Below are positions 1-64,000 of a stretch of 64,000 nt of DNA, piece by piece. This stretch comes from Escherichia coli (GTDB taxonomy: Bacteria > Pseudomonadota > Gammaproteobacteria > Enterobacterales > Enterobacteriaceae), in the NCBI RefSeq assembly GCF_009931435.1, contig NZ_CP043414.1; one strand, written 5' to 3'. The notes under the pieces were generated by a model, which did not search any database, was not told where the DNA came from, and saw only the letters and a program-made list of their open reading frames with translations. The position numbers and the translations under genes are program-made. How positions within the stretch are numbered: position 1 is the stretch's first letter; every line of letters starts with the position of its first letter.

Positions 1-893
1 GCGATATGCTCACGGATACCCTGCTGTCAACGGAGGGTGCGCCACACTATCCGGGAATGACTCACCGGCATCAGCTTGCTGACACCGTGGTAAACGGTTT
101 TTCTGCCGATCCACTCCAGGCACTTCAGTCCGAAAGCCTGATTACCGCGGGCGATCCGCTTTCAGGCATTGCGGCTGTCCGGCCATCGGCACCGCTGTCC
201 GATCCGGCAAGTAATGGGGGGATCAATACGCCGTTTATGGATCTGCCGCCCATTTATGCCAGCCCCGGCGAGCGTAATGATGACGTCTCTGTGGCAGAAA
301 TGGCGCAACGCCACCTTGCGGTCACCCCCTTACTGCGCGGCCTTGGCGGCTCGCTTACCGTGAGCAATTCCGACGATGCGGATGATTTTCTGGAGGAGGC
401 CGGACGCACGTTACAGGCCGCAATAAAAGGTCTGCTTGATTTGCAGCAGCAGCGTAACAGCCTCTCAGACAAACATTTGCGCCCGCTGGAAGATAACCCG
501 CTGCGCCTGAACATGGATTACGCCACCGCGCTCGACGTGATGTTTGCCGAAGGTAAAAGTCCGGTACATCTGGCGGCTCCCGCCGCTGTCAGTGAAAGCC
601 TGCGCAATGTCCGCCACCACGAAGAAGCTAACCGGGCGGCGATTGTGGAGTCGCTTCGTGTCCTGCTGGACGCCTTCTCACCACAAAATCTGCTGCGCCG
701 CTTTGTGCAGTACCGCCGCAGCCATGAACTGCGCCAGCCGCTGGATGATGCCGGAGCATGGCAAATGTACAGCCATTATTACGAAGAGCTGGCCTCTGAT
801 CGCCAGCAGGGGTTTGAGATGCTGTTTAACGAGGTCTACGCCCAGGTCTATGACCGGGTGCTTCGTGAAAAACAGCGGGAGCCGGAAGCATGA
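1..893 (+). CDS. T6SS cluster protein, 5'-truncated by the window edge; possibly the C-terminal part of an FHA-domain TagH-like protein
   Basis: Open frame runs to the window start and ends in an ATGA overlap with the next gene at 890-893. Position is immediately upstream of tssJ, as fha is in Vibrio-type vas clusters. No diagnostic motif lies in the visible part, so identity is inferred from context only. Confidence 0.4.
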   Translation, partial: DMLTDTLLSTEGAPHYPGMTHRHQLADTVVNGFSADPLQALQSESLITAGDPLSGIAAVRPSAPLSDPASNGGINTPFMDLPPIYASPGERNDDVSVAEMAQRHLAVTPLLRGLGGSLTVSNSDDADDFLEEAGRTLQAAIKGLLDLQQQRNSLSDKHLRPLEDNPLRLNMDYATALDVMFAEGKSPVHLAAPAAVSESLRNVRHHEEANRAAIVESLRVLLDAFSPQNLLRRFVQYRRSHELRQPLDDAGAWQMYSHYYEELASDRQQGFEMLFNEVYAQVYDRVLREKQREPEA

Positions 894-1414
894 ACAGGAA
901 GGCGTTTCTGGCCTGCGTGCTGATGTGCGTCATATTAACCGGCTGCGAAACGGCGAAAAAAATCAGCGAGGTGATCAAAAACCCGGATATCCAGGTCGGG
1001 AGCCTGAAGGAGCAACCTTCGGAAATAACCGTCACCCTGCTGACTGAACCGGACACTAATACCAATGCGGAGGGTGAATCAGCCGCCGTGGATGTGCAAC
1101 TGGTGTACCTGACGGACGACTCAAAATTGCAGGCAGCCGACTATGACCAGATAGCCAGTACGCCGCTACCGGATGTGCTGGGTAAAAACTATATCGACCA
1201 CCAGGATTTCAACCTGTTGCCGGACACCATCAAAACCCTGCCGCTGGTAAAGCTGGATGAGAAAACGCAGTTTATTGGTGTCGTGGCCTATTTCTCCGAT
1301 GACCAGGCCACGGAATGGAAACAAATCGAGACGGTGGAAGGAACCGGCCACCATTACCGCCTGCTGGTGCATGTACGTCAAAGCAGCATCGAAATGAAAA
1401 AAGAGGATGAATAA
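890..1414 (+). CDS. tssJ: T6SS outer-membrane lipoprotein TssJ
   Basis: 174 aa with signal peptide and lipobox (LTGC) at the N-terminus; size and position directly upstream of tssK-tssL fit TssJ; 4-nt overlap with the upstream gene. Confidence 0.75.
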   Translation: MNRKAFLACVLMCVILTGCETAKKISEVIKNPDIQVGSLKEQPSEITVTLLTEPDTNTNAEGESAAVDVQLVYLTDDSKLQAADYDQIASTPLPDVLGKNYIDHQDFNLLPDTIKTLPLVKLDEKTQFIGVVAYFSDDQATEWKQIETVEGTGHHYRLLVHVRQSSIEMKKEDE

Positions 1415-1416
1415 GT

Positions 1417-2748
1417 ATGGCAACCACCCGCAACAAGGTGATGTGGCAGGAAGGGATGCTGATGCGCCCACACCATTTCCAGCAACAGCAGCGTTACAAC
1501 GACTACCTGGATAACCAGCGTTTCCGGGCCATGAATGATTTATCCTGGGGATTTACCGAACTCACCCTCAACAATGAACTGCTGGCGCAGGGTAAGATCA
1601 TGATTGACAGCGCGTCAGGCACACTGCCCGACGGCACCGTCTTTTCTATCCCCGACCAGGACGCACTGCCCGATCCGCTGCACCCGCAAAATTTTCCGGA
1701 CGAAAGAAGCCGCAATATCTACCTCGCTCTGCCGGTCGCCAGTGATGTGAGAAATGAAATCAGCGACGGGCGGCGAATCGGGCGTTACCGGCTGAATTAT
1801 GCCGATGTCCGGGATTTGCATTCAGAAGAAGGCGACGCGCGAACACTGACGCTGGGACAACTGACGCCGCGCATTATGAGCGGTGCAGAAGATATGAGCG
1901 CCTATATCACGCTCCCGCTTTGCCGTATCAGCGATCGCCATGCCGACGGCTCCCTGACGCTGGATGACGATTTTATCCCCTCCTGCCAGAATATTCAGGT
2001 CAGTAAGAAACTGCGTGTTTATCTCAAAGAGGTACAGGGGGCCATTAGCGGACGGGCAAGCGATCTGGCAAACCGTATTGGCTCTCCGGCGCAGAGCGGC
2101 ATCGCGGATGTGGCGGAATTTATGATGTTGCAGTTGCTTAACCGTAACCAGACCCGGTTTACCCATCGCGCCCGCCGATCCCAGCTCCACCCGGAAGATT
2201 TCTACCTTGATCTTGCCGGGTTGCTGGGTGAACTGATGACCTTTACCGAGCCGTCGCGCCTGCCCTGCCCGCTTGATGTGTATGATCATCATGACCTGAC
2301 CAAAACATTTAAAACACTGTTACCGGAAGTCAAACGGGCGCTGCATACCGTACTGTCGCCAAGAGCCGTCAATCTGCCGCTGCATCTGCGTGACGGTATC
2401 TGGCAGGCCGATATCCATGACTCGGAACTGCTGCAATCTGCCACCTTTGTGCTGGCCGTGGCGGCAAATATGCCGGTCGATCAGATCCAGCGCCAGTTTA
2501 TCCAGCAGTCGAAAATTTCCTCGCCGGAAAAAATCCGCAATATGGTCAGTGTGCAGATCCCCGGCATTCCATTGCGTGCCCTGATGGTGGCTCCCCGTCA
2601 GCTTCCCTACCATTCCGGGTTCAGCTATTTCGAACTCGACAAGAGCGGACAGTCCTGGACAGAAATGGCTGCCGCCGGGGGCGTTGCGCTGCATGTATCC
2701 GGCAGTTTCCCGGATCTGAACATGCAACTGTGGGCGATAAGAGGGTAA
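1417..2748 (+). CDS. tssK: T6SS baseplate protein TssK
   Basis: 443 aa; N-terminus (NKVMWQEGMLMRPHHFQQQQRY) matches the conserved TssK N-terminal signature; purine-rich RBS upstream. Confidence 0.85.
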   Translation: MATTRNKVMWQEGMLMRPHHFQQQQRYNDYLDNQRFRAMNDLSWGFTELTLNNELLAQGKIMIDSASGTLPDGTVFSIPDQDALPDPLHPQNFPDERSRNIYLALPVASDVRNEISDGRRIGRYRLNYADVRDLHSEEGDARTLTLGQLTPRIMSGAEDMSAYITLPLCRISDRHADGSLTLDDDFIPSCQNIQVSKKLRVYLKEVQGAISGRASDLANRIGSPAQSGIADVAEFMMLQLLNRNQTRFTHRARRSQLHPEDFYLDLAGLLGELMTFTEPSRLPCPLDVYDHHDLTKTFKTLLPEVKRALHTVLSPRAVNLPLHLRDGIWQADIHDSELLQSATFVLAVAANMPVDQIQRQFIQQSKISSPEKIRNMVSVQIPGIPLRALMVAPRQLPYHSGFSYFELDKSGQSWTEMAAAGGVALHVSGSFPDLNMQLWAIRG

Positions 2749-2752
2749 GACG

Positions 2753-3514
2753 ATGGATGAGGGGTCACTGTCTCTGCCACCATTTACCGGATACGACGAA
2801 AAAAGCCAGCGCGACTATCATCTCGCGCTTCGTGGCAACAGCCTGAATCCGATGATCGACGCAGCCACGCCACTCCTCGGTATGGTGATGCGCCTTTCAA
2901 CCATGAACAGCCAGACGATGCCGGAGCATCTTTTTGCACAGGTGGTGACGGATGTTCAGGCCGTGGAGCAACTGCTTCAGGAGCAGGGCTACGAACCGGG
3001 CGTGATTATCTCGTTTCGCTACATCCTCTGCACATTTATTGATGAAGCGGCGCTCGGTAACGGCTGGTCGAACAAGAACGAGTGGATCAAACAGTCATTG
3101 CTGGTCCATTTCCACAACGAAGCCTGGGGTGGCGAGAAAGTTTTCATCCTGCTGGAGCGCCTGATCCGTGAACCCAAACGTTACCAGGATCTGCTGGAAT
3201 TTCTCTGGCTCTGTTTTTCTCTGGGATTTCGCGGGCGCTACAAAGTGGCAGCACAGGATCAGGGGGAATTTGAGCAGATCTACCGCCGCCTGTACCACGT
3301 TCTGCATAAACTGCGCGGCGATGCCCCTTTCCCGCTGTTACACCAGGACAAAAAAACCCAGGGCGGGCGTTATCAGCTCATCAGTCGCCTGACCATTAAA
3401 CATATTTTTTGTGGTGGCGTTGTCGTGCTGGCGTTGTTTTACCTGTTCTATCTGTTGCGGCTGGACAGCCAGACGCAGGACATCCTGCACCAGCTAAACA
3501 AATTACTTCGATAA
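2753..3514 (+). CDS. tssL: T6SS membrane-complex protein TssL (DotU family)
   Basis: 253 aa with a single C-terminal hydrophobic helix (GGVVVLALFYLFYLL), typical DotU/TssL architecture; follows tssK. Confidence 0.8.
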   Translation: MDEGSLSLPPFTGYDEKSQRDYHLALRGNSLNPMIDAATPLLGMVMRLSTMNSQTMPEHLFAQVVTDVQAVEQLLQEQGYEPGVIISFRYILCTFIDEAALGNGWSNKNEWIKQSLLVHFHNEAWGGEKVFILLERLIREPKRYQDLLEFLWLCFSLGFRGRYKVAAQDQGEFEQIYRRLYHVLHKLRGDAPFPLLHQDKKTQGGRYQLISRLTIKHIFCGGVVVLALFYLFYLLRLDSQTQDILHQLNKLLR

Positions 3515-3522
3515 GGACGTTT

Positions 3523-6282
3523 ATGATCCAGATTGATCTTCCCACGCTGGTAAAACGGCTTAACCTGTTCTCCCGCCAGGCGCTGGAGATGGCCGCCTCT
3601 GAATGTATGAGCCAGCAGGCAGCGGAAATTACCGTCAGCCATGTGCTTATTCAGATGCTCGCCATGCCACGCAGTGACCTGCGGGTTATTACCCGCCAGG
3701 GCGATATTGGCATGGAAGAGTTGCGCCAGGCGCTGACGGTGGAGAACTACACAACCGCCCGTTCTGCGGACAGCTACCCGGCGTTTTCCCCGATGCTGGT
3801 TGAGTGGCTGAAAGAGGGCTGGCTGCTGGCGTCGGCTGAGATGCAGCACAGCGAACTGCGCGGCGGCGTGTTGCTGCTGGCCCTGCTGCATTCGCCGCTG
3901 CGTTATATACCGTCTGCTGCCGCCCGGCTGTTGACCGGCATTAACCGTGACCGTCTGCAACAGGACTTTGTGCAGTGGACACAGGAGTCGACGGAATCAG
4001 TCGTGCCGGATGCAGACGGTAAAGGCGCAGGCACACTGACGGATGCTGCTGACACCCAGCTTGCCCGCTACGCCAAAAACATGACCGAAGATGCCCGTAA
4101 CGGCAGGCTTGACCCGGTACTGTGCCGCGACCACGAAATCGACCTGATGATCGACATTCTCTGCCGCCGCCGTAAAAATAACCCGGTGGTGGTGGGCGAA
4201 GCAGGCGTGGGTAAAAGCGCGCTGATTGAAGGGCTGGCGCTGCGCATCGTGGCAGGCCAGGTGCCGGACAAACTGAAAAACACCGATATCATGACCCTTG
4301 ACCTGGGCGCATTGCAGGCCGGGGCATCGGTGAAGGGCGAGTTTGAAAAACGCTTCAAGGGGCTGATGGCGGAGGTCATTTCCTCCCCGGTGCCAGTCAT
4401 TCTGTTTATCGACGAAGCGCATACCCTGATTGGGGCGGGCAACCAGCAGGGCGGGCTGGATATCTCCAACCTGCTCAAACCGGCGCTGGCGCGCGGCGAG
4501 CTGAAAACCATCGCCGCCACCACCTGGAGCGAGTACAAAAAATACTTCGAGAAAGACGCTGCCCTGTCGCGCCGCTTCCAGTTGGTGAAGGTCAGCGAAC
4601 CCAACGCCGCCGAAGCCACCATTATTCTGCGTGGTCTGTCGGCGGTCTATGAACAGTCTCACGGCGTACTGATTGATGATGACGCCTTGCAGGCCGCTGC
4701 GACATTAAGTGAGCGTTATCTCTCCGGGCGTCAGTTGCCGGACAAAGCGATTGATGTGCTGGATACGGCCTGCGCCCGCGTGGCAATCAACCTGTCATCG
4801 CCACCAAAGCAAATCTCAGCGCTGACCACCCTGAGCCACCAGCAGGAGGCGGAAATTCGCCAGCTTGAGCGCGAGCTTCGCATCGGGCTGCGTACCGACA
4901 CCTCGCGGATGACGGAGGTGCTGGTGCAGTATGATGAAACGCTGACGGCGCTGGACGAACTGGAAGCCGCCTGGCATCAGCAACAGACGCTGGTACAGGA
5001 AATTATCGCGCTGCGCCAGCAGTTGCTGGGTATGGCAGAAGACGATGCGGCGTCGTTGCCGGACGCAGATGCCGTGGGGGATATGCCGTCGGAGTCAGAG
5101 CAGGATAATACCGGTGCCGCACCGGCTGATGAAGCTGGCAGCGCACAGCCGGAAGAAACCGCTGAAACAGTTTCCCCGGTACAACGGCTGGCACAGCTTA
5201 CTGCCGAACTGGACGCCCTGCATAACGACCGGTTGCTGGTCTCCCCGCACGTCGATAAAAAACAGATTGCGGCGGTGATTGCCGAATGGACCGGCGTGCC
5301 GCTTAACCGCCTGTCGCAGAATGAAATGTCGGTCATCACCGACCTGCCAGTATGGCTGGGCGACACCATCAAAGGCCAGGACCTGGCGATTGCCAGCCTG
5401 CATAAACATCTGCTGACCGCACGCGCCGACCTGCGCCGTCCGGGACGCCCGCTTGGCGCGTTCCTGCTGGCTGGCCCCAGCGGCGTGGGTAAAACCGAAA
5501 CCGTCCTGCAACTGGCAGAGCTTCTCTACGGTGGTCGCCAGTACCTGACCACCATCAATATGTCCGAGTTCCAGGAGAAGCACACCGTCTCGCGGCTGAT
5601 TGGTTCCCCTCCGGGCTATGTCGGCTATGGTGAAGGCGGCGTGCTGACCGAAGCCATCCGCCAGAAACCCTACTCAGTGGTGCTCCTCGATGAAGTGGAA
5701 AAAGCGCACCCGGATGTGCTCAACCTGTTCTACCAGGCGTTTGACAAGGGCGAGATGGCAGACGGCGAAGGCCGCCTGATTGACTGTAAAAACATCGTCT
5801 TCTTCCTCACCTCCAACCTTGGCTACCAGGTGATTGTCGAACACGCCGATGACCCGGAGACCATGCAGGAAGCCCTCTATCCGATGCTGGCGGACTTCTT
5901 TAAACCTGCCCTGTTGGCGCGTATGGAAGTGGTGCCGTACCTGCCTCTGTCGAAAGAGACGCTCGCCACCATTATTGCCGGGAAACTCACCCGTCTGGAT
6001 AACGTGCTGCGCAGTCGCTTTGGTGCGGAAGTGATTATTGAGCCGGAAGTGACGGACGAAATTATGAGCCGCGTCACCCGAGCGGAAAACGGCGCAAGGA
6101 TGCTCGAATCAGTCATCGACGGCAACATGCTGCCGCCGCTCTCGCTGCTGCTGTTGCAGAAGATGGCAGCCAACACGGCGATTGCCCGGATTCGTCTGTC
6201 GGCGGCAGACGGTGCATTCACAGCAGACGTGGAAGATGCTCAGGACGACGAGTCCGTCACAGAGGATGAAACGGTTTTATGA
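3523..6282 (+). CDS. clpV: T6SS AAA+ ATPase ClpV (TssH)
   Basis: Two AAA+ modules with Walker A motifs GEAGVGKS and GPSGVGKT and ClpB-like architecture. Start placed at ATG 3523 (MIQIDLPTLVKRLN), downstream of the tssL stop; the ORF-track start at 3409 overlaps tssL and is rejected. Confidence 0.9.
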   Translation: MIQIDLPTLVKRLNLFSRQALEMAASECMSQQAAEITVSHVLIQMLAMPRSDLRVITRQGDIGMEELRQALTVENYTTARSADSYPAFSPMLVEWLKEGWLLASAEMQHSELRGGVLLLALLHSPLRYIPSAAARLLTGINRDRLQQDFVQWTQESTESVVPDADGKGAGTLTDAADTQLARYAKNMTEDARNGRLDPVLCRDHEIDLMIDILCRRRKNNPVVVGEAGVGKSALIEGLALRIVAGQVPDKLKNTDIMTLDLGALQAGASVKGEFEKRFKGLMAEVISSPVPVILFIDEAHTLIGAGNQQGGLDISNLLKPALARGELKTIAATTWSEYKKYFEKDAALSRRFQLVKVSEPNAAEATIILRGLSAVYEQSHGVLIDDDALQAAATLSERYLSGRQLPDKAIDVLDTACARVAINLSSPPKQISALTTLSHQQEAEIRQLERELRIGLRTDTSRMTEVLVQYDETLTALDELEAAWHQQQTLVQEIIALRQQLLGMAEDDAASLPDADAVGDMPSESEQDNTGAAPADEAGSAQPEETAETVSPVQRLAQLTAELDALHNDRLLVSPHVDKKQIAAVIAEWTGVPLNRLSQNEMSVITDLPVWLGDTIKGQDLAIASLHKHLLTARADLRRPGRPLGAFLLAGPSGVGKTETVLQLAELLYGGRQYLTTINMSEFQEKHTVSRLIGSPPGYVGYGEGGVLTEAIRQKPYSVVLLDEVEKAHPDVLNLFYQAFDKGEMADGEGRLIDCKNIVFFLTSNLGYQVIVEHADDPETMQEALYPMLADFFKPALLARMEVVPYLPLSKETLATIIAGKLTRLDNVLRSRFGAEVIIEPEVTDEIMSRVTRAENGARMLESVIDGNMLPPLSLLLLQKMAANTAIARIRLSAADGAFTADVEDAQDDESVTEDETVL

Positions 6283-7022
6283 GCAGGTTGCGCGTTTTCC
6301 GGCAGACAGGATGGTTTATCGCGGGCCTGATGGCGGGCTTACCCGCCAGTGCCGCGCCCGCAGAAACATCGTCAGTGGCCGGTGTGGCGGTAGCTGTCGC
6401 CACAGCGACACCGCCGGATGCGACAGCCACGTTACAGGCCATGCGGTCCTGTCGCCAGGAGACGGCGGCGCTGGAGCGGCTTGACTGCTATGACCGCCTG
6501 CTGGCACCCCTTTCTCCGTCAGGGTTTGACGGGGCGCTGGTCAAAGCCGGTTTTGTGGGCGAGGCCTGGACCCGCGCCACAGAGCAGGAAAAACGCCGCC
6601 AGGGCAACACCACAGAGCTGCTGGTGACGCAGGTGCCGGGAGAACGCCCGACGGTGGTGGTAACCACCCCGGCTATCGGCCATGTTCCGCCTCGCCCGGT
6701 GCTGATGTTCAGCTGTGTGGACAATATCACCCGGATGCAGGTGGCGCTGGTGCACCCTCTGGATGTCCATGATATCGCCGTCACCCTGAATGCCGACAGC
6801 CGGGTATTGCGCAGCCACTGGTTTGTGCGCGAGAACGGCACCCTGCTGGAGTCCAGCCGGGGGCTGTCCGGGATTGATGAAATTAAGCAACTGTTCGGCG
6901 CAAAAACGCTGACGGTGGATACCGGCGCAGATAACGCCGCCGGAAAGCTGACCTTTAACATTGACGGGCTAGCAAGGGCGATTGCCCCCCTGCGCGATGC
7001 CTGCCACTGGGCGGGAGAATAA
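6279..7022 (+). CDS. T6SS-associated secreted/periplasmic protein, VasI-like
   Basis: 247 aa with N-terminal signal peptide; occupies the vasI position between clpV and tssA; ATGA start/stop overlap with clpV. Confidence 0.55.
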   Translation: MSRLRVFRQTGWFIAGLMAGLPASAAPAETSSVAGVAVAVATATPPDATATLQAMRSCRQETAALERLDCYDRLLAPLSPSGFDGALVKAGFVGEAWTRATEQEKRRQGNTTELLVTQVPGERPTVVVTTPAIGHVPPRPVLMFSCVDNITRMQVALVHPLDVHDIAVTLNADSRVLRSHWFVRENGTLLESSRGLSGIDEIKQLFGAKTLTVDTGADNAAGKLTFNIDGLARAIAPLRDACHWAGE

Positions 7023-7026
7023 AAAT

Positions 7027-8442
7027 ATGGCAATGGACTTACGCGATCCGAATGTCTGGATATCGCACCTGCTGGAAAACCTGCCGGAAGAGAAACTGGC
7101 ATCGGCGCTGAAAGATGACAACCCGGACTGGGAGTATATCGACGGCGAAATCGTCAAACTGGGTTCACTGGCCCACAGCCAACTGGATATCCCGGAACTC
7201 CAGCGCCGGGGGCTGGTCATTCTGGCTTCGGAGAGTAAGGATTTTCGTCTGCTGGCACACCTGCTCAGAACCCTGCAACATGCCGGTGATCCACTGCTGG
7301 CACTGCGCCTGCTGGCGCTATACGTGGAACATTACTGGACTGTGGCCGCGCCGCAGAATATGGCGCATAAAAAACGCTTTGCCAGCCAGATCATTAAACG
7401 TTTTGAAACGGGTATTGAAGGCTTTTCACAGAACGCCGCCACCGCGCAGCGCGATGCACTATTAGGTGAACTGGCGAAACTGGCGCAGTGCTGGCAGTCA
7501 CATAACGCCCCGGAACTGGCAGAGGCTACTGATGATCTTTTTGCCCTGTACCAGCGTGCGTTTAATCGTGCGGCACCGGCTCCTGCCCACACTCCGGCGG
7601 CCTCCGGTAGTTCACCACAGACCACCGCCACGTCTGAAAGCGGCGTGACGCAAACCAGTGCTCCGGCTCCACAGATCGCCATCGACAGTCACGACGACAA
7701 AGCCTGGCGCGACACGCTGTTAAAAGTGGCGGCCATTTTATGTGAACGCCAGCCGGACTCGCCGCAGGGCTATCGCCTGCGCCGCCATGCCCTGTGGCAA
7801 TCCATCACCAGTACGCCCCAGGCGGAAAGCGATGGACGCCCCCCACTGGCTGCGGTCTCCGCCGATATGGTGGCAGATTACCATGCTCAGCTCGGTAGTG
7901 CCGATATGGCGCTGTGGCAGCAGGTGGAAAAAAGCGTACTGCTGGCACCCTACTGGCTGGACGGTCACTGCATTTCTGCACAGACGGCGCACCGTCTTGG
8001 CTATACCGCCGTGGCCGATGCCATCCGCGATGAAGTCGTTTCCTTTCTTGGCCGTCTGCCCGCGCTCGCTGATCTTCTGTTTAACGACCACACACCGTTT
8101 GTTTCTGAAAAAACGAAGCAATGGCTTGCAACTCAGCCAGGTAACCAGGCCGCGCCAGTCATACAGGTGAGTAATGAAGATATTCAGGCTGCGCGGTTGT
8201 GTTTTGATGAACAGGGGCTGGAAGCCGCCTTACGGTATCTGGATACGTTGCCCGCCGGTGAACCCCGCGACCAGTTTCACCGGCAGTATTTTGGCGCGCA
8301 GCTTATGGAAGAGGCGGGGCTGGTACAGCTTGCGCAGCAGCAGTACCGGATGTTGTTCAGGATGGGATTGCAGATGATGGTGGCAGACTGGGAGCCGTCC
8401 CTGCTTGAGCAGCTAGAACAAAAATTCACGGCAGAACAATAA
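7027..8442 (+). CDS. tssA: T6SS protein TssA (VasJ-type, ImpA N-terminal domain family)
   Basis: About 471 aa from ATG 7027 (MAMDLRDPNVW); sits at the vasJ position upstream of tssM; N-terminal region resembles the ImpA-N domain. Family assignment is by context and general resemblance. Confidence 0.65.
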   Translation: MAMDLRDPNVWISHLLENLPEEKLASALKDDNPDWEYIDGEIVKLGSLAHSQLDIPELQRRGLVILASESKDFRLLAHLLRTLQHAGDPLLALRLLALYVEHYWTVAAPQNMAHKKRFASQIIKRFETGIEGFSQNAATAQRDALLGELAKLAQCWQSHNAPELAEATDDLFALYQRAFNRAAPAPAHTPAASGSSPQTTATSESGVTQTSAPAPQIAIDSHDDKAWRDTLLKVAAILCERQPDSPQGYRLRRHALWQSITSTPQAESDGRPPLAAVSADMVADYHAQLGSADMALWQQVEKSVLLAPYWLDGHCISAQTAHRLGYTAVADAIRDEVVSFLGRLPALADLLFNDHTPFVSEKTKQWLATQPGNQAAPVIQVSNEDIQAARLCFDEQGLEAALRYLDTLPAGEPRDQFHRQYFGAQLMEEAGLVQLAQQQYRMLFRMGLQMMVADWEPSLLEQLEQKFTAEQ

Positions 8443-8460
8443 AAGAGAACAGGAGTTTTT

Positions 8461-11400
8461 GTGTTCAGATTACCAACACCCCGACTATTCAGCGGACTCA
8501 AATCAGCCCTGCGCCCGGCGATGCCCCGGTTTAAAGTTTCTGCATTCTGGCTGCTGATACTGGCGTGGATTTTCCTGCTGGTATGGATCTGGTGGAAAGG
8601 CCCGGCATGGACGCTGGATGAAGAGCAGTGGCTCAAACCACTGGCGAACCGCTGGCTGGCAACGGCGGCGTGGGGGATTATTGCCCTGGTGTGGCTTACC
8701 GTCCGGGTAATGAAGCGCCTGCAACAGCTTGAAAAAATGCAAAAGCAACAGCGCGAGGAAGCCGTTGATCCGCTCAGTGTGGAACTGAACGCCCAGCAGC
8801 GTTACCTCGACCGCTGGCTGCTGCGCCTGCAACGCCATCTCGACAACCGCCGTTTCCTGTGGCAGTTGCCGTGGTATATGGTCATCGGTCCTGTGGGCAG
8901 TGGCAAAACGACACTGCTGCGCGAGGGGTTTCCGTCAGACATTATTTATGCCCCGGAGGGCGCGCACGGCGCAGAACAACGCCTGTACCTCACGCCCCAT
9001 GTCGGTAAACAGGCGGTGATCTTTGATATCGACGGCACACTCTGCGCTCCCGCTGATGCGGATATCCTGCATCGCCGTCTGTGGGAACATGCCCTCGGCT
9101 GGCTGAAGGAAAAGCGCGCGCGCCAGCCGCTGAACGGGATTATTCTGACACTCGATTTACCCGATCTGCTGACCGCAGACAAACGCCGCCGCGAGCATCT
9201 GTTACAGACGCTGCGCAGCCGCTTACAGGATATACGCCAGCATCTTCATTGCCAGTTACCGGTTTACGTGGTACTGACCCGGCTTGATTTATTGCAGGGT
9301 TTTGCCGCCCTGTTTCAGTCACTGAACAGACAGGATCGCGATGCGATTCTGGGTGTTACGTTCACCCGCCGTGCTCATGAAAATGATGACTGGCGAACAG
9401 AGTTGAATGCTTTCTGGCAGACATGGGCGGATCGAATGAATCTGGCGTTGCCGGATCTGATGGTCACCCAGACTCACACCCGCGCGTCTTTATTTAGTTT
9501 TTCCCGCCAGATGCAGGGAAGCCGTGAACCGCTGATATCACTGCTGGAGGGTCTGCTTGACGGCGAAAATATGAACGTGATGCTGCGTGGTGTCTATCTC
9601 ACCTCTTCGCTTCAGCGTGGACAGATGGATGATATATTCACCCAGTCTGCTGCCCGCCAGTACCGACTGGGCAATAACCCACTGGCGTCCTGGCCTCTGG
9701 TGGACACCGCGCCTTATTTCACCCGCAGCCTGTTCCCGCAGGCATTACTCGCAGAGCCTAATCTGGCAACAGAGAGCCGCGCCTGGCTGATGCGTTCCCG
9801 TCGCCGCCTGACGGTTTTCTCTGCCACAGGCGGCGTGGCGGCACTGCTGCTCATCACCGGCTGGAATCACTATTACAACGGTAACTATCAGTCCGGCATC
9901 ACCGTGCTTAAGCAGGCCAAAGCCTTTATGGACGTGCCGCCTCCGCAGGGGGAAGATGACTTTGGTAACCTACAACTGCCGCTGCTGAACCCGGTACGCG
10001 ATGCCACACTGGCCTATGGCGACTGGGGTGACCGCAGCCGCCTGGCCGATATGGGACTGTACCAGGGGCGACGTATCGGGCCTTATGTGGAACAGACCTA
10101 TCTGCAACTGCTGGAGCAGCGTTACCTGCCCTCGCTGTTTAACGGGCTGGTCAAAGCGATGAACGCCGCACCGCCGGAGAGTGAGGAAAAACTCGCGGTG
10201 CTGCGCGTGATGCGAATGCTGGAGGACAAAAGCGGACGCAACAATGAGGTGGTGAAGCAGTATATGGCAAAACGCTGGAGCGAAAAGTTCCACGGACAGC
10301 GCGATATCCAGACACAACTGATGTCCCATCTTGACTACGCGCTGGCTCATACTGACTGGCATGCAGAGCGTCAGGCGGGCGACGGTGATGCCATCAGCCG
10401 CTGGACGCCATATGACAAGCCTGTTGCGACAGCACAGAAAGAACTGAGCAAACTGCCTGTCTACCAGCGGGTTTACCAGAGCCTGAAAACGCGGGCGCTG
10501 GGCGTTCTTCCTGCTGACCTCAATCTGCGTGACCAGGTAGGGCCAACCTTTGACCAGGTGTTTACATCTGCCGATGATAACAAACTGGTTGTTCCACAGT
10601 TTCTTACCCGTTACGGCCTGCAAAGCTATTTTGTAAAACAGCGCGATGAACTGGTTGAACTGACGGCGATGGATTCCTGGGTACTCAACCTCACCCGCAG
10701 CGTGAAATACAGTGACGCCGACCGCGCGGAAATTCAGCGCCAGTTGACCGAGCAGTATATCAGCGACTACACCGCCACCTGGCGGGCCGGGATGGACAAT
10801 CTCAATATCCGCAATTTTGAGTCCATTGGACAACTGACTGGCACTCTGGAGCAGGTTATCAGCGGCGACCAGCCTTTGCAGCGGGCGCTGACCGTGCTGC
10901 GTGACAACACACAGCCAGGCGTCTTTTCTGAAAAACTCTCTGCCAAAGAGCGGGATGAGGCCCTGGCAGAGCCGGATTACCAGTTACTCACCCGCCTCGG
11001 GCATGAATTCGCCCCGGAAAACAGTACCCTGACAGTACAGAAAGACAAAGAAAGCACGATGCAGGCCGTATACCAGCAGCTCACCGAGTTACACCGCTAC
11101 CTGCTGGCAATCCAGAACGCGCCTGTACCAGGGAGATCGGCGCTGAAAGCCGTGCAGTTAAGGCTTGATCAGAACTGCAGCGATCCAATATTCGCCACCC
11201 GCCAGATGGCAAAAACACTGCCTGCTCCGCTCAACCGCTGGGTAGGCAGGCTGGCTGACCAGGCCTGGCATGTGGTGATGGTGGAAGCCGTTCACTATAT
11301 GGAAGTGGACTGGCGCGACAGCGTGGTGAAACCGTTTAACGAGCAACTGGCAAATAACTATCCGTTTAATCCACGTTCTGCACAGGATGCCTCACTGGAT

Positions 11401-11985
11401 GCCTTCGAACGATTCTTTAAACCGGATGGCGTACTGGATACCTTCTACCAGCAGAACCTGAAACTGTTTATCGACAATGATCTGAGCCTGGAAGACGGCG
11501 ATAACAGCGTCATTATCCGCGAAGATATTATTGCGCAACTGGAAACCGCGCAGAAAATCCGTGACATCTTCTTCAGCAAACAGAACGGTCTGGGAACATC
11601 CTTTGCCGTGGAAACGGTATCGCTTTCCGGCAACAAACGCCGCAGCGTACTGAACCTTGACGGCCAGTTAGTCGATTACAGCCAGGGCCGTAACTATACC
11701 GCCCATCTGGTCTGGCCTAACAATATGCGCGAAGGCAACGAAAGCAAACTGACGCTGGTTGGTGCCAGCGGCGGCGCACCGCGCAGTATCAGCTTCAGCG
11801 GGCCGTGGGCGCAGTTCCGCCTGTTCGGGGCCGGACAACTGACCGGAGTACAGGATGGCAACTTTACCGTGCGCTTTAGCGTGGACGGTGGCGCGATGAC
11901 CTACCGTGTGCATACCGACACCGAGGATAACCCGTTCAGCGGTGGGTTGTTCAGCCAGTTTGGTCTGTCAGACACACTGTACTGA
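8461..11985 (+). CDS. tssM: T6SS membrane-complex protein TssM (IcmF family)
   Basis: 1174 aa; N-terminal transmembrane helices, Walker A NTP-binding motif GPVGSGKTTLL and long periplasmic C-terminal region; GTG start preceded by AGGAG at 8451-8455. Confidence 0.9.
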   Translation: MFRLPTPRLFSGLKSALRPAMPRFKVSAFWLLILAWIFLLVWIWWKGPAWTLDEEQWLKPLANRWLATAAWGIIALVWLTVRVMKRLQQLEKMQKQQREEAVDPLSVELNAQQRYLDRWLLRLQRHLDNRRFLWQLPWYMVIGPVGSGKTTLLREGFPSDIIYAPEGAHGAEQRLYLTPHVGKQAVIFDIDGTLCAPADADILHRRLWEHALGWLKEKRARQPLNGIILTLDLPDLLTADKRRREHLLQTLRSRLQDIRQHLHCQLPVYVVLTRLDLLQGFAALFQSLNRQDRDAILGVTFTRRAHENDDWRTELNAFWQTWADRMNLALPDLMVTQTHTRASLFSFSRQMQGSREPLISLLEGLLDGENMNVMLRGVYLTSSLQRGQMDDIFTQSAARQYRLGNNPLASWPLVDTAPYFTRSLFPQALLAEPNLATESRAWLMRSRRRLTVFSATGGVAALLLITGWNHYYNGNYQSGITVLKQAKAFMDVPPPQGEDDFGNLQLPLLNPVRDATLAYGDWGDRSRLADMGLYQGRRIGPYVEQTYLQLLEQRYLPSLFNGLVKAMNAAPPESEEKLAVLRVMRMLEDKSGRNNEVVKQYMAKRWSEKFHGQRDIQTQLMSHLDYALAHTDWHAERQAGDGDAISRWTPYDKPVATAQKELSKLPVYQRVYQSLKTRALGVLPADLNLRDQVGPTFDQVFTSADDNKLVVPQFLTRYGLQSYFVKQRDELVELTAMDSWVLNLTRSVKYSDADRAEIQRQLTEQYISDYTATWRAGMDNLNIRNFESIGQLTGTLEQVISGDQPLQRALTVLRDNTQPGVFSEKLSAKERDEALAEPDYQLLTRLGHEFAPENSTLTVQKDKESTMQAVYQQLTELHRYLLAIQNAPVPGRSALKAVQLRLDQNCSDPIFATRQMAKTLPAPLNRWVGRLADQAWHVVMVEAVHYMEVDWRDSVVKPFNEQLANNYPFNPRSAQDASLDAFERFFKPDGVLDTFYQQNLKLFIDNDLSLEDGDNSVIIREDIIAQLETAQKIRDIFFSKQNGLGTSFAVETVSLSGNKRRSVLNLDGQLVDYSQGRNYTAHLVWPNNMREGNESKLTLVGASGGAPRSISFSGPWAQFRLFGAGQLTGVQDGNFTVRFSVDGGAMTYRVHTDTEDNPFSGGLFSQFGLSDTLY

Positions 11986-11995
11986 GGAGGCAGGG

Positions 11996-13348
11996 ATGAA
12001 TAGTAACGTACTGACACAAACTATCGTTACCGGCAGTGACCCGCGCGGGCTGCCGGAATTCAGCGCCATCCGCGAGGAAATAAACAAAGCCAGCCACCCG
12101 TCACAGCCTGAGCTGAACTGGAAACTGGTGGAGTCGCTGGCGCTGGCGATTTTTAAAGCTAACGGTGTGGATTTACACACCGCCACCTACTATACGCTTG
12201 CACGGACACGGACACAGGGACTGGCGGGCTTTTGCGAAGGTGCGGAACTGCTGGCGGCAATGGTAAGCCACGACTGGGATAAGTTCTGGCCGCAGGGCGG
12301 CCCGGCGCGTACTGAAATGCTGGACTGGTTTAACTCCCGAACCGGCAATATTCTGCGTCAGCAAATCTCCTTTGCGGAATCCGACCTACCACTGATCTAC
12401 CGCACGGAGCGGGCATTGCAGCTTATCTGCGACAAACTCCAGCAGGTAGAGCTGAAGCGCGTTCCGCGCGTGGAGAATCTGCTCTATTTTATGCAGAACA
12501 CGCGTAAACGGCTTGAACCCCAGCCGAAGAGTAACGCCGAGAACACCTCACAGACCACGGTCAGAACGCTGATTTATGCACCGGAAACAATGGCTTCCTC
12601 CACGCCAGAAGCAGTAGTGCCTCCCCTGCCCGACCTGCCCGAGATGAAAGTGGAAGTGCGCAGTCTGTCAGAAAATCCCCCACAGGCCAGTGTGATGAAG
12701 CAAGGCAGTACGGTAAGAGGGTTTATCGCAGGGATCGTCTGTTCAGTGGCTGTCGCCTCAGCATTGTGGTGGTGGCAGGTCTATCCGGTGCAGCAGCAAC
12801 TGTTACAGGTTAACGACACCGCGCAGGGCGCAGCAACGGTGTGGATGGCCTCACCTGAACTCGAAAACTATGAGCGCAGGTTGCAACAGCTTCTTGGCGT
12901 CTCCCCGGTACAACCGCTGGAAACCGGAATGCAGATGATGCGTGTTGCCGACAGTCGCTGGCCGGAAAGCCTGCAACAGCAACAGGCCTCGACACAATGG
13001 AATGAGGCACTCAAAACCCGCGCACAGAGTAGCCCGCAGTTGCGTGGCTGGTTGCAGACCCGCCAGGACTTACATGCTTTTGCAGATCTCGTGATGCAGC
13101 GCGAGAAAGAGGGACTAACCCTTTCCTATATCAAAAATGTCATCTGGCAGGCGGAGCGGGGACTGGGGCAGGAAACACCCCTGGAATCCCTGCTGACGCA
13201 GTACCAGGATGCCCGTGCACAGAAGCAGAATACAGATGCGCTGGAAAAACAAATTAATGAGCGACTCGAAGGCGTGTTAAGCCGCTGGCTGCTGCTGAAG
13301 AATAACGTCATGGCAGAGGCGGCAACCGGGACCACGACCGGAAAATAA
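11996..13348 (+). CDS. T6SS accessory protein, VasL/TagA-like, membrane-anchored
   Basis: About 450 aa from ATG 11996 with GAGGAGG RBS; one internal hydrophobic helix (FIAGIVCSVAVASALWWW); occupies the vasL position immediately after tssM. Confidence 0.55.
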   Translation: MNSNVLTQTIVTGSDPRGLPEFSAIREEINKASHPSQPELNWKLVESLALAIFKANGVDLHTATYYTLARTRTQGLAGFCEGAELLAAMVSHDWDKFWPQGGPARTEMLDWFNSRTGNILRQQISFAESDLPLIYRTERALQLICDKLQQVELKRVPRVENLLYFMQNTRKRLEPQPKSNAENTSQTTVRTLIYAPETMASSTPEAVVPPLPDLPEMKVEVRSLSENPPQASVMKQGSTVRGFIAGIVCSVAVASALWWWQVYPVQQQLLQVNDTAQGAATVWMASPELENYERRLQQLLGVSPVQPLETGMQMMRVADSRWPESLQQQQASTQWNEALKTRAQSSPQLRGWLQTRQDLHAFADLVMQREKEGLTLSYIKNVIWQAERGLGQETPLESLLTQYQDARAQKQNTDALEKQINERLEGVLSRWLLLKNNVMAEAATGTTTGK

Positions 13349-13371
13349 TTATTTAGTTAAAGGAGATTATC

Positions 13372-13854
13372 ATGGCAAATATGAGTTATTTATCTTTAAG
13401 TGGGGAGACACAAGGGCTGATTTCAGCGGGTTGCTCAACGCTTGACTCTGTCGGAAACAAAGCGCAGTTAGAGCATAAAGATCAGATCATGGTTTATGCG
13501 CTAATGCACTCCATCTCAAGAAGTCAGAATGTCAATCATCATGAACTGGTCATCACCAAGCCTGTTGATAAATCCTCACCGTTGCTGGCAAAAGCACTTA
13601 GTGACAATGAAAAAATGACAGCGTGTGAATTTATACTCTACCGAACCAGTAAAGAGGGCATTAACCAGCCTTACTATAAAATAAATCTGTCAAAAGCCAG
13701 GATATCAAGTATTGATTTTGTCACACCTCATGCTGTTCTGGAAAAAGAACTGGAGCCACAGGAGAGAATTGCCTTTATTTATGAAGATATTTCCTGGGAG
13801 CATACGTTAGCCAGGACGAATGCAATGAGTAAATGGCAGGATCGTGTACAGTAA
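13372..13854 (+). CDS. hcp: T6SS tube protein Hcp (TssD)
   Basis: 160 aa; N-terminus MANMSYLSLSGETQG and overall size match the Hcp family; AAGGAG RBS; lower GC than the upstream core genes. Confidence 0.9.
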   Translation: MANMSYLSLSGETQGLISAGCSTLDSVGNKAQLEHKDQIMVYALMHSISRSQNVNHHELVITKPVDKSSPLLAKALSDNEKMTACEFILYRTSKEGINQPYYKINLSKARISSIDFVTPHAVLEKELEPQERIAFIYEDISWEHTLARTNAMSKWQDRVQ

Positions 13855-13896
13855 CATACTGCAATAACATAATAACTTACTATTACGGAGAGATAA

Positions 13897-14811
13897 ATGG
13901 CTGGTTTAAGGAATAATAACAACACACAGAATGCACAGTGGGCTGATTATGTGGGTGACATTCTTCGGGGGTCTCAGCCGATAAACCAGCTAGTACCTCA
14001 GCACCCTTATCTTAACGACATCCCACTCATTGATGAGTTAAGGCGTCAGAACACTCATCATGTTATTCTTTTGACATTTGATGTTGCAAAAAAAATACTC
14101 AACCCAATAACATCATTTGATTACATTCATTTTATCACTACACATCCTTCAGGTATAAAAGATACACTAGCCTGGTTAGTTAACGCGGGTAAATTAATGA
14201 CTGAGTTTGATGAAAATGGGAAAATTATATTTAACCTTAATACCTTAAAGTATACAAAAGCAAGTTACTTTGAAATACTTGGAGAGAAATATATAAAAAT
14301 CACAACATCCAGCCCCTGGCTTTTAGAAAAGCTCGGTAAATATATTTTCTCTTCACGAGCGCCTCAAGTTCTGGAGCTCGCTATTGGCTGGCGAGGAGCT
14401 TTATCTGAATCAATAAAAGGAGTTAAGTTCTGTATCTGGTTTTCAGTAGCCTGGAGAACCATAGAATTTATTATGAGTTCAGAGCGAGATCTGGTTAATT
14501 TTCTTGGTGATTTTTCAATGGATGTGGCCAAAGCAGTGATTGCAGGCGGTGTTGCAACCGCTATTGGAAGCCTGGCTTCTTTTGCCTGTCTTAGTTTTGG
14601 CCTTCCAGTAATTCTTGTAGGAGGAGCAATTTTACTTACAGGGATAGTGTGTACAGTTGTTTTAAATGAAATCGATGCTCAATACCATTTATCAGAAAAA
14701 TTAAAAGATGCAATTAGAGATGGACTAAAACAGCAACAGGAACTTGATAAATGGAAAAGGGAAAACATGACTCCATTTATGTATGTTCTTAACACCCCCC
14801 CCGTGATATGA
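13897..14811 (+). CDS. Hypothetical protein with C-terminal glycine-rich transmembrane helices; candidate T6SS effector
   Basis: 304-aa ORF 42 nt downstream of hcp with RBS; AT-rich; C-terminal third has 2-3 hydrophobic helices with small-residue motifs (VIAGGVATAIGSLASFACLSF, LPVILVGGAILLTGIVCTVVL). The C-terminal 112 codons from an internal ATG at 14473 appear to match what I recall as the K-12 yafU remnant (from memory, unverified). Confidence 0.6.
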   Translation: MAGLRNNNNTQNAQWADYVGDILRGSQPINQLVPQHPYLNDIPLIDELRRQNTHHVILLTFDVAKKILNPITSFDYIHFITTHPSGIKDTLAWLVNAGKLMTEFDENGKIIFNLNTLKYTKASYFEILGEKYIKITTSSPWLLEKLGKYIFSSRAPQVLELAIGWRGALSESIKGVKFCIWFSVAWRTIEFIMSSERDLVNFLGDFSMDVAKAVIAGGVATAIGSLASFACLSFGLPVILVGGAILLTGIVCTVVLNEIDAQYHLSEKLKDAIRDGLKQQQELDKWKRENMTPFMYVLNTPPVI

Positions 14812-14820
14812 GGATTAACT

Positions 14821-15288
14821 ATGTGTTTACATGTTAAATTGAAAGAGTTTCTTTCGATGTTTTTTATAGCCATGTTATTTTTCCCTGCATTCAATGCTTC
14901 TTTGTTTTTTACCGGAATTAAACCTCTATACTCAATAATAAAAGGCTCCACGGAAATATTTTATGATTGGAGAATGTTGATTCTATTCTTCGGTTTCATA
15001 TCGTTTTCCTTGTTAAATATTCATGTAATTTTACTAACGATAATAAAATCATTCTTAATAAAAAAAACAAAGGTAATCAATTTCGCCACAAACATAACAA
15101 TACAGCTAACTCTTATATTTTTACTAATAGCTATCGTAATAGCACCTTTAATAGCTCCTTTTGTCACAGGATATGTCAATGCTAATTATCACCTCTGCGG
15201 TAATAACACGGGGATTTTCCCAGGAGCAATCTATATTAAAAATGGCATGGAATGTAATAATGATTATATTTCTCACAAGGAAGATTAA
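14821..15288 (+). CDS. Small polytopic inner-membrane protein; candidate immunity protein (possibly the ykfM homologue)
   Basis: 155 aa, extremely AT-rich, at least three predicted transmembrane helices; starts 9 nt after the stop of the 304-aa gene. Position relative to yafT and aspV matches my recollection of K-12 ykfM. Confidence 0.55.
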   Translation: MCLHVKLKEFLSMFFIAMLFFPAFNASLFFTGIKPLYSIIKGSTEIFYDWRMLILFFGFISFSLLNIHVILLTIIKSFLIKKTKVINFATNITIQLTLIFLLIAIVIAPLIAPFVTGYVNANYHLCGNNTGIFPGAIYIKNGMECNNDYISHKED

Positions 15289-15429
15289 GCAGTTAAATAT
15301 TATAAAACAAACAGTTTTTAACTCCGGATTCCATGTCCTTTTTTGCACTGTCTTTGTCAGGAAAAAATTTCTTATGCAAAGAATTTTGTATTATTGCCGC
15401 CAGAAATCCCTGCCGGCAGATATAATTTA

Positions 15430-16215
15430 TTATTGATAGCGGTTAACCAAATCTTTTACCATCGCTTTATAGGTCTTTTGCTTAAGTTGCATGATTTGCT
15501 GCTCTGTCATATCAGTCGTACTGGCTTCATTCTTGCCGGGCAATGGTGGAAGCACTTTATATTCATAATTCATCGGCGACCAGGCAGCCCACTCACCTGT
15601 AGCTACATCCACCAGCGTGAATCGCACCAGATAGCGCAGTGAGATTGTGTTAGTCAGTTTTTCATTTTTATAATCGGACCATACTGTTGATTTCAGCGCA
15701 GAGTCATATTTTCCTGTCTGCAACGTATCATGGTAAACAATAATCGCTTTCTGATGCCCTTTCGCAGCCACAAAACGCAATGCCTGCATCCAGTTCATAT
15801 TTTCAGCACTGGCAACATCCTCGTTCTCATTTTTATCTTTATTTTTGTTACAAGTCAGAGGCTTTTGCCTGTCCGGGATACCAGAGAATGTGGAAACAGT
15901 ATAATATTTTCTCATCTCCTCCTGCATAATGGTTTCCGGTGCGCGACTGCCAGACTGGACAAGTATTACGGGAGAATTGAGAGGCACACGAAACTCATCT
16001 CCTTCAAGCGCAGCCTGAATATCCTCCTCGGATACAGCCAGAGTGGTTTCATTACCGAATAAATCTTTGTCTGTCAGTTGCGGGGGAATGTTTTTATTAA
16101 TATTACTTTGTGTAACCTGAGCTTTTTTCTTTTTTTCATCAATAGAAGATTGAGAGGCACATCCTGCAAGCAGCGAGAATAATACACATATGCAACAAAC
16201 CTTTTTTGAATTCAT
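15430..16215 (-). CDS. yafT: Lipoprotein YafT
   Basis: 261 aa with signal peptide and lipobox (LLAGC); size and location next to aspV correspond to yafT of the E. coli backbone. Confidence 0.65.
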
Positions 16216-16482
16216 AATCGGACACTCCCTCGCCTGTCATAATGATTAGAATATTTAGCACTGATAACGGACTCTAATTATATACCCCACTTAAATAATA
16301 ACAAACAAAATCAACATGAAATATACATTCATTTAATCAATATAAAATTATTCTCTAAAAATATATTTAAGTTGAATGGTTCTATATCATTATTGAATTT
16401 TAATAAATGAGACAACAAGAGAGAGTTACACACTTACGCCAGAGTAAAATCATTGAACAGAGAAATTGCGGGATTTAAATGC

Positions 16483-16514
16483 AAAAAAACCGCAAAATTA
16501 AAAATCTTGCGGTT
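16483..16514 (-). terminator. Rho-independent terminator downstream of aspV
   Basis: On the minus strand: inverted repeat AACCGCAA / TTGCGGTT followed by a T-run (plus-strand A-run at 16484-16489). Confidence 0.5.
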
Positions 16515-16540
16515 CTCTGAACTCATTTTCATGAGTGAAT

Positions 16541-16617
16541 TTGGCGGAACGGACGGGACTCGAACCCGCGACCCCCTGCGTGACAGGCAGGTATTCTAAC
16601 CGACTGAACTACCGCTC
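16541..16617 (-). tRNA. aspV: tRNA-Asp (anticodon GUC)
   Basis: 77-nt exact match in reverse complement to E. coli tRNA-Asp (GGAGCGGTAGTTCAGTCGGTTAGAATACCTGCCTGTCACGCAGGGGGTCGCGGGTTCGAGTCCCGTCCGTTCCGCCA). Confidence 0.95.
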
Positions 16618-16750
16618 CGCGTTGTGTTCCGTTGGGAACGAGGCGAATATTACGGATTGCCTCACCCTTCGTCAATGGTTTTTCTCATCTTTTGAATCGT
16701 TTGCTGCAAAAATCGCCCAAGTCGCTATTTTTAGCGCCTTTTACAGGTAT

Positions 16751-17482
16751 TTATGCCCGCCAGAGGCAGCTTCCGCCCTTTTTCTGCACCAGATCGAGAC
16801 GGGCTTCATGTGCCGCAAGCTCTTCATCTGTCGCAAAAACAACGCGTAACTTACTTGCCTGACGCACAATGCGCTGAATTGTTGTTTCACCTTGTTGCTG
16901 TTGTGTCTCTCCTTCCATCGCAAAAGCCATCGACGTTTGACCACCAGTCATCGCCAGATAAACTTCCGCAAGGATCTGGGCATCGAGTAATGCCCCGTGC
17001 AGCGTTCGTTTACTGTTATCTATTTCGTAGCGGGCACATAACGCATCGAGGCTGTTGCGCTTACCGGGAAACATTTTCCTCGCCACCGCAAGGCTATCGG
17101 TGACCTTACAGAAGGTATTGGTCTTCGGAATATCGCGCTTAAGCAACGAAAACTCGTAGTCCATAAAGCCGATATCGAACGCTGCGTTATGGATCACCAA
17201 CTCAGCGCCGCGAATATAGTCCATGAACTCATCGGCTACCTCGGCAAATGTGGGCTTATCGAGCAAAAACTCATCGGCAATACCATGTACGCCAAAGGCT
17301 TCTGGATCCACCAGCCGATCGGGTTTGAGATAAACGTGAAAGTTATTGCCCGTCAGGCGACGGTTCACCACTTCAACGGCACCAATCTCAATGATCTTGT
17401 GGCCTTCATAGTGCGCACCAATCTGGTTCATACCGGTGGTTTCAGTATCGAGAACGATCTGGCGTGTAATTGCAGTGCTCAT
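16751..17482 (-). CDS. dnaQ: DNA polymerase III epsilon subunit (3'-5' proofreading exonuclease)
   Basis: Translation [20 protein letters not shown]... matches DnaQ over the full length; the ORF-track start at 17491 adds three codons, start taken at 17482. Confidence 0.95.
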
Positions 17483-17545
17483 AGCGGTCATTTATGTCAG
17501 ACTTGTCGTTTTACAGTTGATTCAATTACAGGAAGTCTACCAGAG

Positions 17546-18013
17546 ATGCTTAAACAGGTAGAAATTTTCACCGATGGTTCGTGTCTGGGTAATCCTGGAC
17601 CCGGGGGTTACGGCGCTATTTTACGCTATCGCGGACGCGAGAAAACCTTTAGCGCTGGCTACACCCGCACCACCAACAACCGTATGGAGTTGATGGCCGC
17701 TATTGTCGCGCTGGAGGCGTTAAAAGAACATTGCGAAGTCATTTTGAGTACCGACAGCCAGTATGTCCGCCAGGGTATCACCCAGTGGATCCATAACTGG
17801 AAAAAACGTGGCTGGAAAACAGCAGACAAAAAACCAGTAAAAAATGTCGATCTCTGGCAACGTCTTGATGCTGCGCTGGGGCAGCATCAAATCAAATGGG
17901 AATGGGTTAAAGGCCATGCCGGACACCCGGAAAACGAACGTTGCGATGAACTGGCTCGTGCCGCAGCGATGAATCCCACACTGGAAGATACGGGCTATCA
18001 AGTCGAAGTTTAA
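17546..18013 (+). CDS. rnhA: Ribonuclease HI
   Basis: 155 aa from ATG 17546 ([23 protein letters not shown]...), matching RNase HI; the longer ORF-track frame from 17189 overlaps dnaQ and is rejected. Confidence 0.95.
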
Positions 18014-18732
18014 GCCTGTGGTTTACGACATTGCCGGGTGGCTCCAACCGCCTGGCGAATTCGTGGCTTGTTTTTACTCTGTTTCATCGGATTTAGCGTT
18101 AAAGGAATAGTCCGTTTCCGGGCGACAATAAGTTGTAAGCAACCAAGCGCAGGAATATGCGCATTCAATAGTTTTCCACCGTGTTTGTTCCACGGGAGAA
18201 CGTGGAAACGGCTGGCGTGTAACACTTCAAAATTCAACAAAGAGAGCCAGTCCAGCTGCCGCATCAGAGTAAACATCCGGCTATTATAGGGTGAGGTTTT
18301 TCGCAATACCGGCACAAGTTTGCGTAATCCCATTAAACTGATGGGATTGAAGCCGCTAATGACCAACCAACCATCATCAATCAATACCCGATCGGCTTCA
18401 CGTAATAATCGATGCGGATCGGTGCACCACGGCAATGTATGTGCCAGTAGACAAACATCAACGGATTTATCGGCAAAAGGAAGATGAAGTGGGTCCGCCT
18501 GCACCTGGACAGGCATTCCTTGCGCAGAAACATTCACTTGATGAGAAACCGCGCACGCTTCGCAATTGATTTCTGCGCTTAAATTGCCAATCTTAAGCAG
18601 ATGAAAACCATACATTTTAGTGAACCACGGGTTGAGCTGGCGCTCCAGCGCTTTGCGATAAAGCTCTCCCCAGGGCAAATCGCCCCAGCAATCAGGAGCC
18701 ACGACAGTTTGAGGGACTCTTGCCGGTTTCAT
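18010..18732 (-). CDS. yafS: SAM-dependent methyltransferase YafS
   Basis: Translation [22 protein letters not shown]... consistent with YafS; start taken at the second in-frame ATG (18732); 4-nt overlap with the rnhA stop. Confidence 0.85.
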
Positions 18733-18762
18733 CACAACCTTCCGTTTCACACTGAGAGGTAA

Positions 18763-19521
<759 letters not shown>

Positions 19522-19592
19522 TAAAACTTTCTTGTCATCGGCTCCGTTCGCCGTTATGATCGGTCGTCTTTTAAGCAACTATTGACACACAC

Positions 19593-20951
19593 ATGAAGGC
19601 AAAAGCGATATTACTCGCCTCTGTCCTGCTCGTGGGTTGCCAGAGTACCGGCAACGTTCAACAGCACGCACAGAGCCTTTCTGCAGCTGGTCAAGGGGAA
19701 GCAGCAAAGTTTACAAGTCAGGCACGATGGATGGACGATGGGACGTCTATCGCGCCAGATGGTGACTTGTGGGCTTTCATTGGCGACGAGCTAAAGATGG
19801 GAATTCCGGAAAATGACCGGATTCGCGAACAGAAACAGAAATATTTACGCAATAAGAGCTATCTCCACGATGTAACTTTACGGGCAGAGCCGTATATGTA
19901 CTGGATAGCCGGGCAAGTTAAAAAACGTAACATGCCTATGGAACTGGTACTACTACCCATAGTGGAGAGCGCTTTTGATCCTCACGCGACGTCTGGCGCC
20001 AATGCCGCAGGTATTTGGCAGATCATTCCGAGCACGGGGCGCAATTATGGTTTGAAACAGACCCGCAATTATGACGCGCGTCGCGATGTTGTTGCTTCAA
20101 CGACTGCCGCGCTGAACATGATGCAGCGTCTGAACAAGATGTTTGACGGCGACTGGCTTCTGACCGTAGCGGCTTATAACAGCGGCGAAGGTCGGGTCAT
20201 GAAGGCAATTAAAACGAACAAAGCGCGTGGGAAATCCACGGACTTCTGGTCGTTACCGTTGCCGCAGGAAACGAAGCAGTACGTGCCTAAAATGCTGGCA
20301 TTGAGTGATATTCTCAAAAACAGCAAGCGTTATGGTATACGTCTGCCAACGACTGATGAAAGCCGTGCTCTGGCGCGTGTGCACCTGAGCAGCCCGGTTG
20401 AAATGGCGAAGGTTGCAGATATGGCGGGGATTTCCGTCAGCAAGCTGAAGACATTCAACGCTGGCGTGAAAGGCTCCACGCTGGGCGCAAGTGGCCCGCA
20501 GTACGTGATGGTGCCAAAGAAGCATGCAGATCAACTGCGTGAATCTCTGGCTTCTGGCGAAATTGCTGCCGTACAGTCGACACTGGTTGCCGACAATACG
20601 CCGCTTAACAGCCGTGTTTACACCGTACGCTCTGGCGACACGCTTTCAAGCATCGCTTCACGTCTCGGCGTAAGCACCAAAGATTTGCAGCAGTGGAACA
20701 AACTGCGGGGATCTAAGCTGAAAGCAGGCCAAAGTTTGACGATTGGCGCAGGTAGTAGCGCACAGCGGTTGGCAAACAACAGCGATAGCATTACGTATCG
20801 TGTACGCAAAGGCGATTCGCTTTCAAGCATTGCTAAACGCCACGGCGTGAACATCAAAGATGTGATGCGCTGGAACAGCGACACTGCGAATCTGCAACCA
20901 GGCGATAAGCTGACGTTGTTTGTGAAAAACAACAACATGCCAGATTCCTGA
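19593..20951 (+). CDS. mltD: Membrane-bound lytic murein transglycosylase D
   Basis: 452 aa with lipoprotein signal (LLVGC), transglycosylase core and two C-terminal LysM repeats (YTVRSGDTLSSIA / YRVRKGDSLSSIA). Confidence 0.9.
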   Translation: MKAKAILLASVLLVGCQSTGNVQQHAQSLSAAGQGEAAKFTSQARWMDDGTSIAPDGDLWAFIGDELKMGIPENDRIREQKQKYLRNKSYLHDVTLRAEPYMYWIAGQVKKRNMPMELVLLPIVESAFDPHATSGANAAGIWQIIPSTGRNYGLKQTRNYDARRDVVASTTAALNMMQRLNKMFDGDWLLTVAAYNSGEGRVMKAIKTNKARGKSTDFWSLPLPQETKQYVPKMLALSDILKNSKRYGIRLPTTDESRALARVHLSSPVEMAKVADMAGISVSKLKTFNAGVKGSTLGASGPQYVMVPKKHADQLRESLASGEIAAVQSTLVADNTPLNSRVYTVRSGDTLSSIASRLGVSTKDLQQWNKLRGSKLKAGQSLTIGAGSSAQRLANNSDSITYRVRKGDSLSSIAKRHGVNIKDVMRWNSDTANLQPGDKLTLFVKNNNMPDS

Positions 20952-20964
20952 CAAACCAGATAAT

Positions 20965-20996
20965 AAAAAGGCACCGATTCCCCCGGTGCCTTTTTA
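20965..20996. terminator. Bidirectional rho-independent terminator between convergent mltD and yafE
   Basis: Hairpin GGCACCG-(loop)-CGGTGCC flanked by an A-run upstream and a T-run downstream on the plus strand. Confidence 0.6.
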
Positions 20997-20997
20997 T

Positions 20998-21768
20998 TTA
21001 TGCTGCTTTATGTGCTTCTACCATGATGATATCACTGGTGAAAGAGCCATCATTCTGCAAGGCAAAATACGTTTTCACCTCTGTCGATGCGCTCTGTTGG
21101 TAAACGCGAATAGCGTCTACTAACGTTTCTGGCGTACGCATTCTCGCGACCCATGAAGAAAATTCCAGCGGTAACTTATCTGTAATTAAATTATCAACTA
21201 TCAGATTGGCTTCATTGATTAACGTCAACCACTCACCGCTGGCGTAGTTTCGTACGTGTGAGGTATCGCGTAATGCTTCTGCCGTCTGTAACCAGATGTC
21301 GCGCACTGGGTGACCCGGAGACATTACGTCCATCACAATCAGCTTACCGCCAGGTTTCAATATCCGATTCACTTCACGCAGTGCTGCACCAACATCATGC
21401 CAGTGATGGGCAGAATAACGGCTGATAACAATATCAAATGCGTTATCGGCAAATGGCAGACTTTCGGCATAACCCTGGCGGGTGGTGATATTTTTCAGTT
21501 GCCGGGCTTCAGCAGCTTGTGCCACGACATCCAGCATTTGGGCAGATAAGTCATACGCCACCACCGCGCTAACGTTCTGCGCAGCGACAAAGCTGGCATG
21601 CCCTGCTCCGCAGCCCATATCAAGTACACTTGCATCAGGATAATCAGCCAGACGCACCGCCAGGCGCTGTAAATCTCGCCCGGATGCATGTACGGTACTG
21701 GTTAAATACTCACTGGCCTGCGAGCTAAACTGCTTTTCTACGTGGTCATGGTGGGATTGTGTTGTCAT
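20998..21768 (-). CDS. yafE: SAM-dependent methyltransferase YafE
   Basis: 256-aa ORF with methyltransferase motif LDMGCGAGH; position between mltD and yafD; exact start uncertain. Confidence 0.8.
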   Translation of the reverse strand: MTTQSHHDHVEKQFSSQASEYLTSTVHASGRDLQRLAVRLADYPDASVLDMGCGAGHASFVAAQNVSAVVAYDLSAQMLDVVAQAAEARQLKNITTRQGYAESLPFADNAFDIVISRYSAHHWHDVGAALREVNRILKPGGKLIVMDVMSPGHPVRDIWLQTAEALRDTSHVRNYASGEWLTLINEANLIVDNLITDKLPLEFSSWVARMRTPETLVDAIRVYQQSASTEVKTYFALQNDGSFTSDIIMVEAHKAA

Positions 21769-21844
21769 TGCGCTGTCCTTTTGTTATTTGATTAAAAAGG
21801 GCAGCGCCAAACGTTGGTCTGCCCTGTGGCAGACCTGACATACC

Positions 21845-22696
<852 letters not shown>

Positions 22697-22885
22697 CTAC
22701 TGTTATAGGGATTTTAGCTCACTCTTTCAACGAGCAATTGTATATTGTTATGTAAGCAAGTGCTTACACCGGTCAGAAATTTGCTCATTATTGAGAACAT
22801 TAAATCGGATGACATATCACGCATCCTGATGGTTTAATGACAAATAAATTCAAAATATCTCATCTATTTTGCAACAGGAGCAAAA

Positions 22886-23800
22886 ATGAAAGCCACGTCG
22901 GAAGAACTCGCCATTTTTGTTTCGGTCGTCGAAAGCGGCAGCTTTAGCCGGGCAGCGGAACAATTAGGGCAAGCAAACTCAGCGGTAAGCCGGGCGGTGA
23001 AAAAGCTGGAGATGAAACTTGGCGTTAGCCTGCTTAATCGGACCACGCGGCAACTTAGCCTGACAGAAGAAGGCGAGCGTTATTTTCGCCGCGTACAGTC
23101 AATTTTGCAGGAGATGGCAGCGGCAGAATCAGAAATTATGGAGACGCGTAATACACCGCGTGGACTGTTACGGATCGATGCCGCAACTCCAGTGGTGCTG
23201 CACTTTCTGATGCCGTTAATTAAGCCTTTCCGTGAACGCTATCCGGAAGTTACTTTATCGCTAGTCTCCTCCGAAACGATTATTAATTTGATCGAAAGAA
23301 AAGTGGATGTCGCGATACGCGCTGGTACGTTAACGGATTCCAGCTTACGTGCCAGGCCATTGTTTAACAGTTATCGAAAAATTATCGCCTCCCCTGATTA
23401 TATTGCCCGCTACGGCAAGCCAGAAACTATTGACGATTTAAAGCAACATGTTTGCCTGGGATTCACTGAACCCGCTTCCCTCAATACCTGGCCGATAGCC
23501 TGTAGTGATGGACAATTACATGAGGTAAAGTACGGTTTGTCATCCAATAGTGGGGAAACACTGAAACAGCTTTGCCTGAGTGGCAACGGGATTGCGTGTT
23601 TGTCCGACTATATGATCGACAGAGAAATCGCTCGCGGAGAATTGGTGGAGTTAATGGCAGACAAAGTGTTGCCAGTGGAAATGCCATTCAGTGCAGTCTA
23701 TTACAGCGACCGTGCGGTAAGTACGCGCATCCGGGCTTTTATCGATTTCCTTAGCGAGCATGTAAAAACAGCTCCCAGAGGAGCTGTCAGAGAGGCTTAA
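22886..23800 (+). CDS. yafC: LysR-family transcriptional regulator YafC
   Basis: 304 aa with N-terminal helix-turn-helix typical of LysR regulators ([23 protein letters not shown]). Confidence 0.85.
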
Positions 23801-24600
23801 TCCCATTCAGGAGCCAGACCTTCCGGGCTAACCAGGCGGTCGTTGCAATCCAGTGCGGCGATCGCTTTTTTATCTTCGGCATCAAGCTGTAAATTTTGTG
23901 CCTTAAGATTACTCTCCAGGTTTTCACGTCTAGTAGAAGAAGGAATTACCGAGTAACCTTCCCCCATAGCCCACGCCAGAATCACTTGTGCCGGAGTCGC
24001 ATTGTGTTTAGCTGCGATACGAGCAATAACCTCATTTTTCAGTGCCTTACCATAAGCCAGCGTCATATAGGAAGTAATATGGATGCCGTGCTGTTTAGCC
24101 CAATCAACCACTTTACGGTTTTGCAGATAAGGAGAGAGTTCAATCTGGTTAGTAGCGATGTTTTCAGCGCCAACAGCAGCAATCGCTTTTTCCATCAATG
24201 GGATCGTGAAGTTGGAAATACCGATCTCACGCGTCAGACCTTGTTTTTTCGCTTCCAGCAGCGCCTGCATAAACTCTTCAACAGAGACTTCATCGTTTGG
24301 TGACGGCCAGTGGATTAGCGTCAGATCAACATAATCGGTACGCAATTTTTGCAGGCTCTCTTTCAGACTTGGGGTCAATTTATCTTTGCTGAGATTTTCA
24401 ATCCAGATTTTAGTGGTGATGTAGAGTTCATTACGTGGCACGCCACTTTCTGCAATCGCCTGACCTACTGCGGCTTCGTTATCATAGATTTGTGCGGTAT
24501 CAATTGCGCGATAACCAAGTTCAAGCGCCGTTTTCACAGATGAAATAACAACGTCGTCTTTCAGACGAAAAGTACCTAAACCAAATGCAGGGATAGCCAT
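23797..24600 (-). CDS. dkgB: 2,5-diketo-D-gluconate reductase B (aldo-keto reductase)
   Basis: 267 aa, [21 protein letters not shown]...; aldo-keto reductase family; stop codon overlaps the yafC stop (shared TTAA). Confidence 0.9.
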
Positions 24601-24722
24601 AATATGCCTCTTTTAATGCTATGTTCGTTAACTGAGATGATTATGGACTTTAGACTGTTGCGGAAAAAGGGCATAAAATGCAGAGGATTTTTGCAATTAT
24701 GGCAACAATAAACATACAGACG

Positions 24723-24750
24723 AAAAAAAACCTCGAGCGTTAACTCGAGG
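24723..24750 (-). terminator. Rho-independent terminator at the distal end of the rRNA operon (after aspU)
   Basis: On the minus strand: CCTCGAG-TTAACG-CTCGAGG hairpin followed by T8. Confidence 0.65.
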
Positions 24751-24762
24751 CTTCTTAATAAG

Positions 24763-24839
24763 TGGCGGAACGGACGGGACTCGAACCCGCGACCCCCTGC
24801 GTGACAGGCAGGTATTCTAACCGACTGAACTACCGCTCC
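24763..24839 (-). tRNA. aspU: tRNA-Asp (anticodon GUC), rRNA-operon distal copy
   Basis: 77 nt, identical to the aspV copy at 16541-16617; lies distal to the 5S gene as in rrnH. Confidence 0.95.
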
Positions 24840-24891
24840 ACCGAATTCTTTTACAACCACCGGTTTTATGACCGGCTTACTGCTTAATTTG

Positions 24892-25011
24892 ATGCCTGGC
24901 AGTTCCCTACTCTCGCATGGGGAGACCCCACACTACCATCGGCGCTACGGCGTTTCACTTCTGAGTTCGGCATGGGGTCAGGTGGGACCACCGCGCTAAG
25001 GCCGCCAGGCA
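24892..25011 (-). rRNA. rrfH: 5S ribosomal RNA
   Basis: 120 nt; reverse complement matches E. coli 5S rRNA end to end (TGCCTGGCGGCC...GGAACTGCCAGGCAT). Confidence 0.95.
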
Positions 25012-25104
25012 AATTCTGTTTCATCAGACCGCTTCTGCGTTCTGATTTAATCTGTATCAGGCTGAAAATCTTCTCTCAATCCGCCAAAACACCTTCGGCG
25101 TTGT

Positions 25105-28008
<2,904 letters not shown>

Positions 28009-28191
28009 TCACAACCCGAAGATGTTTCTTGCGATTCATCATCGTGTTGCGAAAATTTGAGAGACTCACGAACAACTTTCGTTGTTCAGTGTTTCAATTT
28101 TCAGCTTGATCCAGATTTTTAAAGAGCAAAACTTCGCAGTGAACCTTTGCAGGTACACTCTGAAGTATTTTTTATTTAATCACTACAGAGA

Positions 28192-28267
28192 TGGTGGAGC
28201 TATGCGGGATCGAACCGCAGACCTCCTGCGTGCAAAGCAGGCGCTCTCCCAGCTGAGCTATAGCCCC
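28192..28267 (-). tRNA. alaV: tRNA-Ala (anticodon UGC), spacer tRNA
   Basis: 76 nt; reverse complement matches GGGGCTATAGCTCAGCTGGGAGAGCGCCTGCTTTGCACGCAGGAGGTCTGCGGTTCGATCCCGCATAGCTCCACCA. Confidence 0.95.
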
Positions 28268-28309
28268 ATAACATGTAGTTAAAACCTCTTCAAATTTGCG
28301 GTGCAAATT

Positions 28310-28386
<77 letters not shown>

Positions 28387-28454
28387 GTAGAGGTTTTACT
28401 GCTCATTTTCATCAGACAATCTGTGTGAGCACTGCAAAGCACAGTTCTTTAAGG

Positions 28455-29996
<1,542 letters not shown>

Positions 29997-30120
29997 AAAA
30001 GTTTGATGCTCAAAGAATTAAACTTCGTAATGAATTACGTGTTCACTCTTGAGACTTGGTATTCATTTTTCGTCTTGCGACGTTAAGAATCCGTATCTTC
30101 GAGTGCCCACACAGATTGTC

Positions 30121-30140
30121 TGATAAATTGTTAAAGAGCA
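30121..30140 (-). promoter_or_regulatory. rRNA leader boxA antitermination element
   Basis: Minus-strand sequence TGCTCTTTAACAATTTATCA matches the rrn boxA consensus; lies between the promoters and the 16S 5' end. Confidence 0.75.
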
Positions 30141-30180
30141 GTTGCGACGCGGCTTTCAACTCACTGTCGCGAGGTGGCGT

Positions 30181-30208
30181 ATATTACGCTTTCCTCTTTC
30201 AGAGTCAA
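30181..30208 (-). promoter_or_regulatory. rRNA operon promoter P2
   Basis: Minus strand: -35 TTGACT (plus 30203-30208), 16-bp spacer, -10 TAATAT (plus 30181-30186). Confidence 0.6.
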
Positions 30209-30290
30209 CCCTGAATTTCAGGATTTTTCTCTTCAACCGAACCGGCTGTTTGTGTGAAGTGATTCACATCCGCCGTGTCGATGGAGGCGC

Positions 30291-30345
30291 ATTATAGGGA
30301 GTCGTTTCAGGAAGACAAGCGGAAAAATGCATTTTTATTTCAACC
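30291..30345 (-). promoter_or_regulatory. rRNA operon promoter P1 with upstream A/T-rich UP-element region
   Basis: Minus strand: -35 TTGTCT (plus 30313-30318), 16-bp spacer, -10 TATAAT (plus 30291-30296), GC-rich discriminator (GCGCC); AT-rich tract immediately upstream. Confidence 0.6.
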
Positions 30346-30361
30346 GCTCATCTTTTAATCA

Positions 30362-30934
30362 TTACGCCGGTTTTTGCTGCTTTTTTATCGCTTGCGGCAG
30401 GTCTGCCAGGCTATTTAACACCCAATCCGCCGCGTTTTCTGCTTCAGGCGTAATAGGTTTTCCCGTACGCACCAGCACTTTTGTTCCCACGTTCGCCGCA
30501 GCCGCTGCCTGCATATCTTCTAATTTATCGCCCACCATATAAGAAGCGGCCATATCAATATGCAAATAATCGCGTGCTGACAAAAGCATCCCCGGATGTG
30601 GTTTGCGGCAGTCGCAGACCTGGCGAAACTCTTCAACACTACCCTGCGGATGATGCGGGCAATAATAGATACCATCCAGATCGACATCGCGGTCCGCCAG
30701 CGACCAGTCCATCCACTCGGTCAGCGTTTCAAACTGTGCTTCAGTAAATTTACCGCGAGCAATGCCAGACTGGTTGGTTACTACCACCAGCGCAAAGCCC
30801 ATTTTTTTTAGCTCGCGCATGGCGTCAATAACACCGTCGATAAATTCAAAGTTGTCGATCTCATGGACATAGCCGTGATCGACATTAATGGTGCCATCAC
30901 GGTCAAGAAAAATTGCGGGTACGCTCTTCGCCAC
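30362..30934 (-). CDS. gmhB: D-glycero-D-manno-heptose 1,7-bisphosphate phosphatase
   Basis: 190 aa; HAD-superfamily motif FLDRDGT near the N-terminus; matches GmhB. Confidence 0.9.
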
Positions 30935-31023
30935 CTTTTATAGCTCCTTAATAAGGCATGTGACGCTAGTATCGCATGTTTCGACCTGCAAGAAAGTGCT
31001 CTTCGCATAAACCTGATTGATTT

Positions 31024-31047
31024 AGACGTCTGGATGCCTTAACATCC
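31024..31047. promoter_or_regulatory. Candidate MetJ operator (tandem met boxes) upstream of metN
   Basis: Perfect AGACGTCT octamer at 31024-31031 followed by two degenerate octamers (GGATGCCT, TAACATCC), about 75-100 bp upstream of the metN start. Confidence 0.4.
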
Positions 31048-31121
31048 ATTTCATTGACGGCTTTGACCGTTTCAGGCATTCGAAATGCCACGACTAACTT
31101 AATGACGATAATAAATAATCA

Positions 31122-32153
31122 ATGATAAAACTTTCGAATATCACCAAAGTGTTCCACCAGGGCACCCGCACCATCCAGGCGTTGAACAACGTCAGCCTGC
31201 ATGTGCCAGCTGGACAAATTTATGGCGTTATCGGTGCCTCAGGCGCGGGTAAAAGTACGCTTATCCGTTGTGTAAACCTGCTGGAGCGCCCAACCGAGGG
31301 TAGTGTGCTGGTCGATGGTCAGGAACTGACCACGCTGTCAGAATCCGAGTTGACCAAAGCTCGCCGCCAGATTGGTATGATTTTCCAGCATTTTAACCTG
31401 CTCTCTTCGCGCACTGTTTTTGGCAACGTGGCACTGCCGCTGGAGCTGGACAACACGCCGAAAGACGAGATTAAACGTCGCGTGACAGAATTACTGTCAT
31501 TGGTTGGTCTTGGCGATAAGCATGATAGTTACCCGTCTAACCTTTCCGGTGGGCAGAAACAACGTGTGGCGATTGCCCGTGCGTTAGCCAGCAATCCCAA
31601 AGTATTGCTGTGTGATGAGGCCACCAGCGCGCTGGACCCGGCAACAACACGTTCTATTCTCGAACTGCTGAAAGACATCAATCGTCGTCTGGGTTTGACG
31701 ATTCTGTTGATCACCCACGAAATGGACGTTGTGAAGCGCATTTGTGATTGCGTGGCGGTGATCAGTAATGGCGAGTTGATCGAGCAGGACACGGTAAGTG
31801 AAGTGTTCTCGCATCCGAAAACGCCGCTAGCGCAGAAGTTTATTCAGTCGACCCTGCATCTGGATATCCCGGAAGATTACCAGGAACGTCTGCAAGCGGA
31901 GCCATTCACTGACTGCGTGCCGATGCTGCGTCTGGAGTTTACCGGTCAATCGGTCGATGCCCCGCTGCTTTCTGAAACCGCGCGTCGTTTCAACGTCAAT
32001 AACAACATTATTAGCGCGCAGATGGATTACGCCGGTGGCGTTAAGTTCGGCATCATGCTGACTGAAATGCACGGCACACAACAAGATACGCAAGCCGCCA
32101 TTGCCTGGCTGCAGGAACACCATGTAAAAGTAGAGGTACTGGGTTATGTCTGA
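31122..32153 (+). CDS. metN: Methionine ABC transporter ATP-binding protein
   Basis: 343 aa; Walker [13 protein letters not shown] signature LSGGQKQR, Walker [12 protein letters not shown]. Confidence 0.95.
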
Positions 32154-32799
32154 GCCGATGATGTGGCTGCTGGTTCGTGGCGTATGGGAAACGCTGGCAA
32201 TGACCTTCGTATCCGGTTTTTTTGGCTTTGTGATTGGTCTGCCGGTTGGCGTTCTGCTTTATGTCACGCGTCCGGGGCAAATTATTGCTAACGCGAAGCT
32301 GTATCGTACCGTTTCTGCGATTGTGAACATTTTCCGATCCATCCCGTTCATTATCTTGCTGGTATGGATGATTCCGTTTACTCGCGTTATTGTCGGTACA
32401 TCGATTGGTTTGCAGGCAGCGATTGTTCCGTTAACCGTTGGTGCAGCACCGTTTATTGCCCGTATGGTCGAGAACGCTCTGCTGGAGATCCCAACCGGGT
32501 TAATTGAAGCTTCCCGCGCAATGGGTGCTACGCCGATGCAGATCGTGCGCAAAGTGCTGTTACCGGAGGCGTTGCCAGGTCTGGTGAATGCAGCAACTAT
32601 CACCCTGATTACTCTGGTCGGTTATTCCGCAATGGGTGGCGCAGTCGGTGCCGGTGGTTTGGGTCAGATTGGCTATCAGTATGGCTACATCGGTTACAAC
32701 GCGACGGTGATGAATACGGTACTGGTATTGCTGGTCATTCTGGTTTATTTAATTCAGTTCGCAGGCGACCGCATCGTCCGGGCTGTCACTCGCAAATAA
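32146..32799 (+). CDS. metI: Methionine ABC transporter permease
   Basis: 217 aa polytopic membrane protein; 8-nt overlap with metN. Confidence 0.95.
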
Positions 32800-32838
32800 C
32801 GTTCAACACAACATAAATAATTGAAGAAGGAATAAGGT

Positions 32839-33654
32839 ATGGCGTTCAAATTCAAAACCTTTGCGGCAGTGGGAGCCCTGATTGGATCACTGGCACTGGT
32901 AGGCTGCGGTCAGGATGAAAAAGATCCAAACCACATTAAAGTCGGCGTGATTGTTGGTGCCGAACAGCAGGTTGCAGAAGTCGCGCAGAAAGTCGCGAAA
33001 GACAAATATGGCCTGGACGTTGAGCTGGTCACCTTCAACGACTATGTTCTGCCAAACGAAGCATTGAGCAAAGGCGATATCGACGCCAACGCCTTCCAGC
33101 ATAAACCGTACCTTGATCAGCAACTGAAAGATCGTGGCTACAAACTGGTCGCAGTAGGCAACACGTTTGTGTATCCGATTGCCGGTTACTCCAAGAAAAT
33201 CAAATCGCTGGATGAACTGCAGGATGGTTCGCAGGTTGCCGTGCCAAACGACCCGACTAACCTTGGTCGTTCACTGCTGCTGCTGCAAAAAGTGGGCTTG
33301 ATCAAACTGAAAGATGGCGTTGGCCTGTTGCCAACAGTTCTTGATGTTGTTGAGAACCCAAAAAACCTGAAAATTGTTGAGCTGGAAGCACCGCAGCTGC
33401 CGCGCTCTCTGGACGATGCGCAAATCGCTCTGGCGGTTATCAACACCACCTATGCCAGCCAGATTGGCCTGACTCCGGCGAAAGACGGTATCTTTGTCGA
33501 AGATAAAGAGTCTCCGTACGTAAACCTGATCGTGACGCGTGAAGATAACAAAGACGCAGAGAATGTGAAGAAATTCGTCCAGGCTTATCAGTCTGACGAA
33601 GTTTACGAAGCAGCGAACAAAGTGTTTAACGGTGGCGCTGTTAAAGGCTGGTAA
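32839..33654 (+). CDS. metQ: Methionine-binding lipoprotein
   Basis: 271 aa with lipoprotein signal (LVGC) and NlpA-family substrate-binding fold. Confidence 0.95.
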   Translation: MAFKFKTFAAVGALIGSLALVGCGQDEKDPNHIKVGVIVGAEQQVAEVAQKVAKDKYGLDVELVTFNDYVLPNEALSKGDIDANAFQHKPYLDQQLKDRGYKLVAVGNTFVYPIAGYSKKIKSLDELQDGSQVAVPNDPTNLGRSLLLLQKVGLIKLKDGVGLLPTVLDVVENPKNLKIVELEAPQLPRSLDDAQIALAVINTTYASQIGLTPAKDGIFVEDKESPYVNLIVTREDNKDAENVKKFVQAYQSDEVYEAANKVFNGGAVKGW

Positions 33655-33691
33655 TTTTTAGGCTGTTTCCACAATTTGTAATATCATTCAG

Positions 33692-33720
33692 GACGGGCGC
33701 TTGCCCGTCTTGTCATTTTT
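33692..33720 (+). terminator. Rho-independent terminator after metQ
   Basis: GACGGGC-GCTT-GCCCGTC hairpin followed by a T-rich tract. Confidence 0.5.
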
Positions 33721-33771
33721 ACAAGCTCCTGATTCAATATTGACGTTTTGATCATACATTGAGGAAATACT

Positions 33772-34176
33772 ATGCGTGCTTTACCGATCTGTTTAGTAGC
33801 ACTCATGCTAAGCGGCTGTTCCATGTTAAGCAGATCCCCTGTCGAACCCGTTCAAAGCACTGCACCCCAGCCGAAAGCGGAGCCTGCAAAACCGAAAGCA
33901 CCGCGCGCCGCGCCGGTCCGAATTTATACCAATGCAGAAGAATTAGTCGGCAAACCATTCCGCGATCTCGGTGAAGTCAGTGGCGATTCTTGCCAGGCCT
34001 CTAATCAGGACTCTCCGCCGAGCATTCCAACCGCGCGTAAGCGGATGCAAATCAATGCCTCTAAAATGAAAGCCAATGCGGTATTACTGCATAGCTGCGA
34101 AGTTACCAGCGGTACGCCAGGCTGCTATCGTCAGGCTGTATGTATCGGTTCTGCGCTTAACATTACGGCGAAATGA
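33772..34176 (+). CDS. rcsF: Outer-membrane lipoprotein RcsF (Rcs phosphorelay sensor)
   Basis: 134 aa; lipobox LSGC; Pro/Ala/Lys-rich linker; C-terminal cysteine-containing domain. Confidence 0.9.
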   Translation: MRALPICLVALMLSGCSMLSRSPVEPVQSTAPQPKAEPAKPKAPRAAPVRIYTNAEELVGKPFRDLGEVSGDSCQASNQDSPPSIPTARKRMQINASKMKANAVLLHSCEVTSGTPGCYRQAVCIGSALNITAK

Positions 34177-34880
34177 GCAGTTTCCAGTTCGAGCAAATAG
34201 GCGTTATTCGCTCGCCCTATAAAGAAAAATTCGCCGTTCCGCGCCAGCCAGGTCTGGTAAAAAGCGCCAACGGTGAACTGCATCTCATTGCTCCCTACAA
34301 CCAGGCCGACGCCGTTCGCGGCCTGGAAGCGTTTAGCCATTTATGGATCCTTTTTGTCTTTCATCAAACAATGGAAGGCGGCTGGCGTCCGACTGTGCGT
34401 CCACCGCGCCTCGGCGGTAACGCCAGAATGGGCGTTTTCGCCACACGCTCTACTTTCCGCCCTAACCCGATTGGTATGTCGCTGGTAGAGCTGAAGGAAG
34501 TTATTTGTCATAAAGATAGCGTGATTCTGAAGCTCGGCAGTCTGGATCTGGTCGATGGTACGCCGGTGGTAGATATCAAACCGTATCTTCCCTTTGCCGA
34601 ATCGCTTCCTGATGCCAGTGCCAGCTATGCGCAAAGTGCACCAGCGGCAGAGATGGCGGTGAGTTTTACCTTAGAGGTCGAAAAGCAGCTTTTGACATTG
34701 GAGAAGCGCTATCCGCAGTTAACGCTGTTTATCCGCGAAGTACTGGCGCAGGACCCGCGTCCAGCCTATCGTAAAGGTGAGGAAACGGGCAAAACCTATG
34801 CCGTCTGGCTGCATAATTTTAACGTTCGCTGGCGCGTCACCGACGCTGGTTTTGAAGTCTTTGCGCTGGAACCGCGTTAA
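34173..34880 (+). CDS. tsaA: tRNA (adenine37-N6)-methyltransferase TsaA (YaeB)
   Basis: 235 aa; conserved position between rcsF and proS; ATGA overlap with rcsF. Confidence 0.85.
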   Translation: MSSFQFEQIGVIRSPYKEKFAVPRQPGLVKSANGELHLIAPYNQADAVRGLEAFSHLWILFVFHQTMEGGWRPTVRPPRLGGNARMGVFATRSTFRPNPIGMSLVELKEVICHKDSVILKLGSLDLVDGTPVVDIKPYLPFAESLPDASASYAQSAPAAEMAVSFTLEVEKQLLTLEKRYPQLTLFIREVLAQDPRPAYRKGEETGKTYAVWLHNFNVRWRVTDAGFEVFALEPR

Positions 34881-34990
34881 ATTCGCGCCCTTCTCTTTTG
34901 ACATTTCTTTTGCACTGGTAAACTAAATCACTTTTTTTGTCCCAGGCTCGCCTTGAGCCTGCTCTACCTTCCAACTGGAACCGTAACAAC

Positions 34991-36709
34991 ATGCGTACTA
35001 GCCAATACCTGCTCTCCACTCTTAAGGAGACACCTGCCGACGCCGAGGTGATCAGCCATCAGCTGATGTTGCGCGCCGGGATGATCCGCAAGCTGGCCTC
35101 CGGGTTATACACCTGGCTGCCGACCGGCGTGCGCGTTCTGAAAAAAGTCGAAAACATCGTGCGTGAAGAGATGAACAACGCCGGTGCGATCGAGGTGTTA
35201 ATGCCGGTGGTTCAGCCATCTGAACTGTGGCAAGAGAGTGGTCGTTGGGAACAGTATGGCCCGGAATTGCTGCGTATTGCTGACCGTGGTGACCGTCCGT
35301 TCGTACTTGGCCCAACTCATGAAGAAGTGATTACCGACCTGATTCGTAACGAGCTGAGCTCTTACAAACAGCTGCCGCTGAACTTCTATCAGATCCAGAC
35401 CAAGTTCCGTGATGAAGTGCGCCCGCGTTTCGGCGTCATGCGTTCCCGCGAATTCCTGATGAAAGATGCTTACTCTTTCCATACCTCTCAGGAATCCCTG
35501 CAGGAAACCTACGATGCAATGTATGCGGCCTACAGCAAAATCTTCAGCCGCATGGGGCTGGATTTCCGCGCCGTACAGGCCGACACCGGTTCTATCGGCG
35601 GTAGCGCCTCTCACGAATTCCAGGTGCTGGCGCAGAGCGGTGAAGACGATGTGGTCTTCTCCGACACCTCTGACTATGCAGCGAACATTGAGCTGGCAGA
35701 AGCTATCGCGCCGAAAGAACCGCGCGCTGCTGCTACCCAGGAAATGACGCTGGTTGATACGCCGAACGCGAAAACCATCGCGGAACTGGTTGAACAGTTC
35801 AATCTGCCGATTGAGAAAACGGTGAAGACTCTGCTGGTTAAAGCGGTTGAAGGCAGTAGCTTCCCGCTGGTTGCGCTGCTGGTGCGTGGTGACCACGAGC
35901 TGAACGAAGTTAAAGCAGAAAAACTGCCGCAGGTTGCAAGCCCGCTGACTTTCGCGACTGAAGAAGAAATTCGTGCGGTGGTTAAAGCCGGTCCGGGTTC
36001 ACTGGGTCCGGTAAACATGCCGATTCCGGTAGTAATTGACCGTACTGTTGCGGCGATGAGTGATTTTGCTGCTGGTGCTAACATCGATGGCAAACACTAC
36101 TTCGGTATCAACTGGGATCGCGATGTCGCAACCCCGGAAGTTGCGGATATCCGTAACGTAGTGGCTGGCGATCCAAGCCCGGATGGCCAGGGTACGCTGC
36201 TGATCAAACGTGGTATCGAAGTCGGTCACATCTTCCAGCTGGGTACTAAGTACTCCGAAGCACTTAAAGCCTCCGTTCAGGGTGAAGATGGCCGTAATCA
36301 GATCCTGACTATGGGTTGCTACGGTATTGGCGTAACGCGCGTAGTAGCGGCGGCAATTGAACAGAACTACGACGAACGCGGCATCGTATGGCCTGACGCT
36401 ATCGCACCTTTCCAGGTGGCGATTCTGCCGATGAATATGCACAAATCCTTCCGCGTACAGGAGCTGGCTGAGAAACTGTATAGCGAACTGCGCGCACAGG
36501 GTATCGAAGTGCTGCTGGATGATCGCAAAGAACGTCCGGGCGTGATGTTTGCTGATATGGAACTGATCGGTATTCCGCACACTATCGTGTTGGGTGACCG
36601 TAACCTCGACAACGACGATATCGAATACAAATACCGTCGTAACGGTGAGAAACAGTTAATTAAGACCGGTGACATCGTCGATTATCTGGTGAAACAGATT
36701 AAAGGCTGA
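34991..36709 (+). CDS. proS: Proline--tRNA ligase
   Basis: 572 aa from ATG 34991 ([34 protein letters not shown]...); the ORF-track start at 34937 is an upstream in-frame extension. Confidence 0.95.
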
Positions 36710-36715
36710 TGCCAG

Positions 36716-36746
36716 AAAGGGTCCTGAATTTCAGGACCCTTTTTTA
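36716..36746 (+). terminator. Rho-independent terminator after proS
   Basis: Perfect 9-bp stem GGGTCCTGA / TCAGGACCC with a 3-nt loop followed by T6. Confidence 0.75.
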
Positions 36747-36752
36747 CATGGA

Positions 36753-37586
36753 TTGTATAAAATGGATAAACCAAAGGCGCATTGCCGCCTGCTTCTCCCC
36801 TGCTTTCTTTCACTTTCGGCCTGTACCGTTGATATCAGCCAGCCAGACTCATCAGCCACAGCGGTAGATACCGAGGCAAAAACATGGGCAGTCAAATTCC
36901 AGCATCAAAGCTCTTTCACCGAACAATCAATAAAAGAAATAACAGAACCTGATCTCAAACCCGGCGATTTACTGTTCTCCTCAAGCCTCGGGGTAACCTC
37001 ATTTGGTATCCGCGTCTTCAGCACTTCCTCAGTGAGCCACGTTGCAATCTTTTTGGGAGATAATAACGTTGCAGAAGCGACAGGAGATGGCGTCCAGATT
37101 GTTTCCCTTAAAAAAGCGATGAAGCATAGTGATAAGCTTTTCGTCTTACGAGTCCCGGATCTTACCCCGCAACAAGCCACAGAAATTACCGCGTTTGCCA
37201 ATAAAATCAAAGATAGCGGTTATAACTATCGCGGCATTGTCGAATTTATTCCATTTATGGTGACTCGCCAGATGTGCTCACTGAATCCGTTCTCCGAGGA
37301 TTTTCGCCAACAGTGCGTCAGCGGCCTGGCGAAAGCGCAGTTAAGCAGTGTGAGCGAAGGAGACAAAAAGTCGTGGTTTTGTTCGGAATTTGTCACTGAT
37401 GCATTTGCCAAAGCCGGACATCCGCTTACGCTGGCACAGTCTGGCTGGATTAGCCCTGCCGATCTGATGCATATGCGTACTGGCGATGTCTCTGCGTTTA
37501 AGCCAGAAACGCAATTAGAGTATATTGGGCACTTGAAGCCAGGGATTTATATCAAAGCGGGTCGCTTCGTTGGGTTGACTCAGTGA
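36753..37586 (+). CDS. yaeF: Putative lipoprotein YaeF (NlpC/P60-like)
   Basis: 277 aa with signal peptide and lipobox (LSACT); conserved position after proS. Confidence 0.7.
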   Translation: MYKMDKPKAHCRLLLPCFLSLSACTVDISQPDSSATAVDTEAKTWAVKFQHQSSFTEQSIKEITEPDLKPGDLLFSSSLGVTSFGIRVFSTSSVSHVAIFLGDNNVAEATGDGVQIVSLKKAMKHSDKLFVLRVPDLTPQQATEITAFANKIKDSGYNYRGIVEFIPFMVTRQMCSLNPFSEDFRQQCVSGLAKAQLSSVSEGDKKSWFCSEFVTDAFAKAGHPLTLAQSGWISPADLMHMRTGDVSAFKPETQLEYIGHLKPGIYIKAGRFVGLTQ

Positions 37587-37612
37587 TAAAAGCCAGCCTC
37601 GTCCACAAAATA

Positions 37613-37710
37613 CCGGATGAGGCGTGAGCGCCTTACCCGGCCTACAAAATCGTGCTAATACAAAATGTTGCATTATTGGCTGTAGGCCTGATAAGCGCTG
37701 CGCATCAGGC
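37613..37710. repeat. BIME: two inverted REP elements
   Basis: CCGGATGAGGCGTGAGCGCCTTACCCGGCCTAC and, in opposite orientation, GTAGGCCTGATAAGCGCTGCGCATCAGGC; both resemble the REP consensus; located between convergent yaeF and nlpE. Confidence 0.6.
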
Positions 37711-37741
37711 AATTTTTCGTTTGTTTCTGTCTCACGATGGC

Positions 37742-38452
37742 TTACTGCCCCAAACTACTGCAATCCTGGTGCGGGTAAAATTTACCTGCCGTATCGGGCG
37801 CAAATACTTTGGTCGGCGCACCAGTATCCGGATTAGCCTCAAGCGTAAAGTGACCTTCTACTGACAGTAACACTGGTTTCTCGCTGTTGCCGCGGGCAGC
37901 CAAATAGCCCCGTTCCAGCTCAGCGTTATTCGCTACCATGAAACGTTTTCCGGTCGCACAATCAGTAAAGGTTGCCGCATCAGCCATATAAAAATACATG
38001 CCGCGTAGAGTCATCGGCGTCACTGGCAGGCTGGATTTTGCCGGTTCCAGTGTATAGTTGAACTGCGATTCGATCGGATTGCCTTCACGATCGAGCATCT
38101 CCAACGCATCTCCTTTCGCCCGATAATATGACTTTTCACCTTTACTGTCGGTTAATACCAGTTTGTCAGCGGTTCGCGCCCATGTACCGTAGGAGGCGAA
38201 AGAGGAAGGCTCTTCACGCGCGCCCAGATAACGCTCATTCATCACCCAGGTTCCATCTTTTTCGAGGAACAGAGAGGTTTCGATACCTTCGCAATCAGCA
38301 CACGGCAGCACGCCGCGCCAGCTTTGCGGCATCGGCTTCAGTTCAGCGGCCTGCGCCGGAGAAAGCGTATCGACTTCGGCTCGATTATTACATCCCATCA
38401 GAGTAAAGAGGCTGATTACAGCCATCGCTGTCACTATCGCTTTTTTCACCAT
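37742..38452 (-). CDS. nlpE: Envelope stress-sensing lipoprotein NlpE (CutF)
   Basis: 236 aa; lipobox LMGC; CXXC motif (CADCEG); matches NlpE. Confidence 0.85.
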   Translation of the reverse strand: MVKKAIVTAMAVISLFTLMGCNNRAEVDTLSPAQAAELKPMPQSWRGVLPCADCEGIETSLFLEKDGTWVMNERYLGAREEPSSFASYGTWARTADKLVLTDSKGEKSYYRAKGDALEMLDREGNPIESQFNYTLEPAKSSLPVTPMTLRGMYFYMADAATFTDCATGKRFMVANNAELERGYLAARGNSEKPVLLSVEGHFTLEANPDTGAPTKVFAPDTAGKFYPHQDCSSLGQ

Positions 38453-38465
38453 CCATTCCTTCTTT

Positions 38466-38888
38466 TTATTCCCGACCGCCGCGCACTTTGCCGCGCAACG
38501 CCTTCACGCTTGATTTTTGTGCTTTCGATACCAGCCTGCGCTCTTTTGATGCGCGGGTAGGTCGTGTCGGTCGCCGGTTTTTTTGTTCTGTTGTTAATTC
38601 TTTAATCACTGCCACCAGCCGAGCCAGCGCCGCTTCGCGGTTCAGTTCCTGGCTGCGGTATTCCTGTGCCTTGATGACTATCACTCCATCGCTGCTAATC
38701 AGATGATGGCTGGCAGCGAGCAGGCGCTCTTTGTAATACTCTGGCAGGCTGGACGCTCGAATGTCAAAACGCAGATGAATAGCCGTTGAGGTCTTATTAA
38801 CATGCTGTCCGCCCGCGCCCTGTGCACGAATAGCAGTGATCTCAAACTCGCCATCGGGGATAGCAACATGTCGGGAAATCATAATCAT
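38466..38888 (-). CDS. arfB: Alternative ribosome-rescue factor ArfB (peptidyl-tRNA hydrolase YaeJ)
   Basis: 140 aa with GGQ motif ([12 protein letters not shown]) and a basic C-terminal tail. Confidence 0.9.
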
Positions 38889-39430
38889 GAAGGTTGTTGC
38901 CAGGCGATTAAATTTACTTCCAGATTATTCTTATCATCCGATAACCAAATCACCCCATCCTGAATCGTTGCCTGCAGCGTCATGGTACGATCGGCAAAGG
39001 CGCTCACTTTTGCCAGTTGCTCGTCGTCCAGATACCAGACAGAAAGATTGGCAAACTGCGCACATTTGCTCTGATTTTGCTGCCACCAGATTTGCGCCGC
39101 CCGACTATTATAGGCAAACAGCGCCACTTCTGCGGCCTGGGTGCAGGCTTTCTTAATCCGCCGCTCATCCGGCAGCCCCAGTTCAATCCACAAATCAATG
39201 CCCAGATGATCATTACGCAGCCACGCTTCCGGCTCATCATCGGCACACAAACCTCGGGTAAATTGCAGACGTTCATCAGCATATTTCAGCCACGCCAGCA
39301 GGCGCAGCATCATGCGCTCCTGGGTTTCTGAAGGATGGCGCGCCAGCGTCAGAGAGGCATCGAGAAACTGGTTGCGGTCGAGATCGGCCACATTAACCGT
39401 CGCTTTATAAATTGTCGCTTTAAGCGCCAT
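38885..39430 (-). CDS. yaeQ: YaeQ family protein
   Basis: 181 aa; conserved backbone position; 4-nt overlap with the arfB start. Confidence 0.8.
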
Positions 39431-39595
39431 AAGAAAACTCCTTTCGAATCAGGAGGCCATTGTAACGGAATACATGCAGTTGCGGCGCTGATATTGCAGA
39501 AATGAGTGTGGTATAGTCACCTTGCGAAACAGAGTTTATCTTCGTAGGCTTAGACTTGCATCCACGGTTAAGTCAGAGTGCTGACAGGAGGGCAT

Positions 39596-39796
39596 GTGGA
39601 AAAATATTGTGAGTTAATACGCAAGCGGTACGCGGAAATCGCCAGCGGAGACTTAGGATACGTTCCGGACGCGCTGGGCTGCGTTTTGAAAGTGCTGAAT
39701 GAAATGGCTGCCGACGATGCCCTTTCTGAGGCTGTCAGGGAAAAAGCAGCATACGCTGCGGCAAACTTACTGGTGAGCGATTATGTCAATGAATGA
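39596..39796 (+). CDS. yaeP: UPF0253 family small protein YaeP
   Basis: 66 aa from GTG 39596 ([28 protein letters not shown]...), preceded by AGGAGG at 39586-39591. Confidence 0.75.
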
Positions 39797-40043
39797 TACG
39801 TATCAACCAATCAATTGTGATGATTACGATAATCTTGAGCTCGCCTGCCAGCATCATTTAATGCTGACACTTGAGCTGAAAGATGGCGAAAAACTGCAGG
39901 GGAAGGCCAGCGATTTAGTCTCCCGCAAAAATGTGGAATATCTGGTCGTTGAAGCTGCTGGCGAAACCCGCGAGCTACGCCTGGATAAAATTACCAGCTT
40001 TAGCCACCCGGAAATTGGTACGGTGGTGGTGAGCGAGTCCTGA
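39789..40043 (+). CDS. rof: Rho-binding anti-terminator Rof (YaeO)
   Basis: 84 aa ([21 protein letters not shown]...); 8-nt overlap with the yaeP 3' end. Confidence 0.8.
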
Positions 40044-40052
40044 TTGACTTTC

Positions 40053-40085
40053 GCCGGATGCGACGTTTGAAGCGTCTTATCCGGC
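40053..40085. repeat. REP element between convergent rof and tilS
   Basis: GCCGGATGCGACG...CGTCTTATCCGGC palindromic REP-like sequence. Confidence 0.5.
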
Positions 40086-40091
40086 TTTCAC

Positions 40092-41390
40092 TTAACTAAG
40101 CGTTTTCTTCCAGACAAAACTTACGCCATTCTCACCTTCGGCCACACCTTCTTGCGTCACAAATACCTCTGCCGCTGCAATCAGCGTTTCGCCATAAAAC
40201 AGCAGTGGCGTGGTGTCACGCAGCCACGGCGGTACGCCCAGTTCCTGCCAGATTTTCTTTAGCTTACGTCCGCCGTTGCGGCCGACAATATGCAGCAATC
40301 CTGGCGCTTTGAAACGCACGCTGACCGCTTCGTCTGCACGCGGAGGGCGAATATCGCCTCCCGCAGTAAGTTGTACACTTCCCAGCGCCGCCGGTAATTC
40401 CAGCGGTTGTAGCCACGTCTGCCACGGCACAATGGTTTCGCTTTGCCCAGTGACGGATTTAATCCACCACAGTTGCGACTGATAGCGGCGGATTTCAAAC
40501 GCACCCAAACGTAAACAGGGGGAAGCATCTTCTCGCGCCAGCGCCACTTCCTGCCAGATCCTCACCAACGCGTCGCGGGAAGGCATCGGTGCATTCTGCC
40601 CTGCCAGCCAGCGGCGGATAATCGCCGCGCGACGGGCATCACTCATCGCCAGCATTGGCGCAATCTGCAGCGTCCCCTGCGGCGTTTGACAGTGTGCTAA
40701 ATCATCTGCCAGCAGTTCATCCAGCAGGCTCTCTTGCTCAGCACAAAGTGCAGCGCTGCGGGCCGTTGCTTCGGCAAAATGCGGCCAACGCTGCTGCAAT
40801 AACGGCACTACGCGCAGGCGCAGGAAGTTACGATCGTATGAGTCGTCCTGATTACTTTCGTCTTCAATCCAACGTAAACCATGCGCCAACGCCCACTGCT
40901 CCAGTTCTCCCCGTGTGCGGGCGAGCAACGGGCGGATCAGCCGCGTTCCGGCAAACTCCGAGACTTCCGCCATAGCCGAAAGCCCTGCAGGGCCGCTACC
41001 ACGTTTTAACGCCAGCAGAAACGTTTCACATTGATCGTCGAGATGTTGCGCTGTAACCAGCACTTCACCAGGTAACAGGGTACGAGCAAATGCCTGATAA
41101 CGTGCCTGCCGCGCCTGCGCCTCAATACCTAGCCCCTCTTGCGCAAGTTGCACACGCTCAACCACCAGCGGCACCTGCCACTGCTGGCAGATATTTTCAC
41201 AATGTTTCACCCAAGCATCAGCGTTGGCACTTAAACCGTGATGCACATGAATAGCGCGCAGGGTGACGCCCGGATTTTCCGTCCGCCACTGCACCAACTG
41301 ATGCAGCAGAACGGTGGAGTCAAGCCCGCCGCTAAAGGCCACCAGAATCTGGCGTGAGATGAGAAGTTGTCTATTGAGCGTGAGTGTCAT
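40092..41390 (-). CDS. tilS: tRNA(Ile)-lysidine synthetase
   Basis: 432 aa; PP-loop ATPase motif SGGLDS near the N-terminus. Confidence 0.9.
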
Positions 41391-41454
41391 GATGGTGCGA
41401 TTTTACAGTAGCAATGCCCGGCACGTTACCGGGCAAATGTGGCGATGACAAGCC

Positions 41455-41844
41455 TTACTGCTCATACAGTTCCAGCGGCAGCCCGTCAGGATCGTTAAAG
41501 AACGTGAAGCGTTTTTGCGTATACGGGTCGACACGTATGGCTTCACATTTCACGTTATGGCTTTCAAGATGCGCCACTGCCGCATCGATATCATCAACGC
41601 TAAAAGCCAGATGACGCAGGCCGCAAGCTTCCGGTCGGCTGGGGCGCTCCGGCGGGAACGGAAATGAGAAAAGCTCAATCACATATTGCCCATTAAGCGC
41701 CAAATCCCCTTTCCACGAATCGCGCGCTTCGCGATAGACTTCGCTTTGCAGCGTGAAACCGAGAATATCGCAGTAGAAAGCTTTGCTCACCGCATAATCC
41801 GTCGCAATAATCGCAATATGATGAACTTGTTTTAAACCCAGCAT
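41455..41844 (-). CDS. yaeR: Glyoxalase/VOC-family protein YaeR
   Basis: About 129 aa from the second in-frame ATG (MLGLKQVHHIAIIATDY...). Confidence 0.8.
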   Translation of the reverse strand: MLGLKQVHHIAIIATDYAVSKAFYCDILGFTLQSEVYREARDSWKGDLALNGQYVIELFSFPFPPERPSRPEACGLRHLAFSVDDIDAAVAHLESHNVKCEAIRVDPYTQKRFTFFNDPDGLPLELYEQ

Positions 41845-41900
41845 AACGTCTCCTTTATTTGTTAACAGCACGTTACTCGCCCGGAAGCCGCTCTGGCAAG

Positions 41901-44042
41901 TTATCCCGCCATTTTTAGGACTCGTACGCGGTAAACGCCATCTTCGTCCTGTTTCGCGCCGTGAATATCCGTTTCAAAGCCGGGGTAGCGCTGACCCACC
42001 GAACAGAGCATCAGCAGAAAATCGAGTACCGTGCGGCTCTCCTCGGTCAGCATTTCTCCTGGCATCAGTAGCGGTACGCCAGGCGGATAAGGCAGGATCA
42101 TATTTGCCGATACTCTACCGACCAGTTGTTCCAGCGCAATGGTTTCTACTTCACCTTTAATCTGTCGTTGCCAGGCCTGATGTGGCGTCATGATCATCTC
42201 CGGCAAAGTATCAAATGCCCGCAACATCAAACCGGGAAGATCGTGTTTACGAATCAGCTCATGGATCCCTTGCGCGAGATCCTGAATACGCATATTGCGA
42301 TAAAAATCGGGATCTTCTGCATAGAGATCGGGCAGCATATTTTTGATCCGCAGGTTGAGATCGTAAGAGCGCTTAAATTCCGTCAACCCACGCAATAATC
42401 CCATTGCTTTGGTTTTATCGATGCCAATACTAAAGAGAAACAGCAGGTTATAAGGGCCGGTTTTCTCTACTACGATCCCACGTTCGTCGAGGAATTTTGC
42501 CACCAGCGCCGCCGGGATCCCCTCATCGCTCATATTGCCCTGCTCGTCCATCCCCGGTGTCAAAATAGTGACTTTAACCGGATCGAGAAACATATGATCG
42601 GCATCCGCATCGTTAAAGCCGTGCCACTGTTCGCCAGGCGCAACGGGCCAGCATTCGGCTTCATCCACCTGCGGCGGTTGCCAGATATCGAAAAACCAGC
42701 CGTCAGACTCTTCCCGCAGCCGCTGGACCTCTTTGCGAAAATGCAGCGCTCGTTCTACTGAACGGTTAATCAGCCGTTTGCCCGGATTACCACGCAGCAT
42801 CGCCGCCGCTGTCTCAACCGAAGCAACAATGGGATAACTGGGCGAGGTGGTGGTATGCATCATAAAGGCTTCATTAAACGCCTCTTCGTCGTACTCACCT
42901 TTAATGTGGATCAGTGATGCCTGCGACAACGCCGCCAGCATTTTGTGGGTTGATTGCGTTTCGAAGAAAACTTTTCCTGCCATCCGATCGCCACTCATAC
43001 CACTTTTGCCCTGATAGATCGGATGAAAATGAGTATACGGGACCCAGGCGGAATCGAAGTGGATCGAGGGGACATCCAGCGTCTGTTTGATCCAGTCGGT
43101 GTTGTAGAGCAAGCCATCATAGGTTGAGTTGGTGATCACCGCATGAACCGGCCATTGTGCCTGCGTGGTAGCAGCGACTTTCTCTTCGATACTGTCGCGG
43201 GTAAATTCTCGTCGCGGGATCCCGCCCAGAATCCCCAACGCATTACGTGTTGGTTTTAGCCAGACCGGCACTACATCGTTCATCATCAACAGATGCGCCA
43301 GCGATTTATGACAATTGCGGTCAATTAACAGCGTACTGCCGGATGGCGCGGCGTACATACCCACAATTTTGTTCGACGTCGATGTTCCGTTGGTGACGAT
43401 ATAACTCTGTTCCGCGCCGAAAGTCCGTGCGATGTACTCTTCCGCTTCCAGATGTGGCCCGGTGTGGTCGAGCAACGAACCTAGCTCGGTTACCGAAATA
43501 GAGACGTCCGCCTTGAGGGTATTCCCGCCGAAAAAATCATAAAACAGACAGCCTACCGGGCTTTTCTGATACGCGGTGCCACCCATATGCCCCGGCGTAC
43601 AAAAGGTGTACTTCCGCTCTTTAACATAGGTAAACAAGGCTTTCGTGAACGGCGGGGTAATGTTATCGAGATATTCGTTGGTGTACTGACGAATACGAAT
43701 GGCGATATCTTCTGCCTGCCCCAACGCATATTCAAAGAACCAGAGCGCCATCCGCATATCCTGCACGCTGACATCCATCGTCGAGTGAGTATTGATGAAG
43801 GCATAAAGCGGGAGATATTCATTAAGTTGATTGATATCGCTACATAAATCGAGACTGTATTCATCCCAGTCAAAAATCACGCCGCATATTCGTGAGTTGT
43901 GTTCGATAAATTTCAGCAAATCAACGCTGTTTTGTGGCCAGATAATCTGAAAACCTTGCGCCACCAGCGCCGACTCCAGTTCTTTGATGGGCTCATCTTT
44001 ATAAAAGACGCCATGCGGTCCCATAATGGCAATGATATTCAT
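41901..44042 (-). CDS. ldcC: Constitutive lysine decarboxylase
   Basis: 713 aa, MNIIAIMGPHGVFYKDEPIKEL...; PLP-dependent Orn/Lys/Arg decarboxylase fold with a candidate PLP-lysine in STHKML. Confidence 0.9.
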   Translation of the reverse strand: MNIIAIMGPHGVFYKDEPIKELESALVAQGFQIIWPQNSVDLLKFIEHNSRICGVIFDWDEYSLDLCSDINQLNEYLPLYAFINTHSTMDVSVQDMRMALWFFEYALGQAEDIAIRIRQYTNEYLDNITPPFTKALFTYVKERKYTFCTPGHMGGTAYQKSPVGCLFYDFFGGNTLKADVSISVTELGSLLDHTGPHLEAEEYIARTFGAEQSYIVTNGTSTSNKIVGMYAAPSGSTLLIDRNCHKSLAHLLMMNDVVPVWLKPTRNALGILGGIPRREFTRDSIEEKVAATTQAQWPVHAVITNSTYDGLLYNTDWIKQTLDVPSIHFDSAWVPYTHFHPIYQGKSGMSGDRMAGKVFFETQSTHKMLAALSQASLIHIKGEYDEEAFNEAFMMHTTTSPSYPIVASVETAAAMLRGNPGKRLINRSVERALHFRKEVQRLREESDGWFFDIWQPPQVDEAECWPVAPGEQWHGFNDADADHMFLDPVKVTILTPGMDEQGNMSDEGIPAALVAKFLDERGIVVEKTGPYNLLFLFSIGIDKTKAMGLLRGLTEFKRSYDLNLRIKNMLPDLYAEDPDFYRNMRIQDLAQGIHELIRKHDLPGLMLRAFDTLPEMIMTPHQAWQRQIKGEVETIALEQLVGRVSANMILPYPPGVPLLMPGEMLTEESRTVLDFLLMLCSVGQRYPGFETDIHGAKQDEDGVYRVRVLKMAG

Positions 44043-44094
44043 GTGTTCCTCCTGGAAAATCCTTCCTTAATCATAGCCCGCTCAAACCATGGCG

Positions 44095-44121
44095 ATAAAA
44101 AAGGGCCACCGAAGTGACCCT
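44095..44121 (-). terminator. Probable rho-independent terminator after accA
   Basis: On the minus strand: imperfect hairpin (AGGGTCAC-TTCG-GTGGCCCT with one G-U pair) followed by T6. Confidence 0.45.
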
Positions 44122-44139
44122 TTTCAGAACATTTGCTGA

Positions 44140-45099
44140 TTACGCGTAGCCGTAGCTCATCAGGCGCTGATAACGACGATTTTTTAAATCTTCAGTGCTT
44201 AACACGTCGAGATCGGCCAGATCCGCCAGCAGCTGCGCTTTCAGAGACGCCGCCATCGCTTCCGGGTTACGGTGAGCACCACCCAGCGGTTCCGGGATGA
44301 TGGAGTCGATCAGTTTCAGTTCTTTCAAACGCGGAGCGATGATCCCCATCGCTTCAGCCGCCAGCGGCGCTTTGTCGGCGCTCTTCCACAGAATGGACGC
44401 ACAACCTTCCGGCGAGATAACAGAATAGGTGCTGTATTGCAGCATATTCACTTTATCGCCCACGCCAATCGCCAGCGCGCCGCCAGAACCACCTTCACCG
44501 ATAACGGTGCAGATAGTCGGTACGCTAAGGCGAGACATTTCACGCAGGTTGCGTGCAATGGCTTCAGACTGACCGCGTTCTTCTGCGCCCACGCCCGGAT
44601 AAGCCCCCGGGGTGTCGATAAAGGTGATGATTGGCATCTTAAAGCGTTCAGCCATTTGCATCAGACGCAGTGCTTTGCGGTAACCTTCTGGCGCTGGCAT
44701 ACCAAAGTTACGGCGAATTTTTTCTTTGGTTTCACGACCTTTTTGATGACCAATGATCATCACCGGACGACCATCGAGACGGGCGATACCACCGACGATA
44801 GCTTTATCGTCTGCATACGCGCGGTCGCCAGCCAGTTCGTCAAATTCATCAAAGGCCAGGCGAACGTAATCCAGGGTATAAGGACGCTGTGGATGGCGTG
44901 CCAGTTGCGCAATCTGCCATGCACCGAGATCGGCGAAGATTTTACGCGTCAGTTCTACGCTTTTTTCACGCAGACGATGCACTTCTTCATCGATATTAAT
45001 ATCCAGTTTCTCATCCTGGCGGCTAACCGCAGTCAGAGAATCGATTTTCGCTTCCAGCTCTGCAATCGGCTGTTCAAAATCAAGGAAATTCAGACTCAT
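44140..45099 (-). CDS. accA: Acetyl-CoA carboxylase carboxyltransferase alpha subunit
   Basis: 319 aa, [22 protein letters not shown]...; matches AccA. Confidence 0.95.
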
Positions 45100-45111
45100 A
45101 GTATTCCTGTA

Positions 45112-48100
45112 TTAGTCAAACTCCAGTTCCACCTGCTCCGAACCAATGAGGCCACGGAGATCGTTTAATAAACGATCGCTCGGAGAGACACGCCACGTCG
45201 CGCCAAAACGCAACCGCGCGCGTGCATCCGCCCTCTGATAGTAGAGATGTACTGGAATTGTCCCAGAGCGGTGGGGTTCCAGAGACTGACGGAGTCGGTT
45301 TAAAAGCTGGTCATCAATTTGCCTGTCCGTCAGCGAGATAGCAAGCCCGCGAGCATATTTTTCCCGGGCTTCGTCAATATCCATCACTTCGCGAGCGGTC
45401 ATTTTAAGCCCACCGCTGAAGTCATCAAAGCTGACCTGTCCGCTGACGATAAGTATGCGGTCTTTTTCCAGCAATTGCTGGTATTTATCCAGGGCGTCAG
45501 TAAACAACATCACTTCCAGCCGCCCGGAACGGTCATCCAGCGTGCAGATACCGATACGATTGCCGCGCTTGGTGACCATAACCCGCGCAGCAACAACGAG
45601 CCCCGCAGCCGTGGTGACTTTACCACGTTCTGTCGGGTGCATGTCTTTCAGCCTTACGCCTCCGACATAACGCTCAATCTCTTTTAAATACTGGTTGATA
45701 GGGTGTCCCGTCAGGTACAGACCTAACGTTTCACGTTCCCCATCTAACACCACCTGCTCCGGCCACGGTTGGCAACTGGCGTAGGATTGTTCAATTTGTT
45801 CCGGCTCTTCTGCCAGCACGCCGAACATATCGGCCTGACCGATGGCTTCTGCTTTCGCGTGTTGATCAGCCGCCTTTAACGCATCGCCCAGCGAGTTCAT
45901 CAGCGCCGCGCGGTGTGGCCCAAGACGGTCAAACGCCCCGGACATGATCAGTTTTTCCAGCACTCGCCGGTTTAACTTTTTGGTGTCTGTACGGGCGCAG
46001 AGATCAAACAATTCACGGAAATAGCCGCCTTTATTACGGGCTTCAATGATCGCCTCAATCGGACCTTCACCTACCCCTTTGATCGCGCCAATACCATACA
46101 CGATTTCGCCGTCGTCGTTGACGTGGAAATGGTAAAGACCGGAGTTTATATCTGGTGGTAGGATTTTCAGCCCCATCCGCCAGCACTCATCCACCAGGCC
46201 TACCACCTTCTCGGTGTTGTCCATATCGGCGGTCATTACTGCCGCCATAAACTCCGCTGGATAGTGCGCTTTCAGCCATAACGTTTGATATGAAACCAAA
46301 GCATAGGCCGCAGAGTGCGATTTGTTAAATCCGTAACCAGCGAATTTCTCCACCAGGTCGAAGATTTTCATCGCCAGTTCGGCGTTGATCCCGTTCTTTT
46401 CTGCGCCTTCAGCAAATACAGAACGCTGCTTGGCCATCTCTTCCGGCTTCTTCTTACCCATCGCACGACGCAGCATATCCGCGCCACCGAGGGTATAACC
46501 AGAAAGCACCTGGGCAATCTGCATGACCTGTTCCTGATACAGGATGATGCCGTAGGTTGGCTCCAGTACCGGTTTCAGGCTTTCATGCTGCCACTGCACA
46601 TCCGGATAGGAGATCTCTTCGCGACCATGTTTACGGTCGATAAAGTTATCCACCATCCCTGATTGCAACGGGCCGGGGCGGAACAGTGCCACCAGTGCGA
46701 TCATATCTTCGAAGCAGTCAGGTTGCAGACGTTTGATCAGGTCCTTCATGCCGCGCGATTCAAGCTGGAATACCGCCGTGGTTTCCGAGCGTTGCAGCAT
46801 GTCGAAACTTTTCTTGTCATCCAGCGGGATCGCGGCGATATCCAGCGGCGGCTCGCCATTCTTCGCCCGCCGCTTGTTGATCATCTCCAGCGCCCAGTTG
46901 ATGATGGTGAGCGTACGCAAACCAAGGAAGTCGAACTTCACCAGCCCGGCGTATTCAACGTCGCTTTTATCAAACTGGGTAACCGGATGTTTGCCCTCTT
47001 CATCGCAATAAAGCGGCGCAAAATCGGTAATTTTGGTCGGCGCGATAACCACCCCACCGGCGTGCTTACCAGCGTTACGGGTGACCCCTTCCAGTTTGCG
47101 CGCCATGTCGATCAGCGCCTTAACTTCTTCGTCCGCTTCGTAGATTTCCGGCAGTTGCGGCTCGGCTTCAAACGCTTTCGCCAGCGTCATCCCCGGATCG
47201 GGCGGGATCAGTTTCGAGATACGATCGACAAAGCCGTACGGATGCCCCAGCACGCGGCCTACGTCGCGGATCACCGCTTTTGCCGCCATTGTACCGAAGG
47301 TGATGATCTGCGATACCGCATCACGGCCGTACATATCTGCCACGTGTTCGATAACCTGGTCGCGTTTTTCCATACAGAAGTCAACGTCGAAGTCAGGCAT
47401 GGAGACACGTTCCGGGTTAAGGAAACGTTCGAACAGCAGGTCAAATTCCAACGGATCGAGGTCGGTGATTTTTAACGCGTAAGCCACCAGTGACCCTGCA
47501 CCAGAACCACGGCCAGGCCCTACCGGTACGCCGTTATCCTTCGACCACTGGATAAATTCCATAACGATGAGGAAGTAACCCGGGAAACCCATCTGGTTGA
47601 TAACCTGAAGTTCAGTATCCAGACGCTCGTCATACTCCGGGCGACGCTTAAGACGTTCTTCCTCGTCAGGGAATAAAAACGCCAGACGCTCTTCCAGGCC
47701 TTCTTTTGCACGCTTGACCAGATAATCTTCGGTGCTCATGTCCCCGGTCGGGAACTGCGGCAGGAAGTATTCACCGAGACGCACTGTCACGTTACAGCGT
47801 TTGGCGATCTCAACAGTGTTGGCAAGGGCTTCGGGGATGTCGGCAAACAGCTCGCACATCTCCTCTTCGCTGCGCATATATTGCTGCGGCGAATAATTAC
47901 GCGGGCGTTTGGGATCGTCGAGAGTAAAGCCGTCATGGATCGCGACGCGGATTTCGTGCGCGTCAAAGTCACTGCTGTCGATAAAGCGCACGTCATTGGT
48001 CGCCACGACGGGCAAACCGCGCGCTTCCGCCAGTTCCACTGCCGCGTGCAGATAACTTTCTTCGTCCGGCCTGCCGGTTCGGATCAGCTCGAGAAAATAG

Positions 48101-48594
48101 CGATCCGGGAAGTGCTCTTCATAAAACGCAACGCACTCATCTACCAGCGCGCTGTTACCACGCAAAAGACTGCGCCCGACGTCGCCCATGCGCCCGCCGG
48201 AAAGGAGGATCAGCCCTTCGTTTAATTCGATAAGCCAGTCGCGATCGATGATCGGCCCGGCGGCACCGTACCCGCGCTGATACGCTTTTGAGATCAGCAA
48301 CGTCAGATTCTGATAGCCGATATTGTTCGCCGCCAGCACCGTCAGGTGGGTTAACTCATCACCCAGCAGGTCGCACTGGACATTAAAATCTGCCCCGACG
48401 ATGGGCTTAATCCCTGCGCCATGTCCCGCTCCGTAGAACTTCACCAGACCGCAAAGGTTGGTGAAATCGGTGATCGCCAGTGCTGGCATACCCAACGCCG
48501 CCGCCTTTTTTACCAGCGGCGCGGTTTTGGCCAGGCCATCGATCATCGAGTAGTCGCTGTGCACCCGCAGGTGTACGAAACGTGGTTCAGACAT
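45112..48594 (-). CDS. dnaE: DNA polymerase III alpha subunit
   Basis: 1160 aa, [23 protein letters not shown]...; PHP domain at the N-terminus; matches DnaE. Confidence 0.97.
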
Positions 48595-48630
48595 CTTCAG
48601 ATTCCGGTTTACTTAATCTCGACACAAGAA

Positions 48631-49227
48631 TCAGGACGCAAGTCCCAGTGCGCGTTTGACAGGCCCAAAGCTGCGACGATGATGTTCAGTCGCGCCATAT
48701 TCAGCCAGTTTTTCCAGATGAAAAGCGGTTGGATACCCTTTGTGCTGGGCAAAACCATATTGCGGGAAAACAATATCCAGCGCCGCCATTTCAGCGTCGC
48801 GCGTCACTTTCGCCAGGATAGACGCAGCACTGATTTCCGGTACGCGGCTATCGCCTTTCACCACTGCCATCGAAGGCATCGGTAATTTTGGGCAGCGGTT
48901 ACCATCAATCAACACATATTCTGGCGCAATATGCAGCCCCGCGACGGCGCGCTGCATCGCCAGCATGGTCGCATGAAGAATGTTCAGTTCGTCGATTTCG
49001 TGGGGTTCCGCGCGGCCCAGACTCCAGCTTAACGCTTTCTCTTTGATCTCTTCACAGAGCGCCAGACGGCGTTTTTCGCTCAGCTTTTTGGAATCATTCA
49101 GCCCGGCAATCGGGCGCGCCGGGTCAAGGATTACAGCAGCGGTAACCACCGCGCCAACCAACGGCCCGCGTCCGACTTCATCCACACCCGCAACCAGCTG
49201 CGTGTGCGGATAAACAAATTCGATCAT
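48631..49227 (-). CDS. rnhB: Ribonuclease HII
   Basis: 198 aa, [28 protein letters not shown]...; matches RNase HII; 4-nt overlap with lpxB. Confidence 0.95.
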
Positions 49228-50372
49228 TGTGCTAACTCCAGAACGGCTTGTGCCGCCTGCTCATCGGCATTGCAGCGGATCTGCTGATGCAGTTCACGGA
49301 AGGTATCGTGCATCGCGTGACTGGTTTTCCCATTCGCCAACAGCGGTAACAGCGCCGCAGCCAGTTTTTGCGGCTCACACTCTTCCTGCAATAACTCTTT
49401 GACTAACTCTCTGCCCGCCAGCAAATTTGGTAGCGAGACATACTCGGTTTTCACCAGCCTCTTCGCCAGCCAGAAGGTAAAAGGCTTCATGCGATATCCC
49501 ACCACCATCGGGCATTTCGCCAGCATGCACTCCAGGGCTGCCGTACCCGACGCCAGTAGCGCCGCATCACTGGCGACCATCGCCTCACGGCCCATTCCAT
49601 CCAGCAGATGAACAGCAAGGTCCGGTGCGACTTCAGCTTTGATACGCTCAAACTGCTCGCGGCGTTTGGCATTCACCAGCGGCACCACGATCTCGAGATC
49701 GGGATATGTCTGACGCAAAAGCTGGGCCGTTTTCAGGAAATCGGCACTCAGCATCTCCACTTCCGCACCACGGCTTCCCGGCAGCAACGCAAGACAGTGA
49801 GCATCGTGAGGGATCCCCAGCACATCACGCGCGGCGTTTTTATCTGGATCTAACGGCATGGCATCAGCCATGGTGTGACCGATAAAACGGCACGGCACGT
49901 TGTATTTGTCATAAAACGCTTTTTCGAAAGGCAGAAATGCGAGCACCAGATCGGTGGCTCTGCCTATTTTGAAAACGCGTTTCTGTCGCCACGCCCAGAC
50001 GGACGGACTGACGTAATGAATGGTTTTGATACCCTGCTTTTTAAGATTACCTTCGAGGGTAATATTGAAGTCAGGTGCATCAATGCCGACAAAAACATCT
50101 GGCTTCAGTTCGCCAAAACGCTTTGTCAGATCGGCACGAATATGCAGTAAGCGACGCAGACGACCGAGCACTTCAACAATGCCCATCACCGCCAACTCTT
50201 CCATTTCGTACCAGGCTTCGCAGCCTTCGGCCTGCATTCGTGGCCCGGCAACGCCAACAAAGCGAGCGTTGGGCACACGTTCTTTCAGAGCACGGATTAA
50301 ACCGGCCCCCAGGATATCGCCGGAGGTTTCTCCGGCGACCAGGGCAATCGTTAATGGACGCTGTTCAGTCAT
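49224..50372 (-). CDS. lpxB: Lipid-A-disaccharide synthase
   Basis: 382 aa, [31 protein letters not shown]...; matches LpxB. Confidence 0.95.
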
Positions 50373-51160
50373 TAACGAATCAGACCGCGCGTTGAGCGTG
50401 CAAAGAAATCGGTAAAGGCTTTTACTTCCGGATATGTTTCCGCCAGTTCGGCAATTTCCGGTTTCACTTCATCGAGCGTTTTACCGCTGCGATAAATCAG
50501 CTTATACGCATTGCGGATAGCGGTAATCGCCTCACGGCTGAATCCGCGGCGCTTCAGCCCTTCGATGTTGACACCGAACGGCGTTGCGTGGTTACCCTGC
50601 GCAATGACATAAGGAGGGACGTCCTGCGCCACACCGGAACAGCCGCCAACCATCACGTGCGCACCAATGATGCAGAACTGATGGACTGCGGTCATGCCGC
50701 CGATGATCGCGAAGTCGTCTACCGATACATGACCCGCCAGCGTTGCGTTGTTGGCGAGGATGCAGCGGTTACCTACCGTACAATCGTGCGCAATGTGCGC
50801 GTTGATCATCAGTAAGTTGTCGCTGCCCACCTTCGTCAATCCACCGCCCTGGACTGTGCCACGATGAATGGTGACGCTTTCGCGAATGCGGTTACGATCG
50901 CCGATTTCCACACGGGTCGGTTCGCCAGCATATTTAAGATCCTGGTTGACTTCGCCGATGGAGGCGAACTGATAAATCTCATTGTCGCGGCCAATTTTAG
51001 TATGACCATTCACGACAACGTGAGATTTCAGTACGGTACCCTCACCAATTTCGACATGGGGTCCAACGATACAAAAAGGACCAATGTGAGCATTGGCGGC
51101 AATCGATGCGCCCTCTTCCACAATGGCGGTTGGATGCACAAAGGCGGATTTATCAATCAC
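50372..51160 (-). CDS. lpxA: UDP-N-acetylglucosamine O-acyltransferase
   Basis: 262 aa with hexapeptide repeats (left-handed beta-helix); matches LpxA. Confidence 0.95.
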
Positions 51161-51163
51161 GTA

Positions 51164-51619
51164 TCAGGCCTCCCGGCTACGAGCACACATCATCGTTGCT
51201 TCGCAAACTACTTTACCGTCGACCAGAGCAACCCCTTTAAAACGGGTCAGGCCGCGGCGCGTTTTTTCGAAAGTGACTTCCATGATCATTTGATCGCCTG
51301 GCACGACCGGGCGCTTGAAGCGCGCTTCGTCAATACCGGCGAAGTAGTACAGCTCGCCCGGTTCCAGTTTTCCTACGCTCTTAAACGCCAGAATACCTGT
51401 TGCCTGTGCCATTGCTTCCAGAATAAGCACACCCGGGAAAATCGGTTTTCCAGGAAAATGGCCCTGGAAGAATGGCTCATTGACAGAGACATTTTTTACT
51501 GCGCGCAGAAAACGACCTTCTTCAAAATCCAGCACGCGATCCACCAGTAAGAACGGGAAACGGTGCGGCAGAAGTTCTAAAATCTCTTCAATCTGCAGAG
51601 TATGAGTGTTAGTAGTCAA
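51164..51619 (-). CDS. fabZ: 3-hydroxyacyl-ACP dehydratase FabZ
   Basis: 151 aa beginning at a TTG codon ([28 protein letters not shown]...); the ORF-track frame from 51712 is an upstream extension. Confidence 0.95.
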
Positions 51620-51723
51620 GATACTCTTCCTGTCAAAATATAAGAAACGACAATAATAACACGGCCTGCCGCAATCGTAAGAATGAGACAGGCCGTAAAG
51701 TTTGGCGAACAAAAGATGGAACG

Positions 51724-52749
51724 TTAGTCTTGTTGATTAACCTTGCGCTCAAGCGATTTCAAACGCTTGCTCATGTCATCAATGTTCATCACCAGTGCAG
51801 CGGTTTTGCGCCAGACTTTGTTGGGTTGCAGCGGAATGCCTGAGGAATAGACGCCTGGTTCAGTGATGGGACGCATCACCATACCCATGCCCGTAACCGT
51901 CACTTTGTCGCATATTTCCATATGCCCGTTGATTACGCTGGCTCCGCCGATCATGCAGTAACGACCAATTTTCAGGCTTCCCGCCATAATGACGCCACCG
52001 GCAACCGCCGTATTGTCGCCAATCACGACGTTATGTGCAATCTGGCACTGGTTATCAATGATCACACCATTGCCAATAACAGTGTCATCCAGCGCGCCGC
52101 GATCGATGGTAGTACATGCGCCGATCTCCACGCGATCGCCAATAATTACGCGACCAATCTGCGGGATCTTCACCCAGTTACCCCGATCGTTGGCATAACC
52201 AAAGCCGTCTGCGCCTACCACTGTTCCGGACTGGATCAGGCAATTCTGACCGATCTGGATCTCATGGTAAATGGTTACGTTCGCCCAGAGACGCGAACCT
52301 GCACCTATTTTGCTGTTTTTACCTACGAAGCAACCGGCACCGATAATCACGTTATCGCCCAGTTCAACGCCGGACTCAATCACCGCGTTAGCGCCAATCG
52401 ATACGTTGTTACCCAGCTTCGCCGTCGCGTCGATCACCGCACTGGGTGCAATGTTCTGCGCGGGCTGCGGCGTGGTATCTAAAATTTGCGCCATGCGCGC
52501 GTAAGTCAGGTAGGGGTTCTTCACTACCAGCGCGGCACTTTTCGCGAAAGGAAGATCGTCCTGGGTCATGACAACCGCGGACGCCTGGCACAAGCCTAAA
52601 TGCTCACGGTATTTTGGGTTAACCATGAACGTGATGTGACCTGTTTGTGCAGATTGCATGGACGCAACGCCGGTGATGACGATATCGCCATCACCGTGTA
52701 GTTCTGCATCCAACTGCTGCGCTAAATCAGCCAGTCGAATTGAAGGCAT
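51724..52749 (-). CDS. lpxD: UDP-3-O-(3-hydroxymyristoyl)glucosamine N-acyltransferase
   Basis: 341 aa with hexapeptide repeats; matches LpxD. Confidence 0.95.
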
Positions 52750-52752
52750 TAC

Positions 52753-53238
52753 TTATTTAACCTGTTTCAGTACGTCAGCAGTGATGTCTTTTACATCGCT
52801 GCTGTTGTAAGCAACGGCGTTTGCATCAACAACCAGATCGATATCCTGGCTGTTGGCAACGGATTTCACAGCAGTCTGGATACGAGTAACCAGTTTGCCG
52901 CGTTCTTCGTTGGAACGACGAGCGCGATCCTGCTCAAAAGCCTGCGCTTTCTGAGCAAAAGTCTGGCGCTGAGCCATCACGTCTTTTTCCAGTTTGGTAC
53001 GATCGCTGCCCGCTTTCATGGACTGCAGCTTTTTCATTTTAGCCTGCAGATCGGTTTCCATACGCTGCAGTTCGCTGGCACGGCCTTTGAACTCATTTTC
53101 CAGCGTGTTAGAAACACCGGTTTTCTGCGCTACCTGCTGGAACAGGCTGCCCATATTGACGATTGCAATTTTGTCAGCCGCCTGAGCAGAAGTTGCCAGT
53201 GCTAAACCGAGACCTGCAGCTAATAACCACTTTTTCAC
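52753..53238 (-). CDS. skp: Periplasmic chaperone Skp
   Basis: 161 aa with signal peptide and basic coiled-coil body; matches Skp. Confidence 0.9.
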
Positions 53239-53359
53239 AATAAACTCCTTACCATCCCATTTGCACCGGAGGGTGCAGTTCTTTGCGTGGCCCGGCGATC
53301 TTATATTGATCGCCTAAAGTCATCGCTACACTACCACTACATTCCTTTGTGGAGAACAC

Positions 53360-55810
<2,451 letters not shown>

Positions 55811-55821
55811 CTAACTAACTC

Positions 55822-57174
55822 TCATAACCGAGAGAAATCATTGAAAAGTGCAAGCCCCATTAACAGCACCAGCAGAATCGAGCCAATGCGATAACAAAAG
55901 TCTTGAACCCGCTCGGATACCGGTCCGCCCTTGATCTTTTCGATCGCAAGGAACAGCAGATGCCCCCCGTCAAGTACGGGCAACGGAAACAGGTTAATTA
56001 TCCCTAAGTTCACGCTAATAAGCGCAAGAAACGGCAGGTAATAAACAACCCCGAGTTCCGCTGTCATCCCAGCCCCCTTGGCGATAGAGATCGGCCCACT
56101 GAGGTTGTTCAGTTTCACATCACCGGTGATCAATTTTCCCAGCATACTGACCGTCAGCTTCATCAGCTGCCACGTTTTGTCCGTGGCTTCGACGATGGCG
56201 TTGAACGGCCCATACTGGCGTACAACTTTATACTCATCTGGCAAAGGAATGACTTTCGGCTCAATACCGACAAAACCAATCGCCTTACCATTACCCGGTT
56301 TACTCTCCGGGATTAATGTCAAAGACAAGGGACTCCCCTGTCTTTCGATTTCTAACGCTAAGGATTTACCCGGGTTATCCCGGACAAGCATCACAAAGGT
56401 CACCCACTGCGTTAAGGGCTGACCATCGACTTTAACGATCCTGTCGCCTGCTTGCAAACCTGCCTTGCTTGCGGCCGAGTTTGGCTGCACATTTTCCAGT
56501 ACAGGTTCAATTTGCGGGCCACGAGGACGAATCCCCAGCGAAGATACCGGATCTTCTTTATCAGGCTCAAACGCCCAATGACGTAAATCGAGCTTTACAT
56601 CCCGTCGTTGGTCGCTGCCAAATGGCGCCACCGTAATGGTGGTGCTTTCATCGCCAATTTTATCGACCAACTGCAAACGCACGGCATCCCAATCAGGCGT
56701 TTCGATACCATCTACGGCTTTTAGTTCCGTACCTGGTGCAATTTGTGCTTCCGCAGCTATCGAATTGGCTGCTATTTCGCCAACCACCGGACGTACGCCA
56801 GGTACACCAATAATAAAAACCAGCCAGTAGGCAAAGATAGCAAAAATGAAGTTTGCAACCGGACCTGCGGCAATAATCGCCGCACGTTGGCCGACAGATT
56901 TATTATTGAAGGCATGGTGGCGGAGTTCCGGAACAACCGGTTCTGCGCGCTCATCCAGCATTTTGACATAACCGCCCAACGGGATCAGGGCGATGACATA
57001 TTCGGTGCCTAGCTTATCAGTTCGGCGCCAGAGCGCCTTGCCAAAACCTATTGAGAAACGCTCAACGCGAACACCACAACGCCGGGCAACCCAGAAATGA
57101 CCAAATTCATGCACGGTGATAAGTACACCCAGTGCAACGATGAACGAAGCCAAATCCCAGAGAAAACTCAGCAT
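55822..57174 (-). CDS. rseP: Regulator of sigma-E protease RseP (site-2 zinc metalloprotease)
   Basis: 450 aa from ATG at 57174 ([27 protein letters not shown]...) with the HEXXH zinc motif HEFGH. Confidence 0.95.
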
Positions 57175-57185
57175 ATTACCTTCCG

Positions 57186-58043
57186 TTAAAGCGTCCTGAA
57201 TACCAGTAACAACAAGCAAGCAAAGACCGGTACCGCAGCCGTCAGACTATCAATACGATCTAAAATACCACCGTGTCCTGGAATTAAATGACCGCTGTCC
57301 TTAATTCCTGCTTCACGCTTAAACATACTCTCGGTCAGATCGCCGAGCACTGAGGCTAACGCTGCGACAATAGAGCAAATGAGTAAGGTGACGGGAGCGA
57401 CGTCGAGATTCGCCCACATGCCATAACCCCATGAGATTACCGCTGCAGTTGCGAGTCCACCGATAAAGCCTTGCCAGGTTTTACCCGGAGAAACCTTCGG
57501 TGCCAGCTTATGTTTACCAAACAATTTGCCAAACATATATGCGCCAGAGTCAGCGCCCCATACCAGGATCATGACATAGAGCAGCCATATTGCGCCACTG
57601 TAATGATTCTCGTCGTAGTGCCAGGCCCGTAACGCCAGCATGCCCCAGAAGAAGGGAACAATGGTTAGCACGCCAAAAATAATGCGCAATGTTTTAGAGT
57701 TACGCCAGATTGCTGCGGAACCTGGGTAAAACAGCACCAGCAATAGCGCGACAATCCACCAACCCAGCGAAGCCCAAAGTGAGATTTCAACCAGCGGTTG
57801 ATGAATATTTCGGTGATATTCCGGCAACAGAAAAAGCATCAGCGCCAACAATAACCCACATAACACCGCCAACCATACTCGCTGCGAGCGAGTGGTAAAA
57901 CCGCTAAGCTGTCCCCATTCCCACGCTGCCAGCATGCAGACCACCAGCGTTACAATGGCGAACCCCACCGGCGGCAACAGAAACAACGCCGCGATGACGA
58001 CGGGTATTAACACAAAAGCAGATATCAGGCGATACTTCAGCAA
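57186..58043 (-). CDS. cdsA: Phosphatidate cytidylyltransferase
   Basis: 285-aa polytopic membrane protein; matches CdsA. Confidence 0.95.
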
Positions 58044-58055
58044 AAGCGACCCCCA

Positions 58056-58817
58056 TCAGGCTGTTTCATCACCGGGCTCGGTGCCGCCGAAACGACGCTC
58101 TCGATTAGCAAAGGCATTTAACGCCCCTTCAAAGTCTTGTTCATCGAAATCGGGCCAGAGAACATCTGTAAAGTAAAGTTCGGCATAGGCAATTTGCCAA
58201 AGCAAAAAGTTACTAATGCGATGCTCCCCCCCAGTCCTAATTACTAAATCTACAGGGGCCAGTTCATGCATACAGACATGCTGGTTTAGCATCTCTTCAT
58301 CTATCTGATCTGGTTGCAGGTTTCCTTGCTGCACCTTTTCAGCCAGTTGCCTGACTCCCTGGACTATATCCCAACGTCCACCGTAGTTCGCCGCAATATT
58401 CAGCGTTAGACCGGTATTTCCGGCTGTTAGCGCTTCCGATTTACGAATACGTTCTTGCAAACGCGAGTTAAAGCGACTGGTATCGCCAATAATACGCAGA
58501 CGCACGTTATGTCGGTGCAGACTCTTTACTTCGCTATCAAGCGCCCACACAAACAGTTCCATTAACGCACTGACTTCCTGCGCTGGTCGGTTCCAGTTTT
58601 CACTACTAAAGGCATACAGCGTTAACGCCTCAATACCGTTGTTGGCCGCAAAAGAGACAGCCCGGCGGACGGATTTTGCCCCGGCTTTATGCCCAAAGGC
58701 ACGAATCTTCCCTTGCTTTTTTGCCCAGCGACCATTGCCGTCCATAATGATCGCAACATGACGACAGCCATGTACTGGCAATTTTTCGCTAAGTGGTTGA
58801 GTAGCAGACAACATCAC
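58056..58817 (-). CDS. uppS: Undecaprenyl-diphosphate synthase
   Basis: 253 aa; cis-prenyltransferase motif HVAIIMDGNGRWA. Confidence 0.95.
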   Translation of the reverse strand: MMLSATQPLSEKLPVHGCRHVAIIMDGNGRWAKKQGKIRAFGHKAGAKSVRRAVSFAANNGIEALTLYAFSSENWNRPAQEVSALMELFVWALDSEVKSLHRHNVRLRIIGDTSRFNSRLQERIRKSEALTAGNTGLTLNIAANYGGRWDIVQGVRQLAEKVQQGNLQPDQIDEEMLNQHVCMHELAPVDLVIRTGGEHRISNFLLWQIAYAELYFTDVLWPDFDEQDFEGALNAFANRERRFGGTEPGDETA

Positions 58818-58862
58818 GCGTTTCTTATTCCCTGACAGGGTTTACGGTACTCAGGAATACTG

Positions 58863-58889
58863 AAGCCTATACAAAAAAAAGCCGTGTAA
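58863..58889 (-). terminator. Rho-independent terminator after dxr
   Basis: On the minus strand: GCCGTG-GTTTTA-CACGGC hairpin followed by T8. Confidence 0.6.
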
Positions 58890-59002
58890 AACCACGGCAT
58901 ACCTGACCTTATAAAGCCAACTACTTATGGTCAGATGGCGCAGACTATATCACTGAAGCCCTACGCTAACAAATAGCACGACTCTCTGTAGCCGGATTAT
59001 CC

Positions 59003-60199
59003 TCAGCTTGCGAGACGCGTCACCTCTTTTCTGGCGACTTCACGCGCGTTCGTATCAACAGATAACACATCGTCCACGCATTGTGGTTCGCGCATATCCA
59101 TTTTTTCCAGTACGGATAAATTCAACGCGGCGATATCCGTAAAGCGGATTTGTTGCGCAAGAAAGGCTGCAACGGTGATTTCGTTTGCGGCATTCAATGC
59201 AGTCGTCGCAGCCTGGCCTTGTTCGAACGCGTCCATTGCCAGTTTAAGGCATGGATAGCGATCATAATCCGGTGCGGCAAATGTCAACGCACTGAGTTTG
59301 CAAAAATCGAGCGGCTTCACACCAGAGTTCACGCGATTCGGCCAGGCCATGGTGTGGGCAATTGGCGTACGCATATCCGGTTCACCCAACTGCGCCAGAA
59401 CACTGCCGTCCTGATAACGCACCATTGAGTGAATCACTGACTGCGGATGAATCAGCACTTCCATCTGGCTGGCACTGGCGTTAAACAACCAACGCGCTTC
59501 AATGTATTCCAGACCTTTGTTCATCATGGTAGCCGAATCGACAGAAATTTTACGCCCCATCGACCAGTTCGGATGACGGCAGGCTTGATCCGGCGTCATT
59601 GTTGCCAAATCGCGCAATGGCGTCTCACGGAAAGGGCCACCAGACCCGGTAAGCAAAATGGACACCACGCCATTTTGCTCAAGGTCAGCGTATCCCAGAT
59701 TATGCTGGATAGGTTGCGGTAAACTCTGAAAAATGGCGTTATGTTCGCTATCGACTGGTAACAATTGCGCTTTGCTCTGCTTTACGGCGTCCATAAACAG
59801 ACGTCCGCAAGTGACCAGTGATTCTTTATTGGCCAGCAAAATGGTTTTACCCGCGCGGATCGCAGCAAGCGTAGGTAACAGGCCAGCTGCGCCAACAATG
59901 GCTGCCATCACCTGATCAACATCCTCAAGCGCTGCCATATCGCAAGCGGCTTGTTGCCCACTTAAGACTTCGGTGCGGCTACCCTGTTGCTGTAGCATCG
60001 TTTTAAGAAGTTTCGCACTCGCTTCATCGTCCATTACGGCATAGCGGGGAGAGAATTCCAGGCACTGCTCTACCATGCGAGTGACATTTTTGCCTGCCAC
60101 CAGCGCAACTACGCGGAAGTGTTCGGGATTATGGCGCACCACGTCCAGCGTGCTGCAACCAATCGAGCCGGTCGAGCCCAGAATGGTGAGTTGCTTCAT
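59003..60199 (-). CDS. dxr: 1-deoxy-D-xylulose 5-phosphate reductoisomerase
   Basis: 398 aa, [21 protein letters not shown]...; matches Dxr (IspC). Confidence 0.95.
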
Positions 60200-60290
60200 G
60201 AAACATCCAGAGTTGAGACAGAATAAAAAGCAAAACGCCGCCAGCCGATCCGCAAGGATCTACTGAGCGGCGTTTTTGTCGTTCAAGAAA

Positions 60291-60848
60291 TCAGAACTGC
60301 ATCAGTTCTGCTTCTTTGTCTGCCAGCGCCGCTTCAATTTTCTTGATTGCAGCATCAGTCAGTTTCTGTACATCGTCCTGAGAACGGCGATCGTCGTCTT
60401 CGCTGATCTCTTTATCTTTCAACAGTGCTTTCACTTTGTCGTTCGCGTCACGACGCACGTTACGTACTGCAACACGCGCTTGTTCTGCTTCACCACGAAC
60501 GATTTTGGTCAGATCTTTACGACGTTCTTCCGTCAGCGGCGGCAGCGGAACACGGATGTCGCTACCCGCAGAGTTCGGGTTCAGGCCAAGATCGGACGCC
60601 ATAATCGCTTTTTCAACGGCCGGAGACATTGAACGATCAAACACGTTGATTTTCAGAGTACGGGAATCTTCTACCGTTACGCTTGCCAGCTGACGCAGCG
60701 GCGTCGGCGTGCCGTAATATTCCACGACAATGCCATCCAGCAGGCTGGGAGAAGCACGACCCGTGCGTATTTTGCTGATTTGGGTTTTGAACGCTTCTAC
60801 GCATTTATCCATGCGTACTTCAGCATCTTTTCTGATATCGCTAATCAC
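60291..60848 (-). CDS. frr: Ribosome recycling factor
   Basis: 185 aa, [21 protein letters not shown]...; matches Frr. Confidence 0.95.
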
Positions 60849-61139
60849 GTTACGAATCCTTGAAAACTTGTCTCAGTCAGACCAGACAGTCACACACAGT
60901 GGAAGTGTGCTAAGTATAGCCCTGATTAAACATATTACGGGTAATCGTCTGGATTATTAGGCTATTTTATTTGCCATTTTGGCCCCGGGCAGTGCTCGCC
61001 ATCCTCACGTACTTGTGTACGCTCCGGTTGCTGCGCGCTGGCCGTGACCAAACTGCCTGCAACAATAACGCCTTATAACCAGACTTACGCCCCCGCGATA
61101 CTTACGCGGAATCTTACCCTTATTTATCCATCACGGGAA

Positions 61140-61865
61140 TTATTCCGTGATTAAAGTCCCTTCTTTTTCACCCATTACCACACGGCGCAGCGCACCCGGT
61201 TTGTTCATATTGAAAACACGAATCGGTAATTTATGGTCACGAGCCAGCGTGAAGGCCGCCAGGTCCATGACTTTCAGCTCTTTTTCCAGCACTTCGCTGT
61301 AAGTCAGTTGCTCGTACATCGTTGCGGTTGGATCTTTCGCCGGATCAGCAGTAAACACGCCGTCAACTTTGGTTGCTTTCAGCACCACATCGGCTTCAAT
61401 TTCGATACCACGCAGGCAAGCTGCAGAGTCGGTGGTAAAGAACGGGTTACCTGTACCGGCGGAGAGGATCACCACACGATTGTTGCGCAACAGGCTAATC
61501 GCTTCTGCCCAGCTGTAGCTGTCGCACACGCCATTCAATGGAATAGCGGACATCAGACGAGCGTTCACATAGGCGCGGTGCAGTGCATCACGCATTGCCA
61601 GGCCGTTCATTACGGTCGCCAGCATCCCCATGTGGTCGCCCACAACGCGGTTCATACCCGCTTTCGCCAGACCAGCGCCACGGAACAGGTTACCCCCACC
61701 AATCACCACACCAACCTGAATACCCAGTTCAACCAGTTCTTTGATTTCCTGAGCCATGCGATCCAGTATGCTTGCATCAATACCGAAGCCTTCCGTGCCC
61801 TGCAGAGCTTCGCCACTCAACTTAAGCAGAATGCGTTTATAGACGGGTTTTGCATTGGTAGCCAT
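61140..61865 (-). CDS. pyrH: Uridylate (UMP) kinase
   Basis: 241 aa, [23 protein letters not shown]...; matches PyrH. Confidence 0.95.
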
Positions 61866-61973
61866 GTTTCTTTCCTGAGACTGTCAACGATTGAAATGAA
61901 TTAATACCGGCGACATTGTACGTCGCTTTTCAGCGCAGCCCCATAAGGGTTAGCTGAATTTACAAGATGGGCG

Positions 61974-62000
61974 CAAAAAGAAGCCGCCCTCAGGCGGCTC
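61974..62000 (-). terminator. Rho-independent terminator after tsf
   Basis: On the minus strand: AGCCGCC-TGAG-GGCGGCT hairpin followed by a T-run. Confidence 0.6.
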
Positions 62001-62011
62001 CTTTTCGATAA

Positions 62012-62863
62012 TTAAGACTGCTTGGACATCGCAGCAACTTCTGCTGCAAAGTCAGTCTCAACTTTCTCGATGCCTTCACCTACTTCGAAGCGGATGAAGC
62101 CAGTCACTTCAGCGTTATGCTCTTTCAGCAGCTGACCAACAGTTTTGCTTGGTTCCATAACGAACGGCTGACCGGTCAGAGAAACTTCGCCGGTGAATTT
62201 CTTCATGCGGCCTTCAACCATTTTCTCTGCGATTTCTTTCGGCTTACCAGACTGCATCGCGATATCCAGCTGAACCTGGTATTCTTTCTCTACCACTTCA
62301 GCGGAAACGTCTTCCGGTTTGATGAATTCTGGTTTGCTTGCAGCAACGTGCATAGCGATGTGTTTAACCAGCTCTTCGTCAGCGCCTTTAGCAGCAACCA
62401 GAACGCCGATACGCGCACCGTGCTGATAAGAACCCAGAACGTCGCCTTCCAGCGCAGCAACGCGGCGAATGTTGATGTTTTCACCGATTTTCGCTACCAG
62501 CGCAACACGTTCTTCTTCGAACTGTGCTTTCAGAACTTCAACGTCAGTGATTTTGCCAGCAACAGCTGCGTCCAGAACTTTGTCTGCGAACGCCTGGAAA
62601 CCAGCGTCTTTTGCAACGAAGTCAGTCTGGCAGTTAACTTCCAGAATGATGCCGTAGTTGCCGTCGATTTTGGTTTTGATCACGCCGTCAGCAGCAACGT
62701 TGCCTGCTTTTTTCGCTGCTTTGATAGCACCGGACTTACGCATGTTTTCGATTGCCAGCTCGATGTCGCCGTTAGCTTCAGTCAGTGCTTTTTTGCAATC
62801 CATCATGCCTGCGCCAGTACGCTCACGCAGCTCTTTTACCAGGGATGCGGTAATTTCAGCCAT
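62012..62863 (-). CDS. tsf: Translation elongation factor Ts
   Basis: 283 aa, [27 protein letters not shown]...; matches EF-Ts. Confidence 0.95.
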
Positions 62864-62920
62864 TCTAAAATCCTCGGAGATGTGATCTGCCCGGCGTTAA
62901 ACCGCACAGATATAAAAGTG

Positions 62921-62946
62921 AAAAAGGGGGCCATATGCAGGCCCCC
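62921..62946 (-). terminator. Intercistronic hairpin terminator/attenuator between rpsB and tsf
   Basis: On the minus strand: GGGGGCC-TGCATAT-GGCCCCC followed by T5, in the 258-nt rpsB-tsf spacer. Confidence 0.6.
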
Positions 62947-63121
62947 TAACCAAACGTGTACTACCTGGTCTATAAGGGCTCTCCCCCCTTCATATTTCGC
63001 GCCGCAGATGCGTTGTCTTCGCTCGCTCATCCCGGTCACTTACTGATGTAAGCTCCCGGGAATTCTCGAGCTTGCCGCCTTTCTGCAACTCGAACTATTT
63101 TGGGGGAGTTATCAAGCCTTA

Positions 63122-64000
<879 letters not shown>

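Follow-up and report, generated by a model that had tools for sequence, protein, structure and literature searches.

What is the run of type VI secretion system (T6SS) genes beside the tRNA gene aspV in this Escherichia coli genome (GCF_009931435.1, NZ_CP043414.1), where does it end, and how did it come to stand there? The window, i.e., the whole 64,000-nt stretch of DNA that was analyzed, carries ten intact same-strand T6SS genes at positions 6-13854, the first of which, tagH, is cut by the window edge. We are highly confident that positions 1-15288 constitute the distal part of the E. coli T6SS-2, the vas-like cluster located between yafV and aspV, together with a Tme/YkfM cassette, and that the whole is an old foreign block.

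The T6SS genes and their described counterparts

On the + strand, the genes read tagH-tssJ-tssK-tssL-tssH/clpV-vasI-tssA-tssM-VasL/TagA-like-hcp, with neighbors overlapping or closely spaced. Family calls relied on curated NCBIfam cut-offs, which nine of the ten genes exceed. All lack internal stops and match their E. coli orthologs over the full length (95-100% amino-acid identity), the edge-cut tagH being represented by 295 residues. These cover positions 139-420 of the 420-position TIGR03354 model and match residues 132-426 of TagH from the E. coli relative L001 at 100% identity; the window edge removes about 131 N-terminal codons. A preliminary description had read the same ten genes, co-directional and in the order fha-tssJ-tssK-tssL-clpV-vasI-tssA-tssM-vasL-hcp. 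The ORFs lie where it placed them, and HMM searches upheld all ten family assignments, nine through NCBIfam and vasL through its two Pfam domains.

Known functions of these families allow roles to be proposed for most parts. TssJ, an outer-membrane lipoprotein (890-1414; TIGR03352, 134.4 bits against a cut-off of 31.6), would form the membrane complex with two inner-membrane subunits, TssL of the DotU family (2753-3514; TIGR03349, 215.7 bits against 90) and TssM of the IcmF family (8521-11985; TIGR03348, 943 bits against 388). All three genes are present above curated cut-offs with intact ORFs, including the 1154-aa TssM, which has no internal stop; tssL, intact here, is frameshifted in L001. 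Likewise above the NCBIfam cut-offs are the putative baseplate subunit TssK (1417-2748; TIGR03353, 456 bits against 100), the cap protein TssA (7027-8442; TIGR03362, 498 bits against 230; match to PDB 6g7b at 2e-85), which would coordinate polymerization of tube and sheath, the tube-building Hcp (hcp or tssD, 13372-13854; TIGR03344, 205 bits against 59), and TssH/ClpV (3523-6282; TIGR03345, 1125 bits against 885), the AAA+ ATPase expected to recycle the contracted sheath. The ATG at 3523 gives a ClpV of 919 aa with no internal stop, whose N-domain matches PDB 3zri (4e-33).

All three markers of the subtype, TagH, VasI, and VasL, were found. The FHA-domain protein TagH (1-893, ORF 6-893; TIGR03354, 246.9 bits against 120) and VasI (6279-7022; TIGR03360, 257 bits against 124), which is restricted to V. 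cholerae-like T6SSs, are probably accessory. The name vasL, given earlier to the ninth gene (11996-13348), is borne out by the Pfam domains ImpA_N (PF06812, 3e-19, residues 12-113) and VasL (PF12486, 4e-23, residues 292-434); its product falls under the TssA cut-offs and has a single hydrophobic segment (residues 239-262). In related systems, TagA/VasL-type membrane proteins stop the extended sheath and hold it at the opposite membrane. The subtype shared by the V. cholerae-like systems and E. coli T6SS-2 is presumably clade i1 of SecReT6-type classifications.

T6SSs linked to aspV have been described in enteroaggregative E. coli 042 (Ec042-0210-0226; PMC2808357), in PAI I of the adherent-invasive strain LF82 (PMC2941450), and in enterohemorrhagic E. 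coli (EHEC) EDL933 (Z0244-Z0272; PMC5363993), and the cluster is named T6SS-2 (PMC12981562). Counting against our overall reading, mainly host-directed roles and an expression kept low by H-NS repression are reported for it (PMC5363993, PMC12981562). The window resembles these clusters, as well as those of ExPEC and APEC, in the yafV-aspV site, gene content, and gene order, and its proteins are 95-100% identical to their orthologs in L001 and O157 Sakai. The aspV T6SS-2 island is thus already known, real but ordinary. Its description dates back to about 2010, and around half of the complete E. coli genomes carry it. The present copy has little importance beyond annotation, for which a correct map that includes the overlooked Tme/YkfM pair is useful.

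Similarity to the V. cholerae vas cluster (VCA0107-VCA0123) was assessed from gene order and content, protein sequence being matched only for the ClpV N-domain (PDB). The shared order is fha-tssJ-tssK-tssL-clpV-...-vasI-tssA-tssM-vasL, and both clusters have VasI (VCA0118) and VasL (VCA0121), accessory genes of narrow distribution that are confined to a subset of T6SSs (PMC3166118). The earlier claim that the two orders are the same holds for this vas-like content and arrangement but not in full. VCA0112-VCA0121 is matched only if vasH is left aside (VCA0117, the sigma-54 activator gene between clpV and vasI), for which the window has no room because vasI starts at 6279, before clpV has ended at 6282; vasH is absent from the T6SS-2 of L001 and Sakai as well. 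After vasL, V. cholerae has VCA0122 and vgrG-3, whereas the window has hcp and the Tme/Tmi cassette, and the hcp genes of V. cholerae lie outside the main cluster (PMC3166118), in contrast to the in-cluster hcp seen here.

Complete islands in relatives and signs of decay

Of 5426 complete E. coli genomes, 2686, i.e., about half, contain at least 80% of window positions 1-16620, in agreement with the earlier view that this content varies between strains. Many E. coli genomes align with the 16.6 kb end to end (100% coverage) at 97.4% identity. The lineage itself is rare: a single genome of the 5426 reaches 99% identity or more across the flanking core genes. Full islands in relatives read yafV-...-hcp-tssB-tssC-tssE-tssF-tssG-tagH-...-hcp-hyp-ykfM-yafT-aspV. 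The window is syntenic with the islands of three relatives (L001, L007, and L008), and only their aspV side falls within it. In the complete islands of L001 and Sakai, tssB, tssC, tssE, tssF, and tssG stand immediately 5' of tagH; vgrG and rhs lie beyond them in Sakai, and none is annotated in L001. In the window strain, the genes for the sheath (tssB, tssC), for the baseplate proteins TssE, TssF, and TssG, and for the VgrG spike would accordingly be expected before window position 1.

The closest relative, 2020CK-00188 (L007; 99.4-99.8% identity), has lost all sequence to the left of window position 170 through an Rhs/ISAs1-associated deletion that took out the genes from tssB onward together with the 5' part of tagH. 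Its tssM carries a frameshifting deletion at about window positions 10782-11089. Because the window ends inside tagH and the only close relative lacks tssBCEFG and has a frameshifted tssM, the apparatus of the window strain could also be incomplete. The cluster might even be a decaying, nonfunctional remnant, as in this relative and O157:H7, kept mainly for its immunity gene. We regard this as unlikely, but as an explanation that deserves weight: besides the two lesions of 2020CK-00188, it draws on the frameshifted tssL of L001, on the description of the EHEC T6SS-2 as degenerate (PMC12981562), and on about 400 complete E. coli genomes that keep ykfM but have lost the effector gene's 5' part. 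Set against it is the state of the window itself, where the ten visible T6SS genes and the effector and immunity genes are all intact. Compared with its closest relative, the window has more of tagH (positions 1-169) and an intact tssM (10782-11089 retained).

The hcp-Tme-ykfM cassette

The block had been described as ending about 2.7 kb from aspV. The hcp stop at 13854 does lie 2.69 kb from the tRNA gene, but the T6SS-related block continues to 15288 with two overlooked + strand genes, one encoding a 304-aa protein (13897-14811) and ykfM (14821-15288), which starts 9 bp past the stop of the former. Both genes are already in the catalog of Fridman et al. 2020: the ortholog of the 304-aa product, WP_022645204.1 (97% identity), is entered there with a Tme domain at residues 122-277 (E 4.65e-37), with Hcp 43 bp upstream and, in the position of ykfM, a downstream gene for a 155-aa protein with three transmembrane (TM) segments (their Supp. 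Data 5). Tme proteins are defined by a near-invariant C-terminal DxxK followed by an Asp-flanked transmembrane helix (PMC7046647). The 304-aa protein has these features: D209-x-x-K212, P237, and D260 are invariant in ten homologs down to 34% identity, and residues 213-261 form a hydrophobic stretch. We therefore predict a Tme-family effector. Members of the Tmi immunity family are expected right behind Tme, with 3-6 TM helices and similarity to DUF1240. YkfM has three hydrophobic segments and shares 49% identity with an L003 protein for which a DUF1240 match is on record, a Pfam scan of YkfM itself giving no match. DUF1240 proteins have been proposed as the Tme immunity proteins, Tmi (PMC7046647), and YkfM is the predicted Tmi of this effector.

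Secretion through the T6SS and membrane disruption from the periplasm have been demonstrated by experiment only for Tme1 and Tme2 of V. parahaemolyticus (PMC7046647). With the Tme/Tmi family (Tme1/Tmi1 and Tme2/Tmi2), the E. coli pair shares the C-terminal Tme domain, the DxxK motif, the hydrophobic helix region, the flanking Asp, a downstream gene for a multi-TM, probably DUF1240-like protein, and a T6SS gene, here hcp, upstream. Unlike its V. parahaemolyticus counterparts, the E. coli member is predicted only, is Hcp linked, and has no recognizable PAAR, MIX, or VgrG loading domain; no known domain was detected in its N-terminal 120 residues. By analogy with the family, the effector would most likely be loaded via the adjacent, cassette-specific Hcp and delivered to the periplasm of a rival, where the DxxK motif and a hydrophobic hairpin may insert into the inner membrane and cause membrane integrity to collapse. 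YkfM, as a probable DUF1240-like inner-membrane protein, would protect the producer.

It is highly improbable that the 304-aa protein and YkfM are instead ordinary housekeeping membrane proteins that happen to stand beside a T6SS. Such a role would accord with the presence of ykfM and a fragment of its neighbor in the T6SS-less K-12, with the lack of Pfam or NCBIfam matches for the two window proteins (nor does the 304-aa protein match any PDB entry), and with a literature search that found no experiments on the pair. It sits poorly with a protein family that is narrow and not core-like, with the Tme motif conserved across distant homologs, and with the proven T6SS tie of the two V. parahaemolyticus members. 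The pair also travels with hcp: in Rahnella bruchi, Tme, DUF1240, and hcp form a stand-alone trio apart from any T6SS core genes, and in O157, pair and hcp 3' part are replaced together.

This replacement delimits the variable cassette to about 13685-15560, since DNA homology to Sakai stops at about 13685 and restarts at about 15561. The 3' part of hcp falls inside it, the encoded Hcp being 55% identical to Sakai Hcp at the same position, and the last ~130 bp of yafT (15430 to about 15560) vary with it. The tail of the O157 T6SS-2 is thus a different cassette, in which the 55%-identical hcp is followed by an unrelated effector/immunity pair. The EHEC pair Etse4/Etsi4 (Z0246-Z0247/Z0245) occupies the same slot, directly 3' of the distal T6SS-2 hcp and before yafT, and Etse4 is a periplasm-acting toxin neutralized by the product of the downstream gene (PMC12981562). 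Sequences differ, with no significant BLASTP match to the 304-aa protein or YkfM, and Etsi4 is a DUF1311 protein whereas YkfM is probably DUF1240-like. Cassettes of the Etse4/Etsi4 type were counted in 365 genomes and those of the window type in at least 2565. Lineages apparently exchange the distal hcp as one unit with the cargo genes that follow it.

The K-12 remnant and the origin of the block

Next to the cassette, yafT (15430-16215, - strand) separates it from aspV. This gene, annotated under the same name in L001 and K-12, encodes a lipoprotein with a signal/lipobox-like N terminus and 95-97% amino-acid identity to the versions of those strains. The tRNA-Asp(GTC) gene aspV follows at 16542-16618 on the - strand (ARAGORN; Rfam RF00005, 67.7 bits).

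K-12 indeed lacks the whole T6SS block, as the preliminary description had stated. Its homology to the window breaks off at 14455, within the effector gene, of which only a 3' stump, known as yafU, is left beside the retained ykfM. Owing to this truncated gene, K-12 looks like a deletion derivative in which the immunity gene was kept. Together with the exchange of hcp and cargo as a unit, this suggests a simple function for ykfM and yafU, neither of which was linked to type VI secretion in any paper found in our literature search. We give roughly even chances to a scheme in which 13685-15560 is a swappable Hcp-specific cassette and the K-12 ykfM an orphan T6SS immunity gene. If so, ykfM, which persists beside the decayed yafU stump in the roughly 400 genomes mentioned above, would shield E. 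coli without a T6SS when the T6SS-2-carrying half of the species attacks with Tme.

A very doubtful account is that of a classical tRNA-targeted island, in which an integrase placed the T6SS block at the aspV 3' end and K-12 retains the empty site: the block does adjoin aspV, has foreign GC content, and is called inserted at aspV in published descriptions (PMC5363993, PMC2941450, PMC2808357), but no tRNA-derived direct repeat of at least 13 nt occurs in the window or in the islands of L001, L007, and L008, no integrase is annotated in the latter three, where only IS, H-repeat, and Rhs elements stand at the yafV side, yafT, also present in K-12, lies between the tRNA and the T6SS genes, and the yafU stump is a deletion scar rather than an empty att site. 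Absent repeat, absent integrase, and K-12 scar largely refute such an integrative insertion. Of the earlier statement that the block is inserted next to aspV, the position stands and the insertion is unsupported; the 25-mer from the tRNA-Asp 3' end that was expected to recur at the far boundary is confined to the two tRNA genes, the second copy being aspU (rrnH, 24763-24839; ARAGORN). Judged from its sequence, the region is an old, compositionally foreign block that E. coli lineages have kept, eroded, or deleted, and not a site-specific integrative element. The T6SS genes have 54-62% GC, the tail 36-45% (36-38% at 14-16 kb), and the flanking core genes about 46-52%.

The aspV-linked T6SS block and its affiliation

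Ten plus-strand ORFs, overlapping or separated by gaps of a few bases, fill window positions 6-13854. Nine of them score above curated NCBIfam cut-offs (TagH, TssJ, TssK, TssL/DotU, TssH/ClpV, VasI, TssA, TssM, and Hcp); the TagH match covers only model positions 139-420 of 420, so this gene is cut by the window edge. The ninth ORF in order falls below the TssA cut-offs and carries Pfam ImpA_N and VasL matches plus one hydrophobic segment, which is the architecture of TagA/VasL. With start codons taken from an annotated relative, no gene of the block contains an internal stop, and the encoded proteins are full length, with 95-100% amino acid identity to E. coli orthologs. The mechanistic roles of these T6SS parts would be those known from their families. 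The tRNA-Asp(GTC) gene aspV follows on the minus strand (16542-16618), and a second tRNA-Asp copy (24763-24839) is part of an rRNA operon. The ORF map and the NCBIfam/Pfam assignments bear out all coordinates, gene names, and the 2.7-kb hcp-aspV distance of the preliminary description. The tRNA was the sole Rfam match in window 1-17000, and scanning 13000-16700 for promoters and terminators gave a result indistinguishable from shuffled sequence, with no terminator-like site seen.

The V. cholerae vas cluster runs VCA0107 vipA, 0108 vipB, 0109-0114, 0115 vasF, 0116 clpV, 0117 vasH, 0118, 0119, 0120 vasK, 0121, 0122, and 0123 vgrG-3 (PMC3166118, Table 1), and its hcp genes are located elsewhere (PMC3166118). 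The vas-like order initially noted for our block stands from fha through vasL apart from vasH, which is absent from the block, where the clpV stop (6282) overlaps the vasI start (6279). It does not extend beyond vasL, which is followed by VCA0122 and vgrG-3 in V. cholerae, whereas the window has hcp there. The accessory genes vasI and vasL, whose distribution is narrow, support a putative V. cholerae-like subtype, which we take to be the one labelled 'i1'.

Of 5426 complete E. coli genomes, 2686 cover at least 80% of window 1-16620 (megablast), in agreement with the earlier view of this block as strain-variable content; the best match reaches 97.4% identity over the whole length. A complete island in E. 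coli CFSAN061771 reads, from the yafV side, yafV, IS, hcp(-), tssB, a hypothetical gene, tssC, tssE, tssF, tssG, tagH, tssJ, tssK, tssL, tssH, vasI, tssA, tssM, vasL, and hcp, and then a hypothetical gene, ykfM, yafT(-), and aspV(-). O157 Sakai shares this core and has additional vgrG, rhs, and ISAs1 elements on the yafV side. Since the window ends inside tagH, we infer the sheath, baseplate, and spike genes of its strain from relatives only, the nearest of which is without them. A cluster of T6SS-2 type also adjoins yafT and dnaQ at 9476-13924 of a locus from GCA_027232745.1, an assembly labelled Salmonella enterica.

The aspV island is already in the literature: PAI I of LF82 is located at AspV (PMC2941450), a 37-kb cluster associated with aspV in EDL933 is repressed by H-NS and secretes KatN (PMC5363993), and the aspV-linked cluster has been named T6SS-2 (PMC12981562). 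The window block thus represents one more instance of a system already described, whose effector/immunity pair had also been assigned bioinformatically. The preliminary description is confirmed as an observation and supported, with corrections, as an interpretation.

A predicted Tme-type effector gene and its neighbors

The stretch between hcp and aspV, initially read as a spacer, holds three genes and has a GC content of 36-38% versus 54-62% for the T6SS core. None of the six candidate ORFs in it matched NCBIfam. The first gene (13897-14811) encodes a 304-amino-acid protein for which Pfam returned nothing significant and a PDB sequence search nothing at E values up to 1. Its family is narrow, comprising proteins from E. 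coli, a 'Salmonella enterica' assembly (63% identity), and Rahnella bruchi (39%), and a few metagenomic sequences. An alignment of 10 homologs, down to 34% identity, left D205, M208, D209, K212, P237, and D260 invariant, and these residues bracket a hydrophobic stretch at 213-261. The protein is 97% identical to WP_022645204.1, annotated in the CFSAN061771 island. This E. coli protein has been assigned a domain of the Tme family (type VI membrane-disrupting effectors) at residues 122-277 (E = 4.65e-37), with Hcp encoded 43 bp upstream and a 155-amino-acid protein with three transmembrane segments 14 bp downstream (PMC7046647, Supplementary Data 5).

The second gene, ykfM (14821-15288), specifies a protein with three hydrophobic segments. 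DUF1240 and DUF1240-like proteins were proposed as the Tmi family of Tme immunity proteins (PMC7046647), and the window's YkfM shares 49% identity with a protein encoded in the Salmonella-labelled locus with a precomputed PF06836 (DUF1240) match. A Pfam scan of YkfM itself gave no match, so its DUF1240/Tmi membership is indirect. The third gene, yafT (15430-16215, minus strand), encodes a lipoprotein that likewise had no match in a Pfam scan, unlike its homolog in the Salmonella-labelled locus, which has a precomputed PF25851 (YafT) match. Limited sensitivity or differing library versions may explain why Pfam matched neither YkfM nor YafT of the window.

Cassette exchange and the K-12 state

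DNA homology between the window and O157 Sakai is lost from about 13685 to about 15561, which indicates that hcp's 3' part was swapped along with the effector gene, the immunity gene, and the final ~130 bp of yafT. As judged from this comparison, ~13685-15560, opposite 3542-5704 of the Sakai locus, is a predicted replaceable cassette. The Sakai distal hcp is just 55% identical to that of the window, and the slot after it harbors an unrelated pair, the effector ECs_0215/0214, equivalent to a split Etse4, and the immunity protein ECs_0213, equivalent to Etsi4 (DUF1311). The O157 effector is a periplasm-acting toxin neutralized by the product of the downstream gene (PMC12981562). For the position behind the distal hcp, Etse4/Etsi4 offers a precedent in function without being orthologous to the window pair; equating it with the 304-amino-acid protein and YkfM was rejected, as BLASTP shows no relationship and Sakai DNA homology breaks across the cassette. 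The O157-type cassette occurs in 365 genomes and the window type in at least 2565.

The notion of hcp-Tme-Tmi as a module has independent support. In Rahnella bruchi, a stand-alone trio of Tme, DUF1240, and hcp(-) genes (10001-11937 of that locus) is embedded among unrelated genes of metabolism and sugar transport, and the nearest 10 kb contain no T6SS core gene. In the Salmonella-labelled locus, two DUF1240 genes, separated by ORFs of 169 and 43 amino acids, follow the Tme homolog; this arrangement may be an array of immunity genes or the decayed remains of a second cassette.

The preliminary description had pointed to a possible tRNA-derived repeat at the island boundary. Its 25-mer was searched in the window with up to 3 mismatches, and every tRNA 13-mer in the window and four loci of other genomes (the K-12 site plus three complete islands); matches fell at tRNA-Asp genes only, and no segment of tRNA-Asp of 13 nt or longer recurred elsewhere in the window or the three complete islands. 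No integrase is annotated in these islands (CFSAN061771, 2020CK-00188, and Sakai).

K-12 does lack the T6SS block, as anticipated. Its homology to the window comprises the core genes, aspV, yafT, and ykfM, and ends within the effector gene, at 14455. Of the effector, K-12 retains the pseudogene yafU, which corresponds to residues 193-304 (112 codons, 95.5% identical), has its hydrophobic hairpin and DxxK motif preserved, and precedes the pseudogene yafF. The neighboring ykfM is intact, and this K-12 segment (4258-5085 of its locus) corresponds to window 14455-15288. Because homology ends inside the effector gene, leaving yafU and ykfM, K-12 appears to be a deletion derivative with the immunity gene kept. 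Among complete E. coli genomes, 3016 contain ykfM and 2609 contain the effector gene's 5' part, so that about 400 genomes are K-12-like in this respect, with an apparently orphan immunity gene. K-12 ykfM/yafU can be read as a putative orphan immunity gene of the T6SS with a decayed effector at its side; the literature searched contained no such statement, and this reading is the sole mildly new angle of the analysis.

Erosion in relatives and the lineage of the window strain

Erosion of T6SS-2 is common. The tssL gene is frameshifted in CFSAN061771, in O157 tssA is a pseudogene and the effector is split, and EDL933 shows a frame change in tssM (PMC12981562). The sole close relative of the window strain, 2020CK-00188 (99.4-99.8% identical), retains none of the sequence to the left of window position 170; an Rhs C-terminal remnant and an ISAs1 transposase lie at the junction. 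Its tssM carries a frameshifting deletion of window positions about 10782-11089, within 10768-11103, flanked by 14-mers that match at 13 of 14 nt (TACACCGCCACCTG / TACACCGCTACCTG). The regions of the two lesions lie at 5784-7223 and 15574-18686 of the 2020CK-00188 locus, and neither lesion is present in the window strain.

Across the flanking core genes at 16700-24700, a single genome among the 5426 complete E. coli genomes, 2020CK-00188, shows 99% identity or more, the next best reaching 98.5%; the window therefore represents an uncommon, rarely sequenced E. coli lineage. From glnD/map to aspV, it is collinear with K-12 in reverse orientation, at about 97.2-97.8% identity. Outside the island, this collinearity breaks only at 21605-21801, in the yafE methyltransferase region, where the window has a 256-amino-acid ORF and the K-12 yafE is shorter, and at 37590-37713, between nlpE and yaeF (intergenic).

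What the first reader, a model, noticed from the sequence alone, without database searches (positions are those of the whole stretch)
3523..7022. No sigma-54 activator (vasH) gene between clpV and vasI
In the V. cholerae cluster the enhancer-binding protein gene vasH sits between clpV (vasG) and vasI. Here the clpV stop overlaps the vasI start (ATGA at 6279-6282), leaving no room for a regulator, and no AAA+ sigma-54 activator is present anywhere in the visible part of the island. Regulation of this cluster is therefore likely wired differently, for example through H-NS, Fur or other host regulators.
Basis: partly seen in the sequence, partly recalled or inferred. Interest (0 to 1): 0.35.

Follow-up and report, generated by a model that had tools for sequence, protein, structure and literature searches.

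The report
E. coli T6SS-2 lacks vasH

Summary
Observation confirmed. clpV/tssH (3523-6282) ends in an ATGA that is also the start of vasI (6279-7022). No sigma-54 interaction domain was found in the 64-kb window by Pfam on every island gene, six-frame motif search or tblastn. None was found in the complete island of a 97.7 %-identical collinear strain. Sigma-54 promoter motifs are no more frequent than chance and none lies in an intergenic region.

The window holds the 3' part of the E. coli aspV-linked 'T6SS2' structural operon (tagH to hcp2A), then core genes. The clpV|vasI junction is contiguous in 2734 of 2737 complete E. coli genomes that carry it. Published work on this cluster type reports H-NS silencing from a divergent tssB/hcp promoter and no Fur control.

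Comparison with related clusters suggests secondary loss. Shewanella-type clusters keep an intact VasH and a -24/-12 promoter before hcp. Hafnia keeps a degenerate pseudo-activator. Erwinia tracheiphila and Trabulsiella keep a conserved ~265-aa 'mini-VasH' without the AAA+ domain. E. coli and Citrobacter koseri keep nothing.

The finding is correct but ordinary. The VasH decay series is a modest side result.

The parts
1..893 (+). tagH (FHA-domain T6SS protein), 3' part; the gene starts upstream of the window
   Evidence: PF20232 T6SS_FHA_C, E 9e-42. Collinear from base 1 with the intact tagH of MS6198.
890..1414 (+). tssJ lipoprotein; 4-nt overlap with tagH
   Evidence: PF12790
1417..2748 (+). 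tssK baseplate subunit
   Evidence: PF05936, E 1e-142
2753..3514 (+). tssL (DotU)
   Evidence: PF09850
3523..6282 (+). clpV/tssH AAA+ sheath-recycling ATPase, 919 aa
   Evidence: TIGR03345 at 1125 bits, above the cutoff of 885; AAA_2, AAA_lid_9 and ClpB_D2-small
5035..5178 (+). acidic low-complexity linker inside ClpV (residues 505-552); its length varies between strains
   Evidence: 15 nt of gaps in strain 2020CK-00188, scattered across window 5044-5087
6279..6282 (+). ATGA overlap: vasI start codon and clpV stop codon, at the place where vasH sits in V. cholerae-type clusters
   Evidence: Sequence read directly. Contiguous in 2734 of 2737 E. coli genomes.
6279..7022 (+). vasI (tagO), 247 aa
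   Evidence: PF11319, E 8.5e-53; TIGR03360 at 257 bits
7027..8442 (+). tssA (VasJ)
   Evidence: PF16989 and PF06812
8461..11985 (+). tssM (IcmF); RefSeq annotates the start at the equivalent of window 8551
   Evidence: PF14331, PF06761, PF21070 and PF06744; MS6198 annotation
11993..13348 (+). vasL
   Evidence: PF12486 and PF06812
13372..13854 (+). hcp ('hcp2A'), 23 nt after vasL with a Shine-Dalgarno sequence only and no space for a promoter
   Evidence: PF05638; sequence
13897..16215 (.). AT-rich tail of the island (GC 36-38 %): a 304-aa unknown protein (+), ykfM (+), and a 261-aa protein on the minus strand that PGAP labels only 'hypothetical'; reading it as yafT is my inference from its position next to aspV
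   Evidence: No Pfam or NCBIfam match; GC profile; RefSeq names
16542..16618 (-). tRNA-Asp (aspV), the boundary of the island; core chromosome follows

Best explanation
The window carries the distal two-thirds of the structural operon of the E. coli aspV-island type VI secretion system, called 'T6SS2' in the APEC/EHEC literature. Its gene order matches the V. cholerae large cluster (tagH-tssJ-tssK-tssL-clpV-[vasH]-vasI-tssA-tssM-vasL) except for vasH. vasH is absent because the enterobacterial branch of this cluster type lost it, probably stepwise: an intact sigma-54 activator, then a catalytically dead pseudo-activator, then a domain-deleted 'mini-VasH', then nothing. In E. coli the deletion left clpV and vasI translationally coupled through ATGA. 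All genes from tagH to hcp are packed with -4 to +23 nt spacing, apart from the tssA/tssM gap of 18 or 108 nt depending on the start codon. hcp has no promoter of its own and is simply the last gene of the operon. Transcription therefore has to come from upstream of the window. In a related strain and in the literature this is the AT-rich (32 % GC) divergent tssB/hcp2B intergenic region, which holds sigma-70-type promoters silenced by H-NS. What is shown here: the absence of vasH and of sigma-54 motifs, the operon packing, the universality of the junction in E. coli, and the relics in relatives. What is taken from papers: H-NS repression, a single tssB-to-clpV/tssM transcript, and no Fur effect. 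What is inferred: secondary loss, and the rewiring of hcp.
For: The ATGA overlap is. No bEBP was found. The full island of MS6198 (97.7 % identical, collinear from window base 1) contains hcp(-), tssB, tssC, tssE, tssF, tssG and tagH onward, with no regulator gene. Sigma-54 motifs are at or below chance and all intragenic. The positive control worked: locus L007, matching Shewanella woodyi, has an intact VasH and carries TGGCACGATACTCGCT 65 nt upstream of hcp in a 220-nt gap, against a 23-nt gap in the window. GC is 32 % at the tssB/hcp intergenic region and 55-62 % in the operon. The junction is contiguous in 2734 of 2737 genomes. The state of the clpV-vasI interval in 11 related clusters is recorded. 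The Hafnia VasH lacks the GAFTGA loop, has Walker B DE changed to EN, and scores 60 bits against the ntrC model where the Shewanella VasH scores 322. The mini-VasH aligns to the N-terminal domain (E 6e-20) and the HTH (E 1e-5) of the Hafnia VasH and is conserved at 47-60 % identity in four named taxa. In a ClpV+VasI tree, E. coli plus C. koseri is sister (100 % bootstrap) to the mini-VasH clade, and clusters with VasH relics sit among vasH-less ones. Literature: PMC5363993, PMC5874247, PMC13141884, PMC10482370.
Against: The 5' half of the island and its promoter region lie outside the window, so I read them from another strain. The strain most similar overall (2020CK-00188, about 99.4 % identity) has that half deleted, so the state in the window's own strain cannot be seen. 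The window does diverge from that strain's deletion junction at about base 170 and continues as an intact tagH. The tree is neighbour-joining on ten clusters and two proteins, and some inner nodes are weak (55 %). Horizontal exchange of cluster parts could mimic multiple losses. The motif scan cannot exclude an atypical sigma-54 promoter or a bEBP encoded elsewhere in the genome. All regulation claims rest on other E. coli strains.
Confidence: 0.8

Rival explanations
1. The cluster is still sigma-54 dependent, but it uses an enhancer-binding protein encoded elsewhere on the chromosome; by my recollection E. coli has about a dozen.
For: The window shows only 64 kb of a roughly 5-Mb genome. Review PMC10482370 lists RpoN among the regulators of Klebsiella T6SS locus I and of Plesiomonas.
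Against: No TGGCAC-N5-TTGCW match with 2 or fewer mismatches lies in any intergenic region of the island, including the tssB/hcp promoter region of L002. Counts are below the shuffle mean. The same scan did find the expected promoter in a VasH-positive cluster. The EHEC and APEC studies read here explain expression through H-NS, and the terms 'sigma' and 'VasH' do not occur in PMC13141884.
Confidence: 0.05
2. vasH was never part of this lineage: the vasH-less order is ancestral and Vibrio/Shewanella-type clusters gained vasH by insertion.
For: The junction in E. coli is clean, with no detectable relic. One vasH-less cluster (L018) branches at the base of the enterobacterial group.
Against: VasH relics occupy exactly the same slot, with the same 4-nt overlaps, in clusters nested inside the enterobacterial group. 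These are the Hafnia pseudo-bEBP and the mini-VasH of E. tracheiphila and Trabulsiella. The mini-VasH clade is the 100 %-supported sister of the E. coli + C. koseri clade. Decay from a full bEBP explains these forms; independent gain of fragments does not.
Confidence: 0.08
3. The cluster in this strain is a decaying, non-functional remnant, so the missing regulator is just one aspect of the erosion.
For: The most similar genome has lost the 5' half of the island at an RHS/ISAs1 junction and carries a frameshifted tssM lacking the equivalent of window 10781-11090.
Against: In the window every T6SS ORF from tssJ to hcp is full length with complete domain matches. tagH continues past that strain's deletion point. 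The vasH-less junction is shared by essentially all E. coli, including strains with an experimentally active system (PMC5363993).
Confidence: 0.1

Closest known systems
E. coli aspV-island T6SS ('T6SS2' of APEC/ExPEC; EHEC EDL933 Z0243-Z0275)
   Same: Same chromosomal site next to tRNA-Asp aspV, same gene order and 90-99 % DNA identity. Same hcp placement after vasL. The published regulation by H-NS at the divergent tssB/hcp promoter applies to this cluster type (PMC5363993, PMC5874247, PMC13141884).
   Different: Nothing of substance. The window shows only the part from tagH onward. It has allelic differences, including a variable acidic linker in ClpV and a divergent clpV-3'/vasI-5' region that is 91-93 % identical to most strains.
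Vibrio cholerae large T6SS cluster with VasH (vasA-vasL; by my recollection VCA0107-VCA0123, VasH = VCA0117)
   Same: Identical order of tagH, tssJ, tssK, tssL, clpV, vasI, tssA, tssM and vasL, and the same accessory families VasI and VasL. The V. cholerae gene order is from my own knowledge. The equivalent order was verified here in Shewanella-type loci L006 and L007.
   Different: No vasH, no sigma-54 promoter, and hcp fused to the end of the operon instead of lying behind its own -24/-12 promoter.
Hafnia alvei / Obesumbacterium proteus T6SS cluster (L014)
   Same: An enterobacterial member of the same cluster type; ClpV is 63.5 % identical to the window's.
   Different: Retains a 502-aa VasH homologue between clpV and vasI. 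It has no GAFTGA loop, Walker B is EN instead of DE, and the sensor-II Arg is replaced.
'mini-VasH' clusters of Erwinia tracheiphila and Trabulsiella odontotermitis (L004, L020)
   Same: The closest outgroup of the E. coli/C. koseri clusters in the ClpV+VasI tree (100 % bootstrap). Same 4-nt coupling style.
   Different: They keep a protein of about 265 aa made of the VasH N-terminal domain plus the Fis-type HTH_8, with the AAA+ module missing. E. coli has nothing in that slot.

Membership tests
T6SS-associated sigma-54 enhancer-binding protein (VasH) | Sigma-54 interaction AAA+ domain (PF00158) encoded in the cluster | tested here: not met
   No PF00158 hit in any island gene. tblastn with a validated bEBP core gave a best E of 0.11 in the window and 3.5 in the full island L002.
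T6SS-associated sigma-54 enhancer-binding protein (VasH) | GAFTGA sigma-54 contact motif and ESELFGH / bEBP Walker A in any reading frame | tested here: not met
   The six-frame regex search of 64 kb found none, apart from one chance GAGTGA in vasL.
T6SS-associated sigma-54 enhancer-binding protein (VasH) | A gene located between clpV and vasI | tested here: not met
   ATGA overlap at 6279-6282. No similarity to four VasH forms around the junction.
Sigma-54-dependent T6SS transcription unit | -24 GG / -12 GC promoter (TGGCAC-N5-TTGCW) upstream of hcp, vgrG or tssB | tested here: not met
   36 matches against 43 expected in the window and 26 against 32 in L002, all intragenic. The control locus L007 shows the motif 65 nt upstream of hcp.
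E. coli aspV-island T6SS ('T6SS2', V. cholerae-like type) | Core and accessory genes tagH, tssJ, tssK, tssL, tssH, vasI, tssA, tssM, vasL and hcp in this order | tested here: met
   Pfam and NCBIfam assignments. The order is identical to the RefSeq annotation of MS6198.
E. coli aspV-island T6SS ('T6SS2', V. cholerae-like type) | Insertion next to tRNA-Asp aspV, between yafV and dnaQ | tested here: met
   tRNA-Asp at 16542-16618 followed by dnaQ and rnhA. The yafV side lies outside the window.
E. coli aspV-island T6SS ('T6SS2', V. cholerae-like type) | The 5' module tssB-tssC-tssE-tssF-tssG and the divergent hcp/vgrG module are present | not testable with these tools
   These lie upstream of window base 1. 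They are present in MS6198 and deleted in strain 2020CK-00188.
H-NS-silenced horizontally acquired island | AT-rich promoter region bound by H-NS; derepression in an hns mutant | not testable with these tools
   The 32 % GC at the tssB/hcp intergenic region of L002 is compatible with this. The experimental evidence is only in the literature, for EHEC and APEC.

The most novel reading that the evidence does not exclude
The enterobacterial branch of the V. cholerae-type T6SS records a stepwise dismantling of its dedicated sigma-54 activator. Hafnia and Obesumbacterium keep a full-length VasH whose sigma-54 contact loop and ATPase residues are destroyed. A conserved family of about 265 aa in Erwinia tracheiphila, Trabulsiella, Entomohabitans and others keeps only the sensory N-domain and the DNA-binding HTH. 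Escherichia, Citrobacter and several other lineages deleted the gene completely, and did so more than once. If the relics are functional, they would be sigma-54-independent DNA-binding regulators derived from a bEBP, as I recall for TyrR or DhaR, and E. coli T6SS2 would be the end point where host factors such as H-NS took over.
Probability: 0.45. Interest if true: 0.35.

Novelty: already known. Interest (0 to 1): 0.15.

Why it matters
For the window itself it matters little. It confirms that this is a standard E. coli T6SS2 operon, and that any search for its activating signal should look at the upstream divergent promoter, H-NS antagonists and post-transcriptional control rather than at RpoN. 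The natural inducing signal of this system is still reported as unknown (PMC13141884), so ruling out a dedicated sigma-54 circuit on sequence grounds is a useful, if minor, boundary condition. The side result is a natural series from intact VasH, through a pseudo-activator and a domain-deleted mini-VasH, to complete loss. It could serve as a small case study of how a horizontally acquired secretion system sheds its private regulator and comes under host control.

Tried and rejected
I replaced it with 12 look-ups of individual VasI and mini-VasH representatives, so the taxon sampling is thin (11 informative clusters).
2. Bernard et al. 2011 (PMC3133059), the survey of sigma-54/bEBP in T6SS clusters, is not held in the library. 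What I say about it is from memory only and is not used as evidence.
3. I looked for a vasH relic in the ClpV C-terminal tail and the VasI N-terminal extension of the window. tblastn with four VasH forms gave only chance hits (E of about 1 or worse), plus one AAA-to-AAA similarity inside ClpV D2.
4. Contexts L016 and L017 were too short to show a whole upstream gene. L017's 73-aa upstream fragment is a ClpV C-terminus, so that cluster has no vasH. L016 was uninformative.
5. The first bootstrap attempt timed out. I redid it with a numpy Kimura-distance NJ.
6. An Rfam scan found no RNA family in the island.
7. The simple sigma-70 promoter and terminator scan of 1-16700 was not above its shuffle expectation (17 against 13.3 and 14 against 18.1) and gave no convincing internal promoter.
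8. Two full-text searches found no paper that states explicitly that E. coli T6SS2 lacks vasH. The 'already known' label rests on the published cluster maps and regulation studies, not on an explicit sentence.
Full report
WHAT THE REGION IS

The ORF map and the Pfam and NCBIfam scans show that window 1-16.3 kb is the distal part of a type VI secretion island:
- tagH (1-893, its 5' end lies outside the window)
- tssJ (890-1414)
- tssK (1417-2748)
- tssL (2753-3514)
- clpV/tssH (3523-6282; TIGR03345 at 1125 bits, cutoff 885)
- vasI (6279-7022; TIGR03360 at 257 bits)
- tssA (7027-8442)
- tssM (8461 or 8551 to 11985)
- vasL (11993-13348)
- hcp (13372-13854)
- three AT-rich genes with no family match (13897-16215)
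- tRNA-Asp (16542-16618)

The rest of the window is core E. coli chromosome: dnaQ, rnhA, gloB, mltD, an rrn operon, metNIQ, rcsF, proS, dnaE, the lpx genes and so on. About half of the complete E. coli genomes (2894 of 5426) carry this DNA. The best match is 99 % identical (strain 2020CK-00188) and most others are 90-97 %. This is the aspV-island system called T6SS2 in the APEC/EHEC literature (PMC5363993, PMC5874247).

CHECK OF THE OBSERVATION

Bases 6279-6282 read ATGA, so the vasI start codon overlaps the clpV stop codon. No island gene has a sigma-54 interaction domain. A six-frame search of all 64 kb for GAFTGA-type, ESELFGH and bEBP Walker-A motifs found nothing except one chance GAGTGA in vasL. 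I recalled an NtrC central domain and first checked that it scores 223 bits on PF00158. Used as a tblastn query it found nothing better than E = 0.11 in the window.

The window stops inside tagH, so I used strain MS6198 as a proxy for the missing part. It is collinear with the window from base 1 at 97.7 % identity. Its complete island reads yafV, IS fragments, hcp(-), tssB, a hypothetical gene, tssC, tssE, tssF, tssG, tagH and onward, with no regulator gene, and it gave no tblastn hit either (best E 3.5). A 401-nt probe across the junction is contiguous in 2734 of the 2737 E. coli genomes that have it, so this is the species-wide state.

SIGMA-54 PROMOTERS

TGGCAC-N5-TTGCW with up to two mismatches occurs 36 times in the window against 43.3 +/- 6.4 in shuffles. 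It occurs 26 times in the MS6198 locus against 31.8 +/- 5.0. Within the island every match is inside a coding region, and none falls in the 700-bp tssB/hcp intergenic region of MS6198.

The scan can find real sites. In locus L007, which matches Shewanella woodyi and has an intact VasH, TGGCACGATACTCGCT lies 65 nt upstream of hcp in a 220-nt vasL-hcp spacer. A match with one or fewer mismatches on the right strand within those 220 nt has a chance probability of roughly 0.003 by my own arithmetic. In the window the vasL-hcp spacer is 23 nt and contains only a Shine-Dalgarno sequence.

HOW IT MOST LIKELY WORKS

From tagH to hcp the genes are separated by -4 to +23 nt. The exception is the tssA/tssM gap, 18 or 108 nt depending on the start codon. 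The simple scan gave no convincing internal promoter or terminator. This packing fits one long transcript that begins upstream of the window.

That agrees with experiments on EHEC EDL933. There the tssB side of a divergent promoter drives a single polycistronic operon that includes clpV and tssM. H-NS binds the tssB/hcp3 intergenic region, and hns deletion raises the T6SS mRNAs (PMC13141884; PMC5363993). In APEC, hns inactivation raises clpV2, hcp2A and hcp2B, whereas iron limitation and fur inactivation do not (PMC5874247). The composition fits as well: the operon is 55-62 % GC while the promoter region is 32 % GC.

WHY vasH IS MISSING

A search of 1.84 billion representative proteins with VasI gave 308 relatives. 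I looked up the genomic context of representatives across the identity range. The table lists, by VasI identity to the window, what lies between clpV and vasI.

| VasI identity | Source | Between clpV and vasI |
|---|---|---|
| 63 % | Citrobacter koseri | nothing (4-nt overlap) |
| 45 % | Erwinia tracheiphila | 268-aa protein with only a Fis-type HTH_8 |
| 44 % | Enterobacteriaceae MAG | nothing |
| 40 % | unnamed | nothing |
| 39 % | unnamed (two clusters) | nothing |
| 35 % | Hafnia / Obesumbacterium | 502-aa VasH |
| 34 % | unnamed | VasH |
| 32 % | Shewanella woodyi | VasH |
| 30 % | unnamed | VasH |

The alignment shows how the VasH forms differ. The Shewanella-type proteins have an intact Walker A, ESELFGYEKGAFSGA and Walker B. 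The Hafnia protein has lost the GAFTGA loop through an 8-residue deletion, has EN in place of the Walker B DE, and has Leu in place of the sensor-II Arg. It scores 60 bits on the ntrC model, where the Shewanella protein scores 322.

The E. tracheiphila protein aligns to Hafnia VasH residues 38-131 (E 6e-20) and 447-497 (E 1e-5). It is therefore the N-terminal domain joined to the HTH, with the AAA+ module gone. It is not a one-off pseudogene. Proteins of 261-266 aa at 47-60 % identity occur in Trabulsiella odontotermitis, Entomohabitans teleogrylli, Enterobacteriaceae bacterium 4M9 and in metagenomes. In Trabulsiella the gene lies between clpV and vasI with 4-nt overlaps on both sides.

A neighbour-joining tree of ClpV+VasI (1053 ungapped columns, 500 bootstraps) gives these supports:
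- E. coli + C. koseri: 100 %
- that pair as sister to E. tracheiphila + Trabulsiella: 100 %
- all enterobacterial clusters together, apart from Shewanella: 100 %
- the vasH-less cluster L018 branching at the base of the enterobacterial group: 98 %

Relic-bearing clusters are thus interleaved with vasH-less ones. The simplest reading is an early loss of activator function followed by several independent deletions, one of them in the ancestor of the E. coli/Citrobacter clusters. No relic is detectable in the window. This inference rests on few taxa and a distance tree, and I hold it at about 0.8.

COMPARISON WITH WHAT IS KNOWN, AND NOVELTY

The cluster is a regular member of E. coli T6SS2, and every defining feature that the window allows me to test is met. 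It works like the V. cholerae system mechanically but lacks that system's VasH/RpoN circuit. That circuit is documented for V. cholerae, Aeromonas hydrophila, V. fischeri and V. fluvialis (PMC10482370).

The gene maps of the E. coli cluster and its H-NS control have been published for years. I found no paper that states the absence of vasH in so many words, but nothing here would surprise a T6SS specialist. I rate the finding as already known, with interest 0.15. The VasH decay series and the conserved mini-VasH family are the only things that might be new. I did not check this against the literature beyond two keyword searches, so I offer it as the 'novel case' at moderate probability.

CAVEATS

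- The island's 5' half and promoter are not in the window.
- The most similar genome has that half deleted at an RHS/ISAs1 junction and a frameshifted tssM. The window, however, diverges from that junction at about base 170 and continues as an intact tagH.
- All regulatory statements are transferred from other strains.
- A trans-acting bEBP with an atypical promoter cannot be strictly excluded by sequence alone.

Noticed in passing
L001 (E. coli 2020CK-00188) 13825-17894, 27754-27767; window ~170 and 10781-11090: The genome most similar to the window (about 99.4 % identity) has lost the whole 5' half of the island. tagH is cut at the equivalent of window base ~170 and abuts an RHS fragment and an ISAs1 transposase. 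Its tssM lacks the equivalent of window 10781-11090 and is annotated as frameshifted. The window's strain does not share the tagH junction or the tssM deletion.
   Followed up: partly
L014/L015 5496-7004 (Hafnia alvei / Obesumbacterium proteus): A full-length VasH homologue (502 aa) sits between clpV and vasI. Its GAFTGA loop is deleted, Walker B DE is changed to EN, and the sensor-II Arg is changed to Leu. It looks like a pseudo-enhancer-binding protein that probably cannot activate sigma-54.
   Followed up: partly
L004 3086-3892, L005 365-1171, L020 8001-8798: A conserved 'mini-VasH' family of about 265 aa consists of the VasH N-terminal domain plus the Fis-type HTH, with the AAA+ domain missing. 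It occurs in Erwinia tracheiphila, Trabulsiella odontotermitis, Entomohabitans teleogrylli and others at 47-60 % identity. The gene is translationally coupled to clpV and vasI.
   Followed up: partly
L007 13930-14063: Upstream of the sigma-54-type promoter of hcp in the Shewanella-type cluster, the sequence CTGGGCCATTTATTGC occurs twice about 45 nt apart, with inverted TGGGCAATA / TATTGCCCAG elements. These are possible VasH enhancer sites.
   Followed up: no
window 13897-16215: The tail of the island is AT-rich (36-38 % GC against 55-62 % in the operon). It encodes a 304-aa protein with hydrophobic C-terminal segments, the small membrane protein YkfM, and a 261-aa lipoprotein-like protein on the minus strand. 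None has a Pfam or NCBIfam match. Because they lie directly after hcp, they are candidates for an Hcp-linked effector/immunity pair.
   Followed up: no
window 5035-5178: ClpV contains a 48-residue acidic, low-complexity linker (AEDDAASLPDADAVGDMPSESEQDNTG...). Its length differs between strains: it is 15 nt shorter in 2020CK-00188. It makes this ClpV 919 aa long, against 859-877 aa in several relatives.
   Followed up: partly
window 18431-18446 (-): The best sigma-54 consensus match in the whole window, TGGCACATACATTGCC, lies inside the yafS coding region on the gene's own strand. It is conserved in MS6198. It is intragenic and unrelated to the T6SS.
   Followed up: no
window 6080-6480: The clpV 3' end and vasI 5' end are markedly more divergent from most E. 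coli (91-93 % identity) than the surrounding 6 kb (up to 96.8 % in the same kind of strains). This suggests a variable ClpV tail and VasI signal-peptide region, or recombination.
   Followed up: no
L004 4571-5775 and L020 9508-10898: In the mini-VasH clusters, tssA is called as two ORFs: ImpA_N plus VasJ parts in E. tracheiphila, and a 282-aa plus a 167-aa ORF in Trabulsiella. This is either a split TssA or gene decay.
   Followed up: no

What the first reader, a model, noticed from the sequence alone, without database searches (positions are those of the whole stretch)
4960..5200. Acidic low-complexity insertion in the ClpV coiled-coil region
ClpV contains a stretch (GMAEDDAASLPDADAVGDMPSESEQDNTGAAPADEAGSAQPEETAETVSP) rich in Asp/Glu/Ala/Pro between the two AAA+ modules, within what should be the middle coiled-coil domain. 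VasI (AAPAETSSVAGVAVAVATATPPDATATLQ) and TssA (PAPAHTPAASGSSPQTTATSESGVTQTSAPAPQ) carry similar Ala/Pro/Thr-rich linkers. These are probably disordered linkers, but an insertion in the ClpV middle domain could affect sheath recognition.
Basis: seen in the sequence. Interest (0 to 1): 0.15.

Follow-up and report, generated by a model that had tools for sequence, protein, structure and literature searches.

The report
Floppy acidic loop in ClpV ATPase
The acidic stretch is real: it is a roughly 40-residue, probably unstructured loop at the outer tip of the coiled-coil arm of the type VI secretion ATPase ClpV/TssH, at a spot that varies freely in this protein family and that in many E. coli strains holds an expanding Glu-Ser repeat, so it is a fairly ordinary variable loop and not a new device.

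Summary
ClpV/TssH is window 3523-6282 (919 aa). The 50-aa segment is aa 503-552 (nt 5029-5178). It has net charge -14 and no Lys/Arg, and it is the most acidic 50-aa stretch of any long ORF in the window.

AlphaFold2 (pLDDT 91.9) places it at the distal turn of the M-domain hairpin. Helix 461-510 is followed by a low-confidence loop at 511-551, then helix 552-567.

Across 127 diverse TssH representatives this zone is typically about 40 aa shorter. About 10% carry long, unrelated, always net-acidic inserts at the same site.

Within Escherichia the insert evolves fast: 72% variable sites against 14% in the AAA+ modules, and omega about 0.55 against about 0.1. It stays acidic throughout.

In E. 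coli genomes the site hosts an in-frame GAGTCA (Glu-Ser) repeat of 0-32 copies. The window has one copy.

Best reading: a tolerated disordered acidic loop, constrained in composition but not in sequence.

The link to sheath recognition is not, because recognition is reported to go through the N-domain.

Interest is low.

The parts
3523..6282 (+). tssH/clpV coding sequence (919 aa plus stop). The mechanical ORF starts earlier, at TTG 3409, overlapping tssL.
   Evidence: TIGR03345 scores 1125 bits against a cutoff of 885. The RefSeq tssH in the 96%-identical E. coli locus L001 has the same layout, starting 9 nt after icmH.
4807..4884 (+). M-domain helix 1 (aa 429-454)
   Evidence: DSSP on the AlphaFold2 model, pLDDT above 90
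4903..5052 (+). Long M-domain helix 2 (aa 461-510).
5029..5178 (+).
5053..5175 (+). Predicted unstructured loop (aa 511-551) at the distal turn of the M-domain hairpin. This is the actual insertion relative to most TssH.
   Evidence: No secondary structure is predicted. 10-residue block pLDDT values are 69, 46, 44, 59. The zone 505-552 is 48 aa here against a median of 11 aa in 127 TssH representatives.
5092..5097 (+). Single GAGTCA unit (Glu524-Ser525). In E. coli strains this unit is expanded in frame to as many as 32 Glu-Ser copies.
   Evidence: Tandem Repeats Finder finds no array in the window itself.
5176..5223 (+). Last M-domain helix (aa 552-567), modelled after the loop; from the hairpin reading it should pack back on helix 2 (coordinates not inspected)
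6351..6437 (+). VasI Ala/Pro/Thr-rich stretch (aa 25-53) right after a signal-peptide-like N-terminus. It is not acidic.
   Evidence: VasI matches TIGR03360 only from aa 55 onward.
7576..7674 (+). TssA Pro/Ala/Ser/Thr-rich interdomain linker
   Evidence: TssA matches TIGR03362. Several substitutions are seen against E. coli L001.

Best explanation
The segment is a solvent-exposed, intrinsically disordered acidic loop at the far tip of the ClpV M-domain helical hairpin. By position it corresponds to the turn of ClpB's 'motif 2', the part that contacts Hsp70/DnaK in ClpB. Most ClpVs have only a short acidic turn there. Inference: because this tip has no sequence-specific partner in ClpV, it tolerates insertions. 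Its length drifts by replication slippage, seen in E. coli as (GAGTCA)n = (Glu-Ser)n. Selection appears to keep only a hydrophilic, negatively charged, non-sticky composition. It probably has little or no effect on the core job of ClpV, which is N-domain capture of the contracted TssB/TssC sheath followed by threading through the two AAA+ rings. Shown here: position, predicted disorder, insertion status, fast sequence evolution, retained acidity and copy-number polymorphism. Inferred: that no specific function exists.
For: AlphaFold2 on an alignment of 125 TssH gives mean pLDDT 91.9 and pTM 0.80. It models helices 429-454, 461-510 and 552-567, with 511-551 lacking structure at pLDDT 44-69. Composition and charge-hydropathy also indicate disorder. 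In 127 diverse TssH representatives the zone matching aa 497-556 has a median of 20 aa (IQR 14-26.5) against 60 here. The whole M-region has a median of 137 aa against 177 here. For most homologues HMMER breaks the match at about aa 495-515. Thirteen of the 127 have at least 30 aa in the zone matching aa 505-552, with unrelated low-complexity sequences. These include Proteus mirabilis (65% identical overall, 61 aa against 60) and a Planctomycetota MAG. Among 120 Escherichia sequences that are 92-98% identical, 72% of insert sites vary, against 14% in D1 and 15% in D2. Pooled Nei-Gojobori omega is 0.55 in the insert, against 0.12 and 0.08 in the flanks. E. coli alleles range from 43 to 112 aa with 0-32 Glu-Ser units and intact reading frames. 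In a spread sample of 59 genomes every length difference (-21 to +186 nt) is a multiple of 3.
Against: The loop is not free to become anything. Omega is 0.55, not 1. Every Escherichia allele stays strongly acidic (net -12 to -47, at most 1 Lys/Arg). All 16 inserts of 25 aa or more in other TssH lineages are net negative. Even short tips average -0.14 charge per residue, against -0.02 for whole proteins. Escherichia and Proteus keep nearly the same length. This points to selection on charge, and possibly length, so some electrostatic role is plausible. Low pLDDT in an insert with no aligned homologues may also partly reflect missing alignment information. No experiment was available.
Confidence: 0.6

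Rival explanations
1. The loop is functional as a charged element. An acidic 'bristle' on the M-domain tip would tune ClpV regulation. By analogy with ClpB M-domains, which dock on neighbouring D1 domains to repress the motor, it could modulate M-domain docking, ATPase activity or hexamer stability. It could also keep ClpV from sticking to nucleic acid or to other surfaces. On this view length and charge matter, but exact sequence does not.
For: Acidity is retained in every allele and in all 16 unrelated long inserts. Short tips are acidic too. Omega is 0.55, below 1. Length is similar in Escherichia and Proteus. The position matches ClpB motif 2, which is regulatory in ClpB (established knowledge; alignment).
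Against: Length varies from 43 to 112 aa among E. coli strains with open reading frames. Most TssH manage with about 11 residues here. Acidic composition is typical of bacterial disordered loops in general. No literature on a role for the ClpV M-domain was found.
Confidence: 0.25
2. The E. coli Glu-Ser repeat acts as a contingency or tuning locus. Slippage-driven copy-number change at the M-domain tip would alter ClpV activity and so T6SS firing between closely related strains.
For: The array is a perfect hexanucleotide repeat (18.8 copies at 100% match in L002). Copy number ranges from 0 to 32 and differs even among O157:H7 genomes (+12, +18 and +24 nt). One allele is frameshifted inside the array by a 2-nt insertion.
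Against: The unit is 6 nt, so slippage preserves the frame and cannot act as an on/off switch. The window itself has only one unit. No phenotype data exist. The single frameshift could be an assembly error or ordinary gene decay: two other alleles are annotated with internal stops and one is truncated.
Confidence: 0.1
3. One reading: the insertion alters recognition of the contracted sheath.
For: None beyond its presence in ClpV.
Against: Sheath binding is attributed to the ClpV N-domain helix that binds the VipB/TssC N-terminus (PMC7182274). This protein has a ClpV-type N-domain, with similarity to solved ClpV N-domains 3zri (E 4e-33) and 4hh5. The loop is hypervariable within a species whose sheath proteins are presumably conserved, although that conservation was not tested here.
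Confidence: 0.05

Closest known systems
ClpB/Hsp104 M-domain, motif 2 (turn from helix L2 into L3/L4; Hsp70-binding tip, Tyr503 in E. coli ClpB)
   Same: Same fold and the same insertion point in the D1 small subdomain. The protein aligns to E. coli ClpB at E 1e-150, and ClpB, ClpC and Hsp104 are the best structural matches. There is a long helix 2 of about 50 residues, and the segment sits where ClpB 480-520 aligns.
   Different: It fails the ClpB model (684 bits against a cutoff of 1232). No L3-like helix is predicted and no ordered tip is modelled. Between the same anchors the region is 177 aa, against 150 in ClpB. ClpV is not known to work with DnaK (established knowledge).
Typical TssH/ClpV, meaning the family consensus TIGR03345 and most of the 127 representatives
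   Same: Same family, domain order and T6SS gene context. The M-domain tip is acidic and hydrophilic in the family generally.
   Different: Typical members have about 11 residues in the tip zone, against 48 here. The query spans 878 residues over 848 profile positions.
Proteus mirabilis TssH (P0001, 65% identical)
   Same: An insert of nearly identical length (61 aa against 60 in the zone) at the same site, also acidic and low-complexity.
   Different: The insert sequence is essentially unrelated (Asn/Asp/Val/Ala-rich, with its own small DVAN repeat). Either an old insert has diverged beyond recognition, or the two gains were independent.
Coding hexanucleotide VNTRs of E. coli, of the kind used for MLVA typing
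   Same: The E. coli alleles of this site behave like such a locus. The 6-nt unit is perfect, in frame, and its copy number varies between related strains.
   Different: The window allele has a single unit. I could not establish whether this site is one of the named MLVA loci (CVN016/017, EHC-x), because no primer or position data were in the papers read.

Membership tests
TssH/ClpV (T6SS ATPase) | Scores above the curated cutoff of the equivalog model TIGR03345 | tested here: met
   1125.4 bits against a cutoff of 884.95, covering profile positions 4-851 of 852
TssH/ClpV (T6SS ATPase) | Encoded within a T6SS gene cluster | tested here: met
   The order is TagH, TssJ, TssK, TssL, TssH, VasI, TssA, TssM, a TssA-like protein, then Hcp. 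The layout is the same in annotated E. coli.
TssH/ClpV (T6SS ATPase) | ClpV-type N-domain, the part that binds the sheath subunit N-terminus | tested here: met
   aa 2-159 match the solved ClpV N-domain 3zri (E 4e-33), and also 4hh5 and 4uqw. Actual binding is not testable here.
Hsp100/Clp class 1 | Two AAA+ modules with Walker A and Walker B motifs | tested here: met
   Pfam AAA (223-334), AAA_lid_9, AAA_2 (642-803) and ClpB_D2-small are all hit. G228/G230/K231, D297, G651/G654/G656/K657 and D723/E724 are invariant across 125 TssH.
Hsp100/Clp class 1 | Coiled-coil M-domain inserted after the D1 lid | tested here: met
   AlphaFold2 models helices 429-454, 461-510 and 552-567 at pLDDT above 90
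ClpB disaggregase | Scores above the ClpB equivalog cutoff | tested here: not met
   TIGR03346 gives 684 bits against 1232. NF008118 gives 550 against 1417.
ClpB disaggregase | Ordered motif 2 tip (L3 helix, Hsp70-contact Tyr) | tested here: not met
   ClpB residues of about 480-520 align only with gaps against the acidic loop. No helix is predicted between 510 and 552.
Intrinsically disordered region | Low-complexity, low-hydrophobicity, high net charge; no predicted structure | tested here: met
   composition, charge-hydropathy; pLDDT 44-69, no secondary structure. These are predictions only.
Coding VNTR / microsatellite | Tandem array of a short unit whose copy number differs between strains | tested here: not met
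   In the window there is one GAGTCA unit and no TRF hit. In E. coli homologues the feature is met: 0-32 copies, and 18.8 perfect copies in L002.
Phase-variable contingency gene | Repeat slippage switches the reading frame on and off | tested here: not met
   The unit is 6 nt. All 59 sampled length differences are multiples of 3. Only one frameshifted allele was seen, caused by a 2-nt insertion.

The most novel reading that the evidence does not exclude
The acidic tip of the ClpV M-domain is a real regulatory element. Its charge and length would set how strongly the M-domains restrain the motor, or how ClpV partitions in the cell. The E. coli (Glu-Ser)n repeat would then be a fast-mutating knob that tunes sheath recycling, and so T6SS firing rate, between closely related strains.
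Probability: 0.08. Interest if true: 0.5.

Novelty: new member of a known kind. Interest (0 to 1): 0.2.

Why it matters
Mostly housekeeping value. It marks a permissive site at the M-domain tip, around aa 511-551, where ClpV tolerates 40-110 extra residues. That is useful for inserting tags or reporters without touching the N-domain or the AAA+ rings. It also flags an in-frame hexanucleotide VNTR in E. coli tssH that varies even within O157:H7. That repeat could serve as, or may already be, a typing marker. It may also disturb automated naming: the four alleles seen with about 18 or more copies were all called 'AAA family ATPase'. If the family-wide acidity of the tip proves functional, it would give a first handle on what the ClpV M-domain does. 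I found nothing on that in the literature searched.

Tried and rejected
- **Repeats in the window.** Tandem Repeats Finder on window 3000-9000 found no array in the segment. Small-seed repeat search in 4950-5250 gave only short pairs at chance level. So the window's insert is not itself repetitive DNA.
- **Regex anchors.** Anchors for the M-region caught only 34 of the representatives. I replaced them with column anchors from a MAFFT alignment.
- **Literature.** ClpV + VNTR, ClpV + middle domain + insertion, ClpV + M-domain and tandem repeat + T6SS + MLVA returned nothing on this loop or on a repeat in tssH. Forster 2014 does not mention the M-domain. Pietrosiuk 2011 is not held.
- **MLVA locus identity.** I tried to identify the repeat with a named MLVA locus (CVN014/016/017, EHC/EH111 loci). 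The papers read give no primers or positions, so this is left open.
- **Rejected: a foreign or mobile insertion.** The reading frame is continuous. GC is 62% in the insert against 59% for the gene.
- **Rejected: antisense ORFs.** The ORFs at 4977-5372 and 5095-5583 are treated as by-products of a GC-rich gene. This was not tested further.
- **Rejected: an on/off phase switch.** The 6-nt unit keeps the frame.

Full report
**What is there**

The ORF covering the finding runs from 3409 to 6282. The biologically sensible start is ATG 3523, giving a 919-aa protein. The 96%-identical E. coli locus L001 annotates tssH with the same layout.

The protein passes NCBI's equivalog model for the T6SS ATPase TssH/ClpV: TIGR03345 scores 1125 bits against a cutoff of 885. 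It fails the ClpB models. Pfam finds both AAA+ modules, the D1 lid and the D2 small domain. Residues 2-159 match solved ClpV N-domains.

The neighbouring genes are TagH, TssJ, TssK, TssL, then TssH, VasI, TssA, TssM, a TssA-like protein and Hcp. The cluster has 59% GC against 52% for the window. It ends next to tRNA-Asp at 16542-16618, followed by dnaQ and rnhA. This is an aspV-adjacent T6SS island of an Escherichia genome. dnaE is at least 99% identical to only 10 of 5,423 E. coli genomes and 95-99% identical to the rest.

**Check of the observation**

The quoted 50-residue peptide is encoded at nt 5029-5178 (aa 503-552). It has 14 Asp/Glu, no Lys/Arg, 88% D/E/A/P/S/T/G/Q and 10% hydrophobic residues. 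It falls on the disordered side of the charge-hydropathy boundary. It is the most negatively charged of 16,030 50-aa windows from 56 long ORFs in the window.

They are Ala/Pro/Thr-rich, not acidic. The VasI stretch follows a signal-peptide-like N-terminus. The TssA stretch separates two domains.

**Where it sits in the fold**

I ran AlphaFold2 on an alignment of 125 TssH sequences. The model is confident, with mean pLDDT 91.9 and pTM 0.80.

- The M-domain consists of helix 429-454, a 50-residue helix 461-510 and a final helix 552-567.
- Residues 511-551 have no secondary structure, with 10-residue block pLDDT of 69, 46, 44 and 59.
- The insert is therefore the turn at the distal end of the helical hairpin.

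In the HMMER alignment to E. coli ClpB the segment lies opposite ClpB residues of about 480-520. That is the end of helix L2 and the L3/L4 turn of motif 2, which in ClpB contacts Hsp70 (established knowledge). The best structural matches are ClpC, ClpB and Hsp104. The PDB sequence search returned only N-domains for ClpV.

A caveat applies. Low pLDDT in a segment without aligned homologues may partly reflect missing information. The composition points the same way, however.

**Is it an insertion?**

I took 127 near-full-length TssH representatives, each standing for a 50%-identity cluster.

| Region (query coordinates) | Query | Representatives |
|---|---|---|
| Between conserved anchors, aa 413-589 | 177 aa | median 137 (IQR 130-144) |
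| Tip zone, aa 497-556 | 60 aa | median 20 (IQR 14-26.5) |
| Loop zone, aa 505-552 | 48 aa | median 11 |

ClpB has 150 aa between the same anchors. For most homologues HMMER splits the match at about residue 500. So the segment is about 40 residues longer than in a typical ClpV and is not conserved.

It is not unique, though. Thirteen of 127 representatives have at least 30 residues in the loop zone, all low-complexity and mutually unrelated. One is Proteus mirabilis TssH (65% identical, 61 aa against 60 in the tip zone). Another is from a Planctomycetota MAG. All 16 inserts of 25 aa or more are net negative. Short tips are equally acidic: -0.14 charge per residue, against -0.02 for whole proteins.

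**Evolution within Escherichia**

Among 120 E. coli and E. albertii sequences that are 92-98% identical to the query, 72% of insert positions vary. The figures are 14% in D1 and 15% in D2. The other variable parts are the N-D1 linker and the C-terminal tail.

On codon alignments of 16 alleles, pooled omega is 0.55 in the insert. It is 0.12 and 0.08 in the flanks. Net charge stays between -12 and -47, with at most one basic residue. Constraint is therefore relaxed but compositional.

**An unexpected feature in relatives**

Half of the complete E. coli genomes (2,735 of 5,426) carry this tssH. The matched span differs in length between strains.

- Fetched alleles show an in-frame tandem array of GAGTCA (Glu-Ser) right after Pro522-Ser523.
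- Copy number ranges from 0 to 32 units, giving inserts of 43-112 aa.
- The array is 18.8 perfect copies in O111:H11 strain 88.0502.
- In a spread sample of 59 genomes the length differences run from -21 to +186 nt and are all multiples of 3. O157:H7 genomes differ among themselves (+12, +18, +24).
- One allele, annotated as frameshifted, carries a 2-nt insertion inside the array.
- The window has one unit, at 5092-5097, and no array.

**Interpretation**

The simplest account is a tolerated, disordered acidic loop at a tip that has no sequence-specific partner in ClpV. It grows and shrinks by slippage, and only its hydrophilic, negative character is kept (confidence 0.6).

The persistent acidity across alleles and across unrelated lineages keeps a charge-dependent regulatory role open (0.25). 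With it comes a tuning role for the repeat (0.1).

The paper read here attributes recognition to the N-domain (PMC7182274).

**Novelty**

The gene is routinely annotated. I found no description of this loop, of the family-wide acidic tip, or of the repeat in tssH. Whether the repeat is a named MLVA locus remains open.

It is a new example of a familiar kind of feature: a variable disordered loop, or coding VNTR, in a well-known protein. Interest is low, at 0.2.

Noticed in passing
E. coli loci L002, L005, L006, L009, L011-L014 (site equivalent to window 5092-5097): An in-frame (GAGTCA)n = (Glu-Ser)n array of 0-32 copies sits inside tssH and varies even among O157:H7 genomes. It may coincide with a published MLVA locus, but this could not be checked.
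   Followed up: partly
E. coli hits H7, H21, H36, H43 (loci L002, L009, L013): The four alleles seen with about 18 or more Glu-Ser copies are named 'AAA family ATPase' in RefSeq instead of TssH. Most shorter alleles keep the TssH name, although H15 (+6 nt) also lost it. This is possibly an annotation side effect of the repeat.
   Followed up: no
L003 (NZ_CP091029.1), locus positions 893-978: The array reads (GAGTCA)2-GA-(GAGTCA)12. The 2-nt insertion frameshifts tssH, and the gene is annotated as a pseudogene. This could be real slippage or an assembly error. Other alleles carry internal stops (L007, L010) or a truncation (L012), so this T6SS is decaying in some strains.
   Followed up: partly
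window 6178-6279 (TssH aa 886-919) and 4003-4056 (aa 161-178): Two more acidic, variable, low-confidence stretches occur in the same protein. One is the C-terminal tail (…DVEDAQDDESVTEDETVL, net -8, 50% variable sites). The other is the N-domain/D1 linker (72% variable sites, pLDDT about 50).
   Followed up: partly
window 13897-14811 (+), 14821-15288 (+), 15430-16215 (-): Three ORFs between hcp and tRNA-Asp have no NCBIfam match. They are possible T6SS cargo, such as effector and immunity genes, at the island's edge.
   Followed up: no
window 11906-13348 (+): A 480-aa ORF downstream of tssM has only a sub-threshold match to the TssA N-terminal region (84 bits against a cutoff of 230). The E. 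coli counterpart is annotated as a 'VasL domain-containing protein'. It is probably a TagA/VasL-type accessory protein.
   Followed up: no
window 1-16618; tRNAs at 16542-16618 and 24763-24839: The T6SS cluster has 59% GC against 52% for the window, and it abuts tRNA-Asp next to dnaQ and rnhA. A second tRNA-Asp plus tRNA-Ala and tRNA-Ile mark an rRNA operon at roughly 24.7-30.3 kb. dnaE is at least 99% identical to only 10 of 5,423 E. coli genomes, so the source is a divergent Escherichia lineage.
   Followed up: partly
P0001 (Proteus mirabilis TssH), M-domain tip: Its insert of equal length contains its own small repeat (…NDDVANDVANNEVV…). This suggests that slippage-type growth at this site is not limited to E. 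coli.
   Followed up: no

Follow-up and report, generated by a model that had tools for sequence, protein, structure and literature searches.

The window analysed here (64,000 nucleotides of Escherichia coli, one strand, GCF_009931435.1, NZ_CP043414.1) opens on T6SS genes, runs through an AT-rich stretch up to the tRNA gene aspV and continues into ordinary E. coli backbone. How did such differently composed segments come to lie side by side? An original prediction, made from the sequence by eye, read them as a compositional mosaic left by at least two acquisition events, a core apparatus of foreign high-GC origin and a separately exchanged effector module. Taking our explanation as a whole, we consider it quite likely that positions 1-16541 belong to the aspV-linked E. 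coli T6SS island and make up its end nearest the tRNA gene, and that hcp and its cargo are exchanged there.

Composition of the core, the AT-rich block and the backbone

For segment GC, the core was taken as positions 1-13348, the AT-rich block as 13349-16541 and the backbone as 16619-24700 plus 30300-64000 of the window. Segment GC is 0.573 in the core, 0.368 in the block, and 0.482 and 0.517 in the two backbone pieces, in a window with an overall GC of 0.518. Sliding-window GC lies at 0.52-0.65 across 1-13250, has fallen to 0.42 by 13251-13750, stays at 0.31-0.45 up to 16750 and is back near 0.50 from 16501. The step at ~13.3 kb is abrupt, and its onset (~13306-13350) lies upstream of the hcp start, at the recombination breakpoint described below. 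When the backbone was scanned, every 3193-bp window in 16619-64000 had a GC of at least 0.470. Mean GC3 is 0.658 (sd 0.036, range 0.61-0.72) for nine core genes, 0.530 (sd 0.052) for 40 backbone genes and 0.356 for the four block genes (hcp, 0.41; tme, 0.30; ykfM, 0.30; yafT, 0.41); by Mann-Whitney tests, the core is above the backbone (p=2e-6) and the block is below both the backbone (p=3e-5) and the core (p=1.4e-3).

Other measures of composition agree. A codon index calculated against a backbone reference gave z values of -1.9 for hcp, -2.7 for tme, -3.5 for ykfM and -1.2 for yafT. The rare AT-rich codons and A/T runs that had been noticed at 13900-16500 were borne out, with 8.0 rare codons per 100 in the block versus 1.9 in both core and backbone, and 26 A/T tracts of at least 6 per kb versus 6-9 elsewhere (3-4.5-fold). 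The intergenic DNA of the block has a GC of 0.29-0.37, and the tetranucleotide correlation of the block with the backbone (r 0.40) falls under the lowest value (0.42) among 200 size-matched backbone pieces. The mosaic is therefore real in that GC, GC3, codon and tetranucleotide checks all set the AT-rich block apart from the backbone. One detail had to be corrected: hcp had been described as intermediate in GC, but its value (0.412) is close to that of yafT (0.419) and both are under the backbone, which places hcp in the AT-rich block.

The core is a T6SS operon on the plus strand (1-13348), identified by NCBIfam matches well over the curated cut-offs and, concordantly, by the annotation of the nearest genome. 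It comprises tagH (6-893, truncated by the window start), tssJ (890-1414), tssK (1417-2748), tssL (2753-3514), tssH/clpV (~3529-6282), vasI (6279-7022), tssA (~7027-8442), tssM (~8551-11985) and a VasL/TagA-like gene, vasL (~11996-13348). The foreign high-GC origin proposed for it is weakly supported: GC and GC3 are significantly raised, but codon preference and tetranucleotides are indistinguishable from those of the backbone (tetranucleotide r 0.57 for core pieces, 0.55 +/- 0.05 for backbone pieces), and on this resemblance we rejected a recent import from a high-GC donor. In Salmonella, the same T6SS cluster is found at aspV, with a divergence near that of the backbone. Based on this shared location and on its backbone-like codon and tetranucleotide usage, the core looks like an old, family-wide Enterobacteriaceae island.

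The cassette between vasL and yafT

Alignment to genomes of other cassette types is lost and then regained around a plus-strand stretch of ~2.25 kb (13306-15560), the exchangeable cassette. It contains the last ~14 vasL codons, hcp, tme, ykfM, the intergenic region and the 3' ~130 bp of yafT, with discrete breakpoints in the 3' ends of vasL (~13306) and yafT (~15561). In megablast comparisons, the matches to O157 and 2013C-4282 stop at 13305 and restart at ~15561. The core genes of O157:H7 and 2013C-4282 are 95-98.4% identical to those of the window, yet both genomes hold at the same slot an unalignable cassette composed of hcpB and genes for a 198-aa protein and a DUF1311 protein. A GC-rich hcp without cargo occupies the slot in UTI89 and likewise in B2 strains. 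The cassette types were counted in 2566, 364 and 580 of 5426 genomes, figures skewed by the sampling of O157 strains and K-12 derivatives. This locus thus shows the conserved flanks, the mutually unalignable modules in one slot and the GC below that of the structural genes that characterize exchangeable effector modules. The separately exchanged module of the original prediction holds for the cargo, as different cassettes sit on 95-98% identical cores, but its extent was misplaced, since the exchanged unit includes hcp and leaves out most of yafT and the spacer. Of the two or more acquisition events proposed, it is the separate exchange of cargo that is upheld.

We infer that hcp and cargo are swapped among E. 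coli strains by homologous recombination. Crossovers in the conserved 3' part of vasL and in yafT would replace whole cassettes, and such exchange would arm different strains differently on one apparatus. A repeat search of 13000-16800 gave short chance matches only, with no att-like repeats around the cassette, and a plasmid search, which returned mostly mis-filed chromosomes, gave no sign of this cassette on mobilisable plasmids. In the same slot between hcp and yafT, different cargo is present in Enterobacter (a glucosaminidase), in Buttiauxella and in Salmonella, whereas Lelliottia has none; the GC of all cargo compared is 0.35-0.41. In Rahnella, an orphan hcp/tme/DUF1240 islet with a GC of 0.39 lies between flanks of 0.53-0.57. 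Its Hcp is 65% identical to the O157 type, 63% to the UTI89 type and 57% to the window type; being nearer to types with a different cargo or none, it indicates that Hcp type and cargo type are not strictly linked.

This exchange pattern is already well known and does not represent a new kind of system. In the exchange of Vibrio cholerae effector modules (Unterweger et al. 2014; Kirchberger et al. 2017; Thomas et al. 2017; reviewed in PMC6730261), conserved structural genes (>95%) are likewise combined with unalignable, lower-GC modules between conserved flanks, and orphan immunity genes are also retained. The E. coli case differs in its GC drop (~20 points versus 6-13) and in a swapped unit that includes the carrier Hcp; in addition, the right flank in E. 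coli is a lipoprotein gene, yafT, by a tRNA. Like V. cholerae, E. coli would diversify its T6SS arsenal through the exchange of a low-GC cassette while the apparatus stays conserved. According to a review from 2019, E. coli had not been the subject of any such study (PMC6730261). Current concepts are unchanged by this observation.

It is conceivable, though improbable, that the whole island was acquired at once, already heterogeneous in composition, and that its AT-rich end reflects local mutation bias, relaxed selection or selection for H-NS control. In Lelliottia, Hafnia, Buttiauxella and Pseudocitrobacter, too, the core is GC-rich and the terminal hcp and yafT behind it are AT-richer, including at loci devoid of cargo, and the layout at Salmonella aspV is the same. 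As the terminal hcp and yafT are AT-richer than the core even in the cargo-less Lelliottia, some of the mosaic is an ancient feature of this island that records no separate acquisition. For the cargo, however, cassette polymorphism refutes a single acquisition: genomes with nearly identical cores carry unalignable cassettes with discrete breakpoints, the terminal Hcp proteins of different cassette types are only 54-57% identical (54-56% for the window versus O157 and UTI89), and the AT-rich hcp/tme/tmi islet of Rahnella is free-standing. Moreover, the terminal hcp genes of UTI89 (GC 0.51 versus 0.41 in the window) and Enterobacter are GC-rich, with a GC3 of 0.60-0.61; the position as such therefore does not impose a low GC.

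At the right-hand end of the block, yafT (15430-16215, minus strand, convergent with the T6SS operon) encodes a 261-aa lipoprotein assigned to Pfam PF25851 in precomputed annotation; direct Pfam, NCBIfam and PADLOC scans of YafT gave no match, and a PDB sequence search was also empty. The gene is conserved as the terminal gene of the island in six other genera, adjoining different tRNAs, and the link between gene and island holds at tRNA-Asp, at tRNA-Phe and where no tRNA is present. We do not count yafT as cargo; it is the border gene of the island and presumably its right-hand homology arm, an AT-rich gene that adjoins the tRNA 3' end. A very AT-rich spacer follows (16216-16486), hypervariable between strains (79% identity to E24377A and UTI89, 93-98% to O157 and K-12). 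It includes a candidate yafT promoter, TTGTTA-16-TATAAT (16304-16277, minus strand), among promoter-like sites whose number is not above shuffled expectation. A double hairpin with a U-run immediately downstream of aspV (16487-16536, minus strand; RNA fold -23 kcal/mol, z -5.0) is most likely the aspV terminator, where the backbone transcription unit stops; it was seen by manual folding, the terminator scan having found none. The tRNA gene itself, aspV tRNA-Asp(GTC) (16542-16618, minus strand), was identified by ARAGORN and Rfam, the Rfam search returning the tRNA only, and is 100% conserved in the E. coli genomes compared. Its 3' end, at 16542, faces yafT, as at a tRNA-abutting, compositionally deviant island. 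The only other copy of the tRNA 3' sequence is in aspU, and the stretch from the tRNA to the T6SS genes holds no integrase, the far border of the island being outside the window. Beyond aspV, the backbone genes dnaQ, rnhA, yafS, gloB, mltD, yafE, yafD, yafC and dkgB (16751-24600, annotated from the homologous regions) are present at 97.5-98% identity in 5423 of the 5426 complete genomes.

Could the AT-rich block instead be old E. coli backbone at aspV, with the GC-rich T6SS inserted to its left? On this view yafT, ykfM and yafU would be native K-12-type genes; in its favor, 4322 of 5426 genomes, the T6SS-less K-12 among them, carry yafT plus the spacer, and all three genes bear K-12 names. We nevertheless regard this history as very unlikely. 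An ISAs1 element interrupts tme in K-12, where the pseudogene yafU retains the 3' 39% of the gene, and other strains show a graded series of IS-mediated deletions. Furthermore, yafT borders this T6SS end at other locations too, namely tRNA-Phe (Lelliottia, Enterobacter) and a further site in Buttiauxella, and homologs of tme and ykfM lie beside hcp elsewhere. Still less credible is low GC as a by-product, uninformative about history, of membrane-protein composition (Ile, Phe, Leu, Lys and Asn codons), which would suit the very low GC1 (0.31) and GC2 (0.28) of ykfM, as in hydrophobic FLINKY-rich proteins, but is ruled out by equally low synonymous third positions (GC3 0.30-0.41) and GC-rich homologs elsewhere (UTI89 and Enterobacter hcp, Citrobacter amalonaticus yafT; GC3 0.60-0.61), the soluble Hcp, the lipoprotein YafT and the intergenic DNA being AT-rich as well.

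A candidate Tme effector, its presumed carrier and presumed immunity protein

The original prediction had left the cargo as two membrane-protein genes; sequence comparison now identifies them as encoding a probable Tme-family effector and a presumed immunity protein. The first, tme (13897-14811, plus strand), encodes a 304-aa protein 100% identical to WP_032183276.1, which appears in the Tme-family list of Fridman et al. 2020 (Nat Commun 11:1085, Supplementary Data 5) with Hcp upstream and a 3-TMH protein downstream. That table places the Tme domain at residues 122-277 (~14260-14727; E 5.3e-38). Reading the sequence, we found the DxxK motif as D209-V-A-K212 (14521-14532), followed by a hydrophobic stretch at 213-256 and then by D260, so that DxxK, a predicted transmembrane helix and a flanking Asp are all present. 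The hcp gene ends 42 bp upstream of tme, and the full core operon lies further upstream. Homologs of tme are found beside hcp and DUF1240 genes in Salmonella, Rahnella and Pseudocitrobacter, and PAAR-fused relatives occur on Pantoea plasmids. Close relatives are scarce, with 19 clusters at 90% identity among 5.8 billion proteins. Pfam, NCBIfam and PADLOC gave no significant match for Tme, and its PDB sequence search was empty; the family assignment stands on one paper's PSSM and motif. The tme product is best described as a putative membrane-disrupting T6SS effector of the Tme family, with a toxicity predicted from that membership.

Directly 3' of tme, starting 9 bp past it, ykfM (14821-15288, plus strand) encodes a 155-aa protein with three predicted TMHs, as tabulated for its 155-aa counterpart WP_032183275.1 in the nearest genome; the two ykfM genes share 99.8% DNA identity. 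The gene thus has the position and the 3-6 transmembrane helices described for Tmi proteins, whose main family is DUF1240 (Fridman et al. 2020). A direct Pfam scan of YkfM gave no match, DUF1240 (PF06836) included, and neither did NCBIfam or PADLOC. By BLASTP, YkfM is 49% identical (E 2e-44) to a Salmonella DUF1240 protein at the equivalent position and 23% identical (E 7e-5) to a Pseudocitrobacter DUF1240 protein; we therefore call it DUF1240-like and presume that it is the Tmi immunity protein of Tme. The third cassette gene, the terminal hcp (13372-13854, plus strand, 160 aa), scores 205.4 bits for TIGR03344 against a cut-off of 58.9 and matches known Hcps in the PDB (best E 3e-22). The protein, a second, cassette-borne Hcp, is 27% identical to the 172-aa Hcp beside vgrG in E24377A, and we presume that it carries the toxin. 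Adjacency and co-swapping suggest that Tme loading depends on this Hcp.

A plausible mechanism is that Tme rides on or in the cassette's own Hcp and is fired by the T6SS into the periplasm of a neighbor, where its C-terminal DxxK-TMH-D domain would insert in the inner membrane and dissipate the membrane potential, while YkfM in the inner membrane of the producer would neutralize it. Tme1 and Tme2 of Vibrio parahaemolyticus act in the periplasm and dissipate membrane potential, and only the cognate Tmi neutralizes them (Fridman et al. 2020). The E. coli pair shares with that system the C-terminal DxxK, transmembrane helix and flanking Asp, the multi-TMH DUF1240-like gene directly downstream and the T6SS gene (hcp) directly upstream. 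It differs in that the N-terminal 120 residues of E. coli Tme are unrelated to known loading domains and in that the protein is paired with a dedicated Hcp, not fused to VgrG, PAAR or MIX. Periplasmic toxicity with loss of membrane potential and T6SS-dependent secretion were shown for Tme1 and Tme2 of Vibrio and are predicted for the E. coli member.

The arrangement also resembles that of Pseudomonas aeruginosa, in which Hcp1 reportedly carries Tse1-4 and Tse4 of the Tse4/Tsi4 pair is reported to be pore-forming. The likeness lies in a small hcp-adjacent effector, glycine-rich hydrophobic helices and inner-membrane immunity. There is no detectable sequence relationship to the Tse effectors, and a 304-aa Tme is large for the Hcp lumen; binding of Tme to Hcp is presumed.

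Remnants in K-12 and proposed silencing of the AT-rich end

IS-mediated deletion of the apparatus, as in K-12, leaves behind yafU' (the tme fragment), ykfM as a presumed orphan immunity gene and yafT. The breakpoints, the cassette polymorphism and this deletion series are direct observations, as are the composition and the homology-based gene identities. Among the genomes compared, ykfM is present in 2997 and the N-terminal half of tme in 2573. A literature search found no paper that ties ykfM, yafU or yafT to T6SS. Sequence relationships would assign a function to three long-unexplained K-12 genes: yafU as a toxin-gene fragment, ykfM as an immunity gene and yafT as a border gene. If this is true, orphan ykfM may shield T6SS-less strains, including standard laboratory prey, from Tme-armed E. 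coli, and K-12 strains that serve as prey in competition experiments may be protected against this particular toxin. More tentatively, and as a joint proposal that we would not yet favor, the slot between hcp and yafT could be a dedicated cargo slot of this T6SS subtype throughout the Enterobacteriaceae, with the vasL 3' end and yafT as fixed homology arms and YafT, a PelC/LptE-like outer-membrane lipoprotein, as a functional accessory, and ykfM could serve as orphan immunity in K-12 and in ~8% of complete genomes.

The AT-rich end had also been proposed as a typical H-NS target. The block shows no enrichment of the H-NS 10-mer high-affinity motif, with 1.25 per kb versus 1.63 per kb in the backbone. 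In K-12, a tsEPOD lies at the yafT locus, where an inserted lac promoter is silenced (Bryant et al. 2014) and transcriptional propensity is low. In EHEC, the aspV T6SS cluster has a mean RPKM of 5.7 (198 genome-wide), and deletion of hns derepresses it (Wan et al. 2017). The AT-rich end of the island is homologous to these silent AT-rich loci, and the proposal agrees with the published work on them, which concerns other strains and another cassette type and names no particular nucleoid protein at yafT. By analogy, H-NS-type coating and silencing of the AT-rich end may occur in this strain too, which would group it with H-NS-silenced xenogeneic islands such as the Salmonella SPI-6 T6SS (Brunet et al. 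2015). The yafT locus, a model silent chromatin site, is itself the stump of a horizontally exchanged weapon cassette.

Base composition and origin of the T6SS core

Sliding-window GC and GC3 bore out the compositional mosaic that had been proposed by eye for this region, and a backbone-referenced codon index and tetranucleotide signatures set its AT-rich block apart. In 500-bp sliding windows, GC is 0.52-0.65 across positions 1-13250, drops to 0.42 at 13251-13750, stays at 0.31-0.45 up to 16750 and is about 0.50 right of aspV (16542-16618, minus strand). The T6SS core (1-13348) has a GC content of 57.3% vs 36.8% for the block at 13349-16541; the backbone has 48.2% (16619-24700) and 51.7% (30300-64000), with a minimum of 47.0% over all windows of the block's length. 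The mosaic extends to synonymous sites, as mean GC3 is 0.658 in the core (9 genes), 0.356 in the block (4 genes) and 0.530 in the backbone (40 genes; Mann-Whitney p from 2e-6 to 1.4e-3 for the contrasts between segments). On the codon index, hcp, tme and ykfM lie 1.9 to 3.5 sd under the backbone mean, and rare codons (AGA, AGG, ATA, CTA, CGA and GGA) reach 8.0 per 100 in the block against 1.9. The tetranucleotide correlation of the block with the backbone (r = 0.40) is lower than that of any of 200 backbone pieces of matching size (mean 0.55, sd 0.05, minimum 0.42). The description of hcp as intermediate did not hold: with a GC of 0.412 and a GC3 of 0.410, it is as AT-rich as yafT, falls under the backbone and is part of the AT-rich block. 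Another GC dip, at about 19.0-19.7 kb, is caused by gloB (18766-19521) and is unrelated to the island; this housekeeping gene, although conserved (98-99.6% identity across E. coli), is itself strongly AT-rich (GC 0.40, GC3 0.35), as are its counterparts in O157 and UTI89 (0.40) and in Salmonella (0.42).

The first 13.3 kb encode TagH (truncated by the window start), TssJ, TssK, TssL, TssH/ClpV, VasI, TssA, TssM and a VasL/TagA-like protein, every NCBIfam match being far over its cut-off. The original prediction gave this core a foreign, high-GC origin. Although its GC and GC3 are significantly above those of the backbone, the core cannot be told apart from it by codon preference (z within +/-1) or by tetranucleotide signature (r 0.57, equal to backbone pieces). 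Gene order at aspV is conserved in one Salmonella enterica genome, whose nucleotide identity to the window is 73-80% in the core and 78-85% in most flanking housekeeping genes, and the GC of the core is 0.54-0.60 in all genera examined. Together, these features are those expected of an old family-wide island and not of a recent import from a high-GC donor. The core itself appears to be a recombination mosaic within E. coli, as tssA (7027-8442) shares 88.9% identity with E24377A, whereas the adjacent core genes share 94-98%. In 2020CK-00188, the nearest genome, an Rhs gene interrupts tagH, and tssM carries a frameshift.

The hcp, tme and ykfM genes

The block opens with hcp (13372-13854; TIGR03344, 205 bits), followed by a 304-aa ORF (13897-14811) and by ykfM (14821-15288), which is DUF1240-like by homology. 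The 304-aa ORF had zero matches in Pfam, NCBIfam, PADLOC and PDB, and the homologs of its protein, in E. coli, Salmonella, Rahnella and some metagenomes, make up just 19 clusters among 5.8 billion proteins; the Salmonella and Rahnella relatives have an adjoining hcp and a DUF1240 membrane protein 3' of them. It is 100% identical to E. coli WP_032183276.1, for which Supplementary Data 5 of Fridman et al. 2020 gives a Tme domain spanning residues 122-277 (E 5.3e-38), an Hcp 42 bp upstream and, 9 bp downstream, a 155-aa protein with three transmembrane helices. In that study, Tme is a family of membrane-disrupting T6SS effectors, and DUF1240 and DUF1240-like proteins are proposed as its immunity family, Tmi. 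The Tme motif, a near-invariant DxxK leading into a transmembrane helix with another flanking Asp, is present in the window protein as D209-V-A-K212, a hydrophobic stretch at 213-256 and D260. YkfM shares 49% identity with the same-position Salmonella DUF1240 protein and weak similarity with that of Pseudocitrobacter. Pantoea and Lelliottia plasmids encode more distant relatives of the 304-aa protein that carry a PAAR-domain annotation, in agreement with the fusions described for the Tme family.

The toxicity of Vibrio Tme1 and Tme2 is confined to the periplasm, where they dissipate the membrane potential and increase permeability without lysis, and the cognate Tmi alone neutralises them (Fridman et al. 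2020). From this behaviour and from homology, tme-ykfM can be read as a putative effector-immunity pair directed at the inner membrane. The E24377A cluster encodes a further Hcp (172 aa, GC 0.54, 27% identity to the terminal Hcp) adjoining vgrG, which makes the terminal Hcp an extra, cassette-borne copy. This fits a role as a dedicated carrier, in which the cassette-borne Hcp would carry the adjacent Tme toxin.

Exchange of the cassette and its cargo

The hcp-tme-ykfM-yafT set is complete in 2566 of 5426 complete E. coli genomes. In their core genes, O157:H7 and 2013C-4282 share 95.0% and 98.4% identity with the window, the latter being the best core match among the records listed. Past 13305, both carry another terminal hcp (GC 0.33, 54% protein identity), then a short disrupted ORF, a 198-aa protein and a DUF1311/LprI-like protein, and homology with the window comes back only at about 15561, within yafT. 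This O157-type cassette is found in 364 genomes, from O157 and others. In B2 strains, UTI89 among them, the core is diverged (about 76-80% identity), and the UTI89-type terminal hcp, present in 580 genomes, is GC-rich (GC 0.51, GC3 0.61) and has no cargo. The common alignment of all alleles ends at ...CTGCTGCTGAAGAATAA, 14 codons 5' of the vasL stop, and is regained from ...ATTCATAATTCA, inside the 3' end of yafT. These two discrete breakpoints define an exchanged unit of about 13306-15560. Homologous recombination in the conserved flanks, which would replace the whole unit, is the likely mechanism. The proposal of a separately exchanged effector module thus stands in the presence of different cassettes on closely related cores, but its extent needs correction: hcp travels with the exchanged cassette, and yafT is not cargo.

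In other genera, the slot between hcp and yafT is empty in Lelliottia, holds an unrelated 305-aa/167-aa pair in Buttiauxella, a glucosaminidase and small ORFs in Enterobacter (E. cloacae, L016 7125-8326) and a tandem tme-tmi-tme'-tmi array in Salmonella. Slot cargo genes have a GC of 0.26-0.41 vs 0.54-0.60 in their cores. In the O157:H7 cargo (L006 5028-6377), the upstream ORF is intact in one strain and labelled 'peptidoglycan-binding' there; the O157:H7 and Enterobacter cloacae cargoes are probably cell-wall-targeting effector-immunity pairs. The S. enterica array (L005 10001-13010) consists of tme, a DUF1240 gene, a 169-aa ORF whose first 40 or so residues are as in Tme and the rest different, and a second DUF1240 gene; it resembles the displaced or orphan toxin-immunity arrays of Rhs and CDI loci. 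Pseudocitrobacter faecalis (L018 6980-10512) carries a Tme homolog (37% identity) together with a DUF1240 gene in the interval from tssM to hcp-vasL and not after hcp, so the cargo position in the island varies across genera.

In Vibrio cholerae, it is established that lower-GC effector modules are swapped while the T6SS apparatus is conserved, and that orphan immunity genes are kept; a 2019 review of the E. coli T6SS that cites this work remarks on the lack of a comparable E. coli study. The E. coli cassette is alike in these respects. The Tme/Tmi assignment of the identical protein (in a published supplementary table) and H-NS control of the homologous cluster were already known. The present analysis adds explicit boundaries for the E. 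coli cassette, places hcp within the swapped unit, identifies yafT as a conserved gene at the border of an island family found at different tRNAs, and offers the reading of K-12 yafU and ykfM given below. Overall, we consider this a sound but ordinary finding.

The yafT border, island decay and H-NS

YafT (15430-16215, minus strand; Pfam PF25851 by precomputed annotation) has homologs with 65-82% identity throughout the Enterobacteriaceae. In six other genera, a convergent yafT marks the hcp/vasL end of this type of T6SS: the adjacent tRNA is tRNA-Asp in Salmonella, Hafnia and Pseudocitrobacter and tRNA-Phe in Lelliottia and Enterobacter, and the Buttiauxella locus examined contains no tRNA. 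The gene forms the island's border and is part of neither the cargo nor the backbone. A yafT without an adjoining T6SS occurs in E. fergusonii and C. amalonaticus, and the GC of 0.52 of the C. amalonaticus copy indicates that the YafT protein does not dictate low GC.

The island has been deleted from the left by IS elements to an extent that varies by strain. An hcp stub, tme, ykfM and yafT are left in NT1N28 (IS1 and a full-length ISAs1 element); the last 39% of tme (annotated yafU), ykfM and yafT in K-12 (ISAs1 remnant); ykfM and yafT alone in another isolate (IS1 and an ISAs1 remnant); and yafT as the sole remainder in further genomes. With ykfM in 2997 genomes vs the tme 5' half in 2573, about 424 genomes have the immunity gene without the toxin, a count inflated by laboratory K-12 derivatives. 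We read K-12 yafU as a toxin stub and ykfM as an orphan immunity gene, the two lying at L002 8001-8846. A K-12 ykfM::Tn5 mutant was reported to be more sensitive to killing by mitomycin C and nalidixic acid, and less sensitive to killing by SDS (PMC2824699), which suggests that ykfM is expressed in K-12. These stress phenotypes are not accounted for by the presumed role of an orphan T6SS immunity protein.

The AT-rich block had also been proposed as a target of H-NS. At K-12 yafT, inside a transcriptionally silent extended protein occupancy domain, a lac-promoter reporter was silenced, and silencing was relieved once the domain was replaced (Bryant et al. 2014). The yafT locus was also the low-transcriptional-propensity site of choice of Scholz et al. 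2022, who associated loci of this kind with H-NS binding and a low GC content. In EHEC, the homologous aspV cluster is almost untranscribed (RPKM 5.7 vs 198 genome-wide), and deletion of hns derepresses it (Wan et al. 2017). In the block, A/T tracts are 3-4.5-fold commoner than in the core or backbone and TpA steps about twice as frequent; the 10-mer H-NS motif is not enriched there. Given the published work on the yafT locus and the EHEC cluster, H-NS silencing of the block is a reasonable expectation.

The yafT-aspV spacer (16216-16541) has two allelic forms, about 79% identical to the window in E24377A and UTI89 and 93-98% in O157, K-12 and 2013C-4282, and their distribution does not track cassette type. 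At 16619-24700, the backbone shares 97.5-98.0% identity with 5423 complete E. coli genomes and 99.8% with just one, 2020CK-00188; with one such relative only, the window appears to come from a rarely sequenced lineage.

Follow-up and report, generated by a model that had tools for sequence, protein, structure and literature searches.

An hcp-linked gene pair of Escherichia coli as a probable Tme effector and Tmi immunity protein of the T6SS, with remnants in K-12 as yafU and ykfM

Locus organization

In the window, the whole 64,000-nt stretch of Escherichia coli contig NZ_CP043414.1 (assembly GCF_009931435.1) that was analyzed here, a T6SS core cluster ends with hcp and two further genes, and the question raised by this locus is what these two encode. 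The product of the first (13897-14811) is probably an E. coli representative of the Tme effectors, a T6SS family that disrupts membranes; that of the second (14821-15288), known as ykfM, is probably its cognate Tmi immunity protein. The features of the locus are as follows.

13300..15561, + strand: exchangeable hcp-cargo-immunity cassette, from the 3' end of tagA to the 3' end of yafT (sliding identity, blastn)
13372..13854, + strand: hcp (tssD), T6SS tube protein, 160 aa (Pfam PF05638, E 7.6e-24; TIGR03344, E 5.3e-61)
13887..13890, + strand: GGAG ribosome-binding site, 6 nt 5' of the tme start codon (read in the sequence)
13897..14811, + strand: tme, putative membrane-disrupting T6SS effector of the Tme family, 304 aa, of which K-12 yafU is a truncated form (100% identity to WP_032183276.1)
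13897..14019, + strand: conserved N-terminal segment of Tme, aa 1-41 (W15..Y18.G20..LRG..P.NQL.PQH.Y38), near-identical in homologues that are 34-37% identical overall
14260..14727, + strand: Tme toxin domain, aa 122-277 (limits from Fridman 2020, Supplementary Data 5; core in our own profile, 120-280)
14455, no strand assigned: start of the K-12-type match, at a truncation beside an ISAs1 remnant (genome comparison; yafU ATG at 14473)
14491..14685, + strand: predicted hydrophobic helical hairpin, aa 199-234 and 238-263 with the turn at P237, preceded by D209-V-A-K212 and with D260 behind (AlphaFold2, hydropathy)
14821..15288, + strand: tmi (ykfM), putative 155-aa three-helix inner-membrane DUF1240-like immunity protein (100% identity to WP_032183275.1; RefSeq name "protein YkfM")
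15430..16215, - strand: yafT, encoding a lipoprotein; flanks the cassette on the right (ORF; RefSeq yafT or "lipoprotein" in relatives)
16542..16618, - strand: tRNA-Asp (GTC), chromosomal landmark of the island (ARAGORN)

The open reading frame map places the 304-aa frame 42 nt after hcp and the 155-aa frame a further 9 nt on, exactly as described in an earlier sequence-only reading of this DNA, and the ribosome-binding site which that reading had attributed to the 304-aa frame was located ahead of its ATG; a GAGG before the tmi start codon overlaps the preceding stop codon. The same arrangement of hcp and tme is found in Salmonella and at a locus of another enterobacterium (L011). Sites detected in a promoter and terminator scan of positions 13200-15500 were no more numerous than in shuffled sequence, and so no separate promoter or terminator is claimed for the immunity gene. 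The Hcp protein of the window differs from WP_032183277.1 at a single residue. Upstream of it lie T6SS core genes encoding a TagH C-terminal domain, TssJ, TssK, TssL, ClpV, VasI, TssA, TssM and a VasL-domain TagA (TagA/VasL), with tssM present as an uninterrupted frame of 1174 aa. The downstream flank consists of yafT, tRNA-Asp, dnaQ and rnhA, and a PF25851 (YafT) match is on record for the yafT orthologues of loci L006 and L011. The G+C content of tme (0.38) and of the 155-aa gene (0.30) is well below the 0.56-0.57 of tssM and tagA, in line with the AT-richness relative to the T6SS core that had been pointed out earlier; hcp is low too, at 0.41.

Membership of the 304-aa protein in the Tme family

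The sequence of the 304-aa protein matches WP_032183276.1 with 100% identity. This accession is listed in Supplementary Data 5 of the paper that defined the Tme family of T6SS membrane-disrupting effectors (Fridman et al. 2020, Nat Commun, PMC7046647), with a Tme domain at residues 122-277 (E 5.28e-38), an Hcp gene 42 nt upstream and a 155-aa protein with three transmembrane segments 9 nt downstream. Three further E. coli proteins of 304 aa (WP_000908051, WP_000908052 and WP_000908057) are listed there as Tme as well, each with Hcp 43 nt upstream and a 159-aa protein with three transmembrane segments 9 nt downstream (PMC7046647). Because of this identity the E. coli toxin must be regarded as already catalogued. 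The sequence-only reading had proposed an undescribed membrane-targeting T6SS effector with an adjacent immunity protein, neither with an assigned function; family membership and genomic context support the functional part of this proposal, but its claim to novelty falls, as both the exact protein and common E. coli alleles were in print. Literature searches on Tme and Tmi turned up neither a paper on the E. coli pair nor an experiment with it, and in RefSeq the E. coli toxin is still labelled "hypothetical protein".

Assignment to the family was made through identity to the listed accession and a profile search of our own, the published PSSM being built on Tme1 residues 161-310. Direct Pfam and NCBIfam scans of the 304-aa and 155-aa proteins gave nothing usable, and a homologue search with the 304-aa protein recovered a narrow set from E. 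coli, Salmonella and Rahnella. The profile search of 1.8 billion cluster representatives detected 702 at E <= 0.001, and the core they share corresponds to query positions 120-280. The toxin domain is thus C-terminal (122-277 of 304 residues). Several longer distant relatives (P0059, P0065, P0070, P0085 and P0159) carry an N-terminal PAAR (PF05488) or DUF4280 domain, and tblastn of a plasmid collection found a Pantoea relative inside an annotated PAAR protein; fusions of Tme to PAAR, VgrG and MIX have been reported (PMC7046647).

The published Tme motif consists of a nearly invariant DxxK followed by a transmembrane helix that is flanked by another D (PMC7046647). The protein of the window carries it as D209-V-A-K212, a hydrophobic stretch at 213-259 and D260, and conservation in an alignment of 114 sequences reaches at least 90% at D209, K212 and D260, and also at G129, G164 and G175. 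A 19-residue Kyte-Doolittle scan found nothing hydrophobic before residue 213 and a strong stretch at 213-259, within which fall both of the helices that had been quoted earlier as lying behind a soluble N-terminal region. The E. coli/Salmonella clade departs from the family at two of eight near-invariant positions: T137 and L143 replace the G and R found there in more than 90% of relatives (the "...TGYAGLRRIL.GTRY" segment).

An AlphaFold2 model from an earlier 10-sequence alignment was poor (pLDDT 43.5); the 114-sequence alignment raised the pLDDT to 73.4, and it is chiefly the C-terminal helices that are confident. Residues 163-300 are confidently modelled as long helices that include the hairpin, with block pLDDT values of 79-95 across the hairpin region, and the N-terminal half is of low confidence. 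Structure prediction and fold search had been put forward as a check on the membrane-toxin call, and of these the prediction modelled the helices while PDB sequence and fold searches found no solved structure significantly like the Tme model or family. The model showed no fold similarity to colicin-type pore-forming domains.

The first 41 residues form a candidate delivery or recombination handle, judging from their conservation. Only E. coli-type fragments came back when the N-terminal 68 residues were searched by themselves, and this head was not found on other toxin domains.

YkfM as a DUF1240-like Tmi protein

Proteins of the DUF1240 and DUF1240-like types were redefined as Tmi, the immunity family of Tme, in PMC7046647, the one paper in the literature searched that mentions DUF1240. 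Members of this immunity family are encoded directly downstream of the effector and are predicted to have three to six transmembrane helices; ykfM lies 9 nt downstream of tme, and a hydropathy scan of its product found three hydrophobic segments (10-33, 51-81 and 85-121), which agrees with the polytopic membrane protein anticipated before. The Phobius topology given for the 155-aa protein in Supplementary Data 5 is i12-33o53-75i96-115o (PMC7046647), and because of this topology the Cys-containing C-terminal tail is predicted to be periplasmic.

YkfM had no match to Pfam PF06836 (DUF1240) at E <= 1, nor to any other Pfam family, and is therefore termed DUF1240-like here rather than scored as a DUF1240 member. 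PF06836 matches are on record, though, for a Salmonella protein that shares 49% identity with YkfM (E 2e-44) and for a second protein at 69% identity. An hhalign comparison of the YkfM alignment with the DUF1240-type neighbors of five other Tme homologues gave a probability of 98.8% (E 1.2e-16), and by this remote homology YkfM qualifies as a DUF1240-like Tmi protein. The conserved part of YkfM and DUF1240 is the tail, Y..C...G.F.G..Y.K....C, which may be the part that binds Tme.

Joint exchange of hcp, tme and tmi

Comparison with other E. coli genomes delimits the unit in which the pair is exchanged. Against E. coli O157:H7, identity over sliding 100-nt segments drops from 99% to about 60-69% near position 13300 and blastn homology returns at 15561; against a UPEC strain, homology resumes at 15431. 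In O157:H7 the Hcp protein is 54% identical to that of the window and TagA 91%, and in the UPEC strain the corresponding values are 56% and 72%. In place of tme-tmi, the O157 slot is occupied by two small ORFs and a gene for a DUF1311 protein, and the UPEC strain has no annotated gene between its 56%-identical Hcp and yafT. Within E. coli, then, hcp, tme and tmi have been swapped jointly as one cassette between tagA and yafT, which gives substance to the exchangeable cargo module suggested by the sequence-only reading.

The neighborhood comparison covered seven fetched contexts and the published survey. A PF06836 (DUF1240) protein follows the Tme homologue in Salmonella, Rahnella and metagenomic enterobacteria, and the pair is mostly beside hcp, so that the linkage of homologues to hcp, raised earlier as a point to check, was largely borne out. 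The hcp gene is directly upstream of the homologue in E. coli, Salmonella, L010 and L011, and an orphan hcp adjoins tme-tmi in Rahnella. One homologous pair (L008) has neither hcp nor any other T6SS gene in the 6 kb of its flank that were inspected, and 23% of Tme-encoding genomes are without a full T6SS (PMC7046647); both points count against the effector reading. L011, at about 77% DNA identity to the window, carries in the same slot a Tme allele of 36% identity and a DUF1240 gene of its own; DNA homology between the two spans hcp and ends at 14018, in codon 41 of tme. Salmonella has a second, truncated copy of the divergent (L011-type) tme allele, preceded by a duplicated 3' fragment of hcp and by a duplicate of the conserved tme N-terminal segment, and followed by a second DUF1240 gene. 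Hcp and its cargo are accordingly linked and co-inherited, as seen in the joint exchange in E. coli and the Rahnella orphan hcp. Values of dN/dS are 0.20-0.26 for tme, over both short and long divergence, and 0.16-0.49 for tmi; both genes are under purifying selection.

Proposed mode of action and route of delivery

The T6SS-secreted effectors Tme1 and Tme2 of Vibrio depend on hcp for secretion; in the periplasm they are toxic without causing lysis, dissipate the membrane potential and admit propidium iodide, and each is rescued solely by its own Tmi (PMC7046647). Toxicity, depolarization, permeability and cognate rescue have been demonstrated for the Vibrio proteins alone, and by analogy the E. 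coli pair would be expected to have the same activity. Alongside the family membership, motif, architecture, linkage, cassette exchange and purifying selection observed here, the following sequence of events can be proposed. The T6SS encoded immediately upstream would fire and carry Tme into the periplasm of a neighboring Gram-negative cell, where the Tme domain (aa 122-277) may drive its small-residue-rich hairpin (aa ~199-263, with D209-x-x-K212 and D260 on either side) from there into the inner membrane. Insertion would lead to loss of the membrane potential and a leaky membrane, and growth would stop without lysis. Sister cells would be shielded by YkfM, whose predicted periplasmic tail may neutralize the cognate Tme only. 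Delivery is probably by way of the co-inherited Hcp, with the first ~41 residues of Tme as the likely handle; the Hcp-dependent route and the parts assigned to the N-terminal segment and the YkfM tail are what we infer for the E. coli pair.

At 304 aa, Tme exceeds the small cargo usually thought to fit within the Hcp ring, and for this reason the Hcp route is uncertain. The same toxin might instead ride the VgrG/PAAR spike, with or without an adaptor, and its adjacency to hcp would then reflect a recombination hot spot only. A mass of about 34 kDa would be consistent with the spike, the PAAR/DUF4280 fusions of distant relatives indicate that a Tme toxin domain can travel in this way, as do the fusions in PMC7046647, and the L008 pair has no hcp in its flank. 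Against this stand the replacement of the entire hcp together with the cargo in E. coli while the adjoining tagA stays 91% identical, the orphan hcp beside tme-tmi in Rahnella and the position of hcp immediately upstream in E. coli, Salmonella, L010 and L011. On balance spike delivery is considered unlikely, though it is the most serious of the alternatives; the cassette swap, the L011 junction and the Salmonella duplication favor, without proving, that Tme is loaded through Hcp and that its N-terminal head acts as the handle.

It might also be asked whether the E. coli allele is a decayed relic, either an intact frame that is no longer toxic or a pair left without a working T6SS. The clade lacks the near-invariant G137 and R143, tssM is frameshifted in the closest RefSeq relative and in the O157 strain examined, and truncations and deletion fusions of tme are common. 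The window itself has an intact tssM, the DxxK...D motif and hairpin are preserved, and the low dN/dS of tme across short and long divergence and its occurrence in 2561 complete genomes at a coverage of at least 80% argue for continued function; inactivity of this allele is therefore judged improbable. Still further from the evidence, and to our minds very improbable, is that the genes encode a membrane toxin and antidote that act independently of the T6SS, or an accessory membrane component at the edge of the cluster. Secretion of the E. coli Tme is indeed a prediction, its transmembrane-like helices resemble those of some accessory proteins, and the L008 pair lies away from T6SS genes. The slot is, however, empty or filled with unrelated cargo in E. 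coli strains that share the T6SS core, so that tme-tmi cannot be a structural part of the apparatus; relatives are fused to PAAR, and hcp and vgrG are present in 99.7% of Tme-encoding genomes, and secretion of Tme1 and Tme2 depends on hcp (PMC7046647). A T6SS effector and its immunity protein thus remains the preferred reading of the pair.

Remnants in K-12 and orphan immunity

In the RefSeq annotation of a K-12-type genome, positions 238746-239102 are a pseudogene "missing N-terminus", and after it come ykfM, the lipoprotein gene (yafT), tRNA-Asp and dnaQ. Homology to the window begins at 14455, immediately next to what is left of an ISAs1 transposase, and the ATG at 14473 corresponds to M193 of the 304-aa protein, leaving 112 codons. 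The correspondence to yafU and ykfM that the sequence-only reading had offered holds, as does its corollary of a truncated effector beside a retained immunity gene: by sequence comparison, yafU is a truncated tme and ykfM a retained tmi.

Of 5426 complete E. coli genomes, 2561 have a tme match of at least 80% coverage, annotated throughout as "hypothetical protein", and 2997 have ykfM; the collection is biased to laboratory and outbreak strains, so these counts are not population frequencies. The difference between the two counts corresponds to about 436 genomes, K-12 derivatives included, that have an orphan immunity gene. T6SS killing assays mostly use E. coli as the prey. A tentative proposal, which we regard as possible and put forward with some reserve, is that ykfM acts as an orphan Tmi that still works in K-12 and in roughly 8% of the complete genomes, where it would shield toxin-less strains, standard laboratory prey among them, from the roughly half of E. 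coli strains that carry this Tme, and that hcp-tme-tmi would be a self-contained swap-in cassette whose 41-residue head serves as a handle for its own Hcp.

A review describes K-12 as lacking a T6SS and does not include the yafU/ykfM remnants. [quoted passage not shown] No literature joining yafU or ykfM with the T6SS was found in the sources searched, which is weak evidence because subscription journals were outside the search; the identity of K-12 yafU/ykfM with Tme/Tmi seems to be unrecognized in the searchable literature. The main value of the present analysis is accordingly one of annotation, in that the "hypothetical protein" and "protein YkfM" of thousands of E. coli genomes can be assigned to a published toxin and immunity family. 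As K-12 keeps the immunity gene ykfM and a C-terminal stump of the toxin as yafU, orphan immunity becomes testable. The points that are new are modest: the joint hcp-tme-tmi cassette, the divergent allele that shares the first ~41 codons only, and the ~436 toxin-less ykfM genomes.

Comparison with known systems

The closest known systems are Tme1/Tmi1 and Tme2/Tmi2 of the Vibrio parahaemolyticus T6SS1 (PMC7046647), which have the same C-terminal toxin domain family with DxxK, transmembrane helix and flanking D. As with these, the E. coli pair is linked to a T6SS and has a multi-helix DUF1240-like protein encoded within 9 nt downstream. It differs in that the N-terminal region is unrelated to named delivery domains and has a conserved 41-residue head of its own, in the location of tme directly after hcp inside the main cluster, and in the absence of G137 and R143 from the clade. 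With DUF1240 (PF06836) proteins of the Tmi family, YkfM shares the three hydrophobic helices and the Y..C...G.F.G..Y.K....C tail, and relatives 49-69% identical to it match PF06836, whereas YkfM itself is unmatched by the Pfam model at E <= 1.

VasX of V. cholerae and Tse4 of P. aeruginosa are periplasm-acting, depolarizing antibacterial toxins with membrane immunity proteins, and the outcome expected for the E. coli Tme is the same; a sequence or fold relation between them and Tme was not detected. Tse4 is Hcp-dependent. The Tme family was considered distinct by its authors, who used VasX as the positive control for their Tme assays (PMC7046647). Orphan immunity genes and replacement of effector-immunity cassettes at T6SS loci were described by Kirchberger et al. 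2017, as summarized in PMC6730261, and the E. coli locus resembles these systems in the retention of ykfM by K-12 after loss of the effector, in the second truncated effector and second immunity gene of Salmonella, and in the conserved 5' segment of tme that marks the exchange junction. In contrast to the cassettes as that summary outlines them, the unit exchanged in E. coli includes the whole of hcp.

Variation in the tagA-yafT slot and its cargo

The region between the 3' ends of tagA and yafT, which in the window holds hcp, the tme effector gene and the tmi (ykfM) immunity gene, was compared with the following loci:
L013 3529-5377: tagA-yafT slot of E. coli O157:H7, counterpart of window 13372-15288
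L014 5059-5877: Hcp and slot of a B2-type UPEC strain
L006 11478-13010: second module 3' of the first tme-tmi pair in Salmonella enterica

The O157:H7 slot encodes an Hcp with 54% identity to the window Hcp, followed downstream by hypothetical proteins of 73 and 198 aa and a DUF1311 protein; these contents may represent another Hcp-linked effector/immunity set, distinct from tme-tmi. The Hcp of the UPEC strain is 56% identical to that of the window, and the ~340 nt separating it from yafT carry no annotated genes; the cargo slot here appears to be empty. The second Salmonella module is an orphan-module array: a duplicate of the 3' part of hcp precedes a further tme copy, which is truncated to 169 aa and is of the divergent allele type, and a 43-aa ORF and another DUF1240 gene complete the array. 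Natural deletion fusions were also identified among the Tme homologs: in P0028, residues 1-99 of Tme are fused to the final 28 residues of YkfM, and in P0102 a Tme-like N terminus is fused to a DUF1240-like membrane protein, with the toxin domain excised from both. The window tssM (8461-11985) is an uninterrupted ORF of 1174 aa; its counterparts in the closest relative in RefSeq (L002, 99.3% identical across the locus) and in the O157 strain examined (L013) both bear a frameshift annotation.

Annotation of Tme and YkfM relatives

In CP044307.1 and CP044308.1, E. coli plasmids of chicken-meat origin, tblastn gave matches to Tme (49.5% and 36.6% identity, respectively) with no annotated features beneath them; both are possible Tme alleles carried on plasmids. 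Neither of two studies of ykfM in K-12 makes a link to T6SS immunity: in the first, from 2025, ykfM had the highest mutation occurrence of any gene under three antibiotic conditions and its product was guessed to be a porin, and in the second, from 2010, a ykfM::Tn5 mutant was killed more readily by nalidixic acid. A full-length Tme homolog of Xenorhabdus innexi (P0035) bears the UniRef name "Inner membrane protein yafU"; the name of the K-12 pseudogene has been propagated onto intact toxins of other genera.

Follow-up and report, generated by a model that had tools for sequence, protein, structure and literature searches.

Interdigitated promoters probably serve the divergent dnaQ and rnhA genes of an Escherichia coli strain with a spacer 1 bp shorter than usual

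The genes dnaQ and rnhA, which encode DNA polymerase III's epsilon subunit and RNase HI, diverge from a 63-bp spacer in the Escherichia coli DNA studied here (the window, a single stretch of 64,000 nucleotides from contig NZ_CP043414.1, to which all unprefixed positions refer). We consider it highly probable that this region is an interdigitated pair of sigma-70 promoters, carried in this strain on a spacer that is 1 bp shorter than usual. The arrangement is interdigitated or face-to-face, not back-to-back within the 63 bp. It offers a textbook case of a short divergent spacer that does not hold its promoters, their upstream halves being written in the first codons of the neighboring gene. The locus itself is already known, as the ortholog of the classical E. 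coli dnaQ-rnhA divergent locus. What is new is confined to details: the private 63-bp form, its link to a long open reading frame (ORF) artifact, and a promoter footprint at synonymous sites in the neighbor's first codons.

Results

The locus and its gene starts

Both genes are identified by their products. The 243-aa product scores 393.4 bits against the NF004316 equivalog model for DNA polymerase III epsilon (cut-off 196), and the 155-aa product scores 265.5 bits against the NF001236 equivalog model for RNase HI (cut-off 160). Their start codons can be read directly from the sequence: that of dnaQ appears as CAT at 17480-17482 (ATG when read on the minus strand), that of rnhA as ATG at 17546-17548. 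The same two starts are used in the PGAP annotation of NZ_ABACVG020000001.1 (strain 2020CK-00188), a record with 100% identity to window bases 16700-18100; the identity of this interval to 5422 other complete E. coli genomes is 95-99%. Protein structures agree as well. The RNase HI chains of PDB 1RNH and 2RN2 align over residues 1-155 and begin at the same residue as the rnhA product, and chain D of 5FKU (epsilon) aligns over 1-243, with the epsilon chains beginning MSTAITRQ and thereby matching the dnaQ start. A preliminary description of this DNA had placed dnaQ on the minus strand and rnhA on the plus strand with 63 bp between their start codons, and the sequence bears this out (Table 1).

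The gene context is tRNA-Asp / dnaQ / rnhA / yafS / gloB, with dnaQ and rnhA adjacent and divergent. We retrieved 80 Enterobacteriaceae loci with DnaQ and found the divergent arrangement in 76; in the remaining four the rnhA start could not be located, and one of these loci is truncated. In a published survey, the order gloB-kerV(yafS)-rnhA-dnaQ occurred in 51% of 197 proteobacterial genomes.

The dnaQ frame stays open for three more codons upstream of its start, as far as a conserved in-frame ATG at 17491..17489 (minus strand). This upstream ATG is present in all 77 sequences with a readable dnaQ 5' end, and no recognizable Shine-Dalgarno sequence precedes either dnaQ ATG. One metagenome-assembled Pluralibacter genome lacks the canonical dnaQ ATG (MTAINTA...). 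The annotated ATG at 17482 is the start to keep.

Table 1. Positions of genes, transcription signals, and conserved segments of the dnaQ-rnhA region in the window.
Feature	Position	Strand	Basis or remark
dnaQ coding sequence (DNA polymerase III epsilon, 243 aa)	16751..17482	-	NF004316, PGAP, PDB epsilon chains
rnhA coding sequence (RNase HI, 155 aa)	17546..18013	+	NF001236, PGAP, PDB 1RNH/2RN2
dnaQ-rnhA spacer, 63 bp	17483..17545		K-12 and 5423 of 5424 E. coli genomes have 64 bp
Private 1-bp deletion site (K-12 CAGTT[C]GATTC)	17518..17519		+9/+10 of the main dnaQ transcript
Artifactual 5' lengthening of the rnhA frame on the strand antisense to dnaQ, not a gene	17189..17545	+	274-aa ORF 17189..18013
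Main dnaQ transcription start	17527	-	K-12 236021; leader 45 nt here, 46 nt in K-12
Extended -10 of the main dnaQ promoter, TGgTAGACT (TAGACT 17539..17534, TG 17542..17541)	17534..17542	-	7 nt upstream of the mapped start
-35-like TCTACC (17562..17557) and A/T tract (17569..17562), positions -28 to -47	17554..17574	-	In rnhA codons 3-9
Minor dnaQ-sense start	17503	-	K-12 236046; Cappable-seq score 5.0
Minor dnaQ-sense start, inside rnhA codon 4	17557	-	K-12 235991; Cappable-seq score 24.4; PWM hit GAAAAT predicts the exact position
Minor dnaQ-sense start, inside rnhA	17611	-	K-12 235937; Cappable-seq score 21.0; PWM hit TTTTCT-16-TAAAAT predicts the exact position
rnhA Shine-Dalgarno AGGAAG, 10 nt before the ATG	17530..17535	+	Sequence; within invariant block 17528-17548
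rnhA-sense start inside dnaQ codon 17; would have a 114-nt leader, antisense to the 5' end of dnaQ	17432	+	K-12 236117; stationary phase only
Candidate rnhA -35, TTGCAG	17470-17475	+	17 bp before TATGTC
Candidate rnhA -10, TATGTC	17493-17498	+	Predicted start near 17505-17510
Candidate rnhA extended -10, TGtCAGACT (TGTCAGACT)	17495-17503	+	Predicted start near 17505-17510
Weak rnhA-sense hit, TTTACA -17- AAGTCT	17510-15, 17533-38	+	Would give a leaderless start at ~17545
Near-invariant block, dnaQ codons 1-6; contains TTGCAG	17465-17482		Alignment of 74; entropy 0.187
Near-invariant block GGTCATTTATGTCAGACT(T), also given as GGTCATTTATGTCAGACTT	17487-17504		17489-17503 invariant save one column
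Near-invariant block, rnhA Shine-Dalgarno through ATG (on the other strand, dnaQ -10 and TG)	17528-17548		Alignment of 74
Near-invariant block, rnhA codons 3-9	17554-17574		Alignment of 74
Variable, indel-prone linker common to both leaders	17505..17527		Holds every inter-genus length difference and the window's deletion

A private 1-bp deletion in the spacer

In K-12 MG1655 the spacer is 64 bp long (236003..236066). All 63 bases of the window's spacer match K-12 in an alignment, and a single C is absent between 17518 and 17519. An 83-bp query centered on the spacer has an exact match in one of 5424 complete genomes, that of the source strain, and all others carry the 64-bp form. The ordinary 64-bp form reads CAGTTCGATTC at the deletion site. 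The window thus does not have the K-12 spacer length, a variation within the locus that gives no ground for excluding it from membership. Across the Enterobacteriaceae loci, spacers measure 52, 62, 63, 64, 65 or 66 bp.

Because the 63-bp form is unique among 5424 genomes, it might be an assembly or sequencing error in a strain that truly has the normal 64 bp. However, the absent base does not lie within a homopolymer. Comparison with the nearest genome, AP027764.1 (98.2% identity over 18.5 kb), gives 23 indels, of which those placed on the annotation are noncoding, and no frameshift was seen in an annotated gene, so that the pattern looks like real divergence and not like random error. Spacers of 62, 63, 65 or 66 bp also occur naturally in other genera, with their indels in the same linker. 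We regard the deletion as plausibly real and an error as distinctly unlikely.

Situated in the nonconserved linker common to both leaders, the deletion is most likely neutral. The predicted fold of the dnaQ leader is weak, and the deletion hardly alters it (-9.2, over 88 nt, versus -9.7 kcal/mol), which again argues that it is probably neutral. If it did alter the ratio of epsilon to RNase HI, the mutation rate or R-loop handling in the lineage could change, and nothing suggests so.

The deletion also accounts for a feature that had been noticed from the sequence alone and dismissed, correctly, as an artifact: the rnhA frame is open far upstream into dnaQ, giving a 274-aa ORF antisense to that gene. 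With a 64-bp spacer, the rnhA frame stays open for just 135 nt upstream, with a GTG at -111 as its first start; in the 63-bp phase, it is open for 504 nt and reaches an ATG at -357 (17189). The long extension exists because the 1-bp deletion shifts the phase. It is not conserved, as spacer lengths vary among genera in steps that are not multiples of 3, and in one species the frame meets a stop 7 codons upstream. The locus has little importance beyond annotation hygiene, for which the rnhA start is 17546 and not the in-frame ATG at 17189.

The main dnaQ promoter reaches into rnhA

We placed transcription start sites by moving published K-12 positions (K) to window positions (x) through the near-identical alignment, with x = 253549 - K for x <= 17518 and x = 253548 - K for x >= 17519. 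Kim et al. 2012 mapped the K-12 dnaQ start to 236021, with 122 reads and a 46-nt leader, and the Klebsiella pneumoniae start to 263193, which also has a 46-nt leader and is preceded by near-identical sequence. The K-12 start has a score of 405 in the plus-strand rows of the Cappable-seq table (Ettwiller 2016), which cover the dnaQ direction. It was seen again with 203 reads, in all four conditions, by Cho et al. 2014, who assigned it to sigma-70. The corresponding position in the window falls 3 bp away from the rnhA Shine-Dalgarno sequence and 19 bp away from the ATG of that gene.

The sequence before this start has the features of a sigma-70 extended -10 promoter, namely a TG at -15/-14, one intervening base, and a hexamer with A2 and T6. 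The primary 5' end mapped in the K-12 (236021) and K. pneumoniae (263193) literature falls in the interval 6-8 nt downstream of the hexamer. The extended -10 element is invariant in 74 unique Enterobacteriaceae sequences and is the best dnaQ-sense hit of an approximate position weight matrix (PWM); on the opposite strand, it overlaps the rnhA ribosome-binding region. Transferred to the window, the K-12 and K. pneumoniae data place the main start of dnaQ transcription at 17527 on the minus strand, behind this extended -10 promoter.

Only part of the promoter fits between the genes. The -10 hexamer (17534-17539) and the TG (17541-17542) are within the spacer, and the -35/upstream half, at approximately 17557-17574, is in rnhA. 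The segment 17554..17574 also contains GAAAAT, the -10 of a minor dnaQ-sense promoter. The preliminary description had argued that the two promoters must overlap back-to-back in the 63 bp and had looked to the spacer for their start sites. Physical overlap does hold, but containment in the 63 bp does not, since the upstream half of the dnaQ promoter is in rnhA codons 4-9. Moreover, starts are found outside the spacer on both strands: dnaQ-sense at 17557 and 17611, within rnhA, and rnhA-sense at 17432, within dnaQ. The start codons thus do not enclose both sets of starts and all core elements.

The three top dnaQ-sense PWM predictions, 17527, 17611, and 17557, coincide exactly with three of the four Cappable-seq positions. 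No score of this approximate matrix rises above shuffled sequence, and we used it for positional agreement with mapped starts only. Cho et al. 2014 reported an additional dnaQ-sense start at 236027, with 35 reads. A scan of 17250-17800 for consensus promoters and terminators gave no hit, and an Rfam search of the region matched tRNA-Asp as the sole family. Several motif matches were considered by eye and rejected. A sigma-E-like match, GAACTG...TCTGA, has a spacing of 12 nt instead of 16; one half-site of a LexA-like match fails; and the best DnaA-box-like match, ATTTTCACC, has two mismatches.

Conservation extends into the first codons of both genes

The 74 unique sequences from the Enterobacteriaceae loci were aligned, and 78 Enterobacteriaceae sequences were used for the analysis of synonymous sites. 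The alignment separates a series of near-invariant blocks from the variable linker that is common to both leaders (Table 1). Of the 125 six-codon windows in rnhA, the one with codons 4-9 shows the least synonymous-site entropy, 0.039 versus a gene mean of 0.651. Relative to the main dnaQ start, these codons span -29 to -46 of its promoter. In dnaQ, the lowest values of 175 windows (mean 0.619) belong to codons 12-17 (0.165) and then to codons 1-6 (0.187). Judged from these alignments, synonymous-site entropy confirms an apparent constraint beyond that on the protein. The frozen 5' synonymous sites of both genes could have an alternative cause, in that translation initiation, and not the promoter of the opposite gene, could constrain them.

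The rnhA promoter

Transcription in the rnhA direction is sparse in the maps of Kim 2012 and Cho 2014. For exponential phase, Kim 2012 reports just a 2-read rnhA-sense site far inside dnaQ. In Cho et al. 2014 (Tables S4 and S6), 236117 is the sole rnhA-sense start, with 20 reads and in stationary phase only; our PWM finds no convincing -10 upstream of the corresponding position, 17432. Neither of these RACE-based data sets contains an rnhA-sense start within the spacer. The start tables of Mendoza-Vargas 2009 and SMRT-Cappable-seq list neither dnaQ nor rnhA. Among rnhA-sense promoter candidates, none scores above shuffled sequence with the PWM, those in the 17487-17504 block reaching 3-5 bits.

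The geometry of the locus constrains where rnhA transcription can begin. With just 3 bp between the main dnaQ start and the rnhA Shine-Dalgarno sequence, an rnhA leader that carries this sequence would start at or to the left of 17527, so that the 5' ends of the two transcripts would either abut or overlap. We tentatively suggest, from sequence and conservation, that the rnhA promoter of growing cells may be located at 17470-17503, inside the invariant block. TACAGT (17512-17517) was considered as a conserved rnhA -10 and rejected, as its sequence varies from genus to genus and Kosakonia, Trabulsiella, and Yokenella have lost it through deletion.

Discussion

A model of two interdigitated promoters

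We propose the following model for the locus. RNA polymerase bound at the dnaQ promoter (approximately -55 to +20) would cover roughly 17507-17582, a span that would include the whole rnhA translation-initiation region together with every possible short-leader rnhA start. With those starts occupied by the dnaQ-bound polymerase, the rnhA promoter would have to be much weaker and to be found further left. It may overlap the dnaQ leader and first codons, using TTGCAG followed by TATGTC or TGtCAGACT and starting near 17505-17510. The additional rnhA start at 17432 inside dnaQ may contribute in stationary phase. Judging from this geometry, binding of the two polymerases would be mutually exclusive, and the two mRNAs would be complementary at their 5' ends over approximately 18-23 nt for the predicted rnhA start and over 96 nt for the stationary-phase start. 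The expected outcome is that transcription of RNase HI would be kept low relative to that of epsilon and that the two outputs would be linked. The strong imbalance of 5' reads (122-203 for dnaQ versus at most 2 for rnhA in growing cells) is in keeping with a dnaQ promoter that dominates and an rnhA promoter that is weak and occluded.

Alternative explanations

One alternative is a pair of complete promoters placed back-to-back inside the 63-bp spacer, with both transcripts starting there without overlap. We consider this very improbable. The main dnaQ start and its -10 are indeed within the spacer, but this start leaves just 18 bp before the rnhA ATG, and the -35/upstream half of the same promoter is in rnhA codons whose synonymous sites are frozen. 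For rnhA, the weak TTTACA-17-AAGTCT pair would give a start at approximately 17545, and the deletion even improves its spacing from 18 to 17 bp and its score from 5.2 to 6.5; such a leaderless transcript, however, would leave the conserved Shine-Dalgarno sequence unused, and Kim 2012 and Cho 2014 report no rnhA-sense start in the spacer. Starts outside the spacer on both strands also speak against this arrangement. A different possibility is that rnhA is transcribed mainly from 17432, inside dnaQ. Its 114-nt leader would then be fully complementary to the dnaQ mRNA over the latter's first 96 nt, and the locus would act as a divergent excludon in which antisense pairing, RNase III cleavage, and collision make expression of the two genes mutually exclusive, especially in stationary phase. 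As the only rnhA-sense start in Cho 2014, 17432 is backed by 20 reads and is within a region of RNA polymerase/sigma-70 binding; overlapping 5' ends are found in 35% of E. coli divergent operons. Yet its few reads come from a single condition, it is absent from the exponential-phase data of Kim 2012, and it has no convincing -10 or -35 upstream. The strong synonymous constraint on dnaQ codons 12-17 (0.165, the most constrained window of the gene) covers +1 to +18 of this transcript, and so is downstream of the start and not at a promoter; it also falls on DTETTG, the catalytic Exo I motif. In addition, dnaQ-rnhA is not listed among divergent excludons detected in at least 50% of RNA-seq samples. 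Taking both sides together, we think that rnhA is somewhat unlikely to depend mainly on this start.

The invariant blocks might also not be promoter elements at all, and could instead represent either a site bound by a regulator or, within the dnaQ leader and taking in the upstream AUG, an RNA element that controls translation of epsilon. This would account for the invariance of 17489-17503 across genera despite its poor rnhA-sense promoter matches. The in-frame upstream ATG in all 77 readable sequences, the Pluralibacter genome without the canonical ATG, and the fact that neither dnaQ ATG follows a recognizable Shine-Dalgarno sequence point in the same direction. On the other hand, the leader has no Rfam match and folds weakly (-9.2 kcal/mol over 88 nt), and the invariance of the blocks leaves no covariation signal to use. 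No motif of a known regulator was found by eye, the DnaA-box-like and LexA-like matches being imperfect, and PDB and PGAP both use the downstream ATG. We therefore rate this explanation as unlikely. A bolder form of it would take the 17487-17504 block, the upstream AUG at 17491, and the frozen first codons as an undescribed conserved control element, serving either alternative or regulatory initiation of epsilon or as a regulator site that couples proofreading with RNase HI; the deletion would then shift the balance of epsilon and RNase HI and, with it, the mutation rate. We consider that quite improbable. An interdigitated sigma-70 promoter pair remains our preferred explanation of the locus.

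Comparison with known systems

Overlapping transcription at this locus was described early. The title of Maki, Horiuchi & Sekiguchi 1983 (PNAS 80:7137) states an overlap of promoter regions, and that of Nomura, Aiba & Ishihama 1985 (J Biol Chem 260:7122) refers to 'convergent overlapping dnaQ-rnh genes', that is, to overlapping transcription. The K-12 dnaQ-rnh region has the same genes in the same orientation, with the same neighbors (tRNA-Asp, yafS, and gloB), and matches the window at 63 spacer bases. It differs in having a 64-bp spacer, whereas the window lacks one C and has the 63-bp form seen in one of 5424 genomes. The dnaQ promoter in turn resembles other extended -10 (TGn) sigma-70 promoters in its TGgTAGACT element, its poor -35 (TCTACC), and its start 7 nt past the hexamer.

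Overlapping 5' transcript ends are common among divergent genes: of the 388 divergent operons in K-12, 136 have them (Conway et al. 2014, PMC4161252). The dnaQ-rnhA locus would resemble the excludons described there and in ExcludonFinder 2025 (PMC12288877) in its facing or interdigitating promoters and predicted complementary leaders. It differs in that its predicted overlap is short, approximately 18-23 nt, with 96 nt reached from the stationary-phase start only. ExcludonFinder does not include dnaQ-rnhA among its divergent excludons (at least 50% of RNA-seq samples) and lists yafS-rnhA as convergent. The absence of dnaQ-rnhA from the RNA-seq-called divergent excludons of MG1655 indicates that a substantial 5' overlap does not stand out in bulk data.

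A close parallel is found in the same window. The divergent yafS-gloB pair has an even shorter spacer of 33 bp (18733-18765), and its K-12 starts are face-to-face: yafS starts at 18763, and gloB starts at 18701, 18690, and 18457, all of them inside yafS. The genes differ, and the yafS promoter is stronger (225 reads).

The dnaQ 5' end and the spacer

An additional in-frame ATG lies ahead of the annotated dnaQ start and is present in 77 of the 77 Enterobacteriaceae sequences with a readable dnaQ 5' end, where it sits within one of the invariant blocks of the alignment. The canonical ATG is absent in one metagenome-assembled Pluralibacter genome, in which the N-terminus reads MTAINTA... (locus L083, 1501-1530). 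Neither the upstream nor the annotated dnaQ ATG is preceded by a Shine-Dalgarno sequence, and the downstream ATG is the start used by both PDB and PGAP. The coordinates of these and the other features discussed here are collected in the table.

Features at and around the dnaQ–rnhA spacer (positions in the window)
Feature	Position	Strand or orientation	Remark
Octamer TGTAATTG, copy 1	17465-17472	plus	in dnaQ codons 4-6
Octamer TGTAATTG, copy 2	17530-17523	minus	spans main dnaQ start
In-frame ATG upstream of annotated dnaQ start	17489-17491	minus	three codons upstream
rnhA/yafS coding overlap	18010-18013	convergent	4 bp; stop codons with common bases
tRNA-Asp (aspV)	16542-16618		just downstream of dnaQ
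Type VI secretion gene cluster (tssM, tssH, tssA, tssK, ...)	1-15400		past tRNA-Asp, seen from dnaQ
yafS	18010..18732	minus
gloB	18766..19521	plus

Farther into the gene, codons 12-17 (17432-17449) are under the strongest synonymous constraint of all dnaQ six-codon windows, and codon 17, GGT, is invariant (77/77 sequences). This stretch of codons begins precisely at the position of the K-12 rnhA-sense start seen in stationary phase (236117), and it also encodes the catalytic Exo I motif DTETTG.

The two copies of the octamer TGTAATTG lie on opposite strands and form an inverted repeat about symmetric around the dnaQ–rnhA spacer, with 50 bp between them. The copies may be just two -10-like elements (TGTAAT).

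The spacer itself varies in length, measuring 52 bp in Kosakonia, Trabulsiella and Yokenella (comparison loci L047, L048, L051, L061, L064, L069, L072, L079 and L082, upstream of position 1501). All 12 of the missing bases come from the variable linker, which appears there as a 14-column alignment gap; the loss shortens both leaders and retains every invariant block.

A variable island and a divergent lineage

The type VI secretion cluster is a variable island adjoining the tRNA-Asp gene. Of 5426 genomes, only 2687 carry the complete cluster; the nearest relative has a truncated or rearranged version. The source strain represents a divergent E. coli lineage: among 5424 complete genomes, only one or two reach 99% identity in the stretches of the window tested, and the nearest genome matches with 98.2% identity over 18.5 kb.

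Neighboring gene pairs

Beyond rnhA, the convergent rnhA–yafS pair is listed as an excludon in E. coli MG1655 (PMC12288877). Strain FFFEB2 of E. coli carries a copy of IS26 between the rnhA 3' end and yafS (locus L003, 1581-2285), an insertion that splits these normally overlapping genes.

On its other side, yafS diverges from gloB across a spacer of just 33 bp (18733-18765). Carried over from K-12 (Cho 2014), the yafS start falls at 18763 on the minus strand, at a distance of 3 bp from the start codon of gloB, and the gloB starts fall at 18701, 18690 and 18457 on the plus strand, all within yafS. With a 5' overlap of about 63 nt, yafS–gloB is a clearer face-to-face arrangement than dnaQ–rnhA.
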